Shown here: piece by piece, positions 1 to 64,000 of the stretch
How the letters are laid out: each line of letters begins with the position of its first letter
Position numbering within the stretch: the stretch's first letter is position 1
Assembly (NCBI GenBank): GCA_041658745.1
Contig: JBAZZP010000001.1
Span: 165,434-229,433, forward strand
DNA length: 64,000 nucleotides
DNA from: Candidatus Margulisiibacteriota bacterium
GTDB taxonomy: Bacteria > Margulisbacteria > WOR-1 > O2-12-FULL-45-9
Direction of reading: 5' to 3'
Notes under the pieces: model-generated
Database searches by the model: none
Told to the model about the DNA's origin: nothing
Seen by the model: the letters and a program-made list of their open reading frames with translations, nothing else
Made by a program: the position numbers and the translations under genes

Positions 1-476
1 AGCTTTTTGCGCCCGCCCAGATCCGGCAAATCTACCATAAAAGCAAATTCAACAACGCTGCCCTGCAGCTTTTTTACCAATTTGGCAGCAGCCATGGCGG
101 TACCACCGGTGGCAATTAAATCATCAATAATCAATACCCTCTGCCCTTTATCGATAGCATCTTTATGGATTTCGATTGTGTCTATCCCATACTCCAGAGC
201 ATAATCCTCTTTTTCGGTTTCAGCCGGCAATTTGCCTTTTTTTCGAATGGGGACAAAACCTTTACCTAATAAATAGGCCAAAGCACCACCCAAAATAAAG
301 CCCCTTGAATCAATCCCGACAATGACATCAATTTCCTTGCTTTTATAGCGGCTAACAAAGTCATCAATGCAGATTTTAAATCCAACGGGATCTTTAAGCA
401 AAGTGGTGATATCACGAAACATGATTCCTTTTTTAGGCCAGTGAGGAACGGTCCTGATCCTTGATTTTATGGGCAT
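1..476 (-). CDS. apt: adenine phosphoribosyltransferase (3' end cut by window edge)
   Basis: Minus-strand ORF runs off the window start. My translation reads MPIKSRIRTVPHWPKKG...QRVLIIDDLIATGGTAMAAAKLV, which is the type-I PRTase PRPP-binding motif. Its ATG at 476..474 overlaps the mtnP stop as TAATG. Confidence 0.8.
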   Translation of the reverse strand, partial: MPIKSRIRTVPHWPKKGIMFRDITTLLKDPVGFKICIDDFVSRYKSKEIDVIVGIDSRGFILGGALAYLLGKGFVPIRKKGKLPAETEKEDYALEYGIDTIEIHKDAIDKGQRVLIIDDLIATGGTAMAAAKLVKKLQGSVVEFAFMVDLPDLGGRKK

Positions 477-1222
477 TATTTTCCTCTAATCCTTGGAATA
501 GATTTAATCAACAAAGTTTTTACTTTTTCTGCATTTTCATGCATTCGTTGCATAACCATTTCATAGGTAACAGGAGCTTCATCTTCTTTCCAGCAATCAT
601 AATCGGTTGACATAGCAATCGTCTGATAAGCCATTCCCAGTTCATTGGCCAAGATAACTTCTGGGCAGGTTGACATGTTTATAATATCAGCCCCCCAAGC
701 TCTAAACATATGGCTTTCAGCCTTGGTTGAAAAACGCGGTCCTTCAATGGTTATTACAGTCACATCACGATTATATGTATAACCGCATTCTTTACACACC
801 TGGCACAATTTGTCGGTTAATTGCAGATCATACGGCTGGCTCATTGGCGTATGAACAGCTTTTTCGGTAAAATAAGTAAGGTTTCTATGACGAGTAAAAT
901 CGATAAACTGAGAAGGAAACACCAAATTGCCTGGTTTTATTTCTTCCCGCAAAGAGCCAACAGCTGTAGCAGCTAAGATATGCGTGCATCCCTCTTCTTT
1001 TAAAGCATAGATATTTGCCAGAAAGTTTACTTTGGTGGGCATAATCCCATGATCTTTGCCATGGCGAGCTAAAATGACAACCTCTACACCGTCAATAGAT
1101 CCGCAGGTTAGCGAGGACGAAGGCTGGCCATATTTATTATCAACTTCCTTGATTATAGGATTTTGTAATATTTGTGGGTCATCTAAACCGGACCCGCCGA
1201 TGATGGCTATTTTAGGCATCAC
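476..1222 (-). CDS. mtnP: S-methyl-5'-thioadenosine phosphorylase (purine nucleoside phosphorylase family II)
   Basis: 248 aa. Motifs are IAIIGGSGL, HGKDHGIMP, ITIEGPRFSTKAES and STDYDCW, typical of MTAP/PNP-II. It is adjacent to apt, the enzyme that salvages the adenine it releases. Confidence 0.85.
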   Translation of the reverse strand: MMPKIAIIGGSGLDDPQILQNPIIKEVDNKYGQPSSSLTCGSIDGVEVVILARHGKDHGIMPTKVNFLANIYALKEEGCTHILAATAVGSLREEIKPGNLVFPSQFIDFTRHRNLTYFTEKAVHTPMSQPYDLQLTDKLCQVCKECGYTYNRDVTVITIEGPRFSTKAESHMFRAWGADIINMSTCPEVILANELGMAYQTIAMSTDYDCWKEDEAPVTYEMVMQRMHENAEKVKTLLIKSIPRIRGK

Positions 1223-1232
1223 TTCCTCCTTC

Positions 1233-1652
1233 CTACTTTTTCAACAAATATGTTCCAACAAATATTCTAGATAAATTGGCAAACAATATAGAAATCAACC
1301 AAACAAAAATAATACACTTAAGCGTAAAATAAACCTCTGTTTTTATAACTAAAGCAATTAAAAAGGTAATAATGGCCGATGAAGAAATCACAAAAGAGTT
1401 ACCTAATACTTGCTGGATTGTCGAAACTTCTTTTTCGGGATATTTATACATACCACCCATAAAAAAAACAATCAACCAAATCATAGTAATAGGCGCGATA
1501 ATACTATTGTAGACCTCGAAAGAAAAACCAATTATTCCACCCAAATACATTTTCAGATTAAAAATTAATAAAAAAGAAAAATAAATAGTAACAGCATCGA
1601 ATAGCAATATTGCTATTTCATACAACCAAAATCGCCAGTTTATTTTAATCAC
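1233..1652 (-). CDS. hypothetical small integral membrane protein
   Basis: 139 aa, about 4 hydrophobic segments. It sits between the glycan locus and the housekeeping genes. No recognisable motif. Confidence 0.35.
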   Translation of the reverse strand: MIKINWRFWLYEIAILLFDAVTIYFSFLLIFNLKMYLGGIIGFSFEVYNSIIAPITMIWLIVFFMGGMYKYPEKEVSTIQQVLGNSFVISSSAIITFLIALVIKTEVYFTLKCIIFVWLISILFANLSRIFVGTYLLKK

Positions 1653-1674
1653 CTAAGAAATTGTAGCATAATCT

Positions 1675-3492
1675 TTACGAAGAGGCCAAATGCAATATCC
1701 TTGCCCTTATCTGATCAATTTGCCTTTTTTCAGCTAAATCCGTTAAGACATCAATCTCCGCTTTTAATTTATCATAATTCCTTGTTTCAGGCTTAGCAAT
1801 AAATATCTTTTTATGTTTAGTGGCTCGGGTTCCCTCTGATGAAGTAAAGATTTCTTCGAACAGTTTTTCTCCAGGCCGCAACCCAATGATTTTTATCTCA
1901 ATATCTTGACCAACTTCTAGCCCAGACAATTTAATTAAATCCTTTGCCAAATCCAATATTTTGACTGGTTCTCCCATATCTAAAATAAATATCTCGCCAC
2001 CTTTTCCCATTGCCCCAGCCTGGATCACCAATTGCACCGCTTCTGGAATGGTCATAAAGTAACGAGTAACCCCTGGATGGGTTATTGTTACTGGCCCCCC
2101 AGCCAAAATTTGCTGCTTAAATATAGGAACAACGCTCCCGCGGCTATCCAGCACATTTCCAAAGCGGACTGAAACAAACTTGGTTTCACTCCCGCCTTGG
2201 GCCTGGGCCTGCAATATCATTTCAATTATTCTTTTAGAAGCTCCCATTACACTAGTGGGATTAACAGCCTTATCTGTAGAAATATTAACAAAAATCTTTA
2301 CTCCGTAATGATCAGCAGCACGAATAAGATTCTGTGTACCTAAAATATTATTTAAAATAGCCTCATCAGGATTAGCTTCCATTAAGGAAACATGCTTGTG
2401 AGCGGCAGCGTGAAAAACAACCGTGGGATGATATTTTTTAAAAAGATAATCGACCTTAAGATTATCGCGCATGTCACCAATTACCACTTTTATATTCAAA
2501 AATGGGTATTTTTTGCGCAGTTCCCACTCAATATTAAAGATACTGTTTTCGCCTCGTCCAAACAAAAGAAGCTCCTTTGGTTGAAACAATGCAACTTGCT
2601 TACATATCTCCGAACCAATTGAACCTCCAGCTCCGGTAACTAATATTACTGCATCAGTTAAATACCCCGCAATTTCTTTAAGATCAATTGCTACTGGTTC
2701 TCTCCCGAGTAAATCATCTATCTGAACATTCCTAATCTGACTAATATGAATTGAACCATCGATAAGCTCATAGACTCCGGGAACAATCCTGAATAACACT
2801 TTGCTCTCTTCGCAATAATTCACAATGCGCCGTATTTCTTTCCCCGCGGCTGATGGAATGGCAATAACGATTTCATCTATAGAATATTTGTCAACTAAAG
2901 TCCGAATTTCGTTTGTCTCACCTAAAATTGGAAGACCATGAATATACATCCCCTTCTTTGTATTATCATCATCAACAAAACCAACAGGAGAATAACCTAG
3001 ATGTGGCAGCTTCAACATTTCACGGGATATCATTTCTCCAGCATCGCCAGCACCAACAATCAATATCACTCTTTTCTTTCCCATTTTGTTGCCTTTGTGC
3101 ATATTTTGCATCCAATGTCTAATAAAAAGACGTCCTCCACCTAAAAACGCAAAACAAATAACAGCATCAACAACTAAAACCCTAAAAGGAAAACCAACAA
3201 ATCCAAAGATCAAAATAGAAAAAGCAATAAGCATTGAGCTAATTCCTACCGCTTCGACTAAAGAAATCAGCTCCTTTACACTGGCATATTGCCACGCCCA
3301 ATGATAAATACCAAAATTTCGAAAAGTTCCAATTCTAAAGGCGATACCAAGCAAAATTACCCACCAGAACGATTCAATTAGTATAAAATTGCCAAAAAGC
3401 AGATAAAAGGAGGTAACCAAAGAAAATCCAATAAAAAAAATATCCGCGAGAACTAATAACACAAGAGATCTATAAACTATTATTCGATTCAT
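1675..3492 (-). CDS. membrane-anchored nucleotide-sugar 4,6-dehydratase (CapD/PglF/WbpM family)
   Basis: 605 aa. N-terminal TM helices are followed by two Rossmann regions: VGAGDAGEMISREM, then VLVTGAGGSIGSEI ... STDKAVNPTSVMGASKR (the YxxxK region). This is the typical UDP-GlcNAc 4,6-dehydratase architecture. Confidence 0.85.
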   Translation of the reverse strand: MNRIIVYRSLVLLVLADIFFIGFSLVTSFYLLFGNFILIESFWWVILLGIAFRIGTFRNFGIYHWAWQYASVKELISLVEAVGISSMLIAFSILIFGFVGFPFRVLVVDAVICFAFLGGGRLFIRHWMQNMHKGNKMGKKRVILIVGAGDAGEMISREMLKLPHLGYSPVGFVDDDNTKKGMYIHGLPILGETNEIRTLVDKYSIDEIVIAIPSAAGKEIRRIVNYCEESKVLFRIVPGVYELIDGSIHISQIRNVQIDDLLGREPVAIDLKEIAGYLTDAVILVTGAGGSIGSEICKQVALFQPKELLLFGRGENSIFNIEWELRKKYPFLNIKVVIGDMRDNLKVDYLFKKYHPTVVFHAAAHKHVSLMEANPDEAILNNILGTQNLIRAADHYGVKIFVNISTDKAVNPTSVMGASKRIIEMILQAQAQGGSETKFVSVRFGNVLDSRGSVVPIFKQQILAGGPVTITHPGVTRYFMTIPEAVQLVIQAGAMGKGGEIFILDMGEPVKILDLAKDLIKLSGLEVGQDIEIKIIGLRPGEKLFEEIFTSSEGTRATKHKKIFIAKPETRNYDKLKAEIDVLTDLAEKRQIDQIRARILHLASS

Positions 3493-3494
3493 TT

Positions 3495-4127
3495 TTAAGC
3501 CATATTATCAGGTAATTGTTTAATGCCAAAAATTGGGGCAAAAAAATGGACTTTGAGCGTTAAAAATAAGATTTGTATATCGACCCAGATATTATGTTTT
3601 CGAACATATTTCAATTGCAAACGGATTTTTTCAGGTCTAATTTTTTCTAAATATACTTTTTCTGGATCTATACTGCCTGCGAGCAATGAGCCTTCATCAG
3701 GATTCCAAATACAAGCCCAATCAGTAATGCCAGGAAGGACGCTAAGTATTTGTTTTTCCTCCTCCGTAAACAAATTAACATATATGGGTACCTCAGGCCG
3801 AGGGCCAACTAAACTCATTTCTCCACGTAAAACGCTTATAAGCTGCGCTAGCTCATCAAAATTATACTTTCTAATAATTTTGCCAATGTTGGTCACACGC
3901 ATATCATCGCCAGAAGTTGATGGCCCCCCGATTTTATCAGCATTCTGCACCATTGTTCTGAATTTGAATATTTTAAAGAGTTTGCCGTTTTTCCCAACTC
4001 TAATTTGCCGATAAAACACCGGCCCTGGAGAATCACGCTTTATCAACACGGCTAAAACTATAAATAAAGGAGCAGCCACAATAAGCCCAAATATCGACAA
4101 AATAATATCCATTAAGCGCTTAATCAT
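3495..4127 (-). CDS. small monotopic phosphoglycosyltransferase (PglC/WbaP-C-terminal 'bacterial sugar transferase')
   Basis: 210 aa. One N-terminal TM, then RDSPGPVFYRQIRVGKNGKLFKIFKFRTM and SLVGPRPE motifs. Start/stop coupled to the adjacent CapD-like gene. Confidence 0.85.
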   Translation of the reverse strand: MIKRLMDIILSIFGLIVAAPLFIVLAVLIKRDSPGPVFYRQIRVGKNGKLFKIFKFRTMVQNADKIGGPSTSGDDMRVTNIGKIIRKYNFDELAQLISVLRGEMSLVGPRPEVPIYVNLFTEEEKQILSVLPGITDWACIWNPDEGSLLAGSIDPEKVYLEKIRPEKIRLQLKYVRKHNIWVDIQILFLTLKVHFFAPIFGIKQLPDNMA

Positions 4128-4141
4128 AAATTAGTTGTCCA

Positions 4142-5311
4142 TTAAATTTGCAATAGCTTCTTTAGCCCTTTTTCAACATTTGACATTGTTTCCTCTTTTT
4201 TGCAAAAACAAAATCGCACCTGATTATTGCCCTTGTCTGATTCAGCATAGAAAGAACTCCCAGGCACTGTGGCAACCCCGGTTACCTCAATTAGTTTACG
4301 GCTAAAAGAAAAATCATTACTAACCCCTAGCTTTCTCATTAAATGGTCAGCTTCTGCAATGATATAATAAGCCCCTTTTGGCAAAACTGGACTAAACCCA
4401 ACTTCATTTAGCAATTTATATAGAAATCCCCTAGATTTTTCATATTTTTGTCTCAATTGATCGTAATAAGAATCCGGCATGTGCATGGCCACAACTGCAG
4501 CTTCTTGAAAAGGAGTTGGAGCGCCAACGGTTAAAAAATCATGAACCTTCCTAATTCGTGCCGTAATCTCAGCATTCGCAATTGCCCACCCAACGCGCCA
4601 TCCAGTCACAGAATATGATTTTGAAATAGAATTAATAGTTACGGTTCGATCTGCCATACCCCCTAGGGATGCAATCGAAATGTGTTCCGCACCATCATAC
4701 AAGATATGTTCATAAATTTCATCGGTTATCGCTAAACAATCCCATTTTTCACAAAGGGCAGCAATCTCTTCCAATTCTTTGCGTGAAAAGACCTTTCCGG
4801 ATGGGTTATTAGGGGTATTTATTATTATGGCTTTTGTCTTATCATTGAAAGCAGCGGCAAGCTCTTTTGAATCATAATGCCAGTCGGGAGAATAGATAGT
4901 TACATACCTTGGAGTAGCACCCGAGAGAATGGTATCTGCTCCATAATTTTCATAAAACGGCTCAAAAATAACGACTTCATCTCCAGGATTGATTACAGCC
5001 TTAAGGGTAGCAATCATTGCCTCTGTTGCACCACAGGTAACGGTTATATCTGTGTCAGGAGAACAAATTATTTTATTGTAGCGAGCAACTTTTTCTGCAA
5101 TTGCTTTTCTTAATTGCGGTTCGCCAAAGGTGACCGGATATTGATTGCAATCTCTAAGGATGGCATCAATCGCCGCTTGTTTTATCTCTTTTGGAGCTTC
5201 AAAATCGGGAAACCCCTGGGACAGATTATATCCTCCGGCAGCATCACAAACCCTAGTCATTTCACGAATAACCGATTCGGTAAATTTTTCGGTGATATAT
5301 GAAAGCTTCAT
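4142..5311 (-). CDS. class I/II PLP-dependent aminotransferase (AAT/MalY-like fold)
   Basis: 389 aa. NLSQGFPDF, VTCGATEA, FEPFYENY and the PLP-lysine region SISKSYSVTGWRVGW. Unusual in a glycan operon. Confidence 0.75.
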   Translation of the reverse strand: MKLSYITEKFTESVIREMTRVCDAAGGYNLSQGFPDFEAPKEIKQAAIDAILRDCNQYPVTFGEPQLRKAIAEKVARYNKIICSPDTDITVTCGATEAMIATLKAVINPGDEVVIFEPFYENYGADTILSGATPRYVTIYSPDWHYDSKELAAAFNDKTKAIIINTPNNPSGKVFSRKELEEIAALCEKWDCLAITDEIYEHILYDGAEHISIASLGGMADRTVTINSISKSYSVTGWRVGWAIANAEITARIRKVHDFLTVGAPTPFQEAAVVAMHMPDSYYDQLRQKYEKSRGFLYKLLNEVGFSPVLPKGAYYIIAEADHLMRKLGVSNDFSFSRKLIEVTGVATVPGSSFYAESDKGNNQVRFCFCKKEETMSNVEKGLKKLLQI

Positions 5312-5358
5312 CGTTCCCCTTTCTAATAACTATCGCAATGATTACACAGGTTATTCAA

Positions 5359-6462
5359 TTAGACAAAAAATTTGCGAACAGTTTGAATAACATATTGCAC
5401 TTGTTCTTCTGAAATTTCCACATTCATAGGTAAAGAGATAACTTCTTTAGATATGGACTCAGTCTCAGAGCAATAAGACCCGTCTAAATTTAGCCCATTG
5501 TAACTATAATATGGCTTGGGCCAGTGGATTAAGATTTCAATGCCGTTTTCTTTCAACCAAGCGGAAAGATTGTCTCTTTGTGAGGTGCGGATAACATAGT
5601 TCTGATAAACATCGTCATTTTTGTGATCATCAAAATGCGGAAGACCCAAATCTTTTAGTCCGCTTAGCCCATCAAGATATTGCTTAGCAATTTCTTTTCT
5701 CCGTTTTATCCAATTAGGTAGATGGCGCAATTTAACATCCAAAAAGGCGGCTTGGAGATTGTCTAATAAACAGGTAAAACCATGGTAGTAATAAGCCCCT
5801 GTTGTTCTATCTTCGCCATTATACCGAAGCAGGCGCGCTATACGAGCAGCTTCCGGATCATTTGTGGTTATTGCCCCACCATCGCCATATCCCCCCAAAA
5901 TCTTGAAAGGATAAAAGCTCCAACAACCGGTTAAACCAATTGAACCAGCCTTTCTTCCATTATAACTGGCACCCAAAGATTGGCACGCGTCTTCGATCAC
6001 AATTAACTTATGTTTCTCGGCAATGGATTGAACCGCATCCATATTTGACATTCGCCCATTAAGATGAACAGGGATAATAGCCTTAGTTTTTGGTGTGATC
6101 GCTGCTTCGATTTTTGAAACATCAATATTATAATCCTTACTAACATCAACCAATTTAGGAGTTCCGCCCGCATTGACTACGGCCGAAGCGGTAGCCACAA
6201 AAGTATGTGCGGGAACAATCACTTCATCACCGGATTTTATCCCGGCAATAATCATAGAAACATGTAAAGCATCGTAGCCACTATTTAGTCCAACAGCATA
6301 CTTTGTCCCTACGAAAGCCGCCAAATTATCCTCAAAACCGCTCAACTGACCCCGCATAATTAGATCGCCAGCTGTCATAACCTCGTTATAAGCACTATCA
6401 ATTTCATTTTTTATGAGCTGATAATTTTTTTTAGAATCAACAAACGGCACTTTATAGTTCAT
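5359..6462 (-). CDS. DegT/DnrJ/EryC1/StrS sugar aminotransferase
   Basis: 367 aa. DEVIVPAHTFVAT...; lysine retained in SFYPFKILGGYGDGGAI. Confidence 0.85.
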   Translation of the reverse strand: MNYKVPFVDSKKNYQLIKNEIDSAYNEVMTAGDLIMRGQLSGFEDNLAAFVGTKYAVGLNSGYDALHVSMIIAGIKSGDEVIVPAHTFVATASAVVNAGGTPKLVDVSKDYNIDVSKIEAAITPKTKAIIPVHLNGRMSNMDAVQSIAEKHKLIVIEDACQSLGASYNGRKAGSIGLTGCWSFYPFKILGGYGDGGAITTNDPEAARIARLLRYNGEDRTTGAYYYHGFTCLLDNLQAAFLDVKLRHLPNWIKRRKEIAKQYLDGLSGLKDLGLPHFDDHKNDDVYQNYVIRTSQRDNLSAWLKENGIEILIHWPKPYYSYNGLNLDGSYCSETESISKEVISLPMNVEISEEQVQYVIQTVRKFFV

Positions 6463-6483
6463 TCTTCTTCTCCAATTAATTAT

Positions 6484-7482
6484 TTATTTTTTATTTCTCA
6501 ATAGCTTTTGCGCTTCGATTATTATATCATTTTTATTTGGATAATAACACTTTTCTAAATTGCCATTGGCAGGAGCAGGAATATCTGGCAAGGTGATCCT
6601 TTTAATGGGCGATTTTAAAACTATGGGGCTTTCGGCAACTAAAGCCGCAATTTCAGCAGATATTCCGCCAGTTTTCCATCCCACATCGGCCACAATTAAA
6701 CGTCCAGTCTTTTGCACCGAATCTAAAATAATTTCTTTATCGAGTGGTTTTACGCTTCGCAGGTCAATAATTTCTGCGCTGATACCAAGTTTCTCTAACT
6801 CCTCACCTGCTTTACAGGCTTCATGAGCCATATAAGAAATCGCCGCAATAGTAAGATCGGTCCCTTTTCTTCTAATTACCCCTTTGCCGATGGAAATAGA
6901 GTATCTTTCTCTGGGAACAGCCTCTTCTAGTGAATAGAGCCATCTGTCATCAATAAAAACAACCGGATTATTATCTTCAATGGCAGCAATCATTAATCCT
7001 TTTGCATCATAGGGAGTTGCAGGCATAACAACTTTTAAACCAGGTACATGCGCAAACATGGCATGTAAGGCTTGAGAGTGTTGGGCCCCCTGCTCCCCAC
7101 CTCGATTAATAATCCCCCAGATAACTACAGGGACACTGGCCTTTCCACCATTCATGTAATACCAGTTGGCGGCTTGATTAATGATAGGATCAAAGCCGTA
7201 GATCATAAAATCTAGCCGGGGGTGCACAACAATAGACCTCATCCCAGCAATAGCAGCTCCCACAGCTGCACCGGTAATGGCATTTTCAGATACAGGAGTA
7301 TCAATAACCCTATTTTCACCGAATTTGGCAATTAGCCCCCTAGTTGTATTTCCCACATACCATGGGCTTTTCACCCCTTGGCCAATTAAAAACACTGATT
7401 TGTCCTTTGACATCATTTGATGCAGTGCTTCATTGATTGCTAGACTGTAAGACAATTTTCTTTTTTTATTTTTTGAAGACAT
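6484..7482 (-). CDS. TPP-dependent 2-oxoacid dehydrogenase E1 component beta-like subunit (transketolase C-terminal-like)
   Basis: 332 aa. Pyrimidine-binding and transketolase-C regions (VIDTPVSENAITGAAVGAAIAGMR, VVMPATPYDAKGLM). Overlaps the following E1-alpha gene. Confidence 0.8.
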   Translation of the reverse strand: MSSKNKKRKLSYSLAINEALHQMMSKDKSVFLIGQGVKSPWYVGNTTRGLIAKFGENRVIDTPVSENAITGAAVGAAIAGMRSIVVHPRLDFMIYGFDPIINQAANWYYMNGGKASVPVVIWGIINRGGEQGAQHSQALHAMFAHVPGLKVVMPATPYDAKGLMIAAIEDNNPVVFIDDRWLYSLEEAVPRERYSISIGKGVIRRKGTDLTIAAISYMAHEACKAGEELEKLGISAEIIDLRSVKPLDKEIILDSVQKTGRLIVADVGWKTGGISAEIAALVAESPIVLKSPIKRITLPDIPAPANGNLEKCYYPNKNDIIIEAQKLLRNKK

Positions 7483-8443
7483 ATTTACCCAGATCGCTTT
7501 CTTGCGGACAAGGACTTTTCAATGCAAAATTAAAAGCATCATTAATTTCCGCATCAACCTGTTCTTTTATCTTTAAAAGTTCCGCCTTGCCAAAAACTCC
7601 ATTCAACAAATAGCGCTCGAACCGTCTAATTGGATCTTTTTTAAACCAACCTGCAATTTCTTTTTTGGGTCGAATATCTGTGTGAACTCCTTGGACATTA
7701 TCATCGGCCCCGACATGTCCACGAAACCGATAAGTCATAAATTCGATAAAGACCGGCCCTTTGCCTGAGCGGCAGGCTAGCGCCGCCTTTTTTGCAACAG
7801 CAAAAACAGCTAACACATCATTGCCGTCAACCCTAAAACTCGGTACCGAAAAAGGCAGACCAGACTTGTATATTGTTCCATTGGCTCGACATTCGCGGAT
7901 TGACATATGCGTTGAATAAAGATTGTTTTCACAGGCAAAAATAATTGGGAGCTTCTTTAACGCAGCAAAATTAAAACTTTCATAAAGGACCCCTTCTCCC
8001 GTTGCCCCATCACCAAAAAAAGAAACCGTTACTTTTTTATCCTGGCAAATAGCAGAAGCTAGCGCCGAACCCAATGCTAGAGAAATTGTCCCAGCCACAA
8101 TTGGCGCCGACCCTAGCATTCCGGTCGCCGGTTTGCACAAGTGCATAGAACCTCCTCTTCCGCGAGAACAGCCCGTCTCCTTGCAATATACCTCAGCAAT
8201 TAATTCTTTTATCGTCCCTCCATGCGCCAAAAAGTGCCCATGGGATCTATGATTTCCAAAAACATAATCTGTCGGGCTTAAGGCCGCGCAAACTCCAGCC
8301 GCGACCGCTTCTTGCCCGGTACAAAGATGAACAGGACATTTAACTTCGCCATTTGAGATTGGGGCAATTAAGCTTTCTTCACACAGTCTTATTTGCAATA
8401 ATGTGTAATATATAGATCTTAATATACTCTTCGAATAAATCAT
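7466..8443 (-). CDS. TPP-dependent dehydrogenase E1 component alpha-like subunit
   Basis: 325 aa. TPP motif GDGATGEGVLYESFNFAALKKLPIIFACENN (GDG...NN), HLCTGQEA. No E2 or E3 partner is present. Confidence 0.8.
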   Translation of the reverse strand: MIYSKSILRSIYYTLLQIRLCEESLIAPISNGEVKCPVHLCTGQEAVAAGVCAALSPTDYVFGNHRSHGHFLAHGGTIKELIAEVYCKETGCSRGRGGSMHLCKPATGMLGSAPIVAGTISLALGSALASAICQDKKVTVSFFGDGATGEGVLYESFNFAALKKLPIIFACENNLYSTHMSIRECRANGTIYKSGLPFSVPSFRVDGNDVLAVFAVAKKAALACRSGKGPVFIEFMTYRFRGHVGADDNVQGVHTDIRPKKEIAGWFKKDPIRRFERYLLNGVFGKAELLKIKEQVDAEINDAFNFALKSPCPQESDLGKYVFKK

Positions 8444-8489
8444 GTCGTTATAATTATACAGTAAATAGTCTTAAAATGTTTGGGGAATT

Positions 8490-9503
8490 TTAAATTTCCT
8501 TTTCTTCATCAGTCAGAGAGACATCATAATTATTTTTAATACGTTTTAATACAACCTCGGCCGGAATACTCTCTAGAACGTCCCCTATTTTAAAATCTAA
8601 AATAGAACTATCGCTAAATTTCTTTACAAGTATTGTCCCGTCCAAAGTTTTAACCACAAATTGCTCTAGTGAGATTGAGATATCAACAATAGTCCCGGGT
8701 AAAGTTTTATTGTGGAACAAACAGGGATCAAATGGACATGCATCAAGAATATATATCTTTTTATTATTGTGGGAACAAAACGCCGGAGGATAGGGAGGTA
8801 AGACAGCTCTAATAAGATTGTAGATTTGCATTGACCTTTGATTCCAATCGATAGCGCTGTCTTCGGGGGTTCTTTTGGGATAAAAAGTGGGCTTTTCGGG
8901 CGGCTGCGGCCAGGCAATTTCACGATTTTCTCCAATTAATTGGATATATGTTTTTAAAAGATCTTGCATTGCAATTCGATTCTTCATGTGCAAAGAAGCA
9001 ATCGTATCAAAATCATTGATTTCAAATGAACGAAAACCAATAATATTGCCAGCATCAATCTTGGGATCATATTTAAATAAATAAGTGATAAACTTTTTCT
9101 GGCCAGTTATTAAAGACCAATTTAAAGGGGACCTTCCACGCCCTTTAGGGAGGCCAAAAGCACTGCCGTGCATTCCACAAGCAAATTTGCCTAAAGCGGC
9201 CAATACTGCCTCAGGCACAAGCCTTTCCCAGCCTATAACAATCAATAAATCAATTTTTTCGTTTAAAAAGAACTGAACGTCTTTTGTATCATTAAGATTG
9301 TAAGAATTTGTTAAATATATCGGAATTGAGTTTTTATTGCATAGATTTTCGATCTCAACACCTTTATAAAAAGCTACTTGATTTTTCTGAGCAATTTTTG
9401 CAGGCAACGTTATCACCAAATCCACAGAGAAAACCTCTAATTCCTTAATGAAGCTAATTAAATCTAAGGTGGTCCCTTTACAACCCAAAATTGCTATTTT
9501 CAT
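8490..9503 (-). CDS. formyltransferase-fold protein (Fmt/ArnA-N-like; putative sugar N-formyl/acyl-transferase)
   Basis: 337 aa. HGSAFGLPKGRGRSPLNW resembles the HxSLLPxxRG loop. DPKIDAGNIIG resembles the DxGxI catalytic Asp region. Extra C-terminal domain. Confidence 0.6.
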   Translation of the reverse strand: MKIAILGCKGTTLDLISFIKELEVFSVDLVITLPAKIAQKNQVAFYKGVEIENLCNKNSIPIYLTNSYNLNDTKDVQFFLNEKIDLLIVIGWERLVPEAVLAALGKFACGMHGSAFGLPKGRGRSPLNWSLITGQKKFITYLFKYDPKIDAGNIIGFRSFEINDFDTIASLHMKNRIAMQDLLKTYIQLIGENREIAWPQPPEKPTFYPKRTPEDSAIDWNQRSMQIYNLIRAVLPPYPPAFCSHNNKKIYILDACPFDPCLFHNKTLPGTIVDISISLEQFVVKTLDGTILVKKFSDSSILDFKIGDVLESIPAEVVLKRIKNNYDVSLTDEEKEI

Positions 9504-10233
9504 TTTGAAAAGTCCCCCTAAATGCTTTTGTAAAATTATTTTTTATATAACAGTTTACTTCTGAAATCCTTCTCTTAATTAAAATTTTTTTAAATTTACG
9601 GATATTGTTTTCAGGATACCACCAACACGGGTGCAGCAAAAGCTGAATACTTGGTTCTCGATTCTTCAATAAATTTAATAATTTAGGATAAAATTCCTTG
9701 TTTCGGCGAGAGTCACTTACATAGCAATCTTTACTAAAATATTCTGCTTGATATGAATTTACAAAACCTGTAAACTTTTTACCCAAAACCCTATTTGTCG
9801 GCCGATGAAAACTCACAACAAAGTCGATATCAACAATGCAATCGTTGAACCAATTCAATGTCTTCATAATCTTTTCTTCATCTTCAGAAAGGAGTTGTTC
9901 GTCAATATGCAGACCAACACAATGTCCCAATTTTCGCAATTCTATAATTGTAGCTATATTTTTGGGAGAAAAAATATTATACGTATCAGCCCCAATTTGA
10001 AAAAAAAAGTTTGCTTTTATTCCATTATTATTTTCAATTTGTCCTAATTTTAAAGCGCTTAATGGGGAAATATCCACATCATGCCGAAGATATATAATTT
10101 TATTGCGTTTGTTTTTAAGGGGGAGGTCGAATCGGCAAAAGATATAATCATTTGATGCCACTTCCACAAGCAAACGCTCAAAGGAACGATAATTATATTC
10201 GAACGTATTATTTTTAAAATTTTTTTTATACAT
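9478..10233 (-). CDS. hypothetical protein, possibly divergent polysaccharide deacetylase-like
   Basis: 251 aa. LRHDVDISP and GHCVGLHIDE are loosely reminiscent of CE4 motifs. Contains a 9-nt homopolymer (10000..10008). Weak call. Confidence 0.3.
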   Translation of the reverse strand: MYKKNFKNNTFEYNYRSFERLLVEVASNDYIFCRFDLPLKNKRNKIIYLRHDVDISPLSALKLGQIENNNGIKANFFFQIGADTYNIFSPKNIATIIELRKLGHCVGLHIDEQLLSEDEEKIMKTLNWFNDCIVDIDFVVSFHRPTNRVLGKKFTGFVNSYQAEYFSKDCYVSDSRRNKEFYPKLLNLLKNREPSIQLLLHPCWWYPENNIRKFKKILIKRRISEVNCYIKNNFTKAFRGTFQNENSNFGL

Positions 10234-11251
10234 TCACTATGTTTTCCTTTGACTCCGGCAAAAAGAAAACAGAACAAGCATAAATTGATCCCAACCCATA
10301 CCCAAAATGAAAGGCTGCAAACAAAATGGGCATTACAAAGAGATAACTTATATCTTTTTCCTTAATCGCTATTTGCAGGGAAAAAGCCAGGCTAGTGGCA
10401 AGATATAACCCTAAAATAATTAAAAACAACAACCCCGCCAGCCAATTTACCATTCCCAGGATCCCCAAAACCACTAAACTAAGAACAAAGGTGAGAGGCA
10501 CATAGTGGCGCCAAGATAAGGGAATCGGCACAAATTTAGTGGGATATATGGCCCAAAAACCATTGCGAAAATTGTGTTTGCAGTAGTTAATAAAATCTGA
10601 CCGCACATAATAACAGCTTACGATCTCTGGGTGTAAAAGTATTTTCCCCCCAGCCTTTTTTAATCGGATATTAAATTCCATATCTTGGCTATTTATCAGC
10701 TTTTCATTAAAATACCCAATCTTATCAAAAAGTGTTTTTCTGTAGCACCCACCAAACACTGTATCTACCCATTTCATCTCCTTATAATTTCTGCGAAAGG
10801 TAGAGTTTCCGGCACAAAATGGATGCGAAAAAGCAATTGTTATTGCTTTACCAAGCAAGGTATTGCTTCTGGGAAGCATCTCGACACGCCCGCCAACATT
10901 ATCAGCTTTGTATTCATTGAGATATTTTACGCTTTTAAAGATATAATCTTTATGATAGGTCGAATGCCCCCCTAAAATAATTACTATTTCACCTTTAGCC
11001 GCCTTTATCCCGCGATTAAAAGCACAAGGGGTTATTTTACGAGGATTATCTACCAGTTTTACAAAGGTAAATTTATTCTCATATTCTTTAATAATTTCTC
11101 TTGTCCCATCCGTACTCATCCCATCAACAACCAATATTTCCAATTTATCTTTGGGATAATCATTTGCAATGATTGAATCAAGACAAGTAGTAATAAATTT
11201 GGCTTCATTTCGGCATAAAACAATGGCAGTAACCTGTGGTAAATCATTCAT
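10226..11251 (-). CDS. family 2 glycosyltransferase with C-terminal TM anchor
   Basis: 341 aa. VTAIVLCRNEAKFI, LEILVVDGMSTDGT (DxD-type), then hydrophobic C-terminus. Confidence 0.8.
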   Translation of the reverse strand: MNDLPQVTAIVLCRNEAKFITTCLDSIIANDYPKDKLEILVVDGMSTDGTREIIKEYENKFTFVKLVDNPRKITPCAFNRGIKAAKGEIVIILGGHSTYHKDYIFKSVKYLNEYKADNVGGRVEMLPRSNTLLGKAITIAFSHPFCAGNSTFRRNYKEMKWVDTVFGGCYRKTLFDKIGYFNEKLINSQDMEFNIRLKKAGGKILLHPEIVSCYYVRSDFINYCKHNFRNGFWAIYPTKFVPIPLSWRHYVPLTFVLSLVVLGILGMVNWLAGLLFLIILGLYLATSLAFSLQIAIKEKDISYLFVMPILFAAFHFGYGLGSIYACSVFFLPESKENIVNV

Positions 11252-11781
11252 TAAAAGAATTTCCCTTCATTTTTTAATTTTTCGTAGTGAACTAAATTGC
11301 GGGATTTAAACATTTTGGCTGGACTACCACCAACAATTGCACATTTTGGAACATCGCTAACCACGACACTTCCTGCCTGAATAATTGCACCTTCACCAAT
11401 TGAAACTCCGCCTAACACAATGATCTTTGAGCCAAACCAAACGTTATCTCCAATAATAATATCTTTAGTGATAATGTTTTCGTCATACGGAATTTTGGTC
11501 CCATTATCAAAATTATGATTTTGGGTAATAAACAAAATATCCTCGCCCGAATGAAAATTATCGCCAAAAACTACCTTCCCTCCACCATGAATTTTTAATC
11601 CATTAAAATTGCAGTTTTTACCAAGATAAGTATTTGAAGATAAAGAGGTCCCAGAAAATGGGCGAATGTATGGGGCTTCCTTGTAAGCGGCAATTTTCCT
11701 CAGATTTTTCCTAACAATAATGGACTCGGCAAAGCCCTTGAATATTCTTCTAATAAGTCTAAACAATCCCACATCTCCCAC
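11251..11781 (-). CDS. hexapeptide-repeat (LbH) acetyltransferase
   Basis: 176 aa. Repeated [LIV]G-x4 hexapeptides: [35 protein letters not shown]. Confidence 0.75.
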
Positions 11782-13078
11782 TAATTTGATTAAGCACCGC
11801 AGCCAAATTGCCGGCTAAATTGCGATAGCTGTATTTTTCCACCTTTGAAGCATTTCCGGCAAAATGGACGGAGCCAGTTGATCGATATTCATCATAATAC
11901 CTTTTTAAGGTTTGTTCAATATCAGCGATAGATGCCGCATAGTTGCCTGCTCCAGATTCTTGGCAAATTTTTTCGATATCGTCCCCCGCATGACCACCAG
12001 TAGCCAAAATCGGTCTTTTGGCAGCAAGATATTCAAAAAACTTTAAAGGATAAACCCCCTTCTCATTGGGATCTTCCCAATTAAAGAGAAGTAATACCTG
12101 GGATTCTTTTTGGCGGTTTAAAATATCCTCTCGAGAGATTTTTCCAAACAGCTGAGCCACACCATTTAAACCATGGTTTGAAACCATATTTTGCAACCAA
12201 GTTTGGCGGGCTCCAAAGAAACGCACTTCAACATCTTGAGAACTAATTTGGTTCGATAGAATCAGATTTTTTAAAGCTATTAAGAATTTTTCTGGATCTT
12301 GTTTCCCTGTATAGATATTCCCAGTATAAGTTATGGTAAATTTATTCGTTAGCGGCAGAGAAAAATCGTTTTCTGTAGCCGGATCGTAGCCGTTTGTTAT
12401 AACACTAATCGTTTTATGGTGAATATGAGAAAGTTTATTCGCATAAGCAGGTGAGGCAGCAATAACTGCATCGGCAGGCTTAATGGTTTTGATTTCCAAT
12501 TTCCTTTCAAAAAAACGTCTGATTGGGCCGAAAGGATAGTTATGATTTTGGGTCCAAGGGTCACGAAAATCAGCAACCCAACTTATCCCAAATAGCTTTT
12601 TTAATTGTGAAGCTACAATATGGCTGGTAGGAAAAGGAGAACTGCTTAAAATTAGATCATATTTTTCAGATTGAATCGCTTTTTTTGCCGCCCTTAATGC
12701 CGACGACCGCCAGGTCTTTTCAGTATCAGGATAAGCAAAAAATGTTTGATATACCCGCATCAAAGAGTCAATCAATGACTTTTTCGATGTAATTCCAAGA
12801 CTTTCTTTAATTTGTTCGGGGATACTTTCATTTTTTCTAAATTTAAAAGTGCATAATATCCTCCTTAACAGCCAAAAGACATCTCCATTGTAAGGCGCAG
12901 CAATGATCTTTACCCGTTTTTTAAATTCCCGCGGAAAACCCAAGCGTCTTATTGAATCATCATCAACCGGAGGAGAAATAATAGTTGCTTGCCAATCAAA
13001 ATCTGATAAGTATGTGCTAATTCCTGGGATTCTAGGAAAAGCATGAAACAAATTAGCAATAATTAATACTTTTTTCAT
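11759..13078 (-). CDS. GT-B glycosyltransferase (GT4-like)
   Basis: 439 aa. C-terminal [25 protein letters not shown] resembles the GT4 E-x7-E donor-binding region. Confidence 0.6.
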
Positions 13079-13863
13079 AATTTAAATGCAACAATTGCTC
13101 CATATTTTTCCCACCCCTTGCTACTAAAGGTGCCTGGAGGGTAAGGATTTATTTCAATATCTGGGTTATTAACCAATAAACGATAATTGTACACCCAATG
13201 CATTTCATCAAAGAAAACCGGAATTTTATTGTTTGTCGATTTTTCAATATTCCATTCGCTAAATATTATAGCTTTACGAGCAATCCGTAACATATTTTTA
13301 ATTAGCCTAGCTATTTTATCGGGCCCAATATAAATAACTGTTGCATCAGAAAAAACGACATCAAAACTTTTATCTGGCAAATATTCAAGCTCGTCACCCA
13401 ACCCGCACTTAAGCTCAACATTGTTAACTCGTTCCTTCTCAAGCCAATTCTTTCCTTCCTTTATAGCTTGCGGGTTGATATCAATTCCAAGCGCATTAAA
13501 AGTAGAATTTGCGTTTTTAGCAAGTAAAAACAAATTGGGCCCAGTATTACAACCGATTTCTAAAACATTTTTAGGTTGATAAGAAAATATTTTATCAATT
13601 AATAATTTTCTATGCGGATGGCTAATTGACCTTGAATACGCTTCCCAGTACGTATTTGTTTTCTTTCCGTGTAAATGCCTCGTTGCCCAATACCACTCTC
13701 TCCCTCTTGTCCCCAAAAATTTAGCTTCAATAAATCCCAACACTTTTTGAATCCACGCATGTAAGTGTGGATGCTTTAATAAAAACGATCTAATACTATC
13801 TACAAACACTAAAAACCACCTCATATAGTTTATCCATTTTTTCCATTTCCGTCCAATAATCAT
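13075..13863 (-). CDS. class I SAM-dependent methyltransferase
   Basis: 262 aa. VLEIGCNTGPN (motif I), FDVVFSD. 5' end overlaps the preceding GT4 gene; the true start may be an internal Met. Confidence 0.7.
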   Translation of the reverse strand: MIIGRKWKKWINYMRWFLVFVDSIRSFLLKHPHLHAWIQKVLGFIEAKFLGTRGREWYWATRHLHGKKTNTYWEAYSRSISHPHRKLLIDKIFSYQPKNVLEIGCNTGPNLFLLAKNANSTFNALGIDINPQAIKEGKNWLEKERVNNVELKCGLGDELEYLPDKSFDVVFSDATVIYIGPDKIARLIKNMLRIARKAIIFSEWNIEKSTNNKIPVFFDEMHWVYNYRLLVNNPDIEINPYPPGTFSSKGWEKYGAIVAFKL

Positions 13864-14893
13864 TTTTCATTTTAATAATTTCTCTGCTTCTAGCAGACAT
13901 TCTATCTCGCAACTCCTTATTTCGCAACAAATGGATAATTCTTTCCGCGAGTATCACTGGATTGCTAACCGGCACAATATAGCCATCAGTCCCATCCTTA
14001 ACCCACAAATTATTTTCTCCGGAATCGGTAATAACAACCGGCAAGCCACAGGCCATGGCTTCGGCCGTACTGGCAGCAATGCCAGCATCAGAAAGCGAGG
14101 TCGAAACATAAAGATCAGCGGCCTGAAGATAGGCAGGCAGTTCATCATTTTTCAACATACCGATAAATCTAACGTTTTGTCCCACCATTAGCTTTCCAAC
14201 CAATGCCTTTAAGGATTGATCTAGTGAACCAGTCCCAGCCAAAACAAATGCTGCGTCCGGAAATTCTTTCAGCACAAACGGGATAGCGCCAATTAACGAA
14301 GAAACATCATAGATTGGCTCAAAACTTCTCAGACTTATTATCATTGGGGCCGCAAGGATTTTTAATTTTTCTCTCACATGACCACAGTTATTACCTACAC
14401 AAAACTTATGAGTATCAATTCCAAAATTTATAATCCGTATTTTCTTTTTACTTATTCCTAATTTCAACATGGTTTTTAACATATGCTCAGCATCACAGGT
14501 CACCAAAGCAGCTCGGGATAAAATAAATTTGAGCATTAGCTTCCTTAGCCAGTACTTAATTCCCAAAATCACATCTGACCCCCAAACGGTAATAACCTGT
14601 GGATAGCCCCATCCCGCAATTGAACCCACTACCCCATAAGTTCCAGCCGAATGGATATGAATAATATCAGGATTAATTTCTTTTATTAGCTTTCTGGTTT
14701 TTACAATGGCATGCAATACGGTTTTAATATTTACCGGAGAGGTTATAATTTCATGATAATTTGCAAATTCAATCTTACCAAAGTTTGATGGGGCTAAAGA
14801 TATCCATGACACAGCATGCCCTTTATTTGCAAAAAAATTAATCCATTTGTAACTATGAATTGAATTTGAACCGGCTAAAAAACAAATCTTCAT
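13796..14893 (-). CDS. GT4 family glycosyltransferase
   Basis: 365 aa. STSLSDAGIAASTAEAMACGLPVVITDSGEN is the classic GT4 EX7E region. Confidence 0.8.
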   Translation of the reverse strand: MKICFLAGSNSIHSYKWINFFANKGHAVSWISLAPSNFGKIEFANYHEIITSPVNIKTVLHAIVKTRKLIKEINPDIIHIHSAGTYGVVGSIAGWGYPQVITVWGSDVILGIKYWLRKLMLKFILSRAALVTCDAEHMLKTMLKLGISKKKIRIINFGIDTHKFCVGNNCGHVREKLKILAAPMIISLRSFEPIYDVSSLIGAIPFVLKEFPDAAFVLAGTGSLDQSLKALVGKLMVGQNVRFIGMLKNDELPAYLQAADLYVSTSLSDAGIAASTAEAMACGLPVVITDSGENNLWVKDGTDGYIVPVSNPVILAERIIHLLRNKELRDRMSARSREIIKMKNDYWTEMEKMDKLYEVVFSVCR

Positions 14894-16155
14894 TATTTAT
14901 CTACCTCATCGACAACCATATTATTGCTTAATTGGTTGATTAATCCAAAAGGCATAATCATTATATATAAAAGCACAATATCTAAAATCGGAGCAACCAT
15001 TAGCCAGGCAAAAGACATAAAAATGGTTAACATAAGTAATATTGAATATTTACTTCTGGAAATTAACACCTTAATAAAGGCAAAAAGAAAACACACTGTT
15101 GTAAGCAGCATACCGATCAAGCCTGTATCAATCATTAAAGCCGCAAAAGCCGTACTTCTCTGTCCTAAAATCAGTTTATGGGAATACCACCCCTCTCCCA
15201 CTAAGGCTGAAACAATGTTATTATCCAACAGAACAAAGGCTCGCTTAAAATGTGAACCACGATCTTTATCCTGTTGCCCCGAAACAGCTTCGGTAGCTTG
15301 AATGCCAACCAAAAAATAATCAGTAAATGAATATTTTGAATACACTGTTAAAGTATTATTCCAACTAACAAGTATTATCGCCATTAAAAGGATTATGAGA
15401 ATTTCGCGCAGACGAATGCGGGGAAGATAAATAAACATAAGCCCAACAACTGCCAATATAACCATTCGGGAATCATAATAAAAACCAACGATTAAAGAGA
15501 TAAATGCAACTAAAAATACTAGTAATCTTGAAAACCAATTTTTTGCATTTTCGTTATAACATAAGACGGCTGTTATTGACATCAATACTGGAAAAACGGC
15601 AGCAGCAGAACCGGACCATTCGCTTCCTTGCGGCAGAAACCTATTTATCTTAAGAACAAATTCTGAATAGAACCCGTGAAAAAAATAGGTCAACATATAT
15701 AACAATCCAGAAATGGCAGTTATCATTGCTGCTTTATTACTAGATAAAACCATAAAATAGCGATTTGAGAGGATAAAGGGCATAATTCCTAATAGAAGGT
15801 AGTAGATAACAAAACGCATCATTCGAATATCTTCACTTATTATCACTCCCCGAATGCATTGAAACACCATATAAAAAGACATTAACAAAAAGATTATTAG
15901 GTGCAATTTATCAAAATTGCTTATTTTCTCTCTGATAAATGGAATGGCTCCAATAGAAAAAGCAAAAAGAATACCAAAAAAAATACAATCAACCAAGTAT
16001 TCATCGATAAGTGCGTATCCACCCAACATAATGCCTGAACCCAAAATACAAGCTGGAATAAGCATGTACCATAACATTTTAGGTTTCATTGCTCCAACAA
16101 AAAACAAGATTGGACCAAGAATAATAAACAAAAACACCAAAAAGGAATAAACCAT
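14893..16155 (-). CDS. polytopic membrane protein, Wzy-like O-antigen polymerase/ligase candidate
   Basis: 420 aa, 10 or more predicted TM segments with a larger loop near residues 290-330. Located between the GTs and the Wzx flippase. Confidence 0.45.
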   Translation of the reverse strand: MVYSFLVFLFIILGPILFFVGAMKPKMLWYMLIPACILGSGIMLGGYALIDEYLVDCIFFGILFAFSIGAIPFIREKISNFDKLHLIIFLLMSFYMVFQCIRGVIISEDIRMMRFVIYYLLLGIMPFILSNRYFMVLSSNKAAMITAISGLLYMLTYFFHGFYSEFVLKINRFLPQGSEWSGSAAAVFPVLMSITAVLCYNENAKNWFSRLLVFLVAFISLIVGFYYDSRMVILAVVGLMFIYLPRIRLREILIILLMAIILVSWNNTLTVYSKYSFTDYFLVGIQATEAVSGQQDKDRGSHFKRAFVLLDNNIVSALVGEGWYSHKLILGQRSTAFAALMIDTGLIGMLLTTVCFLFAFIKVLISRSKYSILLMLTIFMSFAWLMVAPILDIVLLYIMIMPFGLINQLSNNMVVDEVDK

Positions 16156-16168
16156 TTAAAATAAATCC

Positions 16169-17839
16169 TTACTTATTTGTTACTTCATCAATTAATGCAA
16201 CTATTCTTTCGGTCGATCTTCCATCCAATTTATAACAATGATCCTGTACAAATTTCTCACGATTAGATTTCAACCTTTTTATAACTTCTTTATCACAAAA
16301 AACACTCTCAACCGCAACAATTAAGCCATTCTCATTATAGACCCCTAAAGCCACCCCTTCATCAACATAAGAGGCAAGATCTTTTTCCCCGCTTAAGTTT
16401 AGAATAATTAATGGTTTATTTAGAACGACAGCTTCTGTCCCTGTTGTTGAATATCGGGTAATAACTAGATCGGCAACAGCTATCAATTCAAAACTATTAG
16501 AATCTTTTACAATTGTAACCTTAACTTTATATTTTTTTGCATAACTTTCATAGATTGCCCCATCCTTTTCCCCGGGATGCAATTTTATTAATAATTGAAA
16601 ACTATCTTTTAAGGCAGCTAGTGTTTTAAAGACTTCCTTAATGTTTCTTTCATTTTCAACTTGTGATAAAGCATGGGTTTGGGTTGTCCAAACAACCAAT
16701 TTTTTTCCACACATCAATTTATATCGGATAAATATTTCTTTTCTTTTAGATTCTGGGTCTAATAAAGAGATGAAATCATAGCCCGCATTTCCCGTAACAA
16801 CAATACATTTTTCTGGATAATCACTAGTTTTTGTTAGATAATCCTTTTCAATCGGCCCATAAACAGCCGTAACGTCTGGAATAGGATAGTATGGAGAATA
16901 AACACTCCCATCAACCGAGATATCACCTGGATTGAATGTATATGCCTCATGAAAAGGGGCAATATTGCCATGCTGGATTGACAAAACCGGAACAGATTTT
17001 TGTTTGGCCGCAATCGTCAAGGCACTGGGCAATCCACCGTATTCACATTCAATTAAAACCAGATCAGGCTTTTCTACATCTATAATCTTTTCTGCTTGTC
17101 CGATATATTGCGCTATCCTTGAAAAACGACAGATAAAATAATATTCCAACTCTTTCTCAATGATTGGGAATAGATCTCTCCCCTTATACATCCACATCTT
17201 AGCAAATTGTTCATCAACTCTTAATTCTTTCCAAATATTACTAAAATACTTCTGTGCCTTATTCCTTTTCCACCAGATTTTCCAAGACCAATAGCTTTCA
17301 AATGCCCGATGAACAAAGAAAGCCCGAAAAATTCTTTTTTCTAACAAGACTTTTATGCCTGCATAATTTGGCCCAATTTGCCCACAAGTAGTTACGTTAT
17401 ATCGTTGATCGTTAAATAATCTACGTAAGATTGGGTGCAAAGCCATATTTTCCTTAACCATTTTTCGATTTGAAAGGGTCGTCACCTTTCCCCAGCGAAT
17501 ATTATAATCAGTGATTAAGACCTTCTTTTGCTTTGAAGATGATTGGTTGATATACGAAGCTCCAAAGATTCTCCCAATAAGGCACATTAGGACATCGTAA
17601 AACATACACATTAGATTAAAAATCCGTAGGTCGAAACGCAAATATATAGGTTGCGTTATTTTGTCAGTAGAAATTGCGGATTTTATACAATGGAATAGAT
17701 TAAAGCGGATAAACCACCAAAAACAAATCTCTTTATACGTAGTTTTTTGAATAATATTCTTACCATCACTAAATTTAATATGAGAAATACCTGATAATAA
17801 CTCAATAATATCCTTTGATATGGTATTTGATTCCTTCAC
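16169..17839 (-). CDS. HP-motif GT-B enzyme (TagF / KpsC-KpsS / bacterial sialyltransferase-like superfamily), paralog 1
   Basis: 556 aa. LIKLHPGEKD (HP motif) and DLVITRYSTTGTEAVVLNKP. Clear paralog of the adjacent gene (WWFIRFNLFH, SPYYPIPDVTAVYGP blocks shared). Confidence 0.5.
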   Translation of the reverse strand: MKESNTISKDIIELLSGISHIKFSDGKNIIQKTTYKEICFWWFIRFNLFHCIKSAISTDKITQPIYLRFDLRIFNLMCMFYDVLMCLIGRIFGASYINQSSSKQKKVLITDYNIRWGKVTTLSNRKMVKENMALHPILRRLFNDQRYNVTTCGQIGPNYAGIKVLLEKRIFRAFFVHRAFESYWSWKIWWKRNKAQKYFSNIWKELRVDEQFAKMWMYKGRDLFPIIEKELEYYFICRFSRIAQYIGQAEKIIDVEKPDLVLIECEYGGLPSALTIAAKQKSVPVLSIQHGNIAPFHEAYTFNPGDISVDGSVYSPYYPIPDVTAVYGPIEKDYLTKTSDYPEKCIVVTGNAGYDFISLLDPESKRKEIFIRYKLMCGKKLVVWTTQTHALSQVENERNIKEVFKTLAALKDSFQLLIKLHPGEKDGAIYESYAKKYKVKVTIVKDSNSFELIAVADLVITRYSTTGTEAVVLNKPLIILNLSGEKDLASYVDEGVALGVYNENGLIVAVESVFCDKEVIKRLKSNREKFVQDHCYKLDGRSTERIVALIDEVTNK

Positions 17840-17841
17840 TT

Positions 17842-19539
17842 TCAGACTCCTTGCCGACTTAACCCCAGCATTTCCTTTAACACCCCCACGACCCGCTGCG
17901 CTGCCAAACCATCAATTTTATAGCAATGGTTAAAAACAAATTGCCTGCGATGATCCTGCAATAATTGCCTGGTTCCGTTATCCCAAAGAGCGGATTTTAT
18001 TGCCGGTAAGAGGGCTTGGGGGACCTTAACTCCGATGGCAACTTTTTCATCCACATAAGAAGTCAAATCGTTTTCCCCGCTCAAATTAAGAATCAAGATG
18101 GGCTTATTTAAAATTAATGCTTCTGTACCAGTAGTTGAATGTTTGGTAACAACCAAATCAGCAGCATAAAGGACCTCAAATATATTGCGATTCTGAGTAA
18201 CAGCCGCTTTTACCCCATATTCTTGACAGGCATTTTGATAAAGAGCCATACTTTTTTCATGCGGGTGCATCTTTATTAACAATTCTACTTCACCTTGTAG
18301 AGATTGAACAGCTTCCATTACTGCGCGCAAAGTCGCTTTTTGTTCGCTAAGGGGGACAAAATGCATTTGGGTTGTCCAGACAATTATTTTTTTGTTGGAG
18401 GATAGATTAAAATCTCGCAAAATAGTTTCTCTGCAATAAATTTCCCCAACTTTGGCCAAAAAGTCGTAACGCGGATGGCCAGTAACCACCACTCTGTTTT
18501 CCGGGTAGACACTTACCTTGGTTAAGAATTCTTTTTCACAAGGCCCATAAACAGCCGTTATCTCTGGAATAGGATAAAAAGGGGATTTTACATCAGCATT
18601 TGGAGCAATGTCACCAGTCAAAAACATGTAGGCCTCATGAAAAGGGCTGATATTGCCATGCTGGATAGCTAAGGTAGAAATGCCCATCAGTTTGGCATTT
18701 ATAATTAACGAATGCGGAAAGCCTCCATACTCACAATCGATTAATATAGCAGCTGGGTTTTCGGCCAATAACAGATTTTTCGTCATAGCCAAATATTTCT
18801 TTACCCGTGGAAAACGATAATTGAAGCAAAACTCCAGTTCATCTTTTATATACGGCCATAGATTGAATCCATTAAACTGCCATAAATTAATAAAATTGGG
18901 ATCTTGGCATAGTTTAGCCCAAATATTAGAGAAATGTTTCTTTGCTTCTTGCCCTTCTTGCCAAACCCTATTTGACCAAAACGCTTCTAGCGGCCGATGC
19001 ACGATCTCCTTTCGCCCAAACAACTTTTCAAACAAAACCCTAAACCCAAGAGCATGCATACCCACCTGACTACAGGTAACGACTTCAAACTCATTTTGTT
19101 TGATCAATTCCATAAAAACGGGATGTAAAAAGACATTCGATTTTACGGTTTGATTTGTCCCACTATCAAAAACATCGCCCCACCGCGAATTATAATCGGT
19201 AACTAATACTTTTGTTTTCTTTGATAAATTTTTTCTTTTTCTTCCAATAACTAATAAATTACACATCAAAGCAAAAGAAACATCATATATAAGACTAAAA
19301 GGCTCACGTAATTTAGCCAGCATTCTCTGTTTTAAAGTTATCTTAGAAGGCTTATCAGTGGAAACTATTGATTTAATGGCATGGAACAAATTAAAGCGAA
19401 TAAACCACCAATAGGAAATCTGTTGAAAAGTAGTTATTTCAATCAAAGATTGGCCATTTTCTAATTTAGTTTTGGCTATTTTATCCAATAGACCAATCAA
19501 ATCTTGTGACAAAGCAGCCCTATTTATAGTACTGTTCAT
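17842..19539 (-). CDS. HP-motif GT-B enzyme (TagF / KpsC-KpsS / sialyltransferase-like), paralog 2
   Basis: 565 aa. LIKMHPHEKS, DLVVTKHSTTGTEALILNKP. Shares the WWFIRFNLFH and SPFYPIPEITAVYGP blocks with paralog 1. Confidence 0.5.
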   Translation of the reverse strand: MNSTINRAALSQDLIGLLDKIAKTKLENGQSLIEITTFQQISYWWFIRFNLFHAIKSIVSTDKPSKITLKQRMLAKLREPFSLIYDVSFALMCNLLVIGRKRKNLSKKTKVLVTDYNSRWGDVFDSGTNQTVKSNVFLHPVFMELIKQNEFEVVTCSQVGMHALGFRVLFEKLFGRKEIVHRPLEAFWSNRVWQEGQEAKKHFSNIWAKLCQDPNFINLWQFNGFNLWPYIKDELEFCFNYRFPRVKKYLAMTKNLLLAENPAAILIDCEYGGFPHSLIINAKLMGISTLAIQHGNISPFHEAYMFLTGDIAPNADVKSPFYPIPEITAVYGPCEKEFLTKVSVYPENRVVVTGHPRYDFLAKVGEIYCRETILRDFNLSSNKKIIVWTTQMHFVPLSEQKATLRAVMEAVQSLQGEVELLIKMHPHEKSMALYQNACQEYGVKAAVTQNRNIFEVLYAADLVVTKHSTTGTEALILNKPILILNLSGENDLTSYVDEKVAIGVKVPQALLPAIKSALWDNGTRQLLQDHRRQFVFNHCYKIDGLAAQRVVGVLKEMLGLSRQGV

Positions 19540-21014
19540 ACAGATGATCCTGCTTTTCTAATAAACCCTCTTAACACAGCCAGATATTTTTGCGGAGAAA
19601 AATAAGGAAAAGAGATAAAACAGAGAAACAACAAAAACAATAGTATCTTACACACGAAATACAGCAGCATACTAAGTTTGATCCCGATAAAAATATAATA
19701 TAGACCCGCGAAAAGAAAGAAAATGCTAAACGTATAAGTGAGATATTTTAGTGGGGTAACATGCATTTTCAAAACATGTTTGACTACAAACCAAGTTAAT
19801 AAAAACATTATTAAATATGAAAGGGTTGAGGTATAAGCAGCTGCCATGTACCCATACAGCGGAATAAAAAATATATTCAAAACAATACTTATTAAGCCGC
19901 AAGCAATAGAGATGACCGAACCGTAAATCATTTGTTTTGAATAACCGATATATCTAGCGTAAATTGTAAACATGGCAAAAAAAATATTGCCCATTACAAT
20001 CCAAGGTATAATTGGGATACCGGCACAATATTTTCTACCAGCCAAAACCATTACGATTTCAGGAGAAAAGATCATTAGTAAAAACGCAAATACAACGATT
20101 AAAATAAATGCTTTTTTTACCAATCGGTCTAAACGGACGTTTTCCCCAATATTTAAAAAATGAAAAAAATCAGGGATCAAAGCTGAGTTAACGGAAAGGA
20201 TAAATGACTGCAGAATCATACCAATGTTGCTACCAAGACTGTAAATGCCAGCCGATGCAGCGCCCTGCACGTTGTTGATAATTATTCTATCCGCCTGCGC
20301 CAATATGACCCCACTTAAAGTGTAAGGGATTAGAGGTAATCCCAAATACAAAGCATATTTTAGATATTCAAATTTAAATTCAAAAGAAACATATTTCTTA
20401 AGGAGTTTCAAGCAATATGTCGAAACAATAATCCCACCAATAATCTGCCCCCAAATAAGCCCTAAATAACGCGCTTGCACAAAGACAAAAACCAATGCAA
20501 TACTACAACTAACTGCCAAAAAGGCCTTTGAGAAATCAAGCGCCACTAACAATTGGCTCTTGCGCTCTGCCTCAAGAATTTGCCGATTAATCGAATCAAT
20601 TAACGTCAATAAAATAAAAACCATCAAAGGGAAAAAGAGACCAACTGGAATTCCCAACCAACTTGACAAGTTATCTCGAAATATATAGGCGATAATTGCA
20701 TTGATTACAAACAATGGGAAAAAGGCAATGACAATACTGCTGATAAACCCGCCAATGTCCTTTTTGTCTTCATAATAATACCTGCCGACCGAAGTAAACA
20801 AATTAAAGGTCATTAAGACTGAAAGAATGCTTGCGGCTGAACCATACAAATTAACTATTCCATATTCATTTAAGGTTAACATCCTAGTAAAAATTGGAAT
20901 AGAAATAACACTTAAGGCTTTGATCGCCAAGTTGCCACCAAAATAATTTCTAGAATGTTTCAGCGTTGAGCCGATATCATCGGATTTTATTTTATTCAGG
21001 AAGCGTTTGATCAT
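19536..21014 (-). CDS. wzx: Wzx-type oligosaccharide flippase (MOP superfamily)
   Basis: About 12 TM segments, typical Wzx N-terminus (GGNLAIKALSVISIPIFTRMLTLNEYG). The ORF track starts at 21092. I place the start at the ATG 21014..21012, which forms an ATGA overlap with the upstream stop. Confidence 0.7.
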   Translation of the reverse strand: MIKRFLNKIKSDDIGSTLKHSRNYFGGNLAIKALSVISIPIFTRMLTLNEYGIVNLYGSAASILSVLMTFNLFTSVGRYYYEDKKDIGGFISSIVIAFFPLFVINAIIAYIFRDNLSSWLGIPVGLFFPLMVFILLTLIDSINRQILEAERKSQLLVALDFSKAFLAVSCSIALVFVFVQARYLGLIWGQIIGGIIVSTYCLKLLKKYVSFEFKFEYLKYALYLGLPLIPYTLSGVILAQADRIIINNVQGAASAGIYSLGSNIGMILQSFILSVNSALIPDFFHFLNIGENVRLDRLVKKAFILIVVFAFLLMIFSPEIVMVLAGRKYCAGIPIIPWIVMGNIFFAMFTIYARYIGYSKQMIYGSVISIACGLISIVLNIFFIPLYGYMAAAYTSTLSYLIMFLLTWFVVKHVLKMHVTPLKYLTYTFSIFFLFAGLYYIFIGIKLSMLLYFVCKILLFLLFLCFISFPYFSPQKYLAVLRGFIRKAGSSV

Positions 21015-23083
21015 GCAGTTATATCTTTGGATGGGAAAAATAGATCTGTATATCTTTGAGTAACTACAGCTTCGCCCTTTTTGGCACAACATATTTTCAA
21101 ATAACCGTTGCCATCATCTTCAATTTTCAATTCTTTTCCGCCTTGCGTGCAATGAAGACCAAAATCAAAACTATATTTGATGATATGATCTCCATCACTA
21201 GCAAAAGTAATCTTCAGTGAACTTGTCCCAGCTTCAACCTTGGCAAAGGGGAAAGACTTTTCGTTGATAAAGGGTATAGCATAAAGAACAACTTTAAAAT
21301 CAGCCAATTTACTCTCATAATCTTCAATGAATGGCTCTTCACCTAATGCAATAAATCCAAATTCATCTAATTTTTTCTTGAATGGCTCTGTAAAAGCAAC
21401 TATATGGGTTATGCCCGAAGCAAGAATTGCTTGTTTTAGTTCGTCATAAGAAGAAGCACAATTAAAATAGGCACAAGTTTTTTCATACAAATCAAATTTA
21501 ATAAGTTCAACCATGGCGGAATTAAATATTTCACAGTTTTTATCAGCCAGATACAATGAAAAATACTCCGACAAAGTCTCAGAATGGATATTTCTCCCAC
21601 TTTTAACTGATCCTAGCTCAAAACCAACCCGATCAACCGCGGATAATTTGCCAAACAAATTATTTGCCTTTTTGATCAAGTCTTCTCGGGTGTTTAATTT
21701 GAACTTATAATAATAGTTATCCTCATGATTTTCCCAGCTTAGAAGATATGGAGGTAAAAACAAAAAGAATAATAACAATACGAGCGAAATCATATTAAAA
21801 GCATAAGCTAAGCATAAAATACCAACAACTGTCTGAAACATTCTGACAGTGTAAAGCGAGAAAAGCACTTTAATTTTAGCATTAATGTAACTTATGATCA
21901 CCGGACACATCGCCATGGCCAATACAACCAGGCTTCTAGAATAAAAAAATAGTGATAGTACAAATAACAAATAAAGCAAAAACTGCAGTAGGCGCAAATA
22001 GCCAAAACTATATTTGGAAGACCAGCCTTTATTAATCATTTTCATTCTGGTCATTTTTCTTATCTGCATTACAAATGGAACGATCCAACAACTAGCAACA
22101 AAAAAAGCAATAATTCCTGCTGGAAATAGATCAAAAAACTTTCCATGCAAAAGCGCATAGACGGCTATAAAAAAAACAAGTAAGCTCGCTACTCCAACAT
22201 GAGAAAGAACAAGTAAGCCCCAAAAAAGACCAGCAATATAGATATTTCCATATATAAATAAAACAAAACCGGAAAGGCCAAGCCCCCATGCTAAAATCTC
22301 ATAAACTCCTAATGAGGCATGTTCCCAGATAGTATTAGCTAACATAAAAAAGAAAAAGCAAGCGGCAATTTGCCATGGGGATATCAAGGCTATCTTATAG
22401 TATAGGGCAAACAAGCTAACAAACAGCAAAAGAGCTCCGAATAAAAAAGTAAGCCTGAATTTAAATTGCTTTATCATAAAGATTGAGAATGGAAAATGAT
22501 ATAACGAAACCGGAAAACCCATATATTCATTAAATGCATAGCCAAACAAACCATGCCTTTTTGCCCTATTTGCATATAAATACCAATAAATTACCCCAGA
22601 GAGACGGCCATTCATTCCAAAGCCAATAAAAGGCTTATCATCCTTTTCTCGTGGAAGGATAAAATTAGATAAAACCTCTCTTATTAAAAAAAGTGGTGTT
22701 AACAAGATAGCAATAAACGGGGAAAGCAACAAAGAAAAGGTATCCCAAAGCGCATTTAAAAAGCCATAAGACACATTGCCAATCTTAAAAGAAGTAAAGC
22801 ATAAAACAGATAAAAAATATAAGGCCAATTTAAATAACTTCGACAAAGGCTGATCTACCACACACAGCATTGATTTGGTTTTTAATTTACGGGCATTAAT
22901 TATTATAGATTTAAATTTGTTAATAGCATTTCCACCAGCCAGAGAAAAGATATTGTCAGGGCTGAATGCATCAGTGGAAAAGGAGGTTTTCCCGCAAATC
23001 AAGAGATCATCTCGAGAAAATTGCCCCTCATTCAACTTGTTTAAAAAATAAGAATCGGAAGCTAATTTAATTACGATATTCAT
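21011..23083 (-). CDS. large polytopic membrane protein with about 230-aa C-terminal soluble domain (candidate GT-C-type transferase)
   Basis: 690 aa. More than 10 hydrophobic helices across residues 90-450, then a hydrophilic C-terminal domain. No motif I can name with confidence. Confidence 0.35.
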   Translation of the reverse strand: MNIVIKLASDSYFLNKLNEGQFSRDDLLICGKTSFSTDAFSPDNIFSLAGGNAINKFKSIIINARKLKTKSMLCVVDQPLSKLFKLALYFLSVLCFTSFKIGNVSYGFLNALWDTFSLLLSPFIAILLTPLFLIREVLSNFILPREKDDKPFIGFGMNGRLSGVIYWYLYANRAKRHGLFGYAFNEYMGFPVSLYHFPFSIFMIKQFKFRLTFLFGALLLFVSLFALYYKIALISPWQIAACFFFFMLANTIWEHASLGVYEILAWGLGLSGFVLFIYGNIYIAGLFWGLLVLSHVGVASLLVFFIAVYALLHGKFFDLFPAGIIAFFVASCWIVPFVMQIRKMTRMKMINKGWSSKYSFGYLRLLQFLLYLLFVLSLFFYSRSLVVLAMAMCPVIISYINAKIKVLFSLYTVRMFQTVVGILCLAYAFNMISLVLLLFFLFLPPYLLSWENHEDNYYYKFKLNTREDLIKKANNLFGKLSAVDRVGFELGSVKSGRNIHSETLSEYFSLYLADKNCEIFNSAMVELIKFDLYEKTCAYFNCASSYDELKQAILASGITHIVAFTEPFKKKLDEFGFIALGEEPFIEDYESKLADFKVVLYAIPFINEKSFPFAKVEAGTSSLKITFASDGDHIIKYSFDFGLHCTQGGKELKIEDDGNGYLKICCAKKGEAVVTQRYTDLFFPSKDITA

Positions 23084-23104
23084 GTATTTTCACTATAAGG
23101 GAAT

Positions 23105-23902
23105 CTATTGTTTGGATAGAGCGAAAAATATAATCCCACCTTTGCCTTTTCCTTCAAATTTATTAACCAGCACTTCTGCCAGCCAAACAAACAGGCCAAT
23201 ATACTTGTTTCTAATTTGCGGCAAAACTATCCAGCGGTTTAACAATTTTTTACAAATAAAAGACAAAAAAGCAAAAGGAGCCATAAAATCATTCATTAAG
23301 CAAACGAATTTTGAATCATATTCAATTGCTTCTTTAACTTTAAACCCGTTTTTTTCAAACAAGGCAGTCCATTCTTCCCTGTTATGAAAATTATAGTGCC
23401 TCCAAAATCGATTAAAAAACCGTCGATATTTTTCCGCCAGTTCTGTTAGTCGCAATGATGAGAGAAACTGATATATAACACTATAATTATCAAACATATC
23501 GGTCGGCACTGTAACGTAAAACACCCCTTGGTCAGAAAGCAACCGATGAGCTTCTTGTAACACCGGTTCTAATGAAGGGATATGCTCCAAAACACTGTTA
23601 CTCATGATTGTATTAAAAAAATTAGATGGTTTTGTGATTTTATCCCCATAACACTCAATTAATTCAGCATACATTCCATATTCTTTAGCACGCTGTAATT
23701 CGGATTTGTTGGGATCAATGCCCACATCAATTTTTTCCGCAAACAATATAAAAGCAAACATACCTTCTCCGCAGCCAATATCCAAAATCGGACGATTAAA
23801 AGCGTGCTTTGAAAGTATCCTACATTCCAAATAACGCTCAATGGCAAGCGGAATCGGGGCTTCCTTCATATAGTTATCAAGGAAGTTGGTTTTAAAATTC
23901 AT
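23105..23902 (-). CDS. class I SAM-dependent methyltransferase
   Basis: 265 aa. ILDIGCGEGMF (motif I), NSVLEHIPS, GVFYVTVP. Confidence 0.75.
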   Translation of the reverse strand: MNFKTNFLDNYMKEAPIPLAIERYLECRILSKHAFNRPILDIGCGEGMFAFILFAEKIDVGIDPNKSELQRAKEYGMYAELIECYGDKITKPSNFFNTIMSNSVLEHIPSLEPVLQEAHRLLSDQGVFYVTVPTDMFDNYSVIYQFLSSLRLTELAEKYRRFFNRFWRHYNFHNREEWTALFEKNGFKVKEAIEYDSKFVCLMNDFMAPFAFLSFICKKLLNRWIVLPQIRNKYIGLFVWLAEVLVNKFEGKGKGGIIFFALSKQ

Positions 23903-23904
23903 TT

Positions 23905-25002
23905 TTATCTCCTTAGTTTTTTTAAATTTTCGCAGATAAATGCGATTTCTTCTTCTGACAGCGAAGGGAATGAAGGCAAACTCAACACATTTGCCCCAAC
24001 TTCTTCCGAAACAGGAAGCGCTGGTGCATGATATAAGGGCATAACACTAAAAGGATAAAAGCCTGGCCGCGTTTCAATCCCTTTTTCTTGCATTTGATTA
24101 ATTATTGCGTCCCTATTAAACTTAAAAGCTAAAGGATCAACTTTTACAGCGATTGCCCAAACAACCGGATCAACCGGCTTGGAAAAATGTTGCATTGTTA
24201 CGCCTGCAATATCGCTCAAAAATTTAGTATATAACAAGAAAACTCTTTTCTTTTCTGCAATTATTGCTGAGACGTTCTCCAACTGGCCACAACCTACCGC
24301 TGCTTGCATATTAGTAAGGCGGAAATTGTAACCAATAACATCATGCCAATAACGCTTGCCTATGCGCATACCATGATCGCGAATTAGTCGCATAGCTTTA
24401 TAGAGCTGTTCATTCTCCGTTAAAACACAGCCGCCTTCTCCCATTGTAATCGTCTTGGTTGCCTGAAAGCTAAAACAGCCAATATCGCCAAGTGTTCCGG
24501 CATATTTATTGCCATATTTCGAAAAAGCTGCTTCAGCAGTATCTTCAATTACGGCACGGTTGTGCTTTTTAGCGATCGAATTTATTGTATCCATTTCACA
24601 TACATTTCCGTAAATGTGAACTGGAACAACCGCCTTGGTCTTCCCAGTAATACAACTTTCTATCGCAACTGGGTCAATACACCAAGTAGCGGGATCAATA
24701 TCGGCATAAATTGGGGTTGCTCCGGATTCAATTACCATGTTAATGGGAGCAACAAAAGTAAACCCAGGGACAATGACCTCATCTCCTGGTTGAAGATTTA
24801 GAGCCCAAATGGCTAATTGCAAGGCAGTTGTGCCATTTGAAGTGGTTATTCCAAAATGGGCCCTATTGTATTGCGTAAATTCCTTCTCAAATTTTTCAAT
24901 ATACTGCCCACCGGAAATCCAGGTAGACGCCAAAGCATCAGCCAAGTATTTTTGTTCTTGTTCGAAAAATAGCGGTTTTGCCCAAGGAATGTTTGCTTTC
25001 AT
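23905..25002 (-). CDS. DegT-family sugar aminotransferase (ArnB/PglE-like)
   Basis: 365 aa. DEVIVPGFTFVAP; PLP lysine in SFQATKTITMGEGGCV. Confidence 0.85.
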   Translation of the reverse strand: MKANIPWAKPLFFEQEQKYLADALASTWISGGQYIEKFEKEFTQYNRAHFGITTSNGTTALQLAIWALNLQPGDEVIVPGFTFVAPINMVIESGATPIYADIDPATWCIDPVAIESCITGKTKAVVPVHIYGNVCEMDTINSIAKKHNRAVIEDTAEAAFSKYGNKYAGTLGDIGCFSFQATKTITMGEGGCVLTENEQLYKAMRLIRDHGMRIGKRYWHDVIGYNFRLTNMQAAVGCGQLENVSAIIAEKKRVFLLYTKFLSDIAGVTMQHFSKPVDPVVWAIAVKVDPLAFKFNRDAIINQMQEKGIETRPGFYPFSVMPLYHAPALPVSEEVGANVLSLPSFPSLSEEEIAFICENLKKLRR

Positions 25003-25009
25003 TTTGTGT

Positions 25010-25762
25010 TTACCGCCATTTGCCCTTTTTAGCTATAAATTGCCGATAAGCATCTCTAGTTGGCATTGGATAGTAACTACCTTTCCCAGAAGAAGGGAAG
25101 ATTTCAAATTTATCACCCAACTTGAATTTTTCAATTGTTGTAACCATTAATCGAGCGGTAATCCTAGTCAGTTTTCTATAAAGAGAGTCGACACTTTCAT
25201 CGGGAGTAATATCAAATTTTTCCTGCATAATCACATTGCCAGCATCAATTTTTTCTGCCATATAAAATATGCTAACTCCAGATGAAGTCTCTTTATTAAC
25301 AAGCTGCCAAAAAAAGACTTCAAGCCCTCGATAATCCGGCAAAATGGAAGGATGACAACCAATTGTAGCAACCCGAGCAAGTTTAATCGTGGCTTCTTTA
25401 TAGATATGCATAGTAAAGGTAGAGACGATAAGATCAGGAGAAAAATCCTTGATATATTCATGTGCCTTAGATCCATTAATATCTTCTGTAAAATACACTT
25501 CTATTTTCCATTTCTTAGATCGAGAATATAAGGTGTCACCTTTAAATTTATAAATTAATCCGTCCCAAAAACGATTAAGACAGAAAACGAAACTGGCTTC
25601 ACGCAACATCTTAATGATGGAAGCAAAAAATGACTTCTTATAATATAATCCAGTCGTGATTATTATACAAAAATCTATGTGGGGATGATTCTTAACGATT
25701 TCGGAAATAATCTCACGCGCACCAAAGTTATCGTGACCGACAAGAATTATTTTTTTTATCAT
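25010..25762 (-). CDS. sugar N-formyltransferase (formyl_trans_N fold, ArnA-N/WbkC/VioF-like)
   Basis: HPSILPDYRGL (HxSLLPxxRG motif) and KIDAGNVI (catalytic Asp region). The track ORF begins with TTG at 25795; the ATG at 25762 (MIKKIILVGHD...) is the likelier start. Confidence 0.7.
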   Translation of the reverse strand: MIKKIILVGHDNFGAREIISEIVKNHPHIDFCIIITTGLYYKKSFFASIIKMLREASFVFCLNRFWDGLIYKFKGDTLYSRSKKWKIEVYFTEDINGSKAHEYIKDFSPDLIVSTFTMHIYKEATIKLARVATIGCHPSILPDYRGLEVFFWQLVNKETSSGVSIFYMAEKIDAGNVIMQEKFDITPDESVDSLYRKLTRITARLMVTTIEKFKLGDKFEIFPSSGKGSYYPMPTRDAYRQFIAKKGKWR

Positions 25763-25911
25763 TTCATTGATTCCCCATAGATGAAACAAACTCAATTTCC
25801 GGCAACGACATCAATAATTTACCACTTTGCATTAAATAATCTATTTTGTCTGCCTTTGCATCTGTTTCTGATATTATCGGAATTACTGACTCCGAAGTAA
25901 TGCAACCTGAT

Positions 25912-26364
25912 TTATCCATGTTTATACTGCTCTAATACGCGCAAAATAAACTCATTATCAATCTCATCCAACCATTCAAGTGGCGTTTTCCACATATAGT
26001 CAGAGGACTGATCATCCAACCGCACATTACTCCCACTAACATTGATCTCAAAAACTGTTGTGATCGCATGAGATATATGGGGAGCTAAGTGTTCTTCTAG
26101 AAGTACATCATACGTACCCAATTCTTTTAATGAAGACAAAGTTAAACCACATTCTTCTTTTAACTTCCTAATTGCTGCTTTTTTTCTTAATTCACCAAAA
26201 TGTACACGTCCACCCGGAAACCACCACTGTCCCTTAGCCGGTGGATTTCTTCGTTTTATCATCAATACTCGCTTTTCCATATTTATCACTAATAGATCCA
26301 CGCAAGATATAGGCATAGATTTAAGCACTTGACGGTAAAACTTATCATCAATATACATAAGCAT
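25912..26364 (-). CDS. NUDIX hydrolase (GDP-sugar/mannosyl hydrolase-like)
   Basis: 150 aa. Canonical Nudix box GGRVHFGELRKKAAIRKLKEECGL (Gx5Ex7REUxEExGU). Confidence 0.75.
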   Translation of the reverse strand: MLMYIDDKFYRQVLKSMPISCVDLLVINMEKRVLMIKRRNPPAKGQWWFPGGRVHFGELRKKAAIRKLKEECGLTLSSLKELGTYDVLLEEHLAPHISHAITTVFEINVSGSNVRLDDQSSDYMWKTPLEWLDEIDNEFILRVLEQYKHG

Positions 26365-26377
26365 CCTTCTTATATTA

Positions 26378-27637
26378 TTAATTATGCGTTATTGTCTCAA
26401 TATTAGGCAAAGGAAAAACCAATCCTCTCCCTCGGCTCATAAAATTCTTCTCTTTTAAGATGATGCTATCTTTGAAATGCCAAAGCAGAACCATGAAATA
26501 ATCGGGATTCAATCTCCTGGCATCATCTTCGGAAATAATTGGAATTAATGTTCCAGGGGTATAGCAGCCAAATTTATCAATATTAACTTCCGCAATAAAC
26601 GGAATGTCTTTTTCAGTCAAATTGCAAAATTGCAAAATCACGTTCCCTTTGGTTGAAGCTCCGTAGCCAAAAACCTTCTCCCCTCTTTTGTTGGCAGCCT
26701 CGACAAATGCCCGTAATTGGTCGCGATGAGCAAAAACTCGAGCTTTAAATTCAGAATAAGGCTTTAAGATATTTAAGCCAAGAGCTTCTTCTTTTAGTAA
26801 AATTTCATTAACAAGCGACACGTTTTCTGCATATTGCGATTGCTTTTTAGCCAACATGACAGAAAAACTTCCGCCATTAATCTTATTAAATTCTATATCA
26901 AGAATCTTAAAACCAACTCGATCAGCCATCCATTTAATTTGTTTTAGGCGATAGTATTCTAAATGTTCATGGCAAGCAGTATCATAGGAATTCATCTCTA
27001 GCATCGTTGGCATATAACTTTGCTCAAAGACCCATACTCCATCATCTGCTAAGACATCGTAAACCTGTCGCATAAAATCTAGCGGCGCTTCTAAATCATA
27101 AAACATGGCAATCGAAGTAATAATTTTTGCTTTTTTCTCACCCCAATTTTTTTTAACCGCAGCGGCAGAAAAGAAGTCAGGAACCAATTGAACGTGAGAA
27201 GGATAATATTGTTTAAATTTAATCCCAGTTGGATCAATTCCGGCCAATACATATCCTTTATTGGGATAAGCTTGCAAAAGAGTGCTGTCATTACTACCAA
27301 TATCGATTACTAAATCATTTGCTTTAAGCTCTACGGCTGCAAGAATTCGTTTCACCTTGGCATTTAAATGCTGTACCATGGAATGATTCAGTCCCGATCG
27401 ATAGCCATAGTTATCCCCGTACATTTCACCCAAATCGTATGAATGCTTGAGCTGTAATAAGCCACAGTGTTTACCTTCTTCATCTTCTTGGCACTTAACT
27501 AATATTAAAGGGCCAGAAGTAACCAGCTGATCTTTTGTCTTCGGAAAGACTCCGGTCAAAGCCTGCACTCCCAAGTCAAGCACTGGAACAAGATCAGAAT
27601 TCCCACAAATTCGGCACTTACTTATTTCTTTGTACAT
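26378..27637 (-). CDS. NDP-hexose C-methyltransferase (TylCIII-like: Zn-ribbon + SAM MTase + C-methyltransferase C-terminal domain)
   Basis: 419 aa. N-terminal CRICG...C pair, DLVIDIGSNDSTLL (motif I), long C-terminal domain. Confidence 0.65.
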   Translation of the reverse strand: MYKEISKCRICGNSDLVPVLDLGVQALTGVFPKTKDQLVTSGPLILVKCQEDEEGKHCGLLQLKHSYDLGEMYGDNYGYRSGLNHSMVQHLNAKVKRILAAVELKANDLVIDIGSNDSTLLQAYPNKGYVLAGIDPTGIKFKQYYPSHVQLVPDFFSAAAVKKNWGEKKAKIITSIAMFYDLEAPLDFMRQVYDVLADDGVWVFEQSYMPTMLEMNSYDTACHEHLEYYRLKQIKWMADRVGFKILDIEFNKINGGSFSVMLAKKQSQYAENVSLVNEILLKEEALGLNILKPYSEFKARVFAHRDQLRAFVEAANKRGEKVFGYGASTKGNVILQFCNLTEKDIPFIAEVNIDKFGCYTPGTLIPIISEDDARRLNPDYFMVLLWHFKDSIILKEKNFMSRGRGLVFPLPNIETITHN

Positions 27638-28365
27638 CTGTTTTTGATCCTTTCTTTATAAGCCAATTTTAGCGACTCATAAAAATACTGCAGAAAAACT
27701 TTAATAAACTTTTGATTTCCTTCCCCCGTTGTTCGCTTACCATTTAAGGCAGGAAACTGCAAAATATTAGCCCCATTTTTCTGTAAATAAAACATTAAGC
27801 GAATACAATAATCACCGTATCCCCAAAAAATAGCATCGTAATCGCATTGCTGGATAACTTCTTTTTTTATGGCAAAAAAACCATATAAGCTATCTGTCAC
27901 CATTCCTTTGGTTATAATCCGAACAAAGATATTAAAAATCCAGCTCAAAAGATGGCGGGATCGGCTATCCATTCCACCACCATAAACAAAACGGGAAGCC
28001 GCGACACAATCGTAATGCGAAAGGGCTTGAACCATAAAAGGGAGATATTGGGGTTGGTGGTTAAAATCGGAATCCATAACCACAAAAACTTCGCCGGTAG
28101 CCTTTTCTAAACCGCAACGAATTGAATTGGCAAAGCCGCGATTTTTGGTCCGCAGAATCGGTTTTGCATAGGGCAAATTAAGCGCCAAGATAGCTTCATA
28201 AGTACCATCCGGACTATTATCATCAACCACGATTATTTCATGCTCGTTTTCGGTTAACTGCGCATGAATAACCTCAATTAGCCGAAGAACATTTTGTTTT
28301 TCGTTGTAAGTTGGCAAAATAACAGAAACTTTTACGTTTTTCATAAAACCAACATATCTCCTCAA
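27622..28365 (-). CDS. GT2 polyprenyl-phosphate sugar synthase (ArnC/DPM1-like)
   Basis: 247 aa. VSVILPTYNEKQNV, IIVVDDNSPDGT, VVMDSDFNHQP. Soluble, with no TM, like ArnC/GtrB-type enzymes. Confidence 0.7.
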   Translation of the reverse strand: MRRYVGFMKNVKVSVILPTYNEKQNVLRLIEVIHAQLTENEHEIIVVDDNSPDGTYEAILALNLPYAKPILRTKNRGFANSIRCGLEKATGEVFVVMDSDFNHQPQYLPFMVQALSHYDCVAASRFVYGGGMDSRSRHLLSWIFNIFVRIITKGMVTDSLYGFFAIKKEVIQQCDYDAIFWGYGDYCIRLMFYLQKNGANILQFPALNGKRTTGEGNQKFIKVFLQYFYESLKLAYKERIKNRCTKK

Positions 28366-28377
28366 TCGTGCTTTAAG

Positions 28378-29421
28378 TTATTGCGCATAGATAGAAGGGT
28401 CATTAATTGCATCCCAAGGGAAAACTTTACCTTTTAAATGACTTTGCCAACGATCAAGATCGCCTTGAACCATTAACTTCACTAATTCCTTTAATTTTGT
28501 TTTTGGCTCCCAGCCAATAACTTTTCTAATTTTTGAAGCATCCCCTATTAAGCAATTAACATCCAGGGGCCTTAGATGTTTTTTATCTTGCGAAACAACG
28601 TCTTTTGGATCCACTCCAGCATTTTCACATGCCAGCTCAAAGAATTCTCTTACTGTATGACTTTCACCGGTAGCAACCACATAATCATCAGGGGTATTGT
28701 GCTGCAACATTTTCCACATGGCTTCGACATATTCTGGCGCATATCCCCAATCACGTTTAGCATCTAAGTTGCCAAGTACAATCTTTTTCTGCAATCCCAG
28801 CTTAATTCTGGCAACTGCATTAGAAATTTTTCTGGTTACAAATTCAAGTCCGCGCAACGGTGATTCATGGTTAAACAATATCCCATTAACTGCAAAAATT
28901 CCATAAGCTTCTCGATAAATTCTAATTTGATGATATGAATAGAGTTTAGCTGACGCGTAGGGAGAGGAAGGCCAAAAAACATGGTGCTCATTTAGCTCAA
29001 CATTATTCACCAAATTCGCTGCTTTTCCGTTACCATATAATTCAGATGTAGAGGCTTGATAGATTTTTATCTTTGGATTAATTTGTTTGGCGGATTCTAG
29101 CAGCATTACAACCCCAATACCGTCAACCTGAGCCGTGACTAATGGCTGGTCAAAGGAAGTTCCAACAAAACTCTGCGCCGCCAAATTATAAATTTCATCA
29201 GGTTCTGACTGGATAATTGCATTACTAATTGAAGCCATGTCTGTCATATCTCCAGGAATTAATTGCACCTGATCATTAACACCTAGGCTAAGCAGTCTCC
29301 AGATATTGGTACTCGACGTCCTACGATATAGACCAAAAACAGAATACCCCTTTTCTAAGAGTAATTTGGCTAAATAGGCCCCATCTTGACCTGTTATACC
29401 AGTAATTAATGCTCTTTTCAT
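28378..29421 (-). CDS. gmd: GDP-mannose 4,6-dehydratase
   Basis: 347 aa. GITGQDGAYLAKLLLEKGY, YASAKLYSY, LFNHESPLRG, all hallmark GMD motifs. Confidence 0.9.
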   Translation of the reverse strand: MKRALITGITGQDGAYLAKLLLEKGYSVFGLYRRTSSTNIWRLLSLGVNDQVQLIPGDMTDMASISNAIIQSEPDEIYNLAAQSFVGTSFDQPLVTAQVDGIGVVMLLESAKQINPKIKIYQASTSELYGNGKAANLVNNVELNEHHVFWPSSPYASAKLYSYHQIRIYREAYGIFAVNGILFNHESPLRGLEFVTRKISNAVARIKLGLQKKIVLGNLDAKRDWGYAPEYVEAMWKMLQHNTPDDYVVATGESHTVREFFELACENAGVDPKDVVSQDKKHLRPLDVNCLIGDASKIRKVIGWEPKTKLKELVKLMVQGDLDRWQSHLKGKVFPWDAINDPSIYAQ

Positions 29422-29448
29422 GCAAAATTCCTCCTAAACCAGCTAGAA

Positions 29449-30516
29449 TTAATCACAAGAAATATTTTTTAACACTTTTTGGTATTCCCCCCATTGCCCA
29501 ATATCCACCCAAGCACCCTCGCTTACCGGATATACTCCAATCTGCCCCTTTTCTTCCTTCACCTTTGAAATTAAGTCCGTGATGTGAAAGAGTTTGCCTT
29601 CCGGGATTAAATCAATCACCCTTTTATTTATAACATAAAGTCCCGTATTAACCAAAAAGTCAAATTCGGGTTTTTCCACTAATTCCTCCAGTTTTCCGCC
29701 ATTGCTTACTTTCATTACACCATAAGGAACCTTATAGTTCTGAACAGAACCAACCAAGGTAATATCGTTTTTATCTTTTTGATGAAAATTTAGTAAATCA
29801 TCATAATGGGCGTCAATCATAATATCACAATTTGAAACAAAAAAATCATCAGAAAGAATTTTATTTATCAATTTAACACCGCCTACTGTTCCCAGCGGAT
29901 CTTTTTCCCAATAATAGGTAAATATATACCCAGTATCAATATTATCGAGAAAAGATTTAATCATTTCGCCTTTATAATTTAGAATTAAATCAAACTCCCT
30001 GAAACCATATTTGGCAAATTTGTCCATTATTATTTCAATTATGGCTTTCTCCCCAATGGGGACAAGTGCTTTAGGAAATATTTTGGTAAAAGGGGATAAG
30101 CGGGTACCTTTGCCACCCGTCATAATCACGACCGAAATTGCCTTCTTGGCTACTGCACGTTTGTGGCTTCCGTCAAACACTACATCCCAAAATAATATAT
30201 CTTTTATACATTGCTGTTCATCAACAACTGGAATAGATTCGATTTCACCTTCAAACATCTTGTCCTTAACTGCTGAGAGGTCATAATTTTGCTTAAAACT
30301 TGTCGGCGTTCTATTCATAATAGACGCAACACTGCAGTTCAAATCGCCATTATTTAAGATCCATCTTCTAATGTCCCCATCCGAAACCGAACCCAAAAGC
30401 TGGTTTTCTTTCCCAACAATAAAAACAATTTTCTTAGAATTCTTATCCATGAGGCGCATGGCCTCTTTTACGCTAATATCATCCTTTGCAAGATATTTAT
30501 CAAGATTATCTATCAT
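29449..30516 (-). CDS. CBS-domain sugar-phosphate nucleotidyltransferase (PtmE-like, putative GlcN/GlcNAc-1-P guanylyl/cytidylyl-transferase)
   Basis: 355 aa. N-terminal CBS pair, then VVIMTGGKGTRLSPFTKIFPKALVPIG (GxGTRL nucleotidyltransferase motif). Confidence 0.75.
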   Translation of the reverse strand: MIDNLDKYLAKDDISVKEAMRLMDKNSKKIVFIVGKENQLLGSVSDGDIRRWILNNGDLNCSVASIMNRTPTSFKQNYDLSAVKDKMFEGEIESIPVVDEQQCIKDILFWDVVFDGSHKRAVAKKAISVVIMTGGKGTRLSPFTKIFPKALVPIGEKAIIEIIMDKFAKYGFREFDLILNYKGEMIKSFLDNIDTGYIFTYYWEKDPLGTVGGVKLINKILSDDFFVSNCDIMIDAHYDDLLNFHQKDKNDITLVGSVQNYKVPYGVMKVSNGGKLEELVEKPEFDFLVNTGLYVINKRVIDLIPEGKLFHITDLISKVKEEKGQIGVYPVSEGAWVDIGQWGEYQKVLKNISCD

Positions 30517-31150
30517 TCGTTATTCTCCTGGCAGGAACGCCAGCAACTCGAAAATTTTCAGCAACATCCTTAATTACTACAGAACCGGCACCAATTAGGG
30601 CATTTTCCCCAATTTTAATTCCCTGGATGATATGTGTCCCCAAACCGACAAAAGCATTAGCACCAATTTGCACCCTGCCTCCCAAAACAACTCCCGGAGA
30701 AACGATAGCATTCTGAGAAACTAGGCAATCATGCTCAATAATGGCTCCGGTATTAATTATGACATTATCCTTTATTTGTGCGGAAGGATTTATAATTGCT
30801 CCTGCACCAACAAAAATCCCTTTTCCAAGAGTAGAATTTTGGGCAATAATGGCTGTTGGATGAATAATATTTACAAGTTCCAGCCCGGCACTTTTCATCT
30901 TTTCAATAACGCTTAATCTAACACTCATTTCGCCCGTACTCCCCACAGTACAAATAGCTTTACAAATCCCCTTTTTTATTAGGTCTGAAAAATCAACATC
31001 TTTTCCTAAAAAAGGTATTTTCCCAAAGATTAATCCACGGTCTTCAATATCAACATATCCGGCCAAATGATACTCGCCAGACATTTCCGCCGTATCAGCC
31101 ACCACCCTTGCATGATCTCCCCCCCCAACTAATATAATTTTTTCTTTCAT
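30506..31150 (-). CDS. NeuD/PglD/LegH-family sugar N-acetyltransferase
   Basis: 214 aa. Rossmann-like N-terminal domain (KIILVGGGDHARVV) plus C-terminal hexapeptide repeats. Confidence 0.75.
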   Translation of the reverse strand: MKEKIILVGGGDHARVVADTAEMSGEYHLAGYVDIEDRGLIFGKIPFLGKDVDFSDLIKKGICKAICTVGSTGEMSVRLSVIEKMKSAGLELVNIIHPTAIIAQNSTLGKGIFVGAGAIINPSAQIKDNVIINTGAIIEHDCLVSQNAIVSPGVVLGGRVQIGANAFVGLGTHIIQGIKIGENALIGAGSVVIKDVAENFRVAGVPARRITNDR

Positions 31151-32328
31151 TTTAAATCAATAAACCTCTTTTTAATATTTGAAAAATCATAAGTTTTAAG
31201 CTTATTTTTAATTTTACTGCTCACATTGCCATGCCAAAAAGGATTGGTAAGACCAGCTATTGATTTAATAAACTGCGGTGATTGGGCTTTTGCAACGCCT
31301 TTTAAAATTGACTCCCATGAAGCAGCAACATCGATAACATTGGCTGGTTTTAACCGTCCTTTTTGCCGATCTCCTACATTTACGACCGGGAGGCGAAAAG
31401 ATGCCGCCTCAATAATGCCAGAAGAAGAATTTCCCACCATCATGCCGACATGTTGCATTAGAGAAAAATAGCGCAATTGGCCAAGGGATTGGAAGCCTTT
31501 TGCTAAACCATGCGATGATTGAATATATTTATCAATCGCTCTAATGATACTATCATTCTCATTATCCGCATTGGGCATGGTAAAAATAATTCTCATCCCA
31601 CTCTTTGAGAGTGCCAAAAGCAGGTTATCAATTTGGACCTTCGCACTTCCCTTTTCCAAAGTAACAGGATGAAAAGTGACTAAAGCCACATCTTGCCCCA
31701 AAGTAAAACCTAATTGATTTTCAAGCTCCGTTTTTGACAATAGTTTTAACTTTTTGAGATTATCAAGGCCGGGCGCCCCAAAGTTAAATACCCTGGTCGG
31801 ATCTTCCCCCATTTGGATCACTCGTTGGCCATATTCTGCATGCGAAACAAAATGGAGATAGGCCATTTTTGTAATGGCATGGCGAATAGAATCGTCATAA
31901 GCCCCTTCGGTAATTTCGCCGCCGTGAATATGGACAATCGGGATTCTAAAAAGCATAGCAGCAACCGAAGCAGCTAAAATCTCAAAGCGATCACCCAAAA
32001 CTACCACCACGTCAGGCTTCAGCTTTTTAAATACCTTCCCAAAACCAGAAACGGCTAGACCGACCGAATGGGTAATAGCTTCATCGCTATCCGAATTTAA
32101 TGCCATCGGCACTTTCGCGCTAATTTTGATTCCGTCCTTTAATATTTCCTTATATGTCAGTCCAAATTTAGGCTCAAGATGCATTCCGGCAACCACCGCC
32201 TGCAAAATTAATTCCCGGTCATTTTTGATCGCATGCATTAAGCCGGATAATATCCCATATTCTGCCCGAGAACCAGTAACCACACATATTTTTCTATTGC
32301 TTTTTAGCATATTTTTGGATAACTCCAA
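31147..32328 (-). CDS. UDP/GDP-N-acetylglucosamine 2-epimerase (hydrolysing), NeuC/LegG-like
   Basis: 393 aa. KICVVTGSRAEYG, VVVLGDRFEILAA, IVHIHGGE. Confidence 0.85.
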   Translation of the reverse strand: MELSKNMLKSNRKICVVTGSRAEYGILSGLMHAIKNDRELILQAVVAGMHLEPKFGLTYKEILKDGIKISAKVPMALNSDSDEAITHSVGLAVSGFGKVFKKLKPDVVVVLGDRFEILAASVAAMLFRIPIVHIHGGEITEGAYDDSIRHAITKMAYLHFVSHAEYGQRVIQMGEDPTRVFNFGAPGLDNLKKLKLLSKTELENQLGFTLGQDVALVTFHPVTLEKGSAKVQIDNLLLALSKSGMRIIFTMPNADNENDSIIRAIDKYIQSSHGLAKGFQSLGQLRYFSLMQHVGMMVGNSSSGIIEAASFRLPVVNVGDRQKGRLKPANVIDVAASWESILKGVAKAQSPQFIKSIAGLTNPFWHGNVSSKIKNKLKTYDFSNIKKRFIDLK

Positions 32329-33472
32329 CCACCCTTTTAATATCTTTTTCGCTCAAATTAATGCTGCATGGCAAATTTAACACTTGATTGTAATATTTTT
32401 CTGCTTTTTCAATTTTATAAGATTGATTCTTTTTATAGGGCTTTTGTTTATGGTTTAAATACCACAGAGGTCGAGCTTGAATACCATGATTATTCAATGC
32501 TTTCATAAGCTCAAAATTGGTTTTTCCGTAAATCTTTGCATCGATTATTAAAGAATAAAACCAAAAATTGCTGGAAGCATAATCTGGCTCATTAATCATT
32601 TGAAGACCATCAATTTCCCCAAGCATTTGCTCATACAATTTGAAGTTTTTTCTTTTAATTTTAATATAAGCAGATAACCTTTCTAGTTGTGCAACGCCCA
32701 TAGCCGCTTGGACATTGGTTAAGCGATAATTATAGCCAATTTCATTATGGATATATTTGATTGCACTATCTTTGGCTTGTGTAGTTAGATAGCGCGCCTT
32801 TTTAGCTAATTGGGGATCATTAGTTACCAGCATTCCTCCTCCACCAGTAGTAATAATCTTATTGCCATTAAAAGAAAAACAACCAATCTGCCCAACAGCT
32901 CCAGTCATTTTGTTTTTAAACTTGCCATTTACAAAAAATGACCCGAGAGATTCAGTAGCATCTTCAATAATAGTTAAATTGTATTTCTTTGCTAGCCCAA
33001 TTAAAGCATTCATATCAACCGGAGAGCCAAAGATATGCACAGGAATAATAGCTTTAACCGATCTTTTGCTTCTTTTATTAATTAGCTGGCCTTTTTTAAA
33101 GACACACTCGTTTTTGATAAATTGTTCAACTTTTCCAACATCAATATTCAAGTAATCATCGCAATCCATAAATACGGGTTCAGCTCCAACATATTTAATA
33201 GTATTAACAGGTGCAATAAAGGTTAATGTTGGGACAAGCACTTCATCGTGCAGGCCAACACCAGAAATAAGCAAGCTAATATGAAGGGCGGCAGTCCCAT
33301 TAACACATGCCACGGCATATTTGGTTCCAACATAAGCCGCCAGCTGATCTTCAAATTTATCGACATATTTTCCAACCGACGACACCCAGCCGCTGTCTAG
33401 ACAATCTTTAATATAGCGCCATTCATTGCCGCCGATGCAAGGCTCGGATAAAGGAATTTTAATATCAGACAT
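32294..33472 (-). CDS. DegT-family sugar aminotransferase (LegC/PseC-like)
   Basis: 392 aa. PLP lysine in SFNGNKIITTGGGGML. Confidence 0.85.
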   Translation of the reverse strand: MSDIKIPLSEPCIGGNEWRYIKDCLDSGWVSSVGKYVDKFEDQLAAYVGTKYAVACVNGTAALHISLLISGVGLHDEVLVPTLTFIAPVNTIKYVGAEPVFMDCDDYLNIDVGKVEQFIKNECVFKKGQLINKRSKRSVKAIIPVHIFGSPVDMNALIGLAKKYNLTIIEDATESLGSFFVNGKFKNKMTGAVGQIGCFSFNGNKIITTGGGGMLVTNDPQLAKKARYLTTQAKDSAIKYIHNEIGYNYRLTNVQAAMGVAQLERLSAYIKIKRKNFKLYEQMLGEIDGLQMINEPDYASSNFWFYSLIIDAKIYGKTNFELMKALNNHGIQARPLWYLNHKQKPYKKNQSYKIEKAEKYYNQVLNLPCSINLSEKDIKRVVGVIQKYAKKQ

Positions 33473-34463
33473 TATAGATTCCTGCCTTATAGCAATGCTG
33501 ATTATTTTTCATCCAGTTTATGGTTTCAATTAATCCTTGCTCTAAGTTATAATTCGGGCTCCATTTAGTCATAGCGATGAGCTTTTTGTTACAGCCAAGA
33601 AGCCTTTTTACTTCACTTTTTGATGGGCGAATTCTTTGCTTATCAGTAATAATTTTGATATTGGCCTTGGGAGAAATTAAAGCAATTAGTTTTTGCGCTA
33701 GTTCGCCAATACTTATATCTTGCCCAGAGCATATATTAATTTCTTCCCCTATCGTATTTTTTGATTTTGCAATTTCAATAAAGCCCAAACAAGTATCCTT
33801 AACATAATTCAGGTCTCTCCTGGGAGAAAGATCTCCCAACTTTATTGTTCTTTGACCGGATAATATTTGACTAATTATCGTCGGGATAACCGCCCGAGCC
33901 GATTGTCTTGGACCATAGGTATTAAAAGGACGAACAATTGTAACCGGAAGATTGAACGAACGATAAAAGGACTCTGCAATCCGATCTGCTCCTATTTTGG
34001 TCGCACTATAAGGGGACTGAGCCTGCATGGGATGTTTTTCGTCTATTGGAACGTACAATGCCGTTCCATAGACCTCGGAAGTCGAAGTAACAAGCACTCT
34101 TTCAATGGATAAATCTCTGGCTGCCTGAAGGACATTCAACGTTCCTTTAATATTTGTATCAACGTAATTGTCTGGCGAATGGTATGAATATGGAATTCCA
34201 ATCAAAGCAGCTAGATGAAAAACAACATCTACTCCCTTGATTGCCTCTCTTACTCCGTTATGATCTCGCACGTCTCCTGTGAAAACTTCAATTTGATTGA
34301 GCTTTTCTTTTGGGAGGGTATCAAGCCAACCCCAACTATTAAAAGAATTATAATAACAAAAGGCCTTCACTTTGGCTTTAGCATCTACTAAAGCTTCAAC
34401 CAAATGACTGCCAATAAATCCATCTGCGCCAGTTACTAACACAGTTTTATTTTTTAAATTCAT
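33465..34463 (-). CDS. extended-SDR NDP-sugar 4,6-dehydratase/epimerase (LegB/FnlA-like)
   Basis: 332 aa. VLVTGADGFIGSHL, YSATKIGAD (YxxxK). Confidence 0.75.
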   Translation of the reverse strand: MNLKNKTVLVTGADGFIGSHLVEALVDAKAKVKAFCYYNSFNSWGWLDTLPKEKLNQIEVFTGDVRDHNGVREAIKGVDVVFHLAALIGIPYSYHSPDNYVDTNIKGTLNVLQAARDLSIERVLVTSTSEVYGTALYVPIDEKHPMQAQSPYSATKIGADRIAESFYRSFNLPVTIVRPFNTYGPRQSARAVIPTIISQILSGQRTIKLGDLSPRRDLNYVKDTCLGFIEIAKSKNTIGEEINICSGQDISIGELAQKLIALISPKANIKIITDKQRIRPSKSEVKRLLGCNKKLIAMTKWSPNYNLEQGLIETINWMKNNQHCYKAGIYNV

Positions 34464-34465
34464 AA

Positions 34466-34927
34466 TTAATTAAGCCCCTCATTAAAAATCCAAGCGTGGT
34501 CACAAAAGGCATCCCCTTTTACGATTTCATGCGATCTTATAAATTCAACTCCCGGCAATACTTTTTCCGTAAAAGCCTTGTCGGACAAACAAAATGCAGA
34601 TGCATATGCTGCAAGGCCGTATTGGGTCATAAGCTCAGCAAAAGGACACCGGTCATAGCGCACCTCTAATATATCCTTTTTTGAATTAATAATCTTTATA
34701 TAATCGGTTTTGCCGGCATAATCCAAATAGTGCTTTCTAAATTTATCAAAGCGCGCTTGCGATTTAGGAGCGGTAGCTGATAAGACCAACTTGTAATATT
34801 CAATCATATAATTGGCAAAGCCATCTGCAGCAATCCGAAGGGCTTCTTCCTGACCAAATGATTGTTGCAAGGCTTTTATGAAACCAACACTAATTAAATG
34901 CTTGTTCGTTGTTATATCAGCTACCAC
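34466..34927 (-). CDS. hypothetical small protein (conserved-cysteine region CPFAELM...AFCLSD)
   Basis: 153 aa. Translationally coupled between the dehydratase and the amidotransferase. Function unknown. Confidence 0.3.
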   Translation of the reverse strand: MVADITTNKHLISVGFIKALQQSFGQEEALRIAADGFANYMIEYYKLVLSATAPKSQARFDKFRKHYLDYAGKTDYIKIINSKKDILEVRYDRCPFAELMTQYGLAAYASAFCLSDKAFTEKVLPGVEFIRSHEIVKGDAFCDHAWIFNEGLN

Positions 34928-34948
34928 TTCTCACTCCTAATTAATCAA

Positions 34949-36064
34949 TCATCGGCATGGTTCTTTTAAGCGCCAAACCCCATTTCTCTTCTCTACGATA
35001 TCTCGATTAGCAAATTTTTCGGCAATGGCCCAAAATTCGGCTTCGCTATATCCGCAGAAATCAATAAAATCCTTCAGCATTTTCTTATCTAGCTTATATT
35101 CTTCTTCGTTAACTATTTTAACGGCTTCGTCCCTTGTCATTTTACCTTCTCGAATATAAATGCTTAGATAATCTGTGGCTAACCAATGCCCAAATTTTAA
35201 GAATTTCATCCAGGTATGGGTCAAATAGCCAATCGTATCTATCTGATCATACTGATTCCAGGTTCCTTCCCGATGCCATTCACCAGTATCGTCCAGATCC
35301 TTAAAACCAACGGAGCGGGCAAACTCCCAATTTTTGATACTGCTCCATTGAACAAAGTAACTCAAAAAGGTGGGATCAAGTTTTGCCTTAGAAATTGCTT
35401 CGGCGTTGGGATAAATTGCTGATTGGACATCCTTCCATTCCAGATCATTGTCAAACCATTCTTCCCAAGCCACAGGTTTTACCACATCGTTTTTAATTTG
35501 ATCTAGGGCACTGGGGGTTTCTTTTGAACCTAGGGCTCCGCCCCTTTCGTAATTTGTATTCTCCCCATAAATAATAAACGGGATGTTTAGTTTGATGGCC
35601 GCTTGCAAAGGATATGCATAGATTGCCATGTCAAAATACCAAGTAGGCGATCCCAACTTTTCAAAAGCCTTCCTAAACATTTTTTTACAGACCTGGGGAT
35701 TAAGCGACAAAGAATGGGCATCAAGACCAAAATGCGACCTAATATTGTCCCAATTGTACCTTCCCGTTTGGGTCCAACTTACGTTATCAACCATGACAAT
35801 CAATGGATTCATCTTCATTTTTTCTTTGAAGACATAGGCCTGATAATGACTGTCTTTGCCGGCGCTAGCAGTAATGATACAATCATAGTAATTACCATTT
35901 GAACCGCGATATTTATTGCATAATTCTTCTAATTCCTGCCATCTTTTTTTCCAATCAGTTAACTTTTTTTTCTCATGGTTGAGGCAGGGAAAGCAAATCC
36001 CTTCATCATTAAACTTGATCCCCGGTCGAGTGTCCGGCGTAACACATTTTTTACAATAACGCAT
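34949..36064 (-). CDS. N-acetyl sugar amidotransferase (WbpG/PseA/WbuX family, PP-loop)
   Basis: The ATG at 36064 gives an N-terminus MRYCKKCVTPDTRPGI, typical of this family, and is preceded by AAGGAGG with a 5-nt spacer. PP-loop ITASAGKDS. The track ORF extends 14 codons upstream. Confidence 0.7.
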   Translation of the reverse strand: MRYCKKCVTPDTRPGIKFNDEGICFPCLNHEKKKLTDWKKRWQELEELCNKYRGSNGNYYDCIITASAGKDSHYQAYVFKEKMKMNPLIVMVDNVSWTQTGRYNWDNIRSHFGLDAHSLSLNPQVCKKMFRKAFEKLGSPTWYFDMAIYAYPLQAAIKLNIPFIIYGENTNYERGGALGSKETPSALDQIKNDVVKPVAWEEWFDNDLEWKDVQSAIYPNAEAISKAKLDPTFLSYFVQWSSIKNWEFARSVGFKDLDDTGEWHREGTWNQYDQIDTIGYLTHTWMKFLKFGHWLATDYLSIYIREGKMTRDEAVKIVNEEEYKLDKKMLKDFIDFCGYSEAEFWAIAEKFANRDIVEKRNGVWRLKEPCR

Positions 36065-36069
36065 AAAAA

Positions 36070-36076
36070 CCTCCTT
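36070..36076 (-). promoter_or_regulatory. Shine-Dalgarno AAGGAGG for amidotransferase start at 36064
   Basis: Minus-strand AAGGAGGTTTTTATG, with perfect 5-nt spacing. Confidence 0.55.
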
Positions 36077-36189
36077 AAATTCATCTAAAATATATCTATT
36101 TGACAAAATGAGAGAAAATTATTTCGCCAAACAGCAACACCTTAGCTAAACGGGAACGCCTATTCATTCCTAAAATCACCTCCTTCTTC

Positions 36190-37215
36190 TTAAGCAATCT
36201 TCTCATGAATACAATCATCAATAGAATAATGGCGACTGGCCTTTTTTTCAATAATTAAGGGCCATTGCATGGGAGATATTCCTGTCCCTGGTCTTTTTGT
36301 GGTGATATTATTTTCGGTAAAGAGTTCCCCCTTATTAATCACTTTTAAAGCAACAATACTTTTCCTAGCTATAAACATATTGTTTCTTTCCGATTTTGTA
36401 GTCTTTTTTTCATTAGATCCAAGCGCTTTTTCAATATTTCGAATCGCTTTTACCATATCATTTAACTCAATTGGATTCAAAGAAGCTTTTTGGTCTGGGC
36501 CATCCATTTTACGATCAAGTGTAAAATGTTTCTCAACAACTTTAGCCCCCAAAGCAACGGCAGCAATTGCCACTTCAATGCCCAAAGTATGGTCAGAATA
36601 ACCGACATTTACTCCGAAACGCTCTTTAATAGTTTGCATGGCATTTAAATTAACGTCTTCCATAGGAGTTGGATATTGGGTGTTACAATGCAAAAGAATA
36701 ATATTGCTTTTTTTAGTCCCCGCCTTTATTAACACTTTAAGAGCAGCCCCAATTTCTTGCATATTAGACATTCCAGTAGACAAGATTACTTTCTTTTTTA
36801 GAGAACCAATCATTTTTAGATAGGGATAATTGGTTATTTCCCCAGAGGGGATCTTAAAGATGGGAAGGCCTAGCGCCAAAAGCAACTTAACACTTTCAAG
36901 GTCAAAGGGAGTAGATAAAAATAAAATATGCCTTTTTGGGCAGTAAGCTTGCAAAATTTTAAATTCTTCATACGTTAAAACATATTGCCGTAGCATTTCT
37001 AATTGGGATTCATTACAGTTTGTATTGCGCAGCTGGTATTGGGCTTTGGGAGCCTGCCTGCTTACCATACTTTCGGGATTGAAAGTCTGGAACTTTACCG
37101 CATCAGCTCCGGCAGCCGCCGCCACATCAACCATTTTTTTAGCAACCGCAAGGCTCCCATTATGGTTTATTCCTGCTTCCGCGATAATAAAACAAGACTT
37201 TGAAGACCTTTTCAT
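36190..37215 (-). CDS. nonulosonic-acid synthase (NeuB/LegI/PseI family, with C-terminal SAF/antifreeze-like domain)
   Basis: 341 aa. FIIAEAGINHNGSL, KFQTF, KIPSGE, HCNTQYPTP, GYSDHTLG. Confidence 0.85.
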   Translation of the reverse strand: MKRSSKSCFIIAEAGINHNGSLAVAKKMVDVAAAAGADAVKFQTFNPESMVSRQAPKAQYQLRNTNCNESQLEMLRQYVLTYEEFKILQAYCPKRHILFLSTPFDLESVKLLLALGLPIFKIPSGEITNYPYLKMIGSLKKKVILSTGMSNMQEIGAALKVLIKAGTKKSNIILLHCNTQYPTPMEDVNLNAMQTIKERFGVNVGYSDHTLGIEVAIAAVALGAKVVEKHFTLDRKMDGPDQKASLNPIELNDMVKAIRNIEKALGSNEKKTTKSERNNMFIARKSIVALKVINKGELFTENNITTKRPGTGISPMQWPLIIEKKASRHYSIDDCIHEKIA

Positions 37216-37249
37216 ATTATTTAAAACAACCTTTTCCAGCTTATAATCA

Positions 37250-37984
37250 TTATATTTTTATCGGTAGCGCCTGTTTTTGGCTAACTCCTGAATTGATCGC
37301 CACTAAATCCGGTCTTTTATGCAACAATTCAACAATTTGCTTAAGGGGAAAAACTTTTCCTGGCTCATATAGCTCCTTAAATATTTGGGTTACTAATTCA
37401 AAATCATCGGCAGTATCTACCGTCAACCTGAGCTCTGGCCAACGCAGCTCTGGATCATCCACCGGCATTACCCCCCAAACAAATTTTCCAGTCATAGTAA
37501 AATAACCACCCCAAACCTCGGTATCAATTTCTTTCTTCAACTTACAGGCTTGCACCATGGCGGGATAAGAAAGCGCATATGAAAATGTGCCAAATGGCAG
37601 ATCCTCTATTTTAGTAAAATCATGCTTCTTTACTTGGTGATAACTAACCAGTTTATCAATATAAGTTGGATCAACAAAAGGATTATCGGCAGTACAACTA
37701 ATAACCGTATCTATTCCAAAATGCTCAGCCGCGCTGGTTAATCGCAGCAAAACATCATCCGGGTGGCCACGATAACAATATATCCCATTTTTCTTAGCAA
37801 CTTCTTCTAATGGGTCGTCCTGTGCAACGGTAGAAGTACAAAGGATAATTACTTCCGGTTTTTGGGCTAATTTTAACCGCTCGATCATATGCTCAATCAT
37901 TGGGCGTCCACATATTTCTTTTAGTGCCTTCACCGGCAAGCGAGTCGACTTTAAGCGGGCAGTAATTAATATCGCTTTCTTCAC
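37250..37984 (-). CDS. CMP-nonulosonate / acylneuraminate cytidylyltransferase (SpsF/PseF/LegF-like)
   Basis: 244 aa. N-terminal KKAILITARLKSTRLPVKALKEICGRPMI is the cytidylyltransferase P-loop. Confidence 0.8.
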   Translation of the reverse strand: MKKAILITARLKSTRLPVKALKEICGRPMIEHMIERLKLAQKPEVIILCTSTVAQDDPLEEVAKKNGIYCYRGHPDDVLLRLTSAAEHFGIDTVISCTADNPFVDPTYIDKLVSYHQVKKHDFTKIEDLPFGTFSYALSYPAMVQACKLKKEIDTEVWGGYFTMTGKFVWGVMPVDDPELRWPELRLTVDTADDFELVTQIFKELYEPGKVFPLKQIVELLHKRPDLVAINSGVSQKQALPIKI

Positions 37985-39000
37985 TTTACTTGCTCCTCCC
38001 GCATTAAACTATATTTTGGAATCGGCAAAAGCGTAGTTTTTCCGATTAATCTCCATTTCTGATCTGGCGGCAGTCCTAAATCATCCGCTCGCATAAAAAG
38101 TAGATCTTGCTCACCGATAATATTTCCTACAGGAATATCTCGACTAGCAACCAGACTCTTTTTGGAATATTTTCGGTATTTTATTTCTTCAGCCGAAAAT
38201 GGCTTTCTAACCGATGATCCCATAGCAATTGCAATTTCTCTCACCATTTTGGTAAATTCAGCAAATTCCTTGGGATTTAATGCTGACTCATGATCGATAC
38301 CCTTAAAAGACCGATCATGCGTTATGTGTTTTTCAATTACATTCATCCCCATTCCCAAAGCAACAGCAGGAAGATAGAAAGCCAATGGGGCCTCCGCATC
38401 ACTATGATCCTGATAGCCAACGGGCAGATTAAAAGTGTTTTTTATGGTATTCATCAATTGCATATTTAAGCTGTCGATTGGGGTCGGAAAGTTCTGATAA
38501 CCATACATTAACCAGATTGCAGATTGTGAATTATTCTTAATATATGAGATTGCAGCACTAATTTCTTCCATGGTTGAGGCACCAACACTTAGATCAATCC
38601 GTTTTCCGGTTTTGGCCACATATTCTAATAAAAAAGGATTGGAAAGGTCGGAAGAATGCAACTTATAAGCATCTACCTTTATTTTTTCGGCAAAATCAAC
38701 ACTGCTGCGCTCATAGACACAGGCAATAATATGCATTTGAGGAAATTGTTTTCGGACATAATCCGCCAATTCTATCCAATTGTCACGTGAAAGCTCAATA
38801 TTTTGTAACTTAGCAAAATCGGGGTGATGGGGAACAACCATATCTTTTAGCGACCAAATTTGAAATTGAATGGCGCTAGCTCCCGCTCGACCGGCTCCAT
38901 CAATGATTTTTTTTGCTAACTCAAGCTTGCCTTCGTGCGAACAAGCCATCTCCGCAATTACATAGACTGGTCCAAAATCTGCATTCATTTTATTATCCAT
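37981..39000 (-). CDS. second NeuB-family nonulosonic-acid synthase paralog (with SAF domain)
   Basis: 339 aa. VYVIAEMACSHEG, GYQDHSD; divergent from 36190..37215. Confidence 0.8.
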   Translation of the reverse strand: MDNKMNADFGPVYVIAEMACSHEGKLELAKKIIDGAGRAGASAIQFQIWSLKDMVVPHHPDFAKLQNIELSRDNWIELADYVRKQFPQMHIIACVYERSSVDFAEKIKVDAYKLHSSDLSNPFLLEYVAKTGKRIDLSVGASTMEEISAAISYIKNNSQSAIWLMYGYQNFPTPIDSLNMQLMNTIKNTFNLPVGYQDHSDAEAPLAFYLPAVALGMGMNVIEKHITHDRSFKGIDHESALNPKEFAEFTKMVREIAIAMGSSVRKPFSAEEIKYRKYSKKSLVASRDIPVGNIIGEQDLLFMRADDLGLPPDQKWRLIGKTTLLPIPKYSLMREEQVK

Positions 39001-39005
39001 AATAC

Positions 39006-40115
39006 TTAAAACAAGGCTTGGGCCAGAGTTTCAACAACTTCTTTAATTTGCCCTTCAGACAACTCCGCAAACATGGGTAAAGAAAGGGTCTCATCCTGCA
39101 TGCGCTCTGCTTCAGGAAAATCCCCCTTCCCATAGCCCAAATGTTGATAAACTTCCTGCAAATGCAAACAAAGCGGATAATAGATCATATTCCCAATTTT
39201 GGCTAAAGAAAGTTTTTCCATAATTTTTGCCCGTTCTTTAACTCGAAGGGTATAGTAATTAAAAGAATGTTTTACGTTTTCCCCAACAAAAGGCGCAGAT
39301 ATTTTAGCCTGCAAATTATTCGCATTTAGGCATTGTGCATAAAATGCCGCATTTTTCCTGCGCAGTTCGTTCCATTTATCTAAGTATTTTAATTTTACCC
39401 GTAGAATAGCGGCTTGAAGGGTATCTAACCGGCTATTAAAGCCATTCACCGCATGAAAATACTTTTTCTTTGAGCCATGCTGTCTTAGCATTTTGGCATT
39501 TTCGTAGGCTTTTTCATCGTTCGTTACCATCATTCCCCCATCACCAAAACATCCCAAATTTTTACCCGGGAAAAAGCTTAAGCAGCCAACATTACCAATC
39601 GATCCAACCTTTTTAGCAGCATATTCGGCCCCAAAAGATTGGGCACAATCTTCTACTACCAATAATGAATGTTTCCTGGCAATAGCAACAATTTTATCCA
39701 TTTCTGCCGGATGCCCATATAAATGAACCGGTAAAATGGCTTTTGTTTTTTTAGTTATTTTGCTTTCAACGAGATCTGGATTGAGACAATAGGTTTTAGG
39801 ATCAATATCAACAAAAACCGGTTTTGCTCCCACATTTACAATGGCTTCGGTTGTGGCAATAAAAGTAAAAGGAGTCGTAACAACCTCATCTCCATCGCCC
39901 ACTCCTAAAGATAGGAGGGCAATTTCCAGGGCGTCTGTCCCAGATGATACGCCAACTGCAAATTTCACTCCAAGGTAAGCTGCAATTTCTTCTTCCAGGG
40001 CTTTAACATCTGGCCCCATAATAAAAGCTGCCTTATCAATCACCTGCTGAATTGCTTGGTCAACCTCTTCTTTAATGCTTTGGTATTGCAGTTTTAAATC
40101 AATTAAGGGGATCAT
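39006..40115 (-). CDS. DegT-family aminotransferase (WbpE/WlbC-like)
   Basis: PLP lysine in SFFPGKNLGCFGDGGMM. I place the start at ATG 40115 (MIPLIDLK...), giving an ATGA overlap with the upstream stop. Confidence 0.8.
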   Translation of the reverse strand: MIPLIDLKLQYQSIKEEVDQAIQQVIDKAAFIMGPDVKALEEEIAAYLGVKFAVGVSSGTDALEIALLSLGVGDGDEVVTTPFTFIATTEAIVNVGAKPVFVDIDPKTYCLNPDLVESKITKKTKAILPVHLYGHPAEMDKIVAIARKHSLLVVEDCAQSFGAEYAAKKVGSIGNVGCLSFFPGKNLGCFGDGGMMVTNDEKAYENAKMLRQHGSKKKYFHAVNGFNSRLDTLQAAILRVKLKYLDKWNELRRKNAAFYAQCLNANNLQAKISAPFVGENVKHSFNYYTLRVKERAKIMEKLSLAKIGNMIYYPLCLHLQEVYQHLGYGKGDFPEAERMQDETLSLPMFAELSEGQIKEVVETLAQALF

Positions 40116-40684
40116 ATTGTTTTTACCACTTGCCCTTCCATAGAATATTTTAAGCCGCACTTTGCACATTTACTCTGGTTGCCGGCAAAATCAAGTTTGG
40201 TACCACATTCGCACATCCATCCTTTGATACTGGCCGGATTGCCATAAACCAATGCATAATCAGGAACATTCTTGGTTACAACCGCGCCAGCCCCTACAAA
40301 AGAGTGCTTCCCAACCGTTGTCCCACAGACAATCGTACAATTGGCCCCCAAAGATGCCCCCTCTTTGATCAAAGTTTTATAGTATTTATCCGCAGTCTCT
40401 TGTGGATACTTGCAACGCGGATTAACGATATTGGTAAAGACCATAGATGGGCCACAAAATACATAATCCTCTAGCTCAACTCCACCATAAATGGAGACAT
40501 TATTTTGGATCTTGCAGTGGTTGCCAATTTTTACATGGTTTTGGACAAAAACATTTTGCCCCAGCTTACAACTTATTCCAATTTGAACCCCCGAGGATAT
40601 GTGCGAAAAATGCCAAATTTTTGTCCCTTCGCCAATTTCCACGGGTTCATCAATAATCGCGGTTTCGTGTTTAAAGTATTTCAT
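40112..40684 (-). CDS. hexapeptide N-acetyltransferase (WbpD/WlbB-like) with C-terminal Cys4 ribbon
   Basis: 190 aa. LbH repeats, then CECGTKLDFAGNQSKCAKCG. Confidence 0.8.
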   Translation of the reverse strand: MKYFKHETAIIDEPVEIGEGTKIWHFSHISSGVQIGISCKLGQNVFVQNHVKIGNHCKIQNNVSIYGGVELEDYVFCGPSMVFTNIVNPRCKYPQETADKYYKTLIKEGASLGANCTIVCGTTVGKHSFVGAGAVVTKNVPDYALVYGNPASIKGWMCECGTKLDFAGNQSKCAKCGLKYSMEGQVVKTI

Positions 40685-41690
40685 TGCTTCCTCCGTTTTT
40701 TAATGAACGCTCGGCCGCCGCTAGCACTTTTAAAACGGCAAGGCCATTTTCTCCGGAACTTAAAGGCTCTTTTTCATTTTTGATACAATCAATAAAATGC
40801 TGGCATTCGATTTTAAGTGGCTCTTTTTGCTCATACTCTATCACCTGTTCTGGGCCATTTCTAAGGGTAAAGGACTTAGCCTTGGTTAATGGATCTTGCT
40901 TGCTATCTACGCCTTTGTCAACAAGAACAAGATTATTTTTGGCCAATAGCTCATCAAAGATTGCCATTTTCTTGTCCCCCACGATTACTGTTCTCCTCGT
41001 TTTTGTAGGGTCCAACCAGCTGACATGGACATGCCCTATTGCCCCATCATCAAATCTAATGCTGACAAAAGTCAAATCTTCGATTTCCGGCTGAAGAAAA
41101 GCAGCTCCCAGGGCAGAAACACTTTGCGGGGATCGTCCCAATAAATGTAAAACCACCGAAATATCATGGGGAGCAAGGCTCCACAATGCATTTTCAGCAT
41201 TCCGTATTGTTCCTAAATTTAATCTTTGCGTATAAATATATTGGATCATTCCTAATTCACCGGCAGTAATTAACTTTTTAAGTTTTGTAATTGCTGGATG
41301 ATAAAGAAGCAAATGACCAACCATAATTTTTTTATTCGCCCTTTTAGCAACTAATAATAATTCACTTGCTTCGGCAACCGATAAAGTGATCGGTTTTTCA
41401 ATAAAAACATGTTTGCCATTTTCTAAACACTGCTTTGCTACGGCATAATGAGTTGGAGCGGAAGTGGCAATAACAACCGCCTTGACTTCATTGTCACCAA
41501 GAACAACTGCTAAATCAGGAGTAAAAATTGTTTGCGGATATTCGAGCTTATACTTTTCCAGGGAAGGGCCGAAAAGATCACAGCCATATTTTAGATAACA
41601 TTCACTCAAAGCACTAAAATTTAGCAGCAGGTTTTTTCCCCAATTTCCTAAACCAATTTGCGCTATTACAATTTTTTCTTTCGGCTGCAT
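40671..41690 (-). CDS. Gfo/Idh/MocA NAD-dependent oxidoreductase (WbpB/WlbA-like)
   Basis: 339 aa. IAQIGLGNWGKN, EKPITL (the EKP motif). Confidence 0.8.
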   Translation of the reverse strand: MQPKEKIVIAQIGLGNWGKNLLLNFSALSECYLKYGCDLFGPSLEKYKLEYPQTIFTPDLAVVLGDNEVKAVVIATSAPTHYAVAKQCLENGKHVFIEKPITLSVAEASELLLVAKRANKKIMVGHLLLYHPAITKLKKLITAGELGMIQYIYTQRLNLGTIRNAENALWSLAPHDISVVLHLLGRSPQSVSALGAAFLQPEIEDLTFVSIRFDDGAIGHVHVSWLDPTKTRRTVIVGDKKMAIFDELLAKNNLVLVDKGVDSKQDPLTKAKSFTLRNGPEQVIEYEQKEPLKIECQHFIDCIKNEKEPLSSGENGLAVLKVLAAAERSLKNGGSNEIL

Positions 41691-41693
41691 GAC

Positions 41694-43025
41694 TTATATT
41701 TTAACTATTTTAGCCTTTGATCCCTTACCGGCAGTAAGAGTCGCATTCCTTGTATCAACAATTAAGCTGGCATTATCAACAATCATTTTATAATCGTATA
41801 CAGAATGGTCTGTCGCTACAACCACACAGTCATATTGTTTTAACATTTTAGCATTCAACGAAACAGAAGACTGGAGCGCGCCTGCAATTTTAATTGACTT
41901 TACAAAAGGATCATTGTATTTTACTTTTGCACCTTTTTTATCTAACAAATCAAATATTTTAATGGAGGGGGACTCGCGCCAATCATTTATATCTTTTTTA
42001 TAAGCCATTCCCAGCACAAGCACATTAGAATTTTTAATGCTTTTATTGTATTCATTTAACCCATCTTGAATTAATTGAACCACATATTCGGGCATCTTGT
42101 CATTGATTTCGCCCGCAAGCTCAATGAAACGGGTGACTAGATCATATTCTTTGGCTTTCCAAGAAAGATAAAAAGGATCAAGTGGGATGCAATGGCCACC
42201 AATTCCAGGGCCTGGATAAAACGCCATATAACCATAGGGTTTTGTTTTAGCGGCGGCAATTACTTCCCAAACATCAATTTCCATTTTCTTACATAAAATA
42301 GCCATTTCATTAACCAAAGCAATATTAACACTACGAAAGACATTTTCTAGTAATTTTTCCATTTCAGCAACACGAGGGGAAGAGACAACGAAGGTTTCTT
42401 TTATAATTTGGGAATACAACAACTTTGCCACATAGGTGCACTGCGGAGTTACCCCGCCAATGACTTTTGGAATATCACCGGTTTTAAATTTTTCATTGCC
42501 TGGATCTACTCTTTCGGGAGAAAAAGCTAGATAAAAATTAGTGCCTACTTTTAATCCAGAGTTGGAAAGCTTAGGCAAAATGATTTCTTCGGTTGTACCA
42601 GGATACGTAGTACTTTCAAGGACGATTAATTGTCCATTATGAACAATTTTTGTAATTTGCTCGGTTACGGATTTAACATATGAAATGTCTGGCTGTTTAT
42701 TCTTATCCAGGGGCGTTGGGACACAAATAATAATAACATCAACATTTTTTAAGGTTAAAAAATCTCCAGAAGCCCTCAACAAATCTTTTCTAACAATTTC
42801 TTTTAGATCCGCATCAGATACGTCAGCGATATAATTCTCGCCATTATTAATCATTTTCATGCGGGTTAAATTTTGTTCAATCCCGAGCACCTCAAAACCT
42901 ACCTTTGAAAATGCCACCGCCAGAGGCAACCCAACATATCCCAAACCAACAATGCCAATCTTGGCACTTTTAGCAATTATTTTATCGGCTAAATCCAGTT
43001 TAGATAAAACATGTTTCTTTTTCAC
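41694..43025 (-). CDS. nucleotide-sugar 6-dehydrogenase (WbpA/WecC/TviB-like UDP-GlcNAc/ManNAc dehydrogenase)
   Basis: 443 aa. IGIVGLGYVGLPLA, GGHCIPLDP (catalytic Cys). Confidence 0.85.
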   Translation of the reverse strand: MKKKHVLSKLDLADKIIAKSAKIGIVGLGYVGLPLAVAFSKVGFEVLGIEQNLTRMKMINNGENYIADVSDADLKEIVRKDLLRASGDFLTLKNVDVIIICVPTPLDKNKQPDISYVKSVTEQITKIVHNGQLIVLESTTYPGTTEEIILPKLSNSGLKVGTNFYLAFSPERVDPGNEKFKTGDIPKVIGGVTPQCTYVAKLLYSQIIKETFVVSSPRVAEMEKLLENVFRSVNIALVNEMAILCKKMEIDVWEVIAAAKTKPYGYMAFYPGPGIGGHCIPLDPFYLSWKAKEYDLVTRFIELAGEINDKMPEYVVQLIQDGLNEYNKSIKNSNVLVLGMAYKKDINDWRESPSIKIFDLLDKKGAKVKYNDPFVKSIKIAGALQSSVSLNAKMLKQYDCVVVATDHSVYDYKMIVDNASLIVDTRNATLTAGKGSKAKIVKI

Positions 43026-43259
43026 TTATTCTTCCTCCTCAAATTTTTCTATCACACTATGGTAGGCCTTTTTTACCTTTGACGGTAAAGAAGGGCTCAA
43101 AAGCTTTAAGATTTCCTTGCCAAGCACACGATATTGGCCACCAATTTTTGCAGCCCGCAAAATTCCCTTTTTTACCAGACGACGAAAGGTAGAATCGCTT
43201 ATTTTTAGAAACTTTTTGGCTTCGTTGGGGGTATAAACCTCAAATTCATTTAATTGCAT
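43026..43259 (-). CDS. small helix-turn-helix DNA-binding protein (excisionase/MerR-type HTH)
   Basis: About 77 aa from the ATG at 43259: MQLNEFEVYTPNEAKKFLKISDSTFRRLVKKGILRAAKIGGQYRV. The ORF-track start at 43283 would lie inside the putative promoter. Confidence 0.5.
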   Translation of the reverse strand: MQLNEFEVYTPNEAKKFLKISDSTFRRLVKKGILRAAKIGGQYRVLGKEILKLLSPSLPSKVKKAYHSVIEKFEEEE

Positions 43260-43273
43260 AAGTATTGAATGTA

Positions 43274-43302
43274 ATAATAACAAAATATTTCATACCTGTC
43301 AA
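43274..43302 (-). promoter_or_regulatory. putative sigma70-like promoter (TTGACA-17nt-TATTAT) upstream of the HTH gene
   Basis: Minus-strand TTGACA (plus 43297..43302) and TATTAT (plus 43274..43279) with a 17-nt spacer, in the 56-nt gap after wzz. Confidence 0.25.
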
Positions 43303-43338
43303 CAACATCCAATTCATGTCAATTTATGCCAAAACTTA

Positions 43339-43995
43339 TCATAAGCGCCGGGGCTTTTGTGAGGAAAATTTAACTTTAGACTTTTCAACAAAATTTAGAA
43401 AAAAAGAAAGAGAAACAGCAAAAAACAATCCGGCAATACAGGCAATTATGAAATCTTGTTTGATTTTTGGTTTAAAAATATTTTTTGGGGCAATTGCCTG
43501 GTCAATAGCTAAATAATTAATATTCAGTGACCTATTATTTAAAAATTTGCCCAACTGTTCAACATAGGCATTGGCAATAATGGCTGCTTCATTCGGATTT
43601 GGCCATTCTACAAAAATAGTTAAAAGACCAGAGATATCTCGCTCAGCATCAACCGCGGACATAAGCTTTTCATAACTTTTAATGTTTGTAGCTGTTGAAA
43701 CCGACTTAGCTAAGGTAGCACTTTTTAGGATGGGGATAATCTTAAGGTCACTGCCCGCACCACTCATCCCTCCACTCAAAAATGGGACAGCCGCCAATGC
43801 CGAAGCTAATCCCCCCGTTCCCGTATCCACTAATAAAATGGTTGAGGAGGCTTTATACAACTTGGGTTGCAAATAGCTGTAAATAAGAGAAAATAACCCA
43901 AAAATAATTACAATGGAAAGGATCATCTTTCGGTAGTTTTGTATCACCCGCCAATAATCCAATAAATTTATCTCATCTTCCATGTTGGTCTCCAC
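43339..43995 (-). CDS. Wzz-like polysaccharide co-polymerase / chain-length determinant (short PCP)
   Basis: 218 aa. N-terminal INLLDYWRVIQNYRKMIL plus a TM, and a C-terminal TM. Confidence 0.6.
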   Translation of the reverse strand: METNMEDEINLLDYWRVIQNYRKMILSIVIIFGLFSLIYSYLQPKLYKASSTILLVDTGTGGLASALAAVPFLSGGMSGAGSDLKIIPILKSATLAKSVSTATNIKSYEKLMSAVDAERDISGLLTIFVEWPNPNEAAIIANAYVEQLGKFLNNRSLNINYLAIDQAIAPKNIFKPKIKQDFIIACIAGLFFAVSLSFFLNFVEKSKVKFSSQKPRRL

Positions 43996-46130
43996 TATTT
44001 AAGATACGTCGCAATCACCGCAAACGCAAGAACTCCCTGATAAACAAATTGGGTCCAATCGCGCACCCCAGCCCAAAAATCAGTGCGAGTTACTATTTGC
44101 GGAACAAAAATCACATCCCCGGGATCAAGTGTGCCAGAAAAAGCCTTTCCAGCACTAAAGACCGATCCATCAGCTTTCACCACGTAGGTACTATCTTTAT
44201 CCGCATTAGTAGTTACCCCCCCAACCTTTGACACATAATAATTACCATTTGCTTTGGTCTTGTAAACCACCGAACTCGGACTATAGACTTCACCCAAAAC
44301 AGTTATGATATTGGGAATTTTCCCAATTTCTAGAACATCTCCATCTTCTAGGGAAATGTCATCCGCAGAACCAGCAAAGGTGTTAAGACTTGTTAGTTTT
44401 AAGATTACCCTTCCCTTGTAAAAAGCCATTATTTTTAATTTTTCTATCTGTTGTTTTTGTTTTTCTAAGGCCGACATCTGTTTAGCCGCAGTAGTATCCC
44501 CCACCATACCTGAAGTCAAATTAATTTCTTGCTGGGCGATTTTATTCTCTAAGTCAGATATATAACGCGAAAGAGCTGTTTCCTCAACCTGCGCTGCCGA
44601 TTTGCGAGTAAAAACAGCACCAAACAAATAGGCATCATCGGTAAATCCGCCAGCTCTCTCAATCACCGAACTCAAAGTCTCATCTTTTCGAACCATATAG
44701 GTACCAGGTAGTCTAAATTCTCCCTTAAGGGTAACTGACCCATGCGCTTTAAAGTCTGAAGAAACCAGGATTTTATCCCCAGCTTGCAATTGGAGATTTT
44801 GGCTTTCATCTCCCGAAAATAACTTTTCTAAATCAATAGCATAAATAGTGGATTGAAAAGTTTGTTTATCCATTCTTGCCACTTCTGCTTTGGGTAAGTA
44901 TGAATATGGCTTTAAAACATCTTTGGAGGAAATAACATCCTTTAATTTCATCCCCGCCTTCCATTCATACGGACCAACATATTTAAAATTACCTTGCACA
45001 TAAACCACGTTTTGCACATCATCTAAAATAGGGTAAACTTTAACCATGTCCATATCTTGAACCATGAAATTGGCTCTCTCGGAAGACGATGAAAAGTTTT
45101 TGTCCAGAGTGATCCTTTTCTGGTGAGCAACTACCCGATCAATCTGGATGCGGTTAAGATAACCTAAAGAAGTAAAGCCCCCTGCTAATTGGAGCAATTC
45201 AGACAAATCGGCTTTCCCTTTAATTTCATAGATAGCCGGGCGTTTAATGTTACCAGTGATGGCAACAACCGCCCCCCTGGTTGGGACAAAAATAGTATCG
45301 CCAGAATCCAAAACCCGATCCTGCGATTTATCGCCATTGATCAAGAACTTATAGAGATCAACCGTTGCCACCGTCCTTCCGTCACGCAGTAATTTGATAT
45401 TACGCAACGAACCTTGCTTAGATGGACCACCCGCCTGAAACAAAGCCGAGTAAAGAGTGCTAAGTGAAGAAACCGTAAAACTACCTGGCTGGTTAACCTC
45501 CCCCACCACATAAATTCGGATTGATTTAATTTTAGACATGGCAACGCTCACATTGATTTGTTCGTAATAACGGTTTAACTGCTTAGTAATATAATCTTGC
45601 AGTCCCCCATAGCGGATTCCAACCACAGAAACCACTCCAACCTTAGGAAGAACAATTTCCCCTGCCTGATTCACAGTAACATCAAAAATTCCTTCACTTA
45701 TACCCCACAGAGTGACTTTGAATGAATCACCAGGGCCAACCACATAATCAGATGGAACTTGTGAATCGGTGTCTGGCATAAAAGAGGCAGTTGAACGCTT
45801 AAAAGCGGTATAACCAAATAATTTTAGAGTAGGCAACCCCTCAATTGAGGCGGCTTTAGAAAACTGATTTTCTATATCAGCCATTTCATCCGGTATATTT
45901 TCGTTGGATGAAGGCTGGTTAATTGCCCCATTACTCCCAAAAGACACTTCTTGTCCCGGTTTGGCATTTTTTAGCATTGACATGCCTTGCGGAGTATTTA
46001 AAAATGATTGGTAATCGGTAGGGGAAACCGCAGCAAACACAGACTCGAACAAAAAGCTACTAACAATCAAACCTACCAGCAAACGACGAAAATGCATGAT
46101 GTTTTTTACCTCCAAGTAACTGGGAATCAT
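43995..46130 (-). CDS. wza: Wza-type outer-membrane polysaccharide export protein (Poly_export + multiple SLBB domains)
   Basis: 711 aa. Signal-like N-terminus, PGDSFKVTLWG (Poly_export motif), repeated SLBB-like blocks (GEIVLPKVGVVSVVG, GDTIFVP, GDVIFVP). Confidence 0.75.
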   Translation of the reverse strand: MIPSYLEVKNIMHFRRLLVGLIVSSFLFESVFAAVSPTDYQSFLNTPQGMSMLKNAKPGQEVSFGSNGAINQPSSNENIPDEMADIENQFSKAASIEGLPTLKLFGYTAFKRSTASFMPDTDSQVPSDYVVGPGDSFKVTLWGISEGIFDVTVNQAGEIVLPKVGVVSVVGIRYGGLQDYITKQLNRYYEQINVSVAMSKIKSIRIYVVGEVNQPGSFTVSSLSTLYSALFQAGGPSKQGSLRNIKLLRDGRTVATVDLYKFLINGDKSQDRVLDSGDTIFVPTRGAVVAITGNIKRPAIYEIKGKADLSELLQLAGGFTSLGYLNRIQIDRVVAHQKRITLDKNFSSSSERANFMVQDMDMVKVYPILDDVQNVVYVQGNFKYVGPYEWKAGMKLKDVISSKDVLKPYSYLPKAEVARMDKQTFQSTIYAIDLEKLFSGDESQNLQLQAGDKILVSSDFKAHGSVTLKGEFRLPGTYMVRKDETLSSVIERAGGFTDDAYLFGAVFTRKSAAQVEETALSRYISDLENKIAQQEINLTSGMVGDTTAAKQMSALEKQKQQIEKLKIMAFYKGRVILKLTSLNTFAGSADDISLEDGDVLEIGKIPNIITVLGEVYSPSSVVYKTKANGNYYVSKVGGVTTNADKDSTYVVKADGSVFSAGKAFSGTLDPGDVIFVPQIVTRTDFWAGVRDWTQFVYQGVLAFAVIATYLK

Positions 46131-47101
46131 ATTATATCATTTTTTATCTTCTGCCACCACTCCCGATTATTCTTATACCATTCAACGGTTTGCTTTAGTC
46201 CAGCCTCAAAGTCAGTTTTTGGCTGCCAGCCAAGAGTTTTAACTTTCGAACAATCAACCGAATAGCGGCGATCGTGCCCGGGTCGGTCTTTGACAGGTTC
46301 AATCATATTCTCGGCTAAGCCAAGTAGTTTTAAGATTGCTTTTGTAACTACAATATTTTCACGCTCATTTTCTCCGCCAATATTGTAAACTTCCCCTAAT
46401 TGCCCTTTTCTTAAAACCAAATCAACAGCCGCACAATTATCTTCAACATAAAGCCAATCCCGCACATTCCTTCCATCTCCATATAGGGGAAGCTTCCTGC
46501 CTTGCAAAGCGTTAGTTATAAATAGCGACATGATCTTTTCGGGATACTGATAAGGACCATAATTATTGGAAGAACGGGTAATTATTGCCGGCAGATTAAA
46601 GGTTTTTACATAAGAGCGGACAATTAAATCCCCCCCCGCCTTTGACGCGGCATAAGGAGAATTAGGTGCCAGAGTAGATTCCTCGGTAAAAGAGCCCTTT
46701 TCAATGCTTCCATAAACCTCATCGGTCGAAATATGGACATATCTCTTTATCTGATGCTTTTTAACTGCTTCGAGCAATGTATAAGTTCCGTATACATCTG
46801 ATAAAACAAAAGACCCGGCAGAAACAATCGAGCGGTCAACATGGGTTTCGGCCGCAAAATTGACAATCGCATCTGTGCCCGAAAGTAATCCAATGGCATT
46901 TTCAACTGCTTTGGAGTCGCAGATATCTCCCTTGTAAAAGCGATGGCGGGGATTGCCTTCAAATTCAACCAAATTATCAAGATTCCCTGCGTAAGTTAAT
47001 TTGTCAAAATTAACGATTTCGTCTTGCGGATAATTACTCAGAACATAGCGGATAAAATTACTGCCAATAAAGCCGGCTCCGCCGGTAACGATTAACTTCA
47101 T
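46127..47101 (-). CDS. rfbB: dTDP-glucose 4,6-dehydratase
   Basis: 324 aa. KLIVTGGAGFIGSNF, HVDRS, YAASKAGGD, GDGRNVRDWLYVEDN. Confidence 0.9.
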   Translation of the reverse strand: MKLIVTGGAGFIGSNFIRYVLSNYPQDEIVNFDKLTYAGNLDNLVEFEGNPRHRFYKGDICDSKAVENAIGLLSGTDAIVNFAAETHVDRSIVSAGSFVLSDVYGTYTLLEAVKKHQIKRYVHISTDEVYGSIEKGSFTEESTLAPNSPYAASKAGGDLIVRSYVKTFNLPAIITRSSNNYGPYQYPEKIMSLFITNALQGRKLPLYGDGRNVRDWLYVEDNCAAVDLVLRKGQLGEVYNIGGENERENIVVTKAILKLLGLAENMIEPVKDRPGHDRRYSVDCSKVKTLGWQPKTDFEAGLKQTVEWYKNNREWWQKIKNDII

Positions 47102-47833
47102 TTATATTTTAACCTTCCCTTCAACTAGCAAAGTAGCCTTGGCAAGGGACTCAAAGGTACCAGCATCGCTCCACCAACCGCTTAAAACATCATAAGTCAA
47201 TAAACCATTCCGCAGATAGGCCTGATTTACATCTGATATTTCCATTTCCCCCCGAGCAGACGGCTTTAGTTTTCGGATAACGTCAAAAACCCTGTTATCA
47301 TAAAAATAAGCACCAGTAACGCTCAAATTGCTTTTGGGTTTTTTGGGTTTTTCAACAATTGACACAATTTTATTCCCAACAATTTCGGCCACTCCAAAGC
47401 GCTGAGAATCAGAAACTTCCTTCAAGAGGACCTTAGCCCCTTTCTTTTGTTTGCGGAACTTATCGGCAAAAGGCTTAAGGCTATCTTGAAAAATATTATC
47501 CCCCAAAATTACCATGACTTGGTCATTGCCAACAAAGTTTTCAGCCAGAAACAAAGCCTGGGCAATGCCGCCAGCTTCATCCTGCACTTTATAAGTAAAG
47601 CGACAATCAAAGCCCTTCCCACTACCCAGTAAGTTAACAATATCCCCCATATGTTCAACCCCAGTAACAATTAAGATCTCTTCAATACCAGCATCTATCA
47701 ATTTTCTGATGGGATAATAGATCATTGGCTCTTTGCCAACTGGCAAAAGATGCTTATTGGTAACCTTGGTTAAGGGATATAAGCGGGAACCAGTACCACC
47801 GGCTAAGATTATACCTTTCATATCTCCTTGCAT
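47102..47833 (-). CDS. glucose-1-phosphate thymidylyltransferase-like nucleotidyltransferase (short form)
   Basis: GIILAGGTGSRLYPLTKVTNKHLLPV. The start could instead be M5 at 47821. Confidence 0.8.
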   Translation of the reverse strand: MQGDMKGIILAGGTGSRLYPLTKVTNKHLLPVGKEPMIYYPIRKLIDAGIEEILIVTGVEHMGDIVNLLGSGKGFDCRFTYKVQDEAGGIAQALFLAENFVGNDQVMVILGDNIFQDSLKPFADKFRKQKKGAKVLLKEVSDSQRFGVAEIVGNKIVSIVEKPKKPKSNLSVTGAYFYDNRVFDVIRKLKPSARGEMEISDVNQAYLRNGLLTYDVLSGWWSDAGTFESLAKATLLVEGKVKI

Positions 47834-47841
47834 GACAGTAT

Positions 47842-47850
47842 ATTATAGCA
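47842..47850 (-). promoter_or_regulatory. putative extended -10 element (TGcTATAAT) just upstream of the thymidylyltransferase gene
   Basis: Minus-strand TGCTATAAT lies 9 nt 5' of the ATG at 47833, with a weak -35 (GTCACA). This would imply a very short leader or a leaderless transcript. Confidence 0.25.
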
Positions 47851-47874
47851 TTTTATCGAAAGATGTGACCCATA

Positions 47875-48606
47875 TCATGATTTTTTCTTAGCAATAACTT
47901 CTATATTGGTGCTTAACAGGTTAATGCCCGGAATTGCGGCCAAAAATTCATCCAAAAACTCATTCACCACATCAAGGCTATGGTACAGCTGAACAATTTT
48001 ATTTGGAAAGCCTTTTAAATTATATGGCAAAAAACCTCTGTAACGAACACTTTTTACATTAAATCCAGCAGAGATCAGCAATTGGCGGATATCGCTTGTC
48101 GAATACCTAATCGGATGGTCACTACGCTTTAGTAAATCAGACAAATGTTCAATATAGGAGAATTTATTGGGAAGCATATAGATAAAAAAGAAACCATCCG
48201 TTTTTAATACACGATGAATTTCCTTAAGAGATTCCCTATCATTAGCCACATGTTCTAATACTCCACAAGACAAAACAGCATCAAAACTTTGGTCTGGGAA
48301 AGGCAATTTAATTGGATCAGCCGGAACAATCAGCCTCTGGTTAATCTTTGAATAAAACGGACTATTAGCTGCAGTAAGATCAAGGCTCGTCACCTCAAAA
48401 CCACGTCTTGTCAACAAATAGGTCATTTGGCCAAGACCGCTCCCCCAATCAAGAATTTTGCCGGATTTCATCATTGCTTTTATTTGATCTGCCTTTTTAA
48501 TATAGCGGCGTAGGCCCAGGTCTGAAGCAATATGGGGCATTGAGTCATTCAGATAAGCAGAAAGCATGTTTTTTATTTGTGTCAGTTCGTCTAATTTATT
48601 AGTCAT
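47875..48606 (-). CDS. class I SAM-dependent methyltransferase
   Basis: 243 aa. ILDWGSGLGQMT (motif I), FDAVLSCGVLEHV, GFFFI. Confidence 0.75.
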   Translation of the reverse strand: MTNKLDELTQIKNMLSAYLNDSMPHIASDLGLRRYIKKADQIKAMMKSGKILDWGSGLGQMTYLLTRRGFEVTSLDLTAANSPFYSKINQRLIVPADPIKLPFPDQSFDAVLSCGVLEHVANDRESLKEIHRVLKTDGFFFIYMLPNKFSYIEHLSDLLKRSDHPIRYSTSDIRQLLISAGFNVKSVRYRGFLPYNLKGFPNKIVQLYHSLDVVNEFLDEFLAAIPGINLLSTNIEVIAKKKS

Positions 48607-48607
48607 T

Positions 48608-49642
48608 TCAACAGCTACACGCCTCTCTTAAGCCAATTGTTTCCCTTTTTATGATTATTCTATACAAGCCACGTGCTATTTTTAAGACTGTGCCAGGGAC
48701 AAAAAGCAATGGAAATATTTTAAACCAGAAAATGGGCAAACTCCAATAATGCGAGAATAAAAATGGAAAATCTACAAAATAAAATTTATTTATATCCTGC
48801 ACCCTTGCCCTAACCGCCCAGGAAAAAACATCATTTTTAATTGATAATTTGTTTACATAACGAACTATTTTAGGATCCTTTAATATTTCCTGGGAAAAAC
48901 CATAATAGGTATTTACATCATGGTGCAGCCGCTCACTCATCCCAGCAGTAAGATCATTCCCCCATCTTCTTTTTACCAGCACAGCCGGCAAATATTTCAA
49001 TCTGCCCTTCCTGCCCCATAATATCGACATGACCATATAAATATGAATATACTTACTCTCGAGATGCTTTTCGTAGTTTTTGACCGCCATCCACGCCTCA
49101 CGCCTAATAACTAAGATTGAAATAAAATTAAAAAGACCAATTAAATACCTATTCATTTGCAAATAATCAATTATCGCCTGGGGGCCAGTAAAATTAAATA
49201 TTTTGGTTTCTGACAGGTCGAGTATTTTTTTTGATTTCATTGATTGAGATGGGACACAATAAAAATCTTCTTTATTTCCCAGATATACATCAACATTTTC
49301 GTTTTTCCTGATTTCATCTAAAAGGGTAACAATAGAATTCGGCGTGGGAAGATCATCATCTCCCAATAACCAGCAATATTGTCCAGAAGAGCACTGCATC
49401 ACTTGCATGCAATTTCGATCATAACCAACATTTTCTTGAATTTTAAAATAATTAATGGCTATTGGGGAGGTTTTGATTAGCTCATTAACTATAGCTTCGG
49501 TATGATCCGTTGATCCATTATCTGATATTACAATTTCCACCTTTCCGGCTTCACTTTTTGGGATAACAGAAAGTAAACAGACTAAAGTCTCTTTTAAAAG
49601 AACTGCTCGGTTATAAGTTGGGATACAAACAGATAAAATCAC
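48608..49642 (-). CDS. family 2 glycosyltransferase
   Basis: 344 aa. LSVCIPTYNRAVLL, VISDNGSTDHT, LLGDDDL. Confidence 0.8.
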   Translation of the reverse strand: MILSVCIPTYNRAVLLKETLVCLLSVIPKSEAGKVEIVISDNGSTDHTEAIVNELIKTSPIAINYFKIQENVGYDRNCMQVMQCSSGQYCWLLGDDDLPTPNSIVTLLDEIRKNENVDVYLGNKEDFYCVPSQSMKSKKILDLSETKIFNFTGPQAIIDYLQMNRYLIGLFNFISILVIRREAWMAVKNYEKHLESKYIHIYMVMSILWGRKGRLKYLPAVLVKRRWGNDLTAGMSERLHHDVNTYYGFSQEILKDPKIVRYVNKLSIKNDVFSWAVRARVQDINKFYFVDFPFLFSHYWSLPIFWFKIFPLLFVPGTVLKIARGLYRIIIKRETIGLREACSC

Positions 49643-49685
49643 TTAGCCGCTCCTATAACATCACATCAAAACGCTGGCAATACCA

Positions 49686-50447
49686 TTAAACAAATAATAC
49701 TTGGTCATCAATGGCAGCAAACGAACTTTTAAAGATCCCTTTAACACATTTGTCAGCTAATTTTCGCTCTTTCATACTGGGATATTCGGCAGCATCAAAA
49801 TGCACCAAAGCCAACTTTTTGGCTCCCGCCTGCTTTGCAATTAAGGCGCCATCTTCCGGATTAAGGTGCGGCCAATCAATATTATGCTGGCCTGGGCGAA
49901 AAGCCGATTCGGCAATTAATAGATCAGCCTTTTGCGCCAAAGCCACCGCATTTTCACACAACCCAGTGTCCGGGATAAAACTAATTATTTTTCCGTTAAA
50001 ATTAAAGCGCAAACCAAGGCATGGCTCTTTATGCCGCAACAATAAACTATTTTCTAGGAAAGGGAATTGTCCTTTTTTACCATTAATTTCGATAAAGTTG
50101 ATTTTATACTTAAGTTCATCTGGAGATGCGGTTAATGGACTATTGACAAAAGAGCGAATAAATTTCTTCCCGCCGCGTTGCACACAGATATTAAGCCCCT
50201 GTTTAAATGAAAACTTGGCCAAAATATGCAACCCAACAATATGATCGAGATGAAAATGGCTTATGAACAAATAAATTGGTTTATCACTTTTAATATATTT
50301 GTCAATTTTATAGATTCCATTGCCAGCATCAAGGATCACATATTCTTTTGGTGTTTCAATCAAGACACAAAGAGTATTTCCTGTCTTTGTATCATACCAA
50401 CCATTCGTACCTAAAAAAACAATTTTAATTTTTTGCATATTCCCCAC
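49686..50447 (-). CDS. MBL-fold metallo-hydrolase
   Basis: 253 aa. ISHFHLDHIVGL (HxHxDH zinc motif). Confidence 0.65.
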   Translation of the reverse strand: MGNMQKIKIVFLGTNGWYDTKTGNTLCVLIETPKEYVILDAGNGIYKIDKYIKSDKPIYLFISHFHLDHIVGLHILAKFSFKQGLNICVQRGGKKFIRSFVNSPLTASPDELKYKINFIEINGKKGQFPFLENSLLLRHKEPCLGLRFNFNGKIISFIPDTGLCENAVALAQKADLLIAESAFRPGQHNIDWPHLNPEDGALIAKQAGAKKLALVHFDAAEYPSMKERKLADKCVKGIFKSSFAAIDDQVLFV

Positions 50448-50454
50448 TTCTACC

Positions 50455-51555
50455 CTATTTGCGATAAAGTTGTCTTTGGTCAGTTGTTATAAAGTCGTCC
50501 TTTGCAAAAACTTCGTTATAAGGAACCGGCAATGGCTTTCCATAGATTTTATTTGCCACAACATTATTGATAAAGTCTCGATCTTCGGCAATTAAACAAG
50601 TATCAACATATTTGCCAAAATACTTATTATTTAAGCCTCTTTCGATTATATCTTTGAGCGGTTCATTAAAGAAATTGCCCATCGAGACATGAATATACGG
50701 ACAAGGCAAGACATCTCCATATTTTGTTATAGAAACCATCCTTTTTACTGCGATACAACCCAAATCCATACCATAAGAAGGAGACAAATGGGTGAAAACA
50801 TTATATTTCTTCTCAAGTTGTCTCATATAGTCCATATCTTCTCTATCAACTAAACAACTATAATTACCTTCCCAGGCGCCCACCGGTTTCGCATAACTGA
50901 CAAATACCCCAACCCCCATCTTGTTATTTAAATACTCAAGAAAATCGATGAATTCTTGCGATCTAACTCGTTGTTTAGTCACCACTGTCTGCACAATAAT
51001 ATTTAGGCCAGCCTTATGAGCCGCATCAATTGCTCGAAGACAACGCTCATGTGATCCGGGTTTTCTCCTAAAGGCATCGTGGTCATCAACCGAAAGGCTG
51101 TCAAGACTCAGTTGAATCTTATCCACTCCAATTTTTTTTAGATGCTTGGCCCGTTCATCGTCGAATAGCCATCCATTTGTATCACAAGAGATATAAAACT
51201 TTTGCGGATCAATGGCTTCAATTATCTCGTCAAAATCAGGAAAAACAAGAGGCTCTCCCCCCGTTAATACAATATTAGCTAAGCCCATTTCATCAGCTTG
51301 CCGAGAGAGCTCTTTGACATCTTTAGGAGTAAAATAACGGCCGTCTTTTCTGCCTTGAAATCTTTTTATACAACAATGCTCACAAGCAAAATTACAGCGA
51401 TAATCGTATTGGAGCTGAATAATGGCAATACTCTCACCCTTTTTTATTTTTTCGTCAAACTTTTGAACTTTATGATATACCAATGGTTTTTCTTTGAGCA
51501 AAGAATTTCGCTTTTCATTCTCCAATTTGCTTAAGTGCGTATCGCCTTCAGACAT
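50455..51555 (-). CDS. radical SAM enzyme (with C-terminal Cys-rich auxiliary region)
   Basis: 366 aa. CNFACEHC (CxxxCxxC) and NIVLTGGEPLV. Additional Cys residues in the C-terminal third (CIAV...CPY...C). Confidence 0.75.
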   Translation of the reverse strand: MSEGDTHLSKLENEKRNSLLKEKPLVYHKVQKFDEKIKKGESIAIIQLQYDYRCNFACEHCCIKRFQGRKDGRYFTPKDVKELSRQADEMGLANIVLTGGEPLVFPDFDEIIEAIDPQKFYISCDTNGWLFDDERAKHLKKIGVDKIQLSLDSLSVDDHDAFRRKPGSHERCLRAIDAAHKAGLNIIVQTVVTKQRVRSQEFIDFLEYLNNKMGVGVFVSYAKPVGAWEGNYSCLVDREDMDYMRQLEKKYNVFTHLSPSYGMDLGCIAVKRMVSITKYGDVLPCPYIHVSMGNFFNEPLKDIIERGLNNKYFGKYVDTCLIAEDRDFINNVVANKIYGKPLPVPYNEVFAKDDFITTDQRQLYRK

Positions 51556-51566
51556 GTTTTTCCTCC

Positions 51567-52697
51567 CTAAATAATCTCTAGCCCATGACTCCTCAGCACA
51601 GCGACATTTTTGATCAGACTATGTTTTTGCTTTATTGTTCTGGCAACTTCATCAGAATATCCACCGGCTATTATAATTATAGCATCCGGTGGGTCCAGGT
51701 TAAGTGTTTCGGGATCTACTATGGGAAGATGAGAGGCCGGAGTATATTTGCCCTGTTTGAAAGGAGCCGAATCAACCACATACCGTACTTGCTTGGATAA
51801 TTCCATCAATGAAATCAGGGCAAAGGCCTGGTGCCCAGCACCCCATATAGCCACTTTTTGAAACTTACTAATGTAATCCGATAAGGCGTTTTTTAGTTTG
51901 CTTTGATGAAGACAAAAATCGGCAAGTTCCACCTTTTTTCGTTTTCTAACAATCATAGAAATAATATAGTCATGCCAGATTTCTTTACTTTCTAAAATAT
52001 CAAAACCATTGATCTTTAAAGCCGTTTCTAAAGTATCCTCGGTAAAATAAGACAAATGATCGGGAATAAATTCAGAAAATAATTTATTGCGCAATATCAT
52101 ATCAAAGTTTGGCACCTCAATTAATCCAATCCCATCTTCAGCCAGATTGTGTTTAATCCCAGCCAAGATTAAGTTTGGATTAGGCAAATGCTCAAAATAA
52201 TTCAACATAATAAATGCCGCAAAAGGACCACCAACAACAGCCTGGTCTTCTTGTTCAATAAAACCAGCGGAAACTTTTAAGCCATTTTTTACACAGAACT
52301 CAACTGACGTATTTAAATTTTCAATGCCATAGGCATCAACCCCACTCTGCTTAATTAAGGACAAATACTCACCTCGACCACACCCAATTTCGATTACCTT
52401 TTTATTTCTAAGTGAATACTTATCAATTATTTCAGCAAATTGTTTGATACGAAAAGCTCGCATATCATCAGAGAAAGCCGCTGCGCGGATTACGTTCTTA
52501 TAATAAGAGACCGGTTCATTAATTAATTGGACTAAACCACAGCCGGAACACTGATACACATCTAAAGCTACCCCTTTATCTCTTTTTAATCCGATTTTAT
52601 CCGGCAAATCTTGCGCCGATTTTGGCATATTCTCATAACGAAGCAGTGGATCTTGCAACAAACTGTGTCCGCAAATTCGACAAAAGTATTTTTTCAT
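51567..52697 (-). CDS. NDP-hexose C-methyltransferase-like (Zn-ribbon + SAM MTase + C-terminal domain)
   Basis: 376 aa. CRICGH...CSGCG, VIEIGCGRGEY (motif I). Same architecture as 26378..27637. Confidence 0.6.
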   Translation of the reverse strand: MKKYFCRICGHSLLQDPLLRYENMPKSAQDLPDKIGLKRDKGVALDVYQCSGCGLVQLINEPVSYYKNVIRAAAFSDDMRAFRIKQFAEIIDKYSLRNKKVIEIGCGRGEYLSLIKQSGVDAYGIENLNTSVEFCVKNGLKVSAGFIEQEDQAVVGGPFAAFIMLNYFEHLPNPNLILAGIKHNLAEDGIGLIEVPNFDMILRNKLFSEFIPDHLSYFTEDTLETALKINGFDILESKEIWHDYIISMIVRKRKKVELADFCLHQSKLKNALSDYISKFQKVAIWGAGHQAFALISLMELSKQVRYVVDSAPFKQGKYTPASHLPIVDPETLNLDPPDAIIIIAGGYSDEVARTIKQKHSLIKNVAVLRSHGLEII

Positions 52698-52701
52698 TTA
52701 A

Positions 52702-53202
52702 TTAAAGATATTTGCCATAGATTTCATCATGCACGGGAATTATGTTTTTGGGACATCCTTTATGCCACAACCACTCATTGTTTTTGGGGGAATCAACATT
52801 GAGACAGTGTTGCTTCTCATCTAAAGGGGTCACCAACTGGCAACCATACAACAAAGAAATAAAATGACCACGATCTTTTCGCTCAAGAATTATTTCATTG
52901 ATCGCCAAAGGCAATGGAGCATATTTCACCTCGACGTTTAATTCGTTTTTGGCAACGGCAGTAATTCTTTCTTTCATAGTTTCTTTATATCTTATAATTC
53001 CACCAGGGATATGCCATCCCGGGGGTCCGTAATTATCGGCTCTCCAGGTTAACAAAGTCTCTCCCTGGGAGTTTTTTATCAACAAATCTACATTAATCAA
53101 TGGCGTTATTCTACTGACAAAATAAAACACCTCTTCCGGCAAACCTGCAGTAGGGTTAACAATGCTTTTTTCTATTTGATTAATTGCATCCCTTATTTTC
53201 AT
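52702..53202 (-). CDS. NUDIX-fold hydrolase-like protein (degenerate Nudix box; GDP-mannose mannosyl hydrolase-like)
   Basis: 166 aa. GGIIRYKETMKERITAVAKNELNV is a partial Nudix signature. Confidence 0.45.
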   Translation of the reverse strand: MKIRDAINQIEKSIVNPTAGLPEEVFYFVSRITPLINVDLLIKNSQGETLLTWRADNYGPPGWHIPGGIIRYKETMKERITAVAKNELNVEVKYAPLPLAINEIILERKDRGHFISLLYGCQLVTPLDEKQHCLNVDSPKNNEWLWHKGCPKNIIPVHDEIYGKYL

Positions 53203-54080
53203 AATAATTCTTCTTTATTGATGATTTGTTTATTTGCACTATACCAATTATATAAATCCAAAATAGCCTCATCAAGCGGAGTAAACCTAAACTTTTCTAA
53301 TTCCTTTAAAAGCTGCATATTATTTCCACTATATTCGCGGCAAGGGCTATCAGAATTATCGATTATTTCGATATCTTTTCCAGCTATTTTCTTAACAATT
53401 TTTGCCAATTCAGCCGCTTTGATCTCCAGGCCAGAACAAACATTATATACCTGTTGCAAAGGAGAATTATTAACAAACCATCTTACAATCGCAACCAAAT
53501 CGTTAATATATAAGTAATCGTAATAAGTATTTTGCCTTATCATTATTGGAAGATCAAATAACGCTGAGCAACAAGCCCTTGAAATAAACCGATAGCGCCA
53601 ATCCTCGTATTTACCAAAGACAGAAAACACCCTGAGGTTATAAATATTTTTGCTTTGCAGAGCATGCTTTGTCATAACATATTTAGAAAAACCATACTGC
53701 TCCGTAGGCACATGTTGATCATAATAACCTTCATCCATTTTTAACCGCCAATTCTCTCTCCCAAATTCTGCCCCCGAACCAAAATACAACAACTTTCCAT
53801 AATGATCATTACATCGCGCGACATTAAAAAACATTCTTAAGTTGTTTTCTAATACTTTAGCAGGATCTTTGATGGAATATTTGGGTGCCGGATCATGGGT
53901 AGCTGCATGAATAACAACGTCAAATCGGCCATTTTTTATGAGGTCTAAAACCTTATTGGAATCTAAAAGATCAAGCTCAGAATGATTGCAGGCGATTACC
54001 TCAAAATCATGACATAATTGCTCAAATAGATTACGAGCAATAAAACCTTTTCCTCCAGTAATTAATAATTTCTTCGCCAT
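53199..54080 (-). CDS. SDR-family NAD(P)-dependent sugar epimerase/reductase
   Basis: 293 aa. LLITGGKGFIARNL, YGFSKYVMT (YxxxK). Confidence 0.75.
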   Translation of the reverse strand: MAKKLLITGGKGFIARNLFEQLCHDFEVIACNHSELDLLDSNKVLDLIKNGRFDVVIHAATHDPAPKYSIKDPAKVLENNLRMFFNVARCNDHYGKLLYFGSGAEFGRENWRLKMDEGYYDQHVPTEQYGFSKYVMTKHALQSKNIYNLRVFSVFGKYEDWRYRFISRACCSALFDLPIMIRQNTYYDYLYINDLVAIVRWFVNNSPLQQVYNVCSGLEIKAAELAKIVKKIAGKDIEIIDNSDSPCREYSGNNMQLLKELEKFRFTPLDEAILDLYNWYSANKQIINKEELL

Positions 54081-54095
54081 TGGTCTCCTAGCCCC

Positions 54096-55178
54096 TTAAT
54101 GCTTAGCAATTGGGGGATGTCCCTTCAAATACTCCCCAACCAAATGCATATCACACTCATCAGAACATTTTAACCCTTTTGACAAATTAAAGTGAGCTTC
54201 CCTAAATGCTTTATATTTATCTCCATTCCAAATAGCATATAATGACTCTTCTTTTGCATTCCCCAAAATGATTTCATTATTATAATCTTCCATGCACATT
54301 ACCACTTCGGCATTAGATTTTACGGTCATAGACATCCACGGATGCTTACAGATTTCTGACCAGTGGACCGATTTTGTTCCGTGGTAGTTCTGCCGATACC
54401 ATTGCTGATCTTCACTTTTTAAATACAAATAGACATCCAAATCTTTAAAGGCAGCTTTTAGTTTTTGATATTCTTCTTCTTGCCAAGAGTTGTTTAGATC
54501 CAACATTGTAATAACAATTCTGGTGGTAAGCCCGCGCTGTTTTTTGAGATTTATAAGTTCTAATATTTTATTATAGCTTTGGGTAAAATTGGACTGATCA
54601 CCCCTAATCTCCTTATGCCTTGCGTCATCAACGCTTTCGATCGAATACTTGATATAACTCAAACCATTTTCAAACATTCTAACTGTAGTAGCAAGATCTA
54701 TATTCGCAGGATTACAACTAAAGTATGAATGAAAACCCCTCTCAGTTAGCAATTTAACATATTCGCTCATGTTTTTATCAAGCAATGGATCGCCATAACC
54801 ATGCAGTTGAATTACTTTAGGAATAATATATAAGAAAAAATTATTCTCGCTCTGCTCTTCTTTTTCAATGTTATATTGTTCTTTAACAAATTTTTCCCAG
54901 GTTGACCATTCATCCTTTGACCAGGGACGCAATTGATCAATAATATGAATAAAGGTGTCTTTATCAATTGTTTCAACTTTTCTCGTCATCCGAGTGGTTC
55001 TGGGACACATTTTACATTTCATATTACAGGCATTCGTAGTCTCTATGTTATAAACAACCGGCTCTTTTCTACGCATACCTTCAAATTGCCCGACAATGAA
55101 ATCATGATCAAAGGTTTCCCCATTCAACATCCTGTTCACCAAATCATGTGATTGCATATAAAAGTGAATATCAAACAT
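54096..55178 (-). CDS. radical SAM enzyme (second; Cys-rich C-terminus)
   Basis: 360 aa. CNMKCKMC (CxxxCxxC); C-terminal CMEDYN...C..C cluster. Confidence 0.75.
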   Translation of the reverse strand: MFDIHFYMQSHDLVNRMLNGETFDHDFIVGQFEGMRRKEPVVYNIETTNACNMKCKMCPRTTRMTRKVETIDKDTFIHIIDQLRPWSKDEWSTWEKFVKEQYNIEKEEQSENNFFLYIIPKVIQLHGYGDPLLDKNMSEYVKLLTERGFHSYFSCNPANIDLATTVRMFENGLSYIKYSIESVDDARHKEIRGDQSNFTQSYNKILELINLKKQRGLTTRIVITMLDLNNSWQEEEYQKLKAAFKDLDVYLYLKSEDQQWYRQNYHGTKSVHWSEICKHPWMSMTVKSNAEVVMCMEDYNNEIILGNAKEESLYAIWNGDKYKAFREAHFNLSKGLKCSDECDMHLVGEYLKGHPPIAKH

Positions 55179-55202
55179 TTTATACCTCCAAATATAGATA
55201 GA

Positions 55203-56171
55203 TTACTTTGTTTTAAAAGCCAATACTTTTAAGGCCAAGGAAAGCGCATTAATCCCATCTTCCAGTGAACAAAGTGGGAGCTCTTTTCCATTAACGATAG
55301 AAATAAAATGGCGCATTTCTTCAACAAACAGACTATTTCTTTCAAATTCATGGGAAGGAGAAAAATGCTCCCAATTTAATAATTTGTTCCTATAAATTGA
55401 AAGTTTACCATCCGTATTATTCCAACCGATTGTCCCCTCGGTGCCAACAATCTCTAAAGTGTGTGTGGGTGGCTTCTGCAAATAATTGAGTTGTAATACC
55501 CCTAAGGCTCCATTTGGAAAACGTAAAATAGCTTCCGCAGTATCTTCCACTGCAATGCCCAAATCCCCTCTGTTTTCAGCACAAGCCCACTCTACCGTTG
55601 GTTTACCAAGCAACCAATTTAAATAATCAAATGGATGGCACAGGGTTAAAACAACTCCCCCTCCCAAATCGGGCCTAGCGGCATAACTACTTTTATAATC
55701 TTCCCAGGGGTGCATATCCGGCAAATATTCTCCCCAACGCGCACAAATTGATACTGGCCGACCTATTTCTCCATTTAAAATTAGTTGGGAAGCAATTTTT
55801 AGTGTGGGATGAAACCTAAATTGAAAACCAACTAAGAGTTTTCCCTGGCCCTGCAGCAAAGCAGCTTGCAATTTATCGATCTTTTCAAGTGAATTAGAAA
55901 TAGGTTTCTCTAGCAAAATATGGCATCCAGCTTTGGCCGCCGGAATTGCGACATCAAGGTGCAATGCCGATGGATTGGAGATAATAAATGCATCTGGATT
56001 AAGCGCCAAGGCCGCTTCGATACTTGTTACTACCGGATATTGTTGCAACTCTTCGGCAGGTAATGAGCTCAAGTTGTTGCGCAGCAAAACAATGTCACTT
56101 TCTCCAAGCACAACCAAGTTTTTTAAATGGCGCCGACCAATTGACCCAAGTCCAGCAATAACATATTTCAT
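55203..56171 (-). CDS. Gfo/Idh/MocA family oxidoreductase
   Basis: 322 aa. VIAGLGSIGRRH, LLEKPIS. Confidence 0.8.
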   Translation of the reverse strand: MKYVIAGLGSIGRRHLKNLVVLGESDIVLLRNNLSSLPAEELQQYPVVTSIEAALALNPDAFIISNPSALHLDVAIPAAKAGCHILLEKPISNSLEKIDKLQAALLQGQGKLLVGFQFRFHPTLKIASQLILNGEIGRPVSICARWGEYLPDMHPWEDYKSSYAARPDLGGGVVLTLCHPFDYLNWLLGKPTVEWACAENRGDLGIAVEDTAEAILRFPNGALGVLQLNYLQKPPTHTLEIVGTEGTIGWNNTDGKLSIYRNKLLNWEHFSPSHEFERNSLFVEEMRHFISIVNGKELPLCSLEDGINALSLALKVLAFKTK

Positions 56172-56174
56172 ACT

Positions 56175-57983
56175 TTATTCTTCTATGGGGGGAATAATCA
56201 TGTTTGATAAAAATTCCTGGCGATCAAGGAAAGGCCAAAGGTCCTCCAATGGTTTTGAGATCATAGTCCCATCCGGTTTTTGCATGGTCATCATACTGGG
56301 AGCCCTAGGCTCGTCAGGAGGATTAATAACCTCACAAACAATTGGTCCCGGCATATTTATAACTTCCCTTATTTTTTCGGTTAATCCATTTTGATCGCTA
56401 ATTTTTAGAGTGGGCAAGCCGTATGCTTCGGCTATCTTGCAGATATCGGGCAAACCTAAACCACTACCATTATCTGCCCCAGTTAATCTCCCAAAATAGC
56501 GTAGCTGAGATGTCCTAATAGAGGAATAACCTTGATTGTTAAGTACAAAGATCTTAATCGGTAATTTGAGGCGAGCAATGGTGGCAAGTTCCTGAATATT
56601 AAATTGGATGCCACCATCGGCCTCAATACAAATTGTCCGTTTTCCACCACTAGCCAGACAAGCTCCAATACTCGCTGGCAAACCATTCCCCATCGAACCG
56701 AGGGCGGTGGTATTTAAAACCCTTTGCCCCCTTTTCGCTCTAAAAGCCAGTAGAAAGATCTCAATTCCTGCCCCCGAACTGGTAGGGATGATAATATCAT
56801 CTGAATTAAGTTCCTCCGAAAGAACATCAGTAAAAGCATAGACGCTAACCAATTTTTCTTGTAAATATTTAGGCAAAACCACTGGATACTTCGCCTTCCA
56901 CTCCCGACATCTAGCCATCCATCCATCTCGCTTATTGGGCAATAGCTTGTCGCATTGAAAAAGCATTTCTTGAATAACAGCCTTGGCATCAAAACAAATA
57001 GGAATATCAATTTTAGTCTGCATTTTACTTATTTCTGTCTGGTCAATATCCACCATAACTTTTTTTGCGGCCCTGGCAAACTTTTCATGAGAATAACCGG
57101 TGATCACAGTATCTAAACGAGCCCCAAGGCTAATTAACAAATCTGAATTTTGCAGTGCAAAATTTGCCCCACGGGGAGCAACGGGCCCGGGCCGGCCAAC
57201 CAGCAAAGGATGAGTGTCGGGCAATAAATCCAGCGCCGGCCAAGTCAGTAAAACTGGGATTTGCAATCGCTCGACCAAAGACAAAACATCATTGATCGCA
57301 TTAGATAATCGCACCCCATTTCCAATCAATAAGATTGGCCGTACCGACTCATTTAGCAATTTGAATATTTTTGCAACAGAAGCTTTCATTTCTTTTTCTT
57401 GCTCTTCATTTACCAATTCGATTTGATCAAACAAAGACAACGAATCAGTTTCAATTATGGCCGCTTGAACATCGAGCGGAATATCAAGCCAAACCGGGCC
57501 AGGTCGGCCAGTTTGTGCAAGATAAATCGCTTTTTCAAGATGATAACGGATAGAATTAGGATCCATAATGGTAACCGAGTATTTTGTGATCGATTTAATA
57601 ATTGTAACAATATCCAGCTCTTGTACCCCATTTTGCCGGACACCCAGATTGCCAATAAGGTCAGAACACTTCACTTGTCCCGAAATAAACAAACAAGGAG
57701 TAGAATCTAACCACGCCCCTGCTACTCCAGTAATTGCATTGGTTCCGCCGGGGCCGGTTGTCACCATCGCAACTCCTAAAGAATTATTAACAATTCTAGA
57801 ATACGTTTCCGCGGCCATGGCACTAGCTTGCTCATGCTGATTACAGATAAATTCAATGCCCTTCTGGTGGCCAATAGAATCGTTGAGATGCATTGCTCCT
57901 CCGCCTGGAACCATAAAAACATGCTTAACCCCATGATCCATAAGAAACTGCGCAATGTAATCAGAAAGTTTTATTTTCATCAA
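56175..57983 (-). CDS. TPP-dependent acetolactate-synthase-like enzyme (YerE-like candidate)
   Basis: 602 aa. All three AHAS domains are visible: N-terminal VKHVFMVPGGGAMHL...TTGPGGTN, a central domain, and a C-terminal TPP domain. Confidence 0.8.
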   Translation of the reverse strand: MMKIKLSDYIAQFLMDHGVKHVFMVPGGGAMHLNDSIGHQKGIEFICNQHEQASAMAAETYSRIVNNSLGVAMVTTGPGGTNAITGVAGAWLDSTPCLFISGQVKCSDLIGNLGVRQNGVQELDIVTIIKSITKYSVTIMDPNSIRYHLEKAIYLAQTGRPGPVWLDIPLDVQAAIIETDSLSLFDQIELVNEEQEKEMKASVAKIFKLLNESVRPILLIGNGVRLSNAINDVLSLVERLQIPVLLTWPALDLLPDTHPLLVGRPGPVAPRGANFALQNSDLLISLGARLDTVITGYSHEKFARAAKKVMVDIDQTEISKMQTKIDIPICFDAKAVIQEMLFQCDKLLPNKRDGWMARCREWKAKYPVVLPKYLQEKLVSVYAFTDVLSEELNSDDIIIPTSSGAGIEIFLLAFRAKRGQRVLNTTALGSMGNGLPASIGACLASGGKRTICIEADGGIQFNIQELATIARLKLPIKIFVLNNQGYSSIRTSQLRYFGRLTGADNGSGLGLPDICKIAEAYGLPTLKISDQNGLTEKIREVINMPGPIVCEVINPPDEPRAPSMMTMQKPDGTMISKPLEDLWPFLDRQEFLSNMIIPPIEE

Positions 57984-58484
57984 TTAGCCTTTTACAGACA
58001 GTAACAAATCTAATAATTCTCTTACTGCACCAGCCCCGCCAGAACGTTTGGTAACGATGTTAGATACTTTGACTATAGTTGAGTGAGCATCTTTTGGACA
58101 GACAGACAAGCCAACTATTTTTAGCGCCGGCAGATCAATAATATCATCACCTATAAAACAAATTTCGGATAAACCAAAATTATATTTTTTAGCATATTCG
58201 ATAACCGCCTTAGCCTTATCATGGCATCCCTTATAAACATCATTTATCTTCAACTTTTTTGCGTAACGAGAGACAATTGCCATCCCGGAAGGACTACTTT
58301 CACCAGAAACTAAACCAATTTTAATCCCCGCCTTCTGGGCCAGGGAAATTCCCGTCCTATCGGCAAAACAAAATCTCTTCATCTCTAAGCTATCAGAATC
58401 CAACCAAAAAGACCCATCAGTTAAAACACCATCAACGTCCATTAAAACTGCTTTTATTCTTTTTATTTCTTTTCGCACTATCAA
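57984..58484 (-). CDS. HAD-superfamily KdsC-family phosphatase (Kdo-8-P / nonulosonate-9-P phosphatase-like)
   Basis: 166 aa. LMDVDGVLTDG (DxDG), FIGDDIIDLP. Confidence 0.8.
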   Translation of the reverse strand: MIVRKEIKRIKAVLMDVDGVLTDGSFWLDSDSLEMKRFCFADRTGISLAQKAGIKIGLVSGESSPSGMAIVSRYAKKLKINDVYKGCHDKAKAVIEYAKKYNFGLSEICFIGDDIIDLPALKIVGLSVCPKDAHSTIVKVSNIVTKRSGGAGAVRELLDLLLSVKG

Positions 58485-58506
58485 GATGGCCTCCTAAATA
58501 ATAATT

Positions 58507-59376
58507 TTATACATTTCTAAGTCTTTTAATAATAGGCTCTTCACATGCCAATATTTTTTTGACTCCATTCCCCATAGATGTTTCAACCAGACGAATATCC
58601 CTAATTAATCGATTTAAGCCATTTGGTTCTAGAGAGGCGGCATGATCAGATCCCCACATAGCTCGATCCAAAGTAATATGGCGTTCTATAACACACGCTC
58701 CCATCGCCCGAGCAGCAACTGAAGAGGGTAAGCCCGTTTCGTGACCAGAATATCCAACCAAAACCTTATATCTGTTTTTTAAAAAAGGGATCAAACGCAA
58801 ATTGAGATCTTCGTATCGAGCGGGATAAGCACTGCAACAATGCAGCAAAATTAAATTGTCCTTTTGTAAAACTTCAACCGCATGATCCAGTTGTTCTAAA
58901 GATGACATGCCGGTGGATAATATTACTGTTTTACCCTGTTTTCTTACGTGTTTTAGCAAAACATCATCCGTTAATTTTGCGGCCGGGATCTTAATGCAAG
59001 GGGTGTTATATTGAGCAATAAAATCAACTGAATCAATATCCCACACCGAAACCAACCATGTAATACCAATTTCTTTGCAATACTTATTGATTTCATCATA
59101 CTCTTTCTTGCCAAATTCTATTTTATTGCGGTAATCGAAATAGGTCATATTTCCCCAGGGGGTCTCTCGCAGAATATCTCGTTGACTTAAAGGTACGCAT
59201 AATTCTGGATTGCGTTTTTGAAATTTAACGGCATTACAGCCCGCATCAGCAGCGACCGCAATCAGCTTCTTCGCAATATCTATCTCCCCATTGTGATTTA
59301 TCCCTATCTCCGCAATAAAATACGAAGGGCAATCATCACCAACTTGAACATTACCAATCTCTAAATTACTTGTCAT
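58507..59376 (-). CDS. third NeuB-family synthase paralog (short form, no SAF domain)
   Basis: 289 aa. YFIAEIGINHNGE, KFQKR, KIPAAK, GYSGHETG. Confidence 0.8.
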   Translation of the reverse strand: MTSNLEIGNVQVGDDCPSYFIAEIGINHNGEIDIAKKLIAVAADAGCNAVKFQKRNPELCVPLSQRDILRETPWGNMTYFDYRNKIEFGKKEYDEINKYCKEIGITWLVSVWDIDSVDFIAQYNTPCIKIPAAKLTDDVLLKHVRKQGKTVILSTGMSSLEQLDHAVEVLQKDNLILLHCCSAYPARYEDLNLRLIPFLKNRYKVLVGYSGHETGLPSSVAARAMGACVIERHITLDRAMWGSDHAASLEPNGLNRLIRDIRLVETSMGNGVKKILACEEPIIKRLRNV

Positions 59377-59396
59377 GCTTCCCCTCCTATAATTTG

Positions 59397-60734
59397 TTAA
59401 GCGAACTTTTTAATCGTACTTATAATAAAGTCAATCATTTTTCCTGTCATCCCGGGATAAACCCCAACCCAAAAAGTTTGATTCATTACAATATCGGTAT
59501 TTATTAATTTTCCAACAACACGAAAGCCCTTTCTTTTTTTTCTCATTTCATCAAAACAAGGATGTTTTATCATATTGCCAGCAAAGAGCATGCGGGTTTG
59601 TATCCCTTTTGATTCAAGATATTGCACAATTTGATCCCGCGTGTAGCCAGAGGATTTCTTTACCGTCAGCAAAAAACCAAACCAGCTCGGATCAGAATAT
59701 TCCGCAATCTCAGGCAAAACAAAAACATCTTGCATTTGATTGAGGCCAGATCGCAATATTTGCCAGTTTTTTTTCCTAGCTTCAACAAAAGCAGGCAGTT
59801 TTTCTAATTGAGCGCAACCAATGGCTGCCTGCAGATCGGTAGCTTTTAAATTGTATCCAAAATGCGAATAAACATATTTATGATCATAACCAAAAGGAAG
59901 TTCACCAAATTGCTGGGTAAAACGTCGTCCACAGCTATTATCTATTCCGGATGGACACCAACAGTCTCTCCCCCAATCACGCAGAGAGTTAACTATTTTA
60001 TTTAGCTGCCTATCATTAGTATAAACGGCACCACCTTCTCCCATCGTCATATGGTGAGGAGGATAAAAGCTAGAAGTTGCAACGTGGCCAAAGGTCCCAG
60101 TTTGATGCCAGCTCCCCTTATACTTATACCTAGATCCCAAAGAATCACAATTATCTTCAATTAACCAGAGGTTATGTTTATCACAAAAGTTTTTTACCGC
60201 ACTAATATCGAAAGGATTTCCCAAAGTATGGGCCAAGATAACCGCCTTGGTTTTCTTGGAAAGGGCCTTCTTTAATTGGGAACAATCAATATTATATGAG
60301 GGAAGAGAAACATCTACAAAGACCGGAATTGCTCCATATTGTACAATGGGAGCGATGGTGGTGGGGAAACCAGCCGCAACAGTTATGACTTCATCCCCTT
60401 TCTTTATCCTTTTATTTCCCAACTTAGGCGAAGTTAAAGCCATAAAAGCCAAAAGGTTAGCAGAAGAACCAGAATTTACAAGCGAACAGAACTTTATCCC
60501 CAAATACGCAGCAAATTCTTTTTCAAATCTTTCAGCATAACGACCTGTGGTCAACCAAAAATCCAGAGAAGCATCAATCAAATTGGCAATTTCTTTCTCA
60601 TCAAAAACCCTGCCGGCATATGAAATACGATCACCTGGAACAAATTCATGCTGTGTAGACAAATGTTTAAATTCATAATGGTTGATGGCTGCTTGGATAG
60701 CTTTTTTTCTTAGTACTTTATCTTTACTTTTCAT
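59397..60734 (-). CDS. rfbH: CDP-4-keto-6-deoxyglucose 3-dehydrase (E1; RfbH/DdhC-like PMP + [2Fe-2S] enzyme)
   Basis: 445 aa, DegT fold, but the PLP-lysine position reads SFYPPHHMTMGEGG (His in place of Lys). It also has DCWCPSGIDNSCG (C-x-C-x7-C iron-sulfur motif). Confidence 0.8.
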   Translation of the reverse strand: MKSKDKVLRKKAIQAAINHYEFKHLSTQHEFVPGDRISYAGRVFDEKEIANLIDASLDFWLTTGRYAERFEKEFAAYLGIKFCSLVNSGSSANLLAFMALTSPKLGNKRIKKGDEVITVAAGFPTTIAPIVQYGAIPVFVDVSLPSYNIDCSQLKKALSKKTKAVILAHTLGNPFDISAVKNFCDKHNLWLIEDNCDSLGSRYKYKGSWHQTGTFGHVATSSFYPPHHMTMGEGGAVYTNDRQLNKIVNSLRDWGRDCWCPSGIDNSCGRRFTQQFGELPFGYDHKYVYSHFGYNLKATDLQAAIGCAQLEKLPAFVEARKKNWQILRSGLNQMQDVFVLPEIAEYSDPSWFGFLLTVKKSSGYTRDQIVQYLESKGIQTRMLFAGNMIKHPCFDEMRKKRKGFRVVGKLINTDIVMNQTFWVGVYPGMTGKMIDFIISTIKKFA

Positions 60735-60773
60735 AATTTAATACCGGTTTACCCTATATGGATAACCCATAAA

Positions 60774-61652
60774 CTACCTCCAATATAATATTACTATTAC
60801 AGCAAACAGCCAGCCAAACATCGCACCTATTAATGGGATATCTGACAGCATCAAGTTTTCTGCGCTGCCACCCTCATCTTTTTTATAAACCAAATATAGA
60901 TAACGGAACAATCCAAAAATGACAAAAGGAACCGTATATATCAGGTTAGAAGTATTAAATTTTTGCACCGTCTCAGAGGATAATGTATAGAGAGAATAGG
61001 TTAGGATTATTGCCGCAGTAACCACAGAGATCAATTGGTCAAGATATTGAAGGTTATATTCTTGAAAAACAAGGCGATGAATAACCGCATTTTCACCTAA
61101 AACCAAAATTTCGTTCCGGCGTTTACAAAAAACAATAAACAGAGCCAGAAGAAAGGCACAGACAAGAAACCAAGGAGTAAAAACAACCCCAATTACTTCT
61201 ACCCCGGCAACCGCACGAATGACATAGCCAGCTGCAATTATAAAAGCATCAAGAATAACTATTTTTTTCAAACCAAAAGTATAACCAAGCATTATTATGA
61301 TATATGCCACAACAAGATAACAAAAGTTAACATTTAATTGATAAGAAAAAAACAAGGAAAAAGGCAAAGCCACAATAACAAACAATTTAGCGATAATCGG
61401 AGACAAGGCTCCACTAGCAAGCGGACGCAGCTTCTTAGAAGAATGCAGTTTATCATTTTGCATATCTTTCAAATCATTAATTAAATAAATACAACTGGTT
61501 ACAGCACAAAACAAGAGAAAGGCATAAACAGTATTGATGAATAAAGGCAGATTAGATAATTTTAAAGCAAATAAAATCCCGGCAAAAATGATTAGGTTTT
61601 TGAGCCATTGCTTGGGGCGTAGGGATATCCACAAATAATAAAACTGCTTCAT
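60774..61652 (-). CDS. UbiA-family prenyl-phosphate phosphoribosyltransferase (DPPR-synthase-like)
   Basis: 292 aa, about 8 TM segments. N-terminal LRPKQWLKNLIIFAG and the aspartate motif INDLKDMQNDK (NDxxDxxxD). Confidence 0.65.
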   Translation of the reverse strand: MKQFYYLWISLRPKQWLKNLIIFAGILFALKLSNLPLFINTVYAFLLFCAVTSCIYLINDLKDMQNDKLHSSKKLRPLASGALSPIIAKLFVIVALPFSLFFSYQLNVNFCYLVVAYIIIMLGYTFGLKKIVILDAFIIAAGYVIRAVAGVEVIGVVFTPWFLVCAFLLALFIVFCKRRNEILVLGENAVIHRLVFQEYNLQYLDQLISVVTAAIILTYSLYTLSSETVQKFNTSNLIYTVPFVIFGLFRYLYLVYKKDEGGSAENLMLSDIPLIGAMFGWLFAVIVILYWR

Positions 61653-62707
61653 TGCATGTAATCCTTAATTTGACCGATACAAACCTCTCGCAAATCCTGC
61701 CTATTTTTGTATGCTAGTGTCCAGTCCATCACTTTTTGCAAGGCCATATCAAGATCCCACTGCGGTTTCCAACCTAGTTCTTTTTTGGCCTTGGCAATAT
61801 TTAAACGCAAATAATGGGTTTCGTGCGGATGTTTTCCACGGTCAATAGCATACGAAGCTCCCTGCCCCCATTTTTGGCAGAGTCGCTTTACAATCCAATC
61901 AACCGTCTTAGCATCACTTTTTTCCGGACCAAAGTTCCAGGCACCTGCATATTTCTCCCCATCAAGACAAAGTTTTTGCGCCAATAATAGATAGCCCGTT
62001 AATGGTTCTAACACATGCTGCCAGGGACGAACCGCTTTGGGACAGCGAACCATAATTTTTTCGTTTTTCAAAATCGCCCGCACAAAATCGGGAATTAAGC
62101 GATCGGCCGCCCAATCTCCACCCCCAATAACGTTACCGGCTCGAGCCGTAGCCACTGCCACCCTAGGGCTCAAAAAGGAACGGCGATAAGCCGCGGTAAC
62201 TATTTCACTGCAAGCCTTACTGCTGGAATACGGATCATAACCACCCAGTGGATCCCCCTCCAAATAACCCTGCCCCCTACTCCCTATCCCCTTCACCTCG
62301 TAACATTTATCCGTAGTAATATTGACAATGGCTTTTACCGCTTTGCAGCTGCGGGCCGCCTCTAACAAATTAACGGTTCCAAGAACATTGATTGTGTAGG
62401 TTTCAACCGGATTCTTGTATGATTCTCTAACCAGCGGCTGGGCAGCCATATGGATTATGATTTCTGGTTTTGCTTTGTGTATTACTTTTATTAGGTTGTC
62501 GCTATCTCGAATATCACCGATATGTGAATCAACCAGTTGGTCGACCCGACAGAGCTTAAAAAGGCTTGGGCTAGTGGGCGGATTCAAGGCATACCCCGTA
62601 ACTTCAGCTCCCAAATAATTTAGATAAATTGAGAGCCAGGTGCCTTTAAATCCGGTCTGTCCGGTAATAAATACCTTGCGGCCCTTCCAAAAACTACTTT
62701 TTTTCAA
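61649..62707 (-). CDS. rfbG: CDP-glucose 4,6-dehydratase
   Basis: 352 aa. FWKGRKVFITGQTGFKGTWL, HMAAQPLV, YSSSKACSE, RAGNVIGGGDWAADRLIPD. Near-collinear with enterobacterial RfbG. Confidence 0.9.
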   Translation of the reverse strand: MKKSSFWKGRKVFITGQTGFKGTWLSIYLNYLGAEVTGYALNPPTSPSLFKLCRVDQLVDSHIGDIRDSDNLIKVIHKAKPEIIIHMAAQPLVRESYKNPVETYTINVLGTVNLLEAARSCKAVKAIVNITTDKCYEVKGIGSRGQGYLEGDPLGGYDPYSSSKACSEIVTAAYRRSFLSPRVAVATARAGNVIGGGDWAADRLIPDFVRAILKNEKIMVRCPKAVRPWQHVLEPLTGYLLLAQKLCLDGEKYAGAWNFGPEKSDAKTVDWIVKRLCQKWGQGASYAIDRGKHPHETHYLRLNIAKAKKELGWKPQWDLDMALQKVMDWTLAYKNRQDLREVCIGQIKDYMQ

Positions 62708-63947
62708 TACGAGACCTCTTTACATATTTCTTAATACTATTATCTGGGCTTTTCCCAATAAAGGTATAGTCCGAACGTAAATATTGTTCAATTTCTGGAT
62801 GATCATAAGCCACATCATAAAAAACAATAGTTCCACTCGGGGAATTTTTAATAAATGCAATTAATTGATTGAAATCCTTTTTAAACATAAGCTCCTGGGG
62901 ACCTGGCATATTTACAGGATAAGACTTGCCTGCCGCTAAAGAATATATTCCTGAGTGCATTGAAATAATCAACACCATATTAATTGATCTATAATCCTTT
63001 GAAATAAAATTAACATTCTTGATTATTGCCGAATTAGGCTGGATAACGCTAAGCTTCCAACGCTGATAAATGACATTATATGCAAAGGGCAAGGAGGAAA
63101 CGCAAAACAACAGGGAAAAAATAAGCCCAAAACTAATGCAATAGTTAAACAGTTGATAGATTGAGTTTTTATTTTGTTTTAGATATTCATTTAGCTGATC
63201 TAGATAAATGATTAGCAATAATATGGCCGGATAGGAAACAGTCACCAGAACAAAATCATGACTTCGTCCTTGATAGTATACAAATATCCCAAATCCCACA
63301 AAAGACACAAATTGAATCAACATGCTTTTTTCATTTGCTTGACGATCGATTAATGCTTTTATGCCTAGAAAAGCACCAATTAAATAAAGAAAATAAACAA
63401 TTATCCAAGGATGAAAGAACTTCATTGGGATCATCTTATAACCATAAGAATAATATGCCTGCTGGTAAATAAAATTAGACGCATAATTGGGAATGTTCCC
63501 GCTAAATGAAAAAATATACAGTGAATATAATGTTAATACGCCTATAAAAAAAGCCAGAGCAACCATAAGATGCTTCAACACAAGCCAATAGTTTCGAGTT
63601 AGCAAAGATTGATAAATCAATAGTATTATCCAAGATAATAAAACTACAATTCCGGTATCAAAATTCCAGAATAGGGCTATTGTTGCAACAAAAAAAGATA
63701 GATAATAAATTAATTTGCTTTTACTTGATATATACCTGCCTGCCAAATAACAAATACAAGCAGGGAAAAAGAACCTTATAGGAAAATACTGAAAATAGCA
63801 GTCATGATTGTTCGAATATATACGTGAAAATAGATAGCACCAAAAAACAATTACCACATATCCAGCAGAGGCGATAAGCTTATCATTAATATATTCTTTG
63901 ATAAACAAGTAAAGAAAGACCAACGACAACAACATTATAATAGACAT
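62694..63947 (-). CDS. polytopic integral membrane protein (candidate GT-C glycosyltransferase or polymerase)
   Basis: 417 aa, about 11 hydrophobic segments. TAATG overlap with an upstream partial gene at the window edge. Confidence 0.35.
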   Translation of the reverse strand: MSIIMLLSLVFLYLFIKEYINDKLIASAGYVVIVFWCYLFSRIYSNNHDCYFQYFPIRFFFPACICYLAGRYISSKSKLIYYLSFFVATIALFWNFDTGIVVLLSWIILLIYQSLLTRNYWLVLKHLMVALAFFIGVLTLYSLYIFSFSGNIPNYASNFIYQQAYYSYGYKMIPMKFFHPWIIVYFLYLIGAFLGIKALIDRQANEKSMLIQFVSFVGFGIFVYYQGRSHDFVLVTVSYPAILLLIIYLDQLNEYLKQNKNSIYQLFNYCISFGLIFSLLFCVSSLPFAYNVIYQRWKLSVIQPNSAIIKNVNFISKDYRSINMVLIISMHSGIYSLAAGKSYPVNMPGPQELMFKKDFNQLIAFIKNSPSGTIVFYDVAYDHPEIEQYLRSDYTFIGKSPDNSIKKYVKRSRIEKK

Positions 63948-64000
63948 TACAATGGTGAATTTAAGGACAGATAAGCCAATAACCCAAAATATCGGCTTTA

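Follow-up and report, generated by a model that had tools for sequence, protein, structure and literature searches.

Does a run of about 60 glycan genes on one strand form a single super-operon that makes a single repeat unit, as the earlier note on this DNA proposed, or does it join separate systems? The stretch analysed (the window, 64,000 nucleotides) encodes proteins that, where tested, exactly match the NCBI entries MFA5839208-261 from a 273.5-kb contig of a metagenome-assembled genome (MAG) from an uncultivated Candidatus Margulisiibacteriota bacterium (locus tags of the region WC890_00965 to 01230). The run itself is as announced: in the ORF listing of the window (minimum length 100 aa), 61 minus-strand ORFs tile positions 476-63947, and each plus-strand ORF is nested within one of them; a shorter minus-strand ORF of 77 aa (43259-43026) occupies the sole large gap. 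The coding share of the stretch is about 99%, and intergenic DNA makes up 1.3% of 476-63947, counting the 77-aa ORF. Overlaps occur at 23 of the 60 junctions, 7 being of the ATGA/GTGA type and 3 of the TAATG/TAGTG type, while the remaining overlaps are partly artefacts of taking starts from the longest ORF; the other junctions leave gaps of 0-20 bp (21), 21-50 bp (13), 51-120 bp (2) and 313 bp (1). GC skew is negative throughout the window, GC content is 35-43%, composition is homogeneous, and no tRNA genes, IS elements or repeats were found in the window.

Both ends of the region could be placed. Housekeeping genes (mtnP-like and apt) flank the low-coordinate end, in agreement with the earlier note; the apt call relies on the PRPP motif VLIIDDLIATGGT, read by eye in the translation. 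That the locus continues past position 64000 was also borne out: a Logan contig with 100% identity to window positions 50774-64000 reaches 7.6 kb further, and its DNA puts the end of the region at mraY, about 6.8 kb beyond the window edge. The product of this last gene carries the MraY motif HHFEMLGW, shares 67% identity with MraY_sig1 proteins from related genomes, and has over 500 ordinary relatives. Bounded by mraY and mtnP/apt, the glycan region comprises about 69.6 kb and about 68 genes. Its size is not unprecedented, because Leptospira O-antigen (rfb) loci reach 121,402 bp (PMC4758666).

Domain searches upheld most of the gene calls, with Pfam matches in 55 of the 61 ORFs and an NCBIfam match (WbuX) in one more (g34), giving 56 with a family; g02, g10, g16, g20 and g61 have none. 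Matches above curated cut-offs include LegB, LegC, NeuC, NeuB, NeuD, WbuX, dTDP-glucose 4,6-dehydratase, CDP-glucose 4,6-dehydratase, RfbH and a DPPR-synthase-type UbiA protein, and CDP-, dTDP-, GDP- and UDP-sugar and CMP-legionaminate routes are all present. Genes for making many rare surface sugars are indeed there, among them three NeuB homologues in the window (g35, g37, and g57), the two expected radical SAM/SPASM proteins and the expected UbiA-type polyprenyl-phosphate phosphoribosyltransferase. The proposed three TPP enzymes reduce to two: a YerE-like protein, and an enzyme whose E1 alpha and beta subunits take up two of the three ORFs. For export and polymerization, a Wza-like OPX protein, Wzz, Wzx and a PglC-type transferase were recovered, but the Wzy-like protein is an 11-TM protein without a family match. 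We found no characterized locus sharing both gene content and order, as the earlier note had anticipated, but every module belongs to a recognized pathway family; the unfamiliar combination therefore reflects a mixture rather than a new kind of system.

The composition of this mixture emerged from synteny, compared in two relatives per locus over about 20 kb each. Two relatives share the co-directional order (MraY)-MarR-GT2-flippase-GT2-PMT_2/MTase-cytidylyltransferase-CDP-Glc dehydratase-RfbH-NeuB-small protein-ThDP enzyme, with identities of 42-44% for the flippase, 43-45% for the cytidylyltransferase, 61-62% for the CDP-Glc dehydratase, 72-75% for RfbH, and 53-61% for the ThDP enzyme. Two others (L170 and L171) show RNase PH followed by RmlA (65-70%)-RmlB (66%)-...-Wza (49-59%)-Wzz (31-42%)-HTH_17 (69-78%), with different glycan genes downstream. 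The g45 to g42 plus HTH head is thus found after RNase PH in other Margulisbacteria, and the flippase/CDP-sugar module at another site, after mraY or other genes. We thus read the region, with a probability of roughly 0.65, as a head-to-tail juxtaposition of two separately conserved loci: A (about 23 kb, from window-equivalent 70.8 kb to 47.9 kb) and B (about 46 kb, from 47.8 kb to 1.2 kb). Since two relatives per locus were inspected over about 20 kb each, further relatives may carry A and B side by side. The super-operon proposal stands as a very large co-directional glycan region; a single operon or a single system is improbable, because A and B occupy separate sites in relatives, two promoter-like sites mark boundaries, and there are two flippases.

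A promoter-motif score of 10/12 or better is reached by 16 sites on the minus strand; only two of them lie in intergenic DNA (0.2 expected), and both coincide exactly with boundaries that synteny defines. The site before the HTH gene is the best sigma70-like motif of the whole window. Transcription would probably start at three or more points: upstream of locus A, at the A/B junction, and before the HTH gene. Transcription may nevertheless read through from A into B, because both sites are consensus matches only, the leaders would measure just some 2-8 nt, and none of the gaps yielded an intrinsic terminator.

Table 1 Features of the window, all on the minus strand (scores in bits; c, cut-off).
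Gene	Product	Position	Evidence and remarks
apt	adenine phosphoribosyltransferase	1-475	housekeeping flank outside locus; cut by window start
mtnP-like	purine/MTA phosphorylase	476-1222	housekeeping flank, low-coordinate boundary; PF01048 147; homologues 91-57% identical in many MAGs, best Margulisiibacteriota/Saganbacteria
g02	small membrane protein, 4 TM by hydropathy	1233-1652	last gene of locus B; no Pfam match; 63% homologue at contig end in closest relative (L002)
g03	PglF/CapD-type membrane-anchored UDP-GlcNAc 4,6-dehydratase	1675-3492	PF02719 398.6, CoA_binding_3; best NCBIfam PseB 204, below c
g04	small PglC-type polyprenyl-phosphate phosphoglycosyltransferase, 210 aa	3495-4127	PF02397 196.6
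g05	class I/II PLP aminotransferase	4142-5311	PF00155 233; NCBIfam 390, below c 553
g06	DegT-type sugar aminotransferase (putative PglE-like role)	5359-6462	PF01041 338
g07	E1 beta-type ThDP enzyme subunit	6484-7482	PF02779, PF02780; PDH E1 beta 320.9, c 321
g08	E1 alpha-type ThDP subunit, partner of g07	7466-8443	PF00676 233; 53% homologue inside variable region of L171
g09	formyltransferase-like (N and C domains), ArnA-FT/Fmt-like	8490-9503	PF00551, PF02911; ArnA formyltransferase domain (PDB) 84
g10	protein, 251 aa	9478-10233	no Pfam or NCBIfam match; NCBI hypothetical protein WC890_00965
g11	GT2 glycosyltransferase	10226-11251	PF00535 85
g12	hexapeptide-repeat O-acetyltransferase	11251-11781	PF00132; best NCBIfam Maltose/WbbJ-type acetyltransferases
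g13	GT4 glycosyltransferase	11759-13078	PF13439, PF13579
g14	SAM methyltransferase	13075-13863	PF13649 and others
g15	GT4/GT1 glycosyltransferase	13796-14893	PF00534 106
g16	polytopic membrane protein, 11 TM by hydropathy	14893-16155	no family match; putative Wzy polymerase candidate
g17	GT-B-like transferase, candidate nonulosonate transferase	16169-17839	PF04464, PF05159; BFO_1060-family GT 103 and TIGR04396 69, both below c
g18	candidate nonulosonate transferase, paralogue of g17	17842-19539	family match and paralogy (43% identity to g17)
g19	Wzx-type flippase of locus B	19536-21092	PF01943 66; at least 10 TM
g20	membrane protein, 690 aa, 11 TM	21011-23083	alternative polymerase or ligase candidate; no Pfam, NCBIfam or PDB match; AF2 single-sequence model pLDDT 41, too low for use
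g21	SAM methyltransferase	23105-23902	PF13489 69
g22	DegT aminotransferase (putative perosamine-synthase-like role)	23905-25002	PF01041 383; LegC family 301, below c 420
g23	sugar N-formyltransferase-like	25010-25795	PF00551; PDB: ArnA-FT 73, Brucella GDP-perosamine N-formyltransferase chain (5vyr) 68, deposited as 'Gdp-mannose 4,6-dehydratase / gdp-4-amino-4,6-dideoxy-d-mannose formyltransferase', 261 aa, equal to g23
g24	NUDIX hydrolase, Gmm-like	25912-26364	PF00293; GDP-mannose mannosyl hydrolase 57, below c 146
g25	NDP-hexose C-methyltransferase	26378-27637	PF08421, PF13489, PF08484
g26	GT2 glycosyltransferase, 247 aa	27622-28365	PF00535 110
g27	GDP-mannose 4,6-dehydratase-like	28378-29421	PF16363 396; TIGR01472 379.5, just under c 415
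g28	CBS-domain sugar-1-phosphate nucleotidyltransferase (putative PtmE-like guanylyltransferase role)	29449-30516	PF00571, PF00483
g29	NeuD/PglD-family N-acetyltransferase (LegH role)	30506-31150	TIGR03570 206, c 161
g30	hydrolysing 2-epimerase NeuC (LegG role)	31147-32328	TIGR03568 473.5, c 236
g31	LegC aminotransferase	32294-33472	TIGR04181 502, c 420
g32	LegB NAD-dependent 4,6-dehydratase	33465-34463	TIGR04180 503, c 475
g33	ATC_hydrolase-family protein	34466-34927	PF14196 72
g34	WbuX-type N-acetyl sugar amidotransferase (putative acetimidoyl formation)	34949-36106	TIGR03573 328, c 203
g35	nonulosonate synthase with SAF domain (LegI role)	36190-37215	TIGR03569 498, c 400; PF03102, PF08666
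g36	CMP-nonulosonate synthetase	37250-37984	PF02348 81; only CMP-nonulosonate-type cytidylyltransferase in window; KdsB-type models below c
g37	second NeuB-family synthase	37981-39000	PF03102 169; TIGR03569 227, below c 400
g38	DegT aminotransferase (putative WbpE-like role)	39006-40169	PF01041 416
g39	hexapeptide N-acetyltransferase (putative WbpD-like role)	40112-40684	PF00132 73
g40	GFO/IDH/MocA oxidoreductase (putative WbpB-like role)	40671-41690	PF01408 and others; UDP-GlcNAc 3-dehydrogenase 158, below c 450
g41	NDP-N-acetyl-sugar 6-dehydrogenase (WbpA/WecC-like)	41694-43025	TIGR03026 441, c 190
HTH	helix-turn-helix (HTH_17-type) protein, 77 aa	43026-43259	first gene after internal promoter-like site; identical to NCBI MFA5839241.1, 'helix-turn-helix domain-containing protein'; 78% and 69% identity to 75-76-aa PF12728 proteins after Wzz in L170 and L171
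	sigma70-like motif TTGACA-17-TATTAT with TG	43274-43302	in 313-bp gap, before HTH gene; consensus match
g42	short Wzz/PCP-domain protein, 218 aa	43339-43995	PF02706 38, c 25.5; 2 TM; no kinase domain; 31-42% identity to Wzz of L170, L171
g43	Wza-like outer-membrane polysaccharide export (OPX) protein	43995-46130	PF02563, PF10531, PF22461; several SLBB domains; 49-60% homologues in Margulisbacteria
g44	dTDP-glucose 4,6-dehydratase	46127-47101	TIGR01181 464, c 365
g45	RmlA-like glucose-1-phosphate thymidylyltransferase	47102-47833	first gene of locus B; PF00483 203; TIGR01207 247, below c 361; 65-70% identity to first glycan gene after RNase PH in L170, L171
	promoter-like motif GTCACA-16-TATAAT with TG	47842-47869	41-bp gap at A/B junction; consensus match
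g46	SAM methyltransferase	47875-48606	last gene of locus A; PF08241 74; 59% homologue within locus A of L165
g47	GT2 glycosyltransferase	48608-49642	PF00535 84; 41% homologue in L165
g48	metallo-beta-lactamase-fold hydrolase	49686-50447	PF12706; 59% homologue adjoins RfbH in L165
g49	radical SAM/SPASM enzyme	50455-51555	PF04055, PF13186; CxxxCxxC at residue 54; 74% identity in L167
g50	NDP-hexose C-methyltransferase-like	51567-52697	PF13489, PF08484; 52% in L167
g51	NUDIX-like protein	52702-53202	PF00293, weak; 51% in L167
g52	SDR epimerase/reductase, YerF-like ketoreductase candidate	53199-54080	PF01370 90; 56% in L167
g53	radical SAM/SPASM enzyme, small distinct subfamily	54096-55178	PF04055, PF13186; sole PDB match auxiliary-cluster domain of BtrN; 73% in L167, 62% in L168
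g54	GFO/IDH/MocA oxidoreductase	55203-56171	PF01408 and others; 55-56% in L167 and L168
g55	YerE-like ThDP-dependent carboligase (sugar-branching enzyme)	56175-57983	PF02776, PF00205, PF02775; 57-70% in L167-L169
g56	KdsC/KDN-9-P-type HAD phosphatase	57984-58484	TIGR01670 135, c 107; KDN-9-P phosphatase model 129, below c 180
g57	SAF-less NeuB-family synthase, 289 aa	58507-59376	PF03102 266; family 62-78% identical across phyla
g58	RfbH, CDP-4-keto-6-deoxyglucose 3-dehydrase (E1)	59397-60734	NF011936 730, c 423; 72-75% in L162, L165
g59	UbiA-family polyprenyl-phosphate phosphoribosyltransferase	60774-61652	NF008977 258, c 234; 9 TM
g60	CDP-glucose 4,6-dehydratase	61649-62707	TIGR02622 478, c 278
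g61	membrane protein, C-terminal two thirds	62694-64000	runs off window edge; possible GT-C; full length 660 aa, 13 TM segments (L001 6977-8959); no Pfam or PDB match

In locus B, a conserved head (RmlA-RmlB-Wza-Wzz-HTH_17) precedes a strain-variable region with four predicted sugar routes. WbpA/B/E/D-like enzymes would yield a UDP-diacetamido-uronic acid; a complete GDP-linked route, together with an amidotransferase, would lead to CMP-legionaminic acid; GDP-mannose could be converted to a 4-formamido/C-methyl sugar; and the PglF/aminotransferase pair may be coupled to the E1 alpha/beta enzyme. As alphaKADH2 enzymes have a role in sugar branching (PMC12247030), g07 is a candidate C2 sugar-branching enzyme of this type; no E2 or E3 genes accompany it in the window. 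The head and these routes stand alongside Wzx, a Wzy candidate, a PglC-type primer and six glycosyltransferases, two of which are nonulosonate-transferase-like paralogues. Judged from its genes, locus B would therefore operate in the manner of a Wzx/Wzy-dependent heteropolysaccharide locus that exports through an OPX protein, and its product may equally be an O-antigen, a capsule or a glycoprotein. No WaaL-type ligase was found.

A single priming enzyme (the phosphoglycosyltransferase g04), a single OPX and a single PCP are encoded in the whole region, and locus A lacks a primer of its own, all of which would agree with A and B working together on one glycan product. It is more likely that several pathways feed decorations or a second glycan; 7-8 glycosyltransferases cannot place unlimited sugars.

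Locus A comprises a MOP flippase, a GtrB-like GT2, GtrA, polytopic GT-C-like proteins, the UbiA-type transferase, CDP-sugar genes and a nine-gene cassette. Membrane topology, together with a single weak pairwise match (E 0.008), makes g61 and a 465-aa protein possible GT-C enzymes. The CDP-route genes lead from CDP-glucose to CDP-4-keto-3,6-dideoxyglucose; the Glc-1-P cytidylyltransferase lies just beyond the window edge, and the window lacks a gene for the partner reductase (E3) of RfbH.

The cassette (g57-g49) encodes a SAF-less NeuB, a HAD phosphatase, a YerE-like ThDP carboligase, a GFO oxidoreductase, two radical SAM/SPASM proteins, an SDR, a NUDIX protein and a C-methyltransferase. All nine genes are present in the same order in L167 (51-78% identity), and in L168 and L169 it is shorter, the RfbH and CDP-Glc dehydratase genes lying close by; in L168, a GT2 with 68% identity to the GtrB-like GT2 follows the cassette. 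The g57 homologue adjoins the ThDP enzyme in every one of L167-L169, and cassette order is kept in Elusimicrobia-, Smithella- and Verrucomicrobiota-type contigs. The g53 subfamily is small, with only 41 clusters (50% identity) at E ≤ 1e-30 among 1.84 billion representatives. The best solved relative of g55 is JanthE (8rph; 390 bits, versus 277 bits for the best acetolactate synthase), a YerE-like enzyme (PMC12188165), and its ThDP motif is non-canonical (ADG...NN).

A published branching scheme combines a ThDP enzyme, a keto-acid-forming enzyme and CDP-4-keto-3,6-dideoxyglucose genes (PMC9306805). The most likely product of the cassette would be a C-4 acyl-branched 3,6-dideoxyhexose, which could serve as a periplasmic decoration delivered via a polyprenyl-phosphate carrier. 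The cassette may make a new long acyl-branched sugar; uncharacterized and common to several phyla, it is the most interesting part of the region.

The minus strand of the window carries 61 ORFs of at least 100 aa (g01 to g61, numbered from the low-coordinate end), which tile positions 476..63947, and every plus-strand ORF of that length is nested inside one of them. At the 60 junctions we counted 23 overlaps (among them seven of ATGA/GTGA and three of TAATG/TAGTG type) and 21 gaps of 0–20 bp, and the single long gap measures 313 bp; once a 77-aa minus-strand ORF in that gap is included, intergenic DNA makes up 1.3% of the tiled interval. An mtnP-like phosphorylase (PF01048) and apt, which is cut by the window start and was recognised by its PRPP motif, occupy the low end, confirming the co-directional run with housekeeping genes at this end that had been read from the sequence alone. 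The GC content is 35–43% with a skew that is negative throughout, GC and GC3 calculated gene by gene do not shift from one module to the next, and scans of the window for tRNAs, Rfam families, and IS-like or inverted repeats gave no match. Between g20 (MFA5839218) and the HTH gene (MFA5839241), the NCBI accession numbering implies one annotated gene more than our list of ORFs of at least 100 aa.

The earlier note also expected the locus to continue past position 64000, and Logan contig SRR8449812_4578 (94 kb; L001), which is 100% identical to window positions 50774-64000, indeed adds 7.6 kb of DNA. The edge gene g61 encodes in full a protein of 660 aa with 13 TM segments. It is followed by a Glc-1-P cytidylyltransferase gene 0.7 kb past the window (TIGR02623, 325 bits; cut-off 300), two opposite-strand membrane-protein genes, and genes for GtrA, a GT2 with two C-terminal TM segments, a second MOP flippase, and MraY. 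The opposite-strand pair, which interrupts the co-directional run, encodes proteins of 465 aa (10 TM) and 335 aa (3 TM) that match no family; the former has one weak pairwise match (E 0.008) to the PMT_2 GT-C protein of a relative. We considered the Glycos_transf_4 gene past the window as a WecA-type second priming enzyme and rejected this assignment, because its HHFEMLGW motif, the MraY_sig1 signature in relatives, and hundreds of ordinary metagenome relatives at 40–45% identity identify it as MraY. With mraY at the far end, the glycan region spans window-equivalent 1.2–70.8 kb (~69.6 kb) and has housekeeping genes on both flanks.

Exact-sequence look-up placed all of 10 proteins in one Candidatus Margulisiibacteriota MAG (MFA5839208-261, tags WC890_00965-01230); their 90% clusters contain, besides the protein itself, either nothing or no more than two other sequences. 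The relatives of mtnP are Margulisiibacteriota/Saganbacteria MAGs (best identity 91%). On these two grounds we rejected an initial reading of the window as a Leptospira rfb locus, which its low GC and long co-directional run had suggested. The cluster is missing from all of the 24 nearest mtnP loci, consistent with variation between strains or species. A search for contigs encoding four exact proteins found none, and the metagenome scan returned only relatives at 59–62% identity. In the closest relative (L002, JASEHX010000033.1; mtnP 91% identical), the contig stops at the g02 homolog, apparently because the assembly broke at the margin of the glycan region, which would be typical of a hypervariable locus. 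Since the source is a metagenome-assembled genome, and since hypervariable glycan loci often break, as in this relative, or mis-join, the contiguity itself could be an artefact, a metagenomic chimera of glycan loci from two strains or species. We regard this as very improbable: the proteins of both halves are recorded on one 273.5-kb contig, the HTH gene also lies on a 273,134-bp contig of a second assembly, the independent 94-kb Logan contig of SRR8449812 is identical over the comparable 13.2 kb, and the junction coincides with no change in GC, GC3, or GC skew.

We compared two relatives per locus and three contexts of a gene cassette described below. Homologs of the second flippase (42–46% identity) are common in the lineage. 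Two relatives show the co-directional order (MraY)-MarR-GT2-flippase-GT2-PMT_2 or methyltransferase-cytidylyltransferase, followed by CDP-Glc dehydratase (61–62% identical to g60), RfbH (72–75% to g58), NeuB, a small protein, and a ThDP enzyme (53–61% to g55). This shared order makes the upper third of the region, termed locus A (window-equivalent 70.8 kb down to 47.9 kb, ending at g46), a lineage-conserved module. Homologs of the Wza-like protein (49–60% identity) were found in two other Margulisbacteria contigs, where fliI, fliJ, recG, and RNase PH are directly followed by RmlA (65–70% to g45), RmlB (66% to g44), two more sugar genes, Wza, Wzz, and a 75–76-aa HTH_17 protein (PF12728; 69–78% to the 77-aa ORF). 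Downstream of HTH_17, the co-directional glycan genes of these two relatives are quite different. Judged from gene order, g45 to g02, which fill the lower two thirds of the region, form another locus conserved in the lineage (locus B), with five invariant head genes and cargo that varies; in these two relatives (L170 and L171), it is not preceded by locus A.

These comparisons bear on whether the ~62–70 kb form one super-operon in which all pathways feed a single complex repeat unit via one Wzx/Wzy/Wza, a reading that we consider unlikely. It would agree with the unbroken co-directionality, the ~99% coding density, the many 1- and 4-nt overlaps, the lack of terminator-like hairpins in the gaps, the presence of a single priming transferase, a single OPX, and a single PCP in the region, and the lack of a priming enzyme proper to locus A. 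However, relatives keep the two halves at different genomic sites, two flippases are encoded, only 7–8 glycosyltransferases are available for at least seven sugar routes plus decorations, two opposite-strand genes break the run 1.5 kb past the window, and promoter-like sites and the conserved small HTH gene lie at internal boundaries. Two loci, each conserved alone and juxtaposed head-to-tail, remain our preferred reading.

A consensus scan found 16 sigma70-like sites (at least 10/12 matches) on the whole minus strand; two of them are intergenic, where 0.2 are expected by chance, and these occupy the only intergenic stretches of appreciable size. These sites are consensus matches only and leave very short leaders, which implies leaderless or nearly leaderless mRNAs if both are real. 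Because the sites are known by consensus alone and no terminators lie in the gaps, co-transcription of loci A and B is possible; that both fall on synteny boundaries favors at least three transcription units, which, like all sugar products named below, are predictions. The family label of the 77-aa HTH protein, which has no PDB match, is the Pfam label of its 69–78% homologs and its NCBI name. The same small gene stands behind Wzz in two other Margulisbacteria, making it a conserved candidate for the regulation of the locus's variable part.

Positions of features in the window, in Logan contig L001, and in the loci of relatives
Feature	Sequence	Position	Strand	Remark
g04, PglC-type transferase	window	3495-4127	minus	
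Tandem glycosyltransferase paralogs	window	16169-19539	minus	556/565 aa
Interval from g20 to HTH gene	window	21011-43025		one extra NCBI gene
ATC_hydrolase-family gene	window	34466-34927	minus	153 aa
HTH_17-type DNA-binding gene	window	43026-43259	minus	77 aa; alone in only large gap, directly behind best motif
Promoter-like motif, Wzz/HTH gap	window	43302-43274	minus	11/12, extended -10, best site of window; -10 box ends 15 nt before start codon (43259-43302)
Promoter-like motif, A/B junction	window	47869-47842	minus	9 nt before g45 start; -10 box ends 9 nt before start codon (47833-47869)
Cassette g57-g49	window	50455-59376	minus	
g55, ThDP enzyme	window	56175-57983	minus	
RfbH region	window	59397-62707	minus	
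Opposite-strand pair	L001	3698-6104	plus	window-equivalent 65.5-68.0 kb
g02 homolog at contig end	L002	51-428		
NeuB with Cupin_2 fusion	L162	17831-19348		
NeuB with Cupin_2 fusion	L165	18936-20444		
Cassette, g57-g49 order	L167	8001-16870		Elusimicrobia-type
Shorter cassette	L168	8001-13493		Smithella-type
Shorter cassette	L169	8001-11185		Verrucomicrobiota-type

Domain searches on each protein matched 55 of the 61 ORFs to Pfam, and NCBIfam added one more; most of the gene calls made from sequence alone thus hold (56/61 with a family), and some details had to be corrected. Family matches uphold the CDP-, GDP-, UDP-, dTDP-, and CMP-linked sugar routes, with the amendment that the cytidylyltransferase of the CDP route lies just outside the window. 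The count of three TPP enzymes drops to two, since an E1 alpha/beta pair forms one enzyme and a three-domain protein the other, and what had been called Wzy-like is only an 11-TM protein without family assignment. The curated NCBIfam cut-offs separate firm assignments from near-cut-off or domain-level ones. The firm group consists of LegB, LegC, a NeuC-type epimerase, a NeuD-type acetyltransferase, a NeuB-type synthase, the WbuX amidotransferase, an NDP-sugar 6-dehydrogenase, dTDP-glucose 4,6-dehydratase, a KdsC-family phosphatase, RfbH, a DPPR-synthase-type UbiA, and CDP-glucose 4,6-dehydratase. Near the cut-off or at the domain level are Gmd, RmlA, a PglF-type dehydratase, the PglC-type Bac_transf protein, five DegT aminotransferases, two formyltransferase-like proteins, two NDP-hexose C-methyltransferases, two radical SAM/SPASM proteins, the E1 alpha/beta pair, the three-domain ThDP enzyme, Wzx, the Wzz-domain protein, and a 711-aa Wza-like OPX.

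Family membership and gene order suggest several routes in locus B. The WbpA/B/E/D-like genes g41 to g38 would produce UDP-2,3-diacetamido-uronic acid, g37 encodes a second NeuB-family synthase, and g36 to g28 probably provide all steps of a GDP-linked CMP-legionaminic acid route, with an amidotransferase in addition. In the latter, LegB (TIGR04180, 503 bits; cut-off 475), LegC (TIGR04181, 502; 420), the N-acetyltransferase (TIGR03570, 206; 161), the hydrolysing 2-epimerase (TIGR03568, 473.5; 236), and the nonulosonate synthase (TIGR03569, 498; 400) all score above their cut-offs. The candidate CMP-nonulosonate synthetase g36 matches PF02348 (81 bits) and scores below the cut-off of every NCBIfam model, and the candidate PtmE-type guanylyltransferase g28 is recognised only by its CBS plus NTP_transferase architecture. 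The set resembles the Campylobacter jejuni CMP-legionaminic acid pathway (LegB, LegC, LegH, LegG, LegI, LegF, PtmE), with five enzymes above cut-off and adjacent genes for the CBS-nucleotidyltransferase and the candidate CMP-synthetase; all of these enzyme roles are assigned by homology. In contrast to C. jejuni, the route lies inside a Wzx/Wza-type locus rather than a flagellar glycosylation island, no Maf was found, and genes for the WbuX amidotransferase and an ATC_hydrolase-like protein are inserted, the latter wedged between LegB and WbuX.

Genes g27 to g22 suggest a GDP-mannose-derived 4-amino sugar that would be N-formylated and perhaps C-methylated; g23 matches PDB entry 5vyr, a GDP-perosamine N-formyltransferase chain from Brucella, at 68 bits and with the same length. 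A PglF/aminotransferase/PglC-type priming set is encoded by g03, g06, and g04, and g07 plus g08 form a stand-alone E1 alpha/beta pair adjoining two aminotransferases. Phosphonate biosynthesis by this pair and an aminotransferase was dropped, as no PEP mutase family match exists in the window. αKADH2 enzymes add C2 branches that are later transaminated in some cases (PMC12247030), and the g07/g08 arrangement appears to match them: as in the aldgamycin, kibdelomycin, and avilamycin pathways, an E1 alpha/beta pair without E2/E3 sits amid sugar-modifying genes (PMC12247030). The known αKADH2 enzymes belong to actinobacterial antibiotic pathways, whereas the pair described here, whose role is deduced from context, occurs in a surface-glycan locus of a candidate phylum.

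The export genes suggest that locus B works like a Wzx/Wzy-dependent heteropolysaccharide system. The protein g04 is an initiating phosphoglycosyltransferase (PF02397, 196.6 bits; cut-off 27), g19 a Wzx flippase (PF01943, 66.4; 28.2) in addition to the second flippase past the window, g42 a PCP (PF02706, 38.3; 25.5) with two TM segments, and g43 an OPX (PF02563, 55.7; 28) for which the NCBIfam export models remain below cut-off. The Wzy candidates g16 and g20 (11 TM each) match nothing in Pfam, NCBIfam, or the PDB, and a single-sequence AF2 model of g20 has a pLDDT of 41; g61 has no PDB sequence match. The group 1 capsule of E. coli is a Wzx/Wzy-dependent locus with Wza as OPX and Wzz/Wzc as PCP. 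As in such capsule and O-antigen loci, a priming transferase, glycosyltransferases, a MOP flippase, a polymerase candidate, a PCP, and an OPX are encoded co-directionally. In contrast to them, the PCP has 218 aa and consists of the domain alone, with neither a tyrosine kinase domain nor a kinase partner, the 711-aa OPX has multiple SLBB domains, and no window ORF matches the Wzy_C/O-antigen ligase family, which would point to an O-antigen as product, although a ligase may lie elsewhere in the genome.

Six glycosyltransferases are encoded in locus B, two of them 43%-identical tandem paralogs in which a C-terminal BFO_1060/TIGR04396-like domain follows an N-terminal half of ~330 aa without assignment. 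The paralogs are candidate nonulosonate transferases, one each for two of the three NeuB-family synthases. Priming of the PglF/PglC type is known from Campylobacter N-glycosylation, and the region, or locus B, could mainly be a protein glycosylation island making O- or N-glycans of flagellin, pilin, or S-layer. This is improbable in our view. Such a role would be in line with the priming set, the complete legionaminic acid route, the two BFO_1060-family paralogs, the polytopic g16, g20, and g61, which lack assignments and could be oligosaccharyltransferases, and the start of locus B in relatives 5 kb downstream of fliI-fliJ. The BFO_1060 name derives from Tannerella, in which Pse/Leg transferases serve general protein O-glycosylation (PMC5420450). 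Against this role, a conserved Wza-like OPX and Wzz-domain protein head locus B, searches at the thresholds applied matched no window ORF to STT3/PglB, PglL/Wzy_C, or Maf families, and the BFO_1060 and TIGR04396 scores fall below cut-off. Within the preferred Wzx/Wzy-type reading of locus B, the genes are compatible with an O-antigen, a capsule, or a glycoprotein as product.

Locus A is distinguished by a cassette (g57 to g49) encoding NeuB, a HAD phosphatase, a YerE-like ThDP enzyme, GFO, two radical SAM/SPASM proteins, SDR, NUDIX, and a C-methyltransferase. The closest solved relative of g55, which has three ThDP domains, is the YerE-like JanthE (390 bits over the full length, versus 277 bits for the best acetolactate synthase), classing g55 by sequence as a YerE-like carboligase. 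Its ThDP motif at residue 455 reads ADG-(24)-NN instead of GDG...NN; the first residue in JanthE is also non-canonical (CDG). YerE-like enzymes join an α-keto acid, which in the known clusters comes from a clustered aldolase, to CDP-4-keto-3,6-dideoxy-D-glucose, leading to yersiniose, erwiniose, caryophyllose, or gastriose (PMC9306805). The genes for the CDP-dideoxyhexose are likewise present in locus A (TIGR02622, 478 bits, cut-off 278; RfbH, 730 bits, cut-off 423; TIGR02623). No ferredoxin-reductase-type domains indicative of an E3 reductase (AscD/RfbI type) were found in the window, the 7.6 kb beyond, or the cassette-bearing contigs L167–L169; either a housekeeping reductase serves RfbH or 3-deoxygenation proceeds differently.

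No aldolase family match was found in the window; a 289-aa SAF-less NeuB (g57) and a KdsC/KDN-9-P-type phosphatase (g56) fill that place. The g57 family is 62–78% identical across phyla, and in three of three unrelated contexts the phosphatase and/or a 600-aa ThDP enzyme follows a g57-type NeuB. The g57–g49 order is kept in L167 at 51–78% identity, and shorter cassettes lie beside RfbH and CDP-Glc dehydratase in L168 and L169; the taxon labels of L167–L169 come from the NCBI names of identical proteins. In L168, the GT2 after the cassette is 68% identical to the GtrB-like GT2 of locus A. In the window and these three contigs, the cassette lies near CDP-dideoxyhexose genes and never near a CMP-sugar synthetase, and no CTP_transf_3-type cytidylyltransferase was found within 8 kb in L167, L168, or L169. 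Adjacent NeuB and ThDP genes also occur in both Margulisbacteria relatives. No such pair is present in 2.4 Mb of loci collected for other purposes. In relatives L162 and L165, the gene ahead of the ThDP enzyme encodes a fusion of NeuB with a Cupin_2 domain (502–505 aa), which may be a sugar-phosphate isomerase supplying the aldose substrate. The radical SAM/SPASM protein g53 belongs to a small subfamily, with 41 clusters (50% identity) at E≤1e-30 among 1.84 billion representatives.

Locus A probably makes a C-4 branched 3,6-dideoxyhexose that would be passed to a polyprenyl-phosphate carrier for periplasmic transfer. We tentatively propose, as a possibility that is still unlikely, that the cassette is an undescribed variant of acyl-branched sugar synthesis with the NeuB product as the donor keto acid. 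In its favor are the neighboring NeuB and ThDP genes in the three unrelated contexts and both Margulisbacteria relatives, the lack of a CTP_transf_3-type gene within 8 kb in those three contexts, and the CDP-dideoxyhexose genes close by. In this scheme, the SAF-less NeuB and HAD phosphatase would form a 3-deoxy-2-ulosonic acid (Kdo/KDN-like) which, escaping CMP activation, would serve as α-keto acid donor of the YerE-like carboligase. Its decarboxylative addition to CDP-4-keto-3,6-dideoxyglucose would give a very long polyhydroxylated C-4 branch and a sugar of 13–14 carbons, longer than caryophyllose. GFO, SDR, the C-methyltransferase, and the two radical SAM/SPASM enzymes could tailor this product, possibly with formation of a carbocycle; g54 (GFO) and g52 (SDR) are candidates for a YerF-type branch reduction. 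A simpler alternative, equally open, is that the ThDP enzyme uses pyruvate to make a yersiniose-type C2 branch and the NeuB product is a separate sugar.

Locus A resembles the named acyl-branched clusters (YerE/YerF for yersiniose, ErwE/F/I/J for erwiniose, MMAR_2331-2333 for caryophyllose, and MyGE for gastriose) in having CDP-4-keto-3,6-dideoxy-D-glucose genes beside a YerE-like carboligase (PMC9306805; PMC12247030), together with an oxidoreductase, a methyltransferase, a glycosyltransferase, and an enzyme forming an α-keto acid. This last enzyme is a pyruvate aldolase in those clusters but a PEP-dependent NeuB-family synthase with a HAD phosphatase in locus A, which also adds two radical SAM/SPASM proteins, NUDIX, and an MBL-fold protein and lacks an E3 gene. 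According to reviews, more than 200 YerE-like and ~120 αKADH2 clusters are predicted, with products mostly unknown.

The UbiA protein g59 (NF008977, 258 bits; cut-off 234) is of the DPPR-synthase type, and no FAD-oxidase-type ORF that could be part of a DprE1/DprE2 2'-epimerase was found in the window, making a ribofuranosyl donor likelier than an arabinofuranosyl one. Known polyprenyl-phosphate sugar donor systems include GtrA/GtrB/GtrC, the ArnC/ArnT type, and the mycobacterial decaprenyl-phosphate phosphoribosyltransferase (UbiA, DPPR synthase). Besides g59, locus A shares with them the GT2 with two C-terminal TM segments, GtrA, and the polytopic proteins past the window, but its candidate GT-C partners match no family.

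The size of the region has precedent: the O-antigen loci of Leptospira extend to 121,402 bp, and those of pathogenic strains have a median of ~99.5 kb (PMC4758666). Leptospira rfb, compared through published loci rather than through its DNA, is likewise very long and largely co-directional, with tens of genes at a fixed chromosomal site, conserved ends and a variable middle, dTDP-sugar genes, and Wzx/Wzy-type processing. A small regulator stands at the start in both, MarR in Leptospira and MarR/HTH_24 or HTH_17 in the Margulisbacteria lineage (PMC10958091). Unlike rfb, with which no sequence-level synteny was found, the region described here belongs to another phylum, juxtaposes two loci that are separate in relatives, and encodes an OPX with a PCP, the cassette that would branch a CDP-dideoxyhexose, and a UbiA route.

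In summary, every module falls into a known family of pathways, and the region as a whole is of the Wzx/Wzy type of surface-glycan loci. Its sequence record is public and machine-annotated; the open-access text yielded nothing on Margulisbacteria glycan loci or on clusters combining NeuB, ThDP, and radical SAM enzymes. Margulisbacteria and Saganbacteria are uncultivated sister lineages of Cyanobacteria. For this lineage without known cell-surface glycans, the region from mraY to mtnP provides a concrete, bounded gene set and predicts an unusually decorated surface bearing derivatives of legionaminic acid, a diacetamido-uronic acid, sugars with formamido or C-methyl groups, and ThDP-branched sugars of two kinds. 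Two conserved locus heads with variable cargo also suggest a simple architectural rule that helps in annotating related MAGs. The part of the region most deserving of follow-up is the NeuB/phosphatase/YerE-like/GFO/radical-SAM cassette, which recurs in at least four phyla with protein identities of up to 78% and is a defined, testable candidate source of a new branched sugar of higher carbon number and of sugar chemistry new to ThDP and radical SAM enzymes.

Follow-up and report, generated by a model that had tools for sequence, protein, structure and literature searches.

A conserved E1 alpha/beta cassette from a Candidatus Margulisiibacteriota genome, proposed to branch the priming sugar of a surface polysaccharide

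Introduction

Besides YerE, two classes of ThDP-dependent enzymes have been proposed to branch keto sugars: the alpha-KADH2 enzymes and the split-gene transketolases (PMC12247030). The former are known from actinomycete antibiotic pathways and include AviB1/B2 (eurekanate), Pau11/Pau12, which act with the aldo-keto reductase (AKR) Pau7 (paulomycose), the aldgamycin enzymes, and KbDH-alpha/beta (kibdelomycin). They seem to be dedicated to pyruvate-derived C2 units and are known to set branches at either C3 or C4, and the branch ketones are reduced or transaminated (PMC12247030). Pau7 reduces the acetyl branch that is set by Pau11/12 (PMC4753412). All 13 split transketolase candidates listed in the review are from Streptomycetes and belong to secondary metabolism (PMC12247030); hydroxyacetyl branching has been proposed for those of miharamycin and amipurimycin.

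The enzymes YerE/YerF, ErwE, MMAR_2332, and MygE make yersiniose, erwiniose, caryophyllose, and gastriose. In this group, a nucleotide 4-keto-6-deoxy sugar for LPS receives a ThDP acyl anion at its C4 ketone, and the branch ketone is then tailored. The Campylobacter Pgl pathway (PglF, PglE, PglD, PglC) is centered on UDP-diNAcBac. Here, we compare these systems with a glycan locus on a 64-kb stretch of a Candidatus Margulisiibacteriota genome (the window).

Gene content of the locus

Positions 1675-9503 of the window carry seven tightly packed genes, all on the minus strand, which are separated by 2-47 nt or overlap. The ORF boundaries are exactly those of the initial annotation, and its list of genes was borne out by these boundaries, by Pfam, and by sequence motifs. 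Domains were assigned to the window ORFs by Pfam and NCBIfam profile searches.

A membrane-anchored PglF/CapD-type UDP-HexNAc 4,6-dehydratase of 605 aa (1675..3492, minus strand; Polysacc_synt_2, 1.9e-119, and CoA_binding_3) has C. jejuni WlaL/PglF as its best solved relative (6e-88), and the STDK and MGASK motifs are present in its translation. It is presumed to supply a UDP-4-keto-6-deoxy-HexNAc acceptor. The neighboring gene (3495..4127, minus strand; Bac_transf, 3.4e-58) codes for a small monotopic phosphoglycosyltransferase (PGT) of 210 aa which is PglC-like (best solved relative PglC, 3e-26) and has the motifs FDELAQ, with the DE dyad, and GPRP. Once completed, the UDP-sugar would be placed on the lipid carrier by this enzyme.

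The locus thus shares with the Pgl pathway a PglF-like dehydratase and a PglC-like PGT with a DegT-family aminotransferase between them, but these are joined by an inserted E1 pair and class I aminotransferase. The absence of PglD, as initially reported, holds within 1675-9503 but not for the surroundings: a hexapeptide protein resembling maltose/WbbJ-type O-acetyltransferases is encoded at 11251-11781, and a protein of the true PglD type (PglD_N plus hexapeptide) at 30506-31150, within a legionaminic-acid-like module. A YerE-type enzyme (56175-57983) is encoded separately from the E1 pair. YerE and its relatives differ from that pair in having a single-chain acetolactate-synthase-like decarboxylase fold rather than an E1 alpha/beta heterotetramer, and in their acceptor, a CDP-3,6-dideoxy sugar.

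The E1 alpha/beta pair

The E1 alpha-like ThDP subunit (7466..8443, minus strand, 325 aa; E1_dh, 4.1e-69) carries the GDG..NN ThDP motif as FGDGATGEG...ACENN. The start of the gene for the E1 beta-like subunit (6484..7482, minus strand, 332 aa; Transket_pyr, 2.4e-34, and Transketolase_C, 8.2e-34), which has the motif DTPVSE, overlaps the end of the E1 alpha gene by 17 nt.

Fold, GDG..NN motif, and active-site His are common to this pair and to the E1s of pyruvate, branched-chain 2-oxoacid, and acetoin dehydrogenases. The pair might be a housekeeping E1, or that of an acetoin or pyruvate dehydrogenase, which resides in a glycan island while E2/E3 are encoded elsewhere. Human PDH E1 alpha is about 45% identical to the E1 alpha protein (E-value 2.3e-56; residues 35-323, counted by eye), and because the catalytic His of the human enzyme is kept, lipoyl chemistry stays compatible with the sequence. 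The E1 beta protein, with an NCBIfam score of 320.9, falls within 0.1 bit of the PDH E1 beta cut-off of 321, and the search for E2/E3 extended over the 64-kb window. However, none of the ORFs of 130 aa or more throughout this window has an E2 (lipoyl or 2-oxoacid_dh) or E3 domain, in contrast to a genuine complex locus (L097) with the order E1a-E1b-E2-lpdA-lipA; E2, E3, and LipA neighbors are likewise lacking from the cassette described below. The E1 alpha protein scores under both NCBIfam equivalog cut-offs for PDH E1 alpha, and its gene lies within a glycan operon and shows translational coupling there.

Phylogeny of E1 alpha points in the same direction. The proteins from the cassette are monophyletic in 99 of 100 bootstraps and, together with E1s from other sugar contexts (L059, L069, L073, and L096, the latter on an S. 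magneticus plasmid), in 92 of 100, with the E2/E3-linked E1 alphas falling outside. Clustering with E2/E3-linked E1s, which the initial annotation had named among the outcomes that would speak against it, was not seen, and its view of the pair as not housekeeping is upheld. Clade-specific residues are P37, P114, F159, and G245; the substitutions specific to the clade lie in the ThDP motif (GDGATGEG instead of GDGAANQG) and beside the catalytic His (GHVG instead of GHSM). Together with the synteny and the fusions to DegT reported in the next section, the comparative data already contradict a dehydrogenase E1, which we consider very improbable.

The missing E2/E3 and the grouping of E1 alpha with sugar-cluster E1s both favor a role in sugar branching. 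We propose that the pair acts as a stand-alone ThDP carboligase of the alpha-KADH2 kind that C-branches sugars. As in the antibiotic pathways, E1 alpha (about 325 aa) and E1 beta (about 335-345 aa) each have a gene of their own, E2/E3 are lacking (PMC4425429, PMC4753412, PMC12247030), and the surroundings are a deoxysugar cluster in which a keto sugar is made. The likeness to AviB1/B2, Pau11/12, AlmDI/DII, and KbDH is one of gene layout, context, and descriptions. Unlike these, the window pair belongs to a cell-envelope glycan locus, it probably acts on a 4-keto sugar derived from UDP-HexNAc instead of a TDP-deoxysugar, and its pathway is firmly coupled to a priming transferase that is PglC-like.

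A cassette conserved across phyla

About 60 species-representative genomes, which span more than a dozen phyla, contain the gene set PGT-E1a-E1b-DegT(-AT1)-PglF, with AT1 denoting the class I aminotransferase, at 53-73% identity. At least a dozen of these phyla are non-actinobacterial, and the additional aminotransferase partner is a further difference from the antibiotic pathways. E1 alpha has more than 120 related protein clusters at 63-69% identity, spread across phyla, and E1 beta homologs are present in 53 cassettes (59-73% identity). A PGT homolog occurs in 55 of the 60 related cassettes, usually directly upstream of E1 alpha. The order found in the window (E1a-E1b-DegT-AT1-PGT-PglF) recurs in L044. 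This synteny with PGT, DegT, and PglF across many phyla speaks against a dehydrogenase E1 and favors sugar branching. PglF homologs occur in 21 related cassettes. Since those of Bacteroidales have no PglF within 10 kb, their acceptor sugar can be deduced only indirectly.

Three variations of the cassette bear on its chemistry. An AKR is encoded between PGT and E1 alpha in 12 cassettes, nine of which are devoid of DegT. This follows the logic of Pau11/12 and Pau7 and supports sugar branching. In four loci (L093, L094, L081, L098), a split transketolase, comparable to those of miharamycin and amipurimycin, occupies the exact position of the E1 alpha/beta pair beside the same PGT and DegT; its N-terminal half is broken in L098. 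The window carries the E1 version. Such a replacement is again supportive, because both ThDP classes have been proposed to branch keto sugars. Finally, E1 beta is fused to DegT in L029, the C-terminal half of the transketolase is fused to DegT in P0123/L081 and P0326/L094, and DegT is fused to AT1 in L010 and P0241/L093. These fusions lend further support, although some could be assembly errors. The L010 locus appears to be from a long-read MAG, judging by its MFD name and its record as a single chromosome.

The two aminotransferases

The DegT-family sugar aminotransferase (5359..6462, minus strand, 367 aa; DegT_DnrJ_EryC1, 9.9e-101) has the Schiff-base Lys in its FYPFK motif. Its closest solved structures are 7b0d, DesV, QdtB, WbpE, and WlaRG (1e-60 to 6e-89; best match 5.6e-89), with PglE (3.5e-26) and PseC (4.7e-29) far behind. 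The designation of the locus as a bacillosamine-type core is therefore overstated. That DegT is unlike PglE and PseC fits sugar branching, with DegT as the proposed aminator of the ketone of the new branch. As in kibdelomycin, this ketone would be transaminated here; in the sister cassettes with an AKR, it would be reduced.

The class I aminotransferase (4142..5311, minus strand, 389 aa; Aminotran_1_2, 6.2e-69) is of the kynurenine/glutamine-transaminase-K/YbdL type. It has an SISKS motif, scores under every NCBIfam cut-off, and is most similar among solved structures to KAT/glutamine transaminase K (1e-78). In 23 cassettes, its gene is directly preceded by one of the DegT(A) subtype. Going by this adjacency and the two fusions, AT1 probably serves DegT by handling its amino donor or its co-product.

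An alternative, also raised in the initial annotation, is a bacillosamine-like pathway in which the N-acyl group is an unusual one: DegT would aminate C4, AT1 would convert an amino acid to a 2-oxo acid, and E1 alpha/beta would use the latter to supply the N4 acyl group in place of the acetyl group from PglD. It would account for the co-occurrence of PglF-, DegT-, and PglC-like genes in a block devoid of PglD, and for AT1 being from a family with broad amino acid:2-oxo acid specificity; the E1b-DegT fusion also suits two enzymes with one common sugar substrate. However, the cassette loci share no conserved acyl carrier, E2, CoA ligase, or acyltransferase, and the nine cassettes with AKR but without an aminotransferase would offer no amine for acylation. 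The fusions of AT1 are with DegT rather than with E1, a split transketolase can stand in for E1, the E1 alpha phylogeny does not follow the presence of AT1, and DegT is distant from PglE and PseC. To our knowledge, ThDP-dependent N-acylation without oxidant or carrier has no precedent. We thus consider this alternative improbable.

Genes beyond the cassette

The formyltransferase-fold protein (8490..9503, minus strand, 337 aa; Formyl_trans_N and Formyl_trans_C) had been viewed as a partner of the E1 pair, but its gene is found in none of the 60 related cassette loci. The best solved relative is the formyltransferase domain of ArnA (1e-22). Alignment with ArnA shows that His and Asp of the active site are kept, that Gly replaces the catalytic Asn (cGmH vs. 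fNlH in ArnA), and that the SLLP motif contains a 2-residue insertion. This Gly is conserved within the subfamily (L082-L088). Judged from sequence, the protein is a lineage-specific tailoring enzyme outside the conserved cassette.

Its gene is paired with the upstream gene for a 251-aa protein (9478..10233, minus strand), and the pair is kept in L082. This protein has no match in Pfam or NCBIfam. Its family (2973 representatives at E<=1e-3) has the invariant residues R50, D52, Y85, H109, H143, D174, and H201, with H51, D54, and H104 nearly invariant. An AF2 model (pLDDT 93.4) was compared to the PDB with Foldseek, and the top 14 matches are all CE4 deacetylases. The predicted structure thus points to a divergent CE4-like metal-dependent deacetylase. 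The adjacent GT2 glycosyltransferase (10226..11251, minus strand, 341 aa; Glycos_transf_2, 5.5e-24) probably adds the second sugar; 21 cassettes have a homolog with 33-55% identity upstream of PGT, and a homolog is likewise present in L094, a locus of the transketolase type.

Proposed pathway

The comparative evidence favors the two-carbon branch that was among the initial suggestions. In the proposed pathway, the PglF-like dehydratase, assigned by family, would convert what is likely UDP-GlcNAc to UDP-2-acetamido-2,6-dideoxy-hexos-4-ulose. E1 alpha/beta would decarboxylate pyruvate, and the hydroxyethyl-ThDP carbanion would attack the ketone at C4, so that a tertiary alcohol arises which bears a 4-C-acetyl group as its branch. 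DegT would then transaminate the branch ketone to a 1-aminoethyl group, for which the branch of kibdelomycin is a precedent; transamination is, besides reduction, a known fate of branch ketones, which supports the proposal. AT1 may assist DegT, most likely by regenerating the amino donor or by clearing the keto-acid co-product. The PGT would transfer the finished sugar-1-phosphate to polyprenyl phosphate as the priming sugar, which would be extended by GT2. In this genome only, the CE4-like deacetylase and the Asn-less formyltransferase-fold enzyme may add N-deacylation and N-acylation. Literature searches retrieved no glycan with a 4-C-acetyl or 4-C-(1-aminoethyl) HexNAc. We consider it somewhat likely that a C2 branch is added to UDP-4-keto-6-deoxy-HexNAc, that its ketone is aminated, and that the product primes via the PGT.

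A C-C bond may also be formed on the sugar with other details: at a different carbonyl (C3 after isomerisation, or an aldehyde, which would give a chain-extended higher-carbon sugar) or from a donor other than pyruvate, with DegT aminating a ring carbonyl. Branching by alpha-KADH2 enzymes at C3 as well as C4 is consistent with this, as are the closest solved relatives of DegT, which are C3 aminotransferases. L012 encodes AKR, DegT, and AT1 together, a combination that a single branch ketone does not explain; AKR plus DegT suggests two carbonyls. From the cassettes of the transketolase type, one would expect the added unit to be hydroxyacetyl rather than acetyl. However, neither a 3,4-ketoisomerase nor an extra oxidoreductase is conserved across the cassette loci, PglF is the sole recurring carbonyl-generating enzyme, and the alpha-KADH2 enzymes appear specialised for pyruvate-derived C2 units. 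Such deviations are a lesser possibility, though one to be taken seriously.

If C-branching as proposed applies, the cassette would bring a chemistry that has so far been described only for antibiotic sugars to a surface polysaccharide of bacteria, at its first sugar.

Gene content of the block at 1675–9503

The sequence derives from a metagenome-assembled genome (MAG) of Candidatus Margulisiibacteriota (273.5-kb contig), and the entire 64-kb window represents a single glycan island on the minus strand. The seven-gene block which the initial annotation had placed at 1675–9503 corresponds to exactly seven consecutive minus-strand ORFs, and its family calls agree with those from Pfam. These ORFs code for a PglF/CapD-type dehydratase (1675–3492; Polysacc_synt_2, 1.9e-119, with a CoA_binding_3 N-terminal region), a PglC-like phosphoglycosyltransferase of 210 aa (PGT; 3495–4127; Bac_transf), a class I/II aminotransferase (AT1; 4142–5311), a DegT aminotransferase (5359–6462), an E1 beta (6484–7482; Transket_pyr and Transketolase_C), an E1 alpha (7466–8443; E1_dh), and a formyltransferase-fold protein (8490–9503; Formyl_trans_N and Formyl_trans_C). 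Neighboring ORFs overlap or are separated by 2–47 nt, which indicates one operon. Catalytic motifs are intact in the seven translations, except that the catalytic Asn is replaced by Gly in the formyltransferase-fold protein. Promoter and terminator scans gave signals at chance level, and nothing matched in an Rfam scan, TPP riboswitches included.

Among the ORFs of 130 aa or more in the 64-kb window, none carries a lipoyl, 2-oxoacid_dh, or Pyr_redox domain, which confirms the earlier observation that E2 and E3 are missing here.

A strongly hydrophobic ORF of 139 aa without a family match is found just downstream of the PglF gene (1233–1652, minus strand). On visual inspection it looks similar to the N-terminal membrane portion of large polyprenyl-phosphate glycosyl-phosphotransferases, and it may be what is left of such a gene. 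An MTAP gene (476–1222), which scores above the TIGR01694 cut-off, marks where the glycan island ends.

Comparison to the bacillosamine pathway

The block had been assigned a bacillosamine-type core. This holds for the dehydratase and for PGT, the best solved relatives of which are PglF/WlaL from C. jejuni (6e-88) and PglC (3e-26), but not for the DegT protein, which is not of the PglE type. Its closest solved structures are 7b0d (5.6e-89), DesV (2.8e-80), QdtB (9.5e-73), and WbpE (2.7e-69), compared to 4.7e-29 for PseC and 3.5e-26 for PglE (1o61), a similarity ranking which does not prove regiochemistry. WlaRG-type enzymes are also among the nearest solved relatives, and the protein is below the cut-off of all NCBIfam equivalogs. 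Kinship to DesV, QdtB, WbpE, and WlaRG rather than to PglE and PseC fits a non-canonical target but is no proof of it. For 7b0d, the top structural match to DegT, the literature search yielded no describing paper.

The reported absence of PglD is correct for 1675–11251 but not for the window as a whole, which has acetyltransferases elsewhere: an O-acetyltransferase-like hexapeptide protein (11251–11781) and, as part of another module, the only protein in the window that combines PglD_N with a hexapeptide domain (30506–31150). The block thus shares with the Pgl pathway to UDP-diNAcBac the PglF-type dehydratase and the small PglC-type PGT, but has neither a PglE-type aminotransferase nor a PglD-type acetyltransferase.

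Classification of the E1 alpha/beta pair

The E1 alpha and E1 beta genes adjoin each other, and both the GDG..NN motif for ThDP and the E1 beta Glu motif are intact. Both proteins score below the cut-offs of the respective models for pyruvate dehydrogenase (PDH)-like subunits: E1 alpha reaches 297.7 bits (cut-off of the PDH E1 alpha equivalog TIGR03182: 393.85) and E1 beta 320.9 (cut-off of the subfamily model NF006667: 321).

An E1 alpha tree was computed by neighbor-joining (Kimura distances, 100 bootstraps), with comparators selected by gene context. The E1 alphas encoded together with a conserved set of glycan genes (order PGT-E1a-E1b-DegT(-AT1)-PglF, referred to as the cassette) are monophyletic in 99 of 100 bootstraps. 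Four more distant E1 alphas join this clade in 92 of 100 bootstraps. Three of these (L059, L069, L073) are set among nucleotide-sugar genes, as seen upon inspection of their context. The fourth is encoded on plasmid pDMC1 from Solidesulfovibrio magneticus RS-1, in the order kinase, E1a, E1b, fucose-synthase-like reductase, DegT, epimerase/dehydratase, and nucleotidyltransferase.

E1 alphas followed by E2 fall outside this sugar-context group (92/100), namely those from a Sinorhizobium plasmid (L097) and from the Opitutales loci L070, L075, and L077, as does human PDHA1, a known E1 of the PDH complex. The Sinorhizobium locus, which served as control, has the order E1a-E1b-E2-lpdA-lipA. The window pair thus groups with other sugar-cluster E1s and apart from the E2-linked ones.

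Residues which occur in at least 95% of the cassette E1 alphas and are absent from all E2-linked E1 alphas that were compared include P37, P114, F159, and G245. The same signature set includes GDGATGEG in place of GDGAANQG and GHVG in place of GHSM. The catalytic His of PDH E1 alpha is kept in the window protein, so that its sequence would also be compatible with lipoyl-dependent chemistry.

Distribution and variants of the cassette

A scan for E1 alpha with one genome per species resulted in 80 loci, about 60 of which encode a protein with 53–68% identity to that from the window. According to their titles, these are from Thermodesulfovibrionales, Omnitrophica, Elusimicrobia, Syntrophales/Smithella, Desulfobacteraceae, Nitrospiria, Bacteroidales, Flavobacteriales, Calditrichia, Phycisphaerae, Fuerstiella, an anammox planctomycete, Latescibacterota, Bacteriovoracaceae, Actinomycetota, and Patescibacteria.

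Gene content was counted for 60 loci, which were searched by tblastn for matches to the window proteins and in which neighboring ORFs were clustered. PGT is found in 55 loci, mostly immediately upstream of E1 alpha, and E1 beta in 53. DegT is found in about 40, SAM methyltransferases in about 30, AT1 in 23, and a GT2 glycosyltransferase in 21. PglF is also encoded in 21 of the cassettes and, as in the window operon, places the E1 pair in the context of a keto-sugar pathway. One locus (L044) repeats the window order E1a-E1b-DegT-AT1-PGT-PglF.

An aldo-keto reductase (AKR; Aldo_ket_red, 7e-68) is encoded between PGT and E1 alpha in 12 loci. Nine of these are devoid of DegT within the 11–21 kb of available locus sequence, the gene set being PGT-AKR-E1a-E1b-PglF. 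AKR, DegT, and AT1 variants are intermixed within the cassette E1 alpha clade, which suggests a single E1 reaction common to all variants, with the partner enzymes acting downstream.

In four loci from metagenome and MAG assemblies, a split transketolase (Transketolase_N plus Transket_pyr/Transketolase_C) takes the place of E1 alpha/beta (L093, 420–4531; L094, 9111–12103; L081, 869–2971; L098, 3327–6181). The same PGT is present, together with DegT of subtype A (see below) and, in some cases, GT2, AT1, or PglF. In three of the four, the C-terminal or N-terminal half of the transketolase is fused to DegT; the C-terminal half is fused in P0123 and in P0326 from L094 (700 aa). Further fusions join E1 beta to DegT (L029, 7665–9764, 699 aa) and DegT to AT1 (L010, 11967–14243, 758 aa; P0241 from L093, 770 aa and 57% identical to the former). 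In the assemblies as deposited, the reading frame continues across each junction, and individual cases may be due to sequencing error. A DegT-SDR fusion (P0346) was rejected as a cassette relative since it belongs to an unrelated dTDP-sugar cluster.

An alternative is that the E1 pair is a housekeeping enzyme which happens to be encoded here. This is contradicted by synteny, phylogeny, and fusions alike. In the window, DegT is encoded directly downstream of the E1 pair, AKR takes part in 12 sister loci, and E1 beta-DegT fusions exist. We infer that the DegT and AKR enzymes coupled in this way act on the branch ketone.

Roles of DegT and AT1

DegT proteins from the cassette fall into two subtypes. 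Subtype A has 61–68% identity to the window protein and is directly or closely followed by AT1 wherever the sequence extends far enough, except in L029. Subtype B has 39–49% identity and is not accompanied by AT1. AT1 belongs to the kynurenine/glutamine-transaminase-K/YbdL group. Because it follows DegT of subtype A and is fused to DegT in two lineages, AT1 appears tied to the transamination step and not to E1. Its most economical role would be to regenerate the amino donor or to remove the keto-acid co-product, pulling an unfavorable ketone amination. We speculate that DegT uses alanine and releases pyruvate, the donor for E1.

A homolog of AT1 fused to a D-isomer-specific 2-hydroxyacid dehydrogenase (P0245, 722 aa) was encountered on a short contig with little context (L095, 100–2268). 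It hints that the keto-acid product of AT1-type aminotransferases is sometimes removed by reduction.

The option that AT1 makes a special 2-oxo-acid donor for E1 was rejected as the main reading, because the E1 alpha clades ignore the presence of AT1 and because AT1 is fused to DegT. The initial annotation had also considered that AT1 and E1 jointly generate an acyl donor, so that the sugar would receive an N-acyl group. This idea is weakened by the existence of cassettes with AKR only, by the lack of a conserved carrier or acyltransferase in the cassette, by the replacement of E1 by a transketolase, and by the AT1-DegT fusion.

The formyltransferase-fold protein and its putative CE4-like neighbor

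The formyltransferase-fold enzyme, one of the proteins that the initial annotation lists in place of PglD, is not part of the conserved cassette: neither this protein nor the ORF upstream of it has a counterpart in the 60 loci. It aligns best to the formyltransferase domain of ArnA (1e-22), but has Gly at the site of the catalytic Asn (cGmH compared to fNlH in ArnA) and SAFGLP in place of SLLP, a two-residue insertion. The protein at 8490–9503 thus deviates from the Asn-His-Asp triad and the SLLP motif of N10-formyl-THF-dependent sugar N-formyltransferases (ArnA-N, WlaRD, VioF). Relatives were collected by a metagenome scan. His112 and Asp150 are invariant, and both the Gly and the SLLP insertion are conserved in the subfamily; Gly is seen in L082–L088, while the more distant L090 and L092 have kept Asn. 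A second formyltransferase-fold protein from the window (25010–25795, minus strand) shows the same exchange of the catalytic Asn for Gly as the first, two positions ahead of the conserved His (iGcH and cGmH, respectively). Judged from these motifs, such proteins may form an unrecognized functional subclass of the fold.

The ORF upstream (9478–10233, minus strand, 251 aa) codes for a putative CE4-like protein without a Pfam or NCBIfam match. It belongs to a large uncharacterized family (2973 representatives at E ≤ 1e-3) for which Pfam seems to have no model. Throughout the family, D52 and H109 do not vary, and D54 and H104 are almost invariant. An AF2 model reached a pLDDT of 93.4 with a 54-sequence alignment (35 from the single sequence). 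The top 14 Foldseek matches to PDB are all from deacetylase family CE4, with a probability of 1.0 but a TM-score of only 0.37–0.54, and profile-to-PDB matches are weak (E 0.004–0.4). A homolog of this ORF precedes the formyltransferase-fold relative in L082. In L086 and L088, the neighborhood of such a relative includes genes for a GNAT protein and a WbmS-like deacetylase; a BLAST comparison of the window ORF to the WbmS-like deacetylase of a related formyltransferase locus gave no match. Given the absence of cassette counterparts, the pairing in L082, and the modeled CE4-like fold, the two genes seem to form a module of their own, with a deacetylase and an N-acyl/formyl-transferase, which was added in this lineage and does not replace PglD.

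Other glycan modules in the window

A second, different ThDP sugar-branching system is encoded at 56175–62707 (minus strand). It comprises an acetolactate synthase (ALS)-like enzyme of the YerE type (56175–57983; below all ALS cut-offs), a KdsC-family phosphatase (57984–58484), a short NeuB-like synthase (58507–59376), an RfbH equivalog, CDP-4-keto-6-deoxyglucose 3-dehydrase (59397–60734; 730 bits), a UbiA prenyltransferase, and a CDP-glucose 4,6-dehydratase equivalog (61649–62707). From its gene content, this looks like an erwiniose/caryophyllose-type pathway for a long-branch 3,6-dideoxy sugar, with a keto-acid donor made by NeuB.

A legionaminic-acid-like module within 30506–43025 (minus strand) has a PglD-like acetyltransferase, a NeuC-like epimerase, DegT, a LegB-like dehydratase, a WbuX-type amidotransferase, NeuB, and a cytidylyltransferase. 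A second NeuB-like gene comes next, and after it a WbpA/B/D/E-like group of genes for a 2,3-diacetamido uronic acid.

The minus-strand regions 26378–27637, 50455–52697, and 54096–55178 code for two sugar C-methyltransferases of the Methyltransf_13/14 type and for two radical SAM proteins, one of which has a SPASM domain; NUDIX and SDR genes adjoin them. The arrangement resembles the radical SAM-NUDIX-kinase set beside the E1 pair of S. magneticus plasmid pDMC1. Two large minus-strand ORFs in the glycan operon (14893–16155, 420 aa; 21011–23083, 690 aa) have no Pfam match and could code for polymerase or ligase-type membrane proteins or for novel transferases.

Relation to known sugar-branching pathways and proposed function

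Three classes of ThDP enzymes add acyl anions to keto sugars: YerE-like decarboxylases, found in LPS pathways; E1 pairs of the alpha-keto-acid-dehydrogenase-2 kind (alpha-KADH2), found in pathways for antibiotic sugars (aldgamycin, avilamycin, paulomycin, trioxacarcin, kosinostatin, kibdelomycin); and split-gene transketolases, proposed for miharamycin and amipurimycin (PMC12247030). KbDH-alpha/beta couples pyruvate to ketones in vitro. Branch ketones are later reduced, methylated, oxidized or, in the case of kibdelomycin, transaminated (PMC12247030). In paulomycin biosynthesis, the reducing enzyme is the AKR Pau7 (PMC4753412; PMC4425429).

The cassette follows the same logic point for point: a dehydratase provides the keto sugar, the ThDP enzyme is an E1 pair or a split transketolase, and an aminotransferase or AKR completes the set. 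There are also differences. While alpha-KADH2 enzymes are known from antibiotic clusters, the window E1 pair is part of a surface-glycan locus and set beside a PglC-like PGT. All 13 candidates listed for sugar-branching split transketolases are from Streptomycetes (PMC12247030), whereas the cassette versions are from metagenome and MAG assemblies. A widespread E1 cassette in surface-glycan loci was not found in our literature search, which left out the bioinformatic study of Krug et al. (2024); neither were the coupling to PGT, the interchangeability with split transketolases, or the paired transaminase. A possible occurrence of E1 genes in the LPS locus of Coxiella was not confirmed by two Coxiella papers and was dropped.

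Based on the match to the known branching logic, we lean towards a pathway in which the E1 pair would attach two carbons from pyruvate at the C4 ketone of the sugar made by PglF, DegT would then aminate the branch ketone, and the PglC-like PGT would take the aminated branched product as priming sugar. It is also possible that the ThDP enzyme uses another acceptor position or another donor. One locus with AKR, DegT, and AT1 together (L012) speaks for this, as it is unexplained by a single branch ketone.

Extending the C2-branch pathway to the complete set of variants is tentative, and we rather doubt that all of its parts hold jointly. The cassette would then produce new reducing-end sugars, a 6-deoxy-HexNAc with a 4-C-(1-aminoethyl) branch, or with 1-amino-2-hydroxyethyl in transketolase versions and 1-hydroxyethyl in AKR versions, which would serve as priming sugars for surface glycans in more than a dozen phyla, among them many uncultivated lineages. 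The E1 beta-DegT and DegT-AT1 fusions may reflect a small metabolon in which alanine-derived pyruvate provides two carbons and the transaminase pair the nitrogen, the net result being a decarboxylated alanine skeleton on the sugar C4.

The window locus and its about 60 relatives suggest that E1 and transketolase types of branching enzymes also serve the synthesis of cell-envelope glycans. They appear to do so as a mobile gene set tied to a PglC-like transferase for the priming step, carried by Bacteroidales, Syntrophales, Nitrospirota, Planctomycetota, Elusimicrobia, Omnitrophica, Patescibacteria, and Margulisiibacteriota. Genome annotation now names such E1s “pyruvate dehydrogenase E1”. If the proposed function is correct, P37, P114, F159, and G245 (window E1 alpha numbering) would be candidate signatures to distinguish branching from dehydrogenase E1s. 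The cassettes would also be a large and varied source of carboligases that accept ketones, along with their matching transaminases, for the biocatalysis of chiral tertiary alcohols and amines, and a new family of branched amino sugars would be predicted at the reducing end of surface polysaccharides.

Follow-up and report, generated by a model that had tools for sequence, protein, structure and literature searches.

A duplicated GT-B pair in a Margulisbacteria surface-polysaccharide locus: putative CMP-nonulosonate transferases related to BFO_1060

RESULTS AND DISCUSSION

A tandem gene pair within a giant surface-polysaccharide locus

The 64-kb stretch of DNA analyzed here (the window) carries a giant surface-polysaccharide locus that includes two adjacent GT-B genes, A and B (Table 1). 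Translational coupling links the two genes, which are flanked by genes for a Wzx flippase and an 11-TM Wzy-like protein. The start of B overlaps the stop codon of the flippase gene (ATGA), and the GTG codon of A begins 2 nt past the TGA of B, with an AAGGAG Shine–Dalgarno sequence ∼8 nt upstream of the A start. No Pfam or NCBIfam model matches the 420-aa protein encoded downstream from A.

A sequence-only reading of this DNA had described the pair as two adjacent paralogs of ∼560 aa that are diverged yet homologous. This description holds, and its coordinates are exact. In the pairwise alignment that it called for (BLASTP), 236 of 549 positions are identical (43%), with 65% positives, a single 1-residue gap, and an E value of 1e-175, which is far from chance similarity. 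Identity extends from end to end, and the divergence is even along the length. All conserved blocks quoted in the earlier reading are found in both proteins. WWFIRFNLFH is common to the two, and the other blocks occur as the A/B pairs SPYYPIPDVTAVYGP/SPFYPIPEITAVYGP, VTGNAGYDF/VTGHPRYDF, LIKLHP/LIKMHP, and DLVITRYSTTGTEA/DLVVTKHSTTGTEA. Because A and B are each other's closest relatives among 138 full-length family representatives (43% identity versus ≤38% to others), sequence comparison identifies the pair as a lineage-specific tandem duplication. No adjacent full-length family pair is present in ∼24 related loci elsewhere. A GT-B fold is predicted confidently for both proteins.

Table 1. Coordinates of the paralogs, their motifs, and selected genes in the window
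Feature	Coordinates	Strand	Remarks
Paralog A	16169..17839	minus	556 aa, GTG start; same GT-B family as B
Paralog B	17842..19539	minus	565 aa, ATG start; GT-B, uncharacterized family
A IQHG, residues 288–291 (H290)	16967..16978	minus	invariant in alignment
B IQHG, residues 292–295	18655..18666	minus	N-domain motif; H294 = candidate general base (TagF/TarL W-H position)
A VTGNAGYD, residues 348–355	16775..16798	minus	family Pro-Arg lost, Ala-Gly in its place
B VTGHPRYD, residues 352–359	18463..18486	minus	TG-x-PR-x-D motif, domain junction
A IKLHPGE, residues 418–424 (H421, P422)	16568..16588	minus	K-x-HP-x-E motif
B IKMHPHE, residues 422–428	18256..18276	minus	K-x-HP-x-E motif (K423, H425, P426, E428), C-terminal nucleotide-binding domain
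A DLVITRYSTTGTEA, residues 457–470	16430..16471	minus	counterpart of the B nucleotide-binding-domain block
B DLVVTKHSTTGTEA, residues 461–474	18118..18159	minus	D461, S468, T469, E473; nucleotide-binding domain
420-aa protein	14893..16155	minus	11 hydrophobic segments; 13 nt downstream from A; position alone suggests a Wzy or ligase
Wzx-type flippase	19536..21092	minus	directly upstream of B; Polysacc_synt 66 bits, 12 hydrophobic segments
Legionaminic-acid-type pathway block	29449..37215	minus	PtmE-like nucleotidyltransferase, NeuD/LegH, NeuC/LegG, LegC, LegB, ATC_hydrolase-like ORF, WbuX, NeuB1/LegI
NeuB1/LegI	36190..37215	minus	within the pathway block
Cytidylyltransferase CTP_transf_3	37250..37984	minus	NeuA/KdsB type; sole one in the window
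NeuB2	37981..39000	minus	divergent NeuB-type synthase; adjoins CMP-synthetase; NeuB_NnaB 227 bits, below cutoff
NeuB3	58507..59376	minus	289 aa, NeuB domain only; Pfam NeuB 266 bits; 40% identical to NeuB1

In the legionaminic-acid-type block, six NCBIfam scores exceed their cutoffs (LegB 503, LegC 502, NeuC 473, NeuD 206, NeuB 498, and WbuX 328 bits), and the single cytidylyltransferase is presumed to be the source of a CMP-activated donor. The sequence-only reading had placed three NeuB-type synthases and a CMP-synthetase in the same operon as the pair. These genes are indeed present on the same strand, but they are not close, lying 16.6 to 40 kb upstream. Other transferases in the window comprise three GT2, two GT4, and one PglC-like enzyme. 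Neither Maf nor GT52, GT80, GT38, or GT42 enzymes are encoded there, such that this window with three NeuB genes and one NeuA-type synthetase holds no CMP-donor transferase candidate other than A and B.

Conserved motifs and candidate catalytic residues

The family shares the signature WW...E...QHG...PIPD...TGxPRxD...KxHPxE...D...ST..EA. Its K-x-HP element is almost invariant (K 99%, H 98%, P 97%), and in B it aligns with KMHP of TarL (H433) and with IKVHPAE of P0160, a bona fide BFO_1060 member. H425 of B and H421 of A are aligned with TarL H433 (TagF H584), the invariant histidine at the donor α-phosphate. The Q, H, and G of the N-domain QHG motif are each kept in 97% of the 138 representatives. 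The base histidine of this domain is H444 in TagF and lies at W299-H300 in TarL (PMC10901376). The N-domain region gives no significant sequence alignment to TarL, and the comparison is one of spacing: 131 residues separate H294 and H425 in B, versus 133 between H300 and H433 of TarL (PMC10901376). At the corresponding position, epimerases have EAG and P0160 has TEG, and hhalign puts a gap there when the family profile is aligned with P0160. The earlier reading would have failed had the catalytic histidine been missing; each paralog keeps the C-domain histidine (H425 in B, H421 in A) and a candidate TagF-type base histidine in the N-domain (H294 in B, H290 in A).

The TG-x-PR-x-D motif of B aligns with TGVPRTD of TarL and AGCPRFD of P0160, whereas epimerases read TGN-x-x-x-D without PR. 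Its D359 is 100% conserved in the family, and the proline and arginine are present in 120 and 116 of the 138 representatives, respectively. The block DLVVTKHSTTGTEA, whose D461, S468, T469, and E473 are each at least 94% conserved, aligns with TarL DLLISDYSSLIYEY, the DSGG-QEEA block of epimerases, and CTTATEA of P0160. Invariant residues kept in A are E266, Q289-H290-G291, D355, K419, H421-P422, D457, S464-T465, and E469.

A sister family to BFO_1060

Among 18,950 NCBIfam models, NF046086 (the BFO_1060 family) ranks first for both A (E = 2.3e-29) and B (E = 1.6e-24). The whole-protein scores are 102.7 and 86.7 bits, respectively, below the curated cutoff of 200 bits. TIGR04396 (surface carbohydrate biosynthesis protein) matches the C-terminal part only, with 68.5 bits for A and 79.6 bits for B against a curated cutoff of 125 bits. 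NF046086 also ranks first for five further full-length family members that were scanned; for the sixth, P0008, TIGR04396 is first and BFO_1060 second. These six members and one shorter relative score 79–104 bits with NF046086, whereas P0160 scores 257 bits. A search of 5.8 billion sequences with the family profile recovers P0160 at E = 1e-17. With hhalign, the profile matches P0160 with a probability of 99.15% (E = 4e-19) over 290 columns that cover the C-domain completely and the N-domain in part, including IKVHPAE matched to IK-x-HP-x-E. Since A and B fall under the 200-bit cutoff, these scores place them in a sister family to BFO_1060, outside BFO_1060 itself.

In Tannerella forsythia, the S-layer O-glycan loses its terminal Pse or Leg derivative when Tanf_01245 or TFUB4_00887 is deleted, and BFO_1060 is among the proteins aligned with these two (PMC5420450). 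The Tannerella transferases were validated by knockout and mass spectrometry, and their acceptor is ManNAcA (PMC5420450). Like the Tannerella enzymes, A and B are TagB-like GT-B proteins whose family genes adjoin NeuB, NeuC, and CMP-synthetase genes, and the proteins align at PRxD, K-x-HP-x-E, TT-x-EA, and DG...R. Unlike BFO_1060, A and B are ∼110–120 residues longer, possess at the N terminus a conserved helical region that contains WW, as well as a helical N-domain insertion (approximately residues 184–260), and carry QHG rather than TEG at the probable base position.

The wider family

The family is mostly archaeal and is labeled inconsistently in public databases. It includes >150 clusters (50% identity) whose full-length matches fall below 1e-111, and 2537 hits were obtained at E ≤ 1e-30. 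In 25 distinct related loci, most of them archaeal, NeuB is present in 12, a CTP_transf_3-type synthetase in 11, and either gene in 13. Of the six loci for which the complete 10 kb is available on each side, five have NeuB. The family members P0007, P0008, and P0010 and the BFO_1060 member P0160 are direct neighbors of NeuB and further genes of the nonulosonate pathway, with a CTP_transf_3 cytidylyltransferase at the last three and a NeuC-type epimerase at all but P0010. Pairs of NeuB2-like and CMP-synthetase genes flank family members in loci L007 and L017, and genes for (di)acetamido-uronic acids are recurrent neighbors of family members. About half of the related loci have no NeuB within reach, including a Methanogenium marinum locus with full flanks and an Altiarchaeales locus.

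Alternative functions

The best sequence match in the PDB is TarL (E = 8.5e-9), with KMHP, TGVPRTD, and DLLISDYSS aligned. A and B could be TagF/TarL-like phosphotransferases that move a polyol-phosphate or sugar-phosphate from a CDP-donor (CDP-glycerol, CDP-ribitol, or similar) to the repeat unit, with H294 as the base and H425 on the α-phosphate as in TarL. S. aureus TarL and S. epidermidis TagF are GT-B enzymes that release CMP, and they share with the A/B family two invariant histidines of similar spacing, TGxPRxD, a basic pI (9.1 in both A and B), and a hydrophobic or amphipathic helix ahead of the GT-B domain (PMC10901376). Moreover, Pfam Glyphos_transf (PF04464) scores 39.4 bits for A and 48.2 bits for B, above the gathering score of 22.1, and B carries the NCBI name CDP-glycerol glycerophosphotransferase family protein. 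However, the Pfam match is limited to model positions 144–367 of 367, the nucleotide-binding half, and the Ig-like N-terminal domain is absent from A and B. The teichoic-acid equivalogs are far below their cutoffs (TarB 23.5 bits versus 500; TarL 15.8 bits versus 1000), compared with 87–103 bits for BFO_1060. The recurring neighbors are NeuB and NeuA-type genes, whereas no TagD or TarI/IspD cytidylyltransferase occurs in the window or in the annotated related loci, although CDP-polyol genes could sit elsewhere in the genome. The polyol-phosphate role, which the sequence-only reading had kept in play, is unlikely by our estimate but stays as the main rival.

That reading also grouped the proteins with KpsS and sialyltransferases, and this kinship stands only in part. 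Glyphos_transf is above threshold, and Capsule_synth (PF05159) is marginal, with 25 and 23 bits around the HP motif against a gathering score of 20. In contrast, sialyltransferase profiles for GT38, GT52, GT80, and GT42 do not match A or B even at E ≤ 10, and the Pfam model for Maf flagellin NulO transferases gives no match. In structure, A and B resemble bacterial sialyltransferases no more closely than they do GT-B enzymes in general. KpsS/KpsC (GT107), WbbB (GT99), KpsS1 (GT118, Pse), and KrkA (GT140) are retaining enzymes with CMP-activated keto-deoxy sugar donors, as is proposed here for the donors of A and B.

The public name of A, UDP-N-acetylglucosamine 2-epimerase, conflicts with that of B, and both names are probably wrong. 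Automation named 43%-identical paralogs differently, and therefore both names appear just to follow the top Pfam hit. The Epimerase_2 match (PF02350) exceeds the gathering score, but at model positions 143–346 only, and we consider it hardly credible that A, or both proteins, are such epimerases. Scores for the equivalogs wecB (TIGR00236; 27 bits versus a cutoff of 210) and NeuC (TIGR03568; 14 bits versus 236) are low, and a genuine NeuC is already encoded in the locus. In a single weak and nonsignificant N-domain alignment (E = 0.07), E270 falls on the Asp position of HGD, and Q293, the family-invariant Gln of QHG, replaces the catalytic Glu of EAG. Compared with WecB, MnaA, and NeuC, A and B also have HP instead of H-x-N-P, an extra PRxD, and ∼180 added residues. 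The matches are not confined to epimerase-like or unrelated GT-B families, as BFO_1060 and Glyphos_transf are matched as well.

It is very unlikely that A and B are ordinary GT-B enzymes using an NDP-sugar from the locus, such as a UDP-(di)acetamido-uronic acid, that resemble CMP-dependent families only through the nucleotide-binding domain. The K-x-HP histidine and PRxD are hallmarks common to the CMP-releasing TarL and BFO_1060 enzymes, and no GT1, GT4, or GT28 model comes near BFO_1060 (Glyco_transf_4 23 bits, below cutoff and for A only; murG 12 bits). Synthesis of an acceptor, as occurs in T. forsythia (PMC5420450), would account for the uronic-acid genes just as well.

A different possibility, compatible with the CMP-nonulosonate transferase reading but quite unlikely, is that only B is fully competent. 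A would then be a partner that is noncatalytic or has a shifted specificity, perhaps within a heteromeric complex or serving as the second linkage-forming module, as in two-module KpsC. The Ala-Gly of A at a position where 84%–87% of the family has Pro-Arg, the translational coupling, and the oligomeric state of active TarL and TagF (PMC10901376) agree with this view. However, A keeps every other invariant residue, its fold is predicted as confidently as that of B, and ∼15% of family members also lack the P or R.

Proposed function of the pair

We favor, with a probability of roughly 0.6, the interpretation that A and B are putative CMP-nonulosonate transferases: membrane-associated GT-B enzymes of the cytoplasmic face that are sister to BFO_1060 within the TagF-like CMP-releasing superfamily. 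The evidence consists of NF046086 as the best model, NeuB/NeuA synteny, the exclusion of rival enzymes, the GT-B models, and the placement between Wzx and Wzy-like genes. The earlier proposal that the pair adds two different keto-deoxy acids is partly supported. Counting against CMP-nonulosonate transfer are the scores below cutoff (103/87 versus 200 bits for NF046086; 68/80 versus 125 bits for TIGR04396), the TagF-type histidine at the probable base position where the BFO_1060 member has TEG, and the phosphotransferase TarL as best PDB match. The roughly half of related loci without NeuB, the 16.6 kb to the nearest NeuB in the window, and the Pro-Arg missing from A also weigh against it. [quoted passage not shown]

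If A and B are CMP-nonulosonate transferases, the donor would come from the Leg-type pathway or the other NeuB enzymes and then be activated by the single NeuA-type synthetase. The C-terminal Rossmann domain would bind the CMP moiety, and H425 of K-x-HP-x-E, by alignment with TarL H433, would contact the phosphate and assist CMP departure. Motif position and spacing suggest that H294 of QHG deprotonates the acceptor hydroxyl on a lipid-linked repeat unit, which could then attack C2 of the nonulosonate in a single displacement. A (di)acetamido-uronic acid is a possible acceptor, given that genes for such sugars recur beside family members and that ManNAcA is the Tannerella acceptor. Gene order is consistent with the finished unit being flipped by the adjacent Wzx and polymerized by the adjacent Wzy-like protein. 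The paralogs diverge evenly, and the difference between them most likely concerns the donor, the acceptor, or the linkage, which would allow the locus to add two nonulosonate residues or to form two linkages.

Little is known about nonulosonic-acid transferases (PMC5420450). When the respective reports were written, protein glycosylation (PMC6137143) and bacterial cell surfaces (PMC7439481) both lacked an identified legionaminic-acid transferase. Enzymes that attach nonulosonates, nine-carbon sugars resembling sialic acid, are known in very few organisms. Leg and Pse transferases rank with the most poorly known enzymes in microbial glycobiology, and such enzymes are wanted as tools for the chemoenzymatic synthesis of Leg/Pse glycoconjugates. 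The A/B family offers a concrete candidate with a defined signature, and its contradictory public names are a point for annotation. More tentatively, at somewhat below even odds, the family could supply the legionaminic/pseudaminic-acid transferase that is still missing for archaeal N-glycans and for several uncultured bacterial phyla. It would represent a new GT family that combines a BFO_1060-type scaffold with the two-histidine apparatus of TagF, duplicated here for two nonulosonates or linkages. In one archaeal locus, a family member is encoded right beside AglB/STT3.

A tandem pair of paralogs in a surface-polysaccharide locus

All 64 kb of the window belong to a single locus for surface polysaccharide, on the minus strand, in a Candidatus Margulisiibacteriota MAG. 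Its export and chain-length genes encode a Wza-like exporter and Wzz. The legionaminic-acid-type block is complete (NeuB1, WbuX, LegB, LegC, NeuC, and NeuD, each above its curated cut-off) and also includes a PtmE-like nucleotidyltransferase, and a further block makes a GDP-mannose-derived formamido and methyl sugar. Two GT4, three GT2, and a PglC-type initiating transferase are present, as are tailoring enzymes. The candidate transferases A and B, whose coordinates exactly match those of the sequence-only reading, lie in a series comprising a 690-aa membrane protein, a Wzx flippase, B, A, and a 420-aa Wzy-like protein.

Features of the window discussed in the text
Feature	Position	Strand	Remarks
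E1 alpha/beta-like pair (pyruvate dehydrogenase)	6484–8443		Amid sugar-tailoring genes (formyltransferase, aminotransferases)
420-aa protein	14893–16155	minus	Polytopic, 11 hydrophobic segments
A	16169–17839	minus	556 aa, GTG start
VTGNAGYD of A	16775–16798
B	17842–19539	minus	565 aa, ATG start
690-aa protein	21011–23083	minus	Polytopic, ∼14 hydrophobic segments
ORF matching ATC_hydrolase	34466–34927		153 aa, between LegB and WbuX amidotransferase genes
NeuB1	36190–37215
CTP_transf_3 (NeuA/KdsB type)	37250–37984	minus	Sole cytidylyltransferase of the window
NeuB2	37981–39000	minus	Divergent, beside CTP_transf_3 gene
WbpA/B/E/D-like block	39006–43025		Diacetamido-uronic acid
NeuB3 neighborhood	50455–62707
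NeuB3	58507–59376		289 aa, NeuB domain only

B, A, and the flanking genes are tightly coupled. The start codon of B overlaps the stop codon of the Wzx gene (ATGA), the GTG of A lies two bases past the TGA of B with an AAGGAG Shine–Dalgarno sequence ∼8 nt upstream, and the downstream gene begins 13 nt after A. The two polytopic proteins flanking Wzx-B-A matched no Pfam or NCBIfam family and may act as a Wzy, as a ligase, or elsewhere in glycan processing. The annotated Wzx start lies 82 nt inside the 690-aa ORF, and Polysacc_synt is matched from Wzx residue 51 onward, so the true Wzx start is probably further downstream.

A and B had been described as adjacent, diverged paralogs of ∼560 aa, and BLASTP bears this out with 43% identity and 65% positives over 549 residues (E 1e-175) and only one gap, a single residue long. 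All of the conserved blocks quoted earlier are found in both proteins. Each is the nearest relative of the other (43% versus ≤38% identity among 138 full-length family representatives), and no adjacent full-length pair was found at the other sampled loci. Therefore, the pair arose by tandem duplication within its lineage. The two sequences have diverged to a similar extent throughout (identity 38% in the N-terminal region, 46% in the N-domain, 42% in the C-domain) rather than mainly in one of these regions, whereas the Tannerella transferase pair for pseudaminic (Pse) and legionaminic (Leg) acids differs only at the N-terminus. Where B and 84%–87% of the family read TGxPRYD, A reads VTGNAGYD. 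The Pro-Arg beside the invariant Asp, conserved in TGxPRxD, is thus lost in A, which may mean that A differs in specificity or acts as a partner.

Architecture and annotation

Predicted structures of A (pLDDT 88.1, pTM 0.86) and B (pLDDT 88.5, pTM 0.87) share one architecture: A helical region of ∼108 residues at the N-terminus, bearing a long hydrophobic helix and a conserved WW pair, precedes a GT-B fold, and a helical insertion (residues ∼184–260) lies within the N-domain of this fold. The hydrophobic helix was considered as a conserved transmembrane anchor. A and B have KD19 values of 1.7–1.8 for it, against a family median of 1.40, and a value of 1.6 is attained by just 33% of members, so monotopic or amphipathic membrane association is more likely. 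One homologue has a precomputed match to PF27859, a Pfam family outside the release used, and this match may represent the N-terminal region conserved here.

Pfam matches above gathering score (Glyphos_transf, Epimerase_2, and Capsule_synth) overlap one another and cover the C-terminal half only. This explains why A is publicly named "UDP-N-acetylglucosamine 2-epimerase" (MFA5839215.1) and B "CDP-glycerol glycerophosphotransferase family protein," contradictory names for 43%-identical paralogs that each follow the protein's own top Pfam hit. Both names are probably wrong. Of the resemblances proposed from the sequence, that to TagF-type enzymes is seen at the level of Glyphos_transf, the KpsS/KpsC match is marginal, and that to sialyltransferases is not borne out, as neither protein matches any such family in Pfam.

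A largely archaeal family related to BFO_1060 transferases

A word-indexed search gave only 11–15 relatives. Searching 1.84 billion cluster representatives exhaustively with a profile gave 24,618 matches at E ≤ 1e-3 and 2537 at E ≤ 1e-30, with >150 end-to-end matches below 1e-111. In a scan of GTDB species representatives seeded by a seven-sequence alignment, Archaea account for most of the family (Methanogenium marinum DSM 15558, Methanoculleus, other Methanomicrobiales, Heimdall-, Woese-, and Nanoarchaeota, and Thermoplasmatota), and its few bacterial hosts belong to uncultured lineages (WOR-3, Phycisphaerae, Dehalococcoidia). In the 138 full-length representatives, whose median identity to B is 28%, the conserved positions in B numbering are W44-W45; E270 (90%); Q293-H294-G295 (97%); P-x-P-D326 (∼80%); P-R-Y-D359 (Asp 100%); K423-x-H425-P426-x-E428; D461; S468-T469; E473-A474; K479; D543-G544; and R549.

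Among 18,950 NCBIfam models, the best for both proteins is NF046086, the BFO_1060 family glycosyltransferase (A, 103 bits, E 2e-29; B, 87 bits, E 2e-24), and TIGR04396 ranks second. The wecB, TarB, TarL, NeuC, and MurG models give 12–27 bits. BFO_1060 is a T. forsythia protein that aligns with Tanf_01245 and TFUB4_00887, whose deletion leaves the S-layer O-glycan without its terminal Pse or Leg derivative (PMC5420450). A and B would work most like these enzymes and TarL/TagF, yet they miss the curated NF046086 cut-off of 200 bits. Another six members of the family and a shorter relative likewise score below it (79–104 bits). The profiles therefore place A and B outside the BFO_1060 family, in an uncharacterized sister family of known CMP-dependent GT-B enzymes.

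The link to BFO_1060 is statistically solid by profile comparison. The family profile retrieves P0160, a bona fide BFO_1060 member (257 bits against NF046086), at E 1e-17 among 5.8 billion sequences. In hhalign the two align over 290 columns (probability 99.15%, E 4e-19), with PRxD, K-x-HP-x-E, TT-x-EA, and DG...R in register. Genes for NeuB, NeuC, and CTP_transf_3 adjoin that for P0160.

Catalytic motifs

A single-sequence search of PDB sequences gave nothing significant, but the family profile ranks the ribitol-phosphate polymerase TarL first (E 8.5e-9), aligning its KMHP, TGVPRTD, and DLLISDYSS with the family motifs. Two histidines are essential in TarL: H300 (within W299-H300) is the base, and H433 contacts the alpha-phosphate and helps CMP depart (PMC10901376). 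H425 of B aligns with H433, so the catalytic histidine anticipated earlier is kept. An N-domain sub-profile (residues 225–362) gave no significant alignment to TarL and only a nonsignificant one to an epimerase (E 0.07). For this reason we infer from motif and spacing (131 residues for H294-H425, 133 for H300-H433) that H294 is the likely equivalent of H300. The family QHG corresponds to TEG in the BFO_1060 member and, in a weak alignment, to EAG in 2-epimerases. The family thus seems to combine a BFO_1060-like scaffold with a TagF-type histidine.

Gene context and the donor

On long contigs, relatives directly adjoin NeuB and other nonulosonic acid (NulO) pathway genes, variously a CMP-synthetase, NeuC-type epimerase, aminotransferase, or dehydratase. 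Of the 25 distinct loci, regardless of length, NeuB occurs in 12 and a CTP_transf_3-type synthetase in 11, with at least one of the two in 13; of the six loci that extend a full 10 kb to either side, five have NeuB. The 10-kb criterion undercounts: The three NeuB-type genes and single CMP-synthetase that the sequence-only reading assigned to the operon of the pair do share its window, but no NeuB gene is closer to the pair than 16.6 kb.

The NeuB2 and CMP-synthetase pair recurs by family members (window 37250–39000; related loci L007, 5247–6976, and L017, 5447–7116). The WOR-3 synthetase is 46% identical to that of the window, and the archaeal pair is 43% (NeuB2) and 38% (synthetase) identical, which suggests a conserved three-gene module with the family member.

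CMP release is common to TagF-like enzymes and NulO transferases, so the motifs do not decide the donor, and genomic context is the discriminating evidence. It favors A and B as CMP-nonulosonate transferases, to which we assign a probability of roughly 0.6. That they are TagF-like phosphotransferases, as the TarL match could suggest, is unlikely: The two proteins fall short of the TarB and TarL equivalog models, and no TagD- or TarI/IspD-like enzyme was seen in the window. Maf and GT38/42/52/80-like enzymes were not seen there either. About half of the sampled loci have no visible NeuB, which weighs against a CMP-nonulosonate donor. These loci carry genes for flippases, DegT, Asn-synthase-type amidotransferases, GT2, UDP-ManNAcA, and membrane proteins, and no CDP-polyol genes were found in those examined. 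Transfer of another NDP-sugar is less probable still. The epimerase function implied by the public name of A is very improbable and was rejected, since the wecB and NeuC models score in the 12–27-bit range.

Two further points count against CMP-nonulosonate transfer. SpsB, a TagB-like HP-motif protein of B. subtilis encoded beside a Leg pathway, is not needed for Leg transfer (PMC7439481), and paralog A lacks the Pro-Arg. If A and B are nonetheless CMP-nonulosonate transferases, the acceptor may be an (amidated) acetamido-uronic acid, like the ManNAcA of the Tannerella enzymes; the recurrence of uronic-acid and amidotransferase genes near family members is consistent with this. Asparagine-synthase-type amidotransferases, NDP-sugar dehydrogenases, and GFO-type oxidoreductases recur at L004, L021, L022, and L029, and also at L028, the locus of the BFO_1060 member.

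NulO transferases are described as scarce (PMC5420450). As of 2018, the Leg transferase of protein glycosylation was unidentified in any organism, Archaea included (PMC6137143), and a 2024 review on archaeal N-glycosylation names none. Literature searches on TIGR04396, LIC12162, and TagB-like NulO transferases yielded no papers other than those on Tannerella and B. subtilis. The candidate family turns the open Leg/Pse-transferase question into a direct experiment.

Additional observations

L001 (7760–11620) is on a contig that looks archaeal (TFIIB, SUI1). Here an STT3/AglB oligosaccharyltransferase gene is directly followed by a family member, with a block of NeuB, NeuC, and DegT genes further downstream. 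Another relative, shorter at the N-terminus (383 aa), is encoded 8 kb away.

NeuB3 is surrounded by genes for a HAD hydrolase, an acetolactate-synthase-like ThDP enzyme, a GFO oxidoreductase, two radical-SAM proteins, a C-methyltransferase, a DegT aminotransferase, and a UbiA prenyltransferase; the neighborhood showed no further CMP-synthetase. The region is possibly a pathway to an unusual higher-carbon sugar. The match of the 153-aa ORF, ATC_hydrolase (L-2-amino-thiazoline-4-carboxylic acid hydrolase), has no evident place in a sugar pathway. The E1 alpha/beta-like pair may serve ThDP-dependent branched-chain or acyl sugar modification rather than central metabolism.
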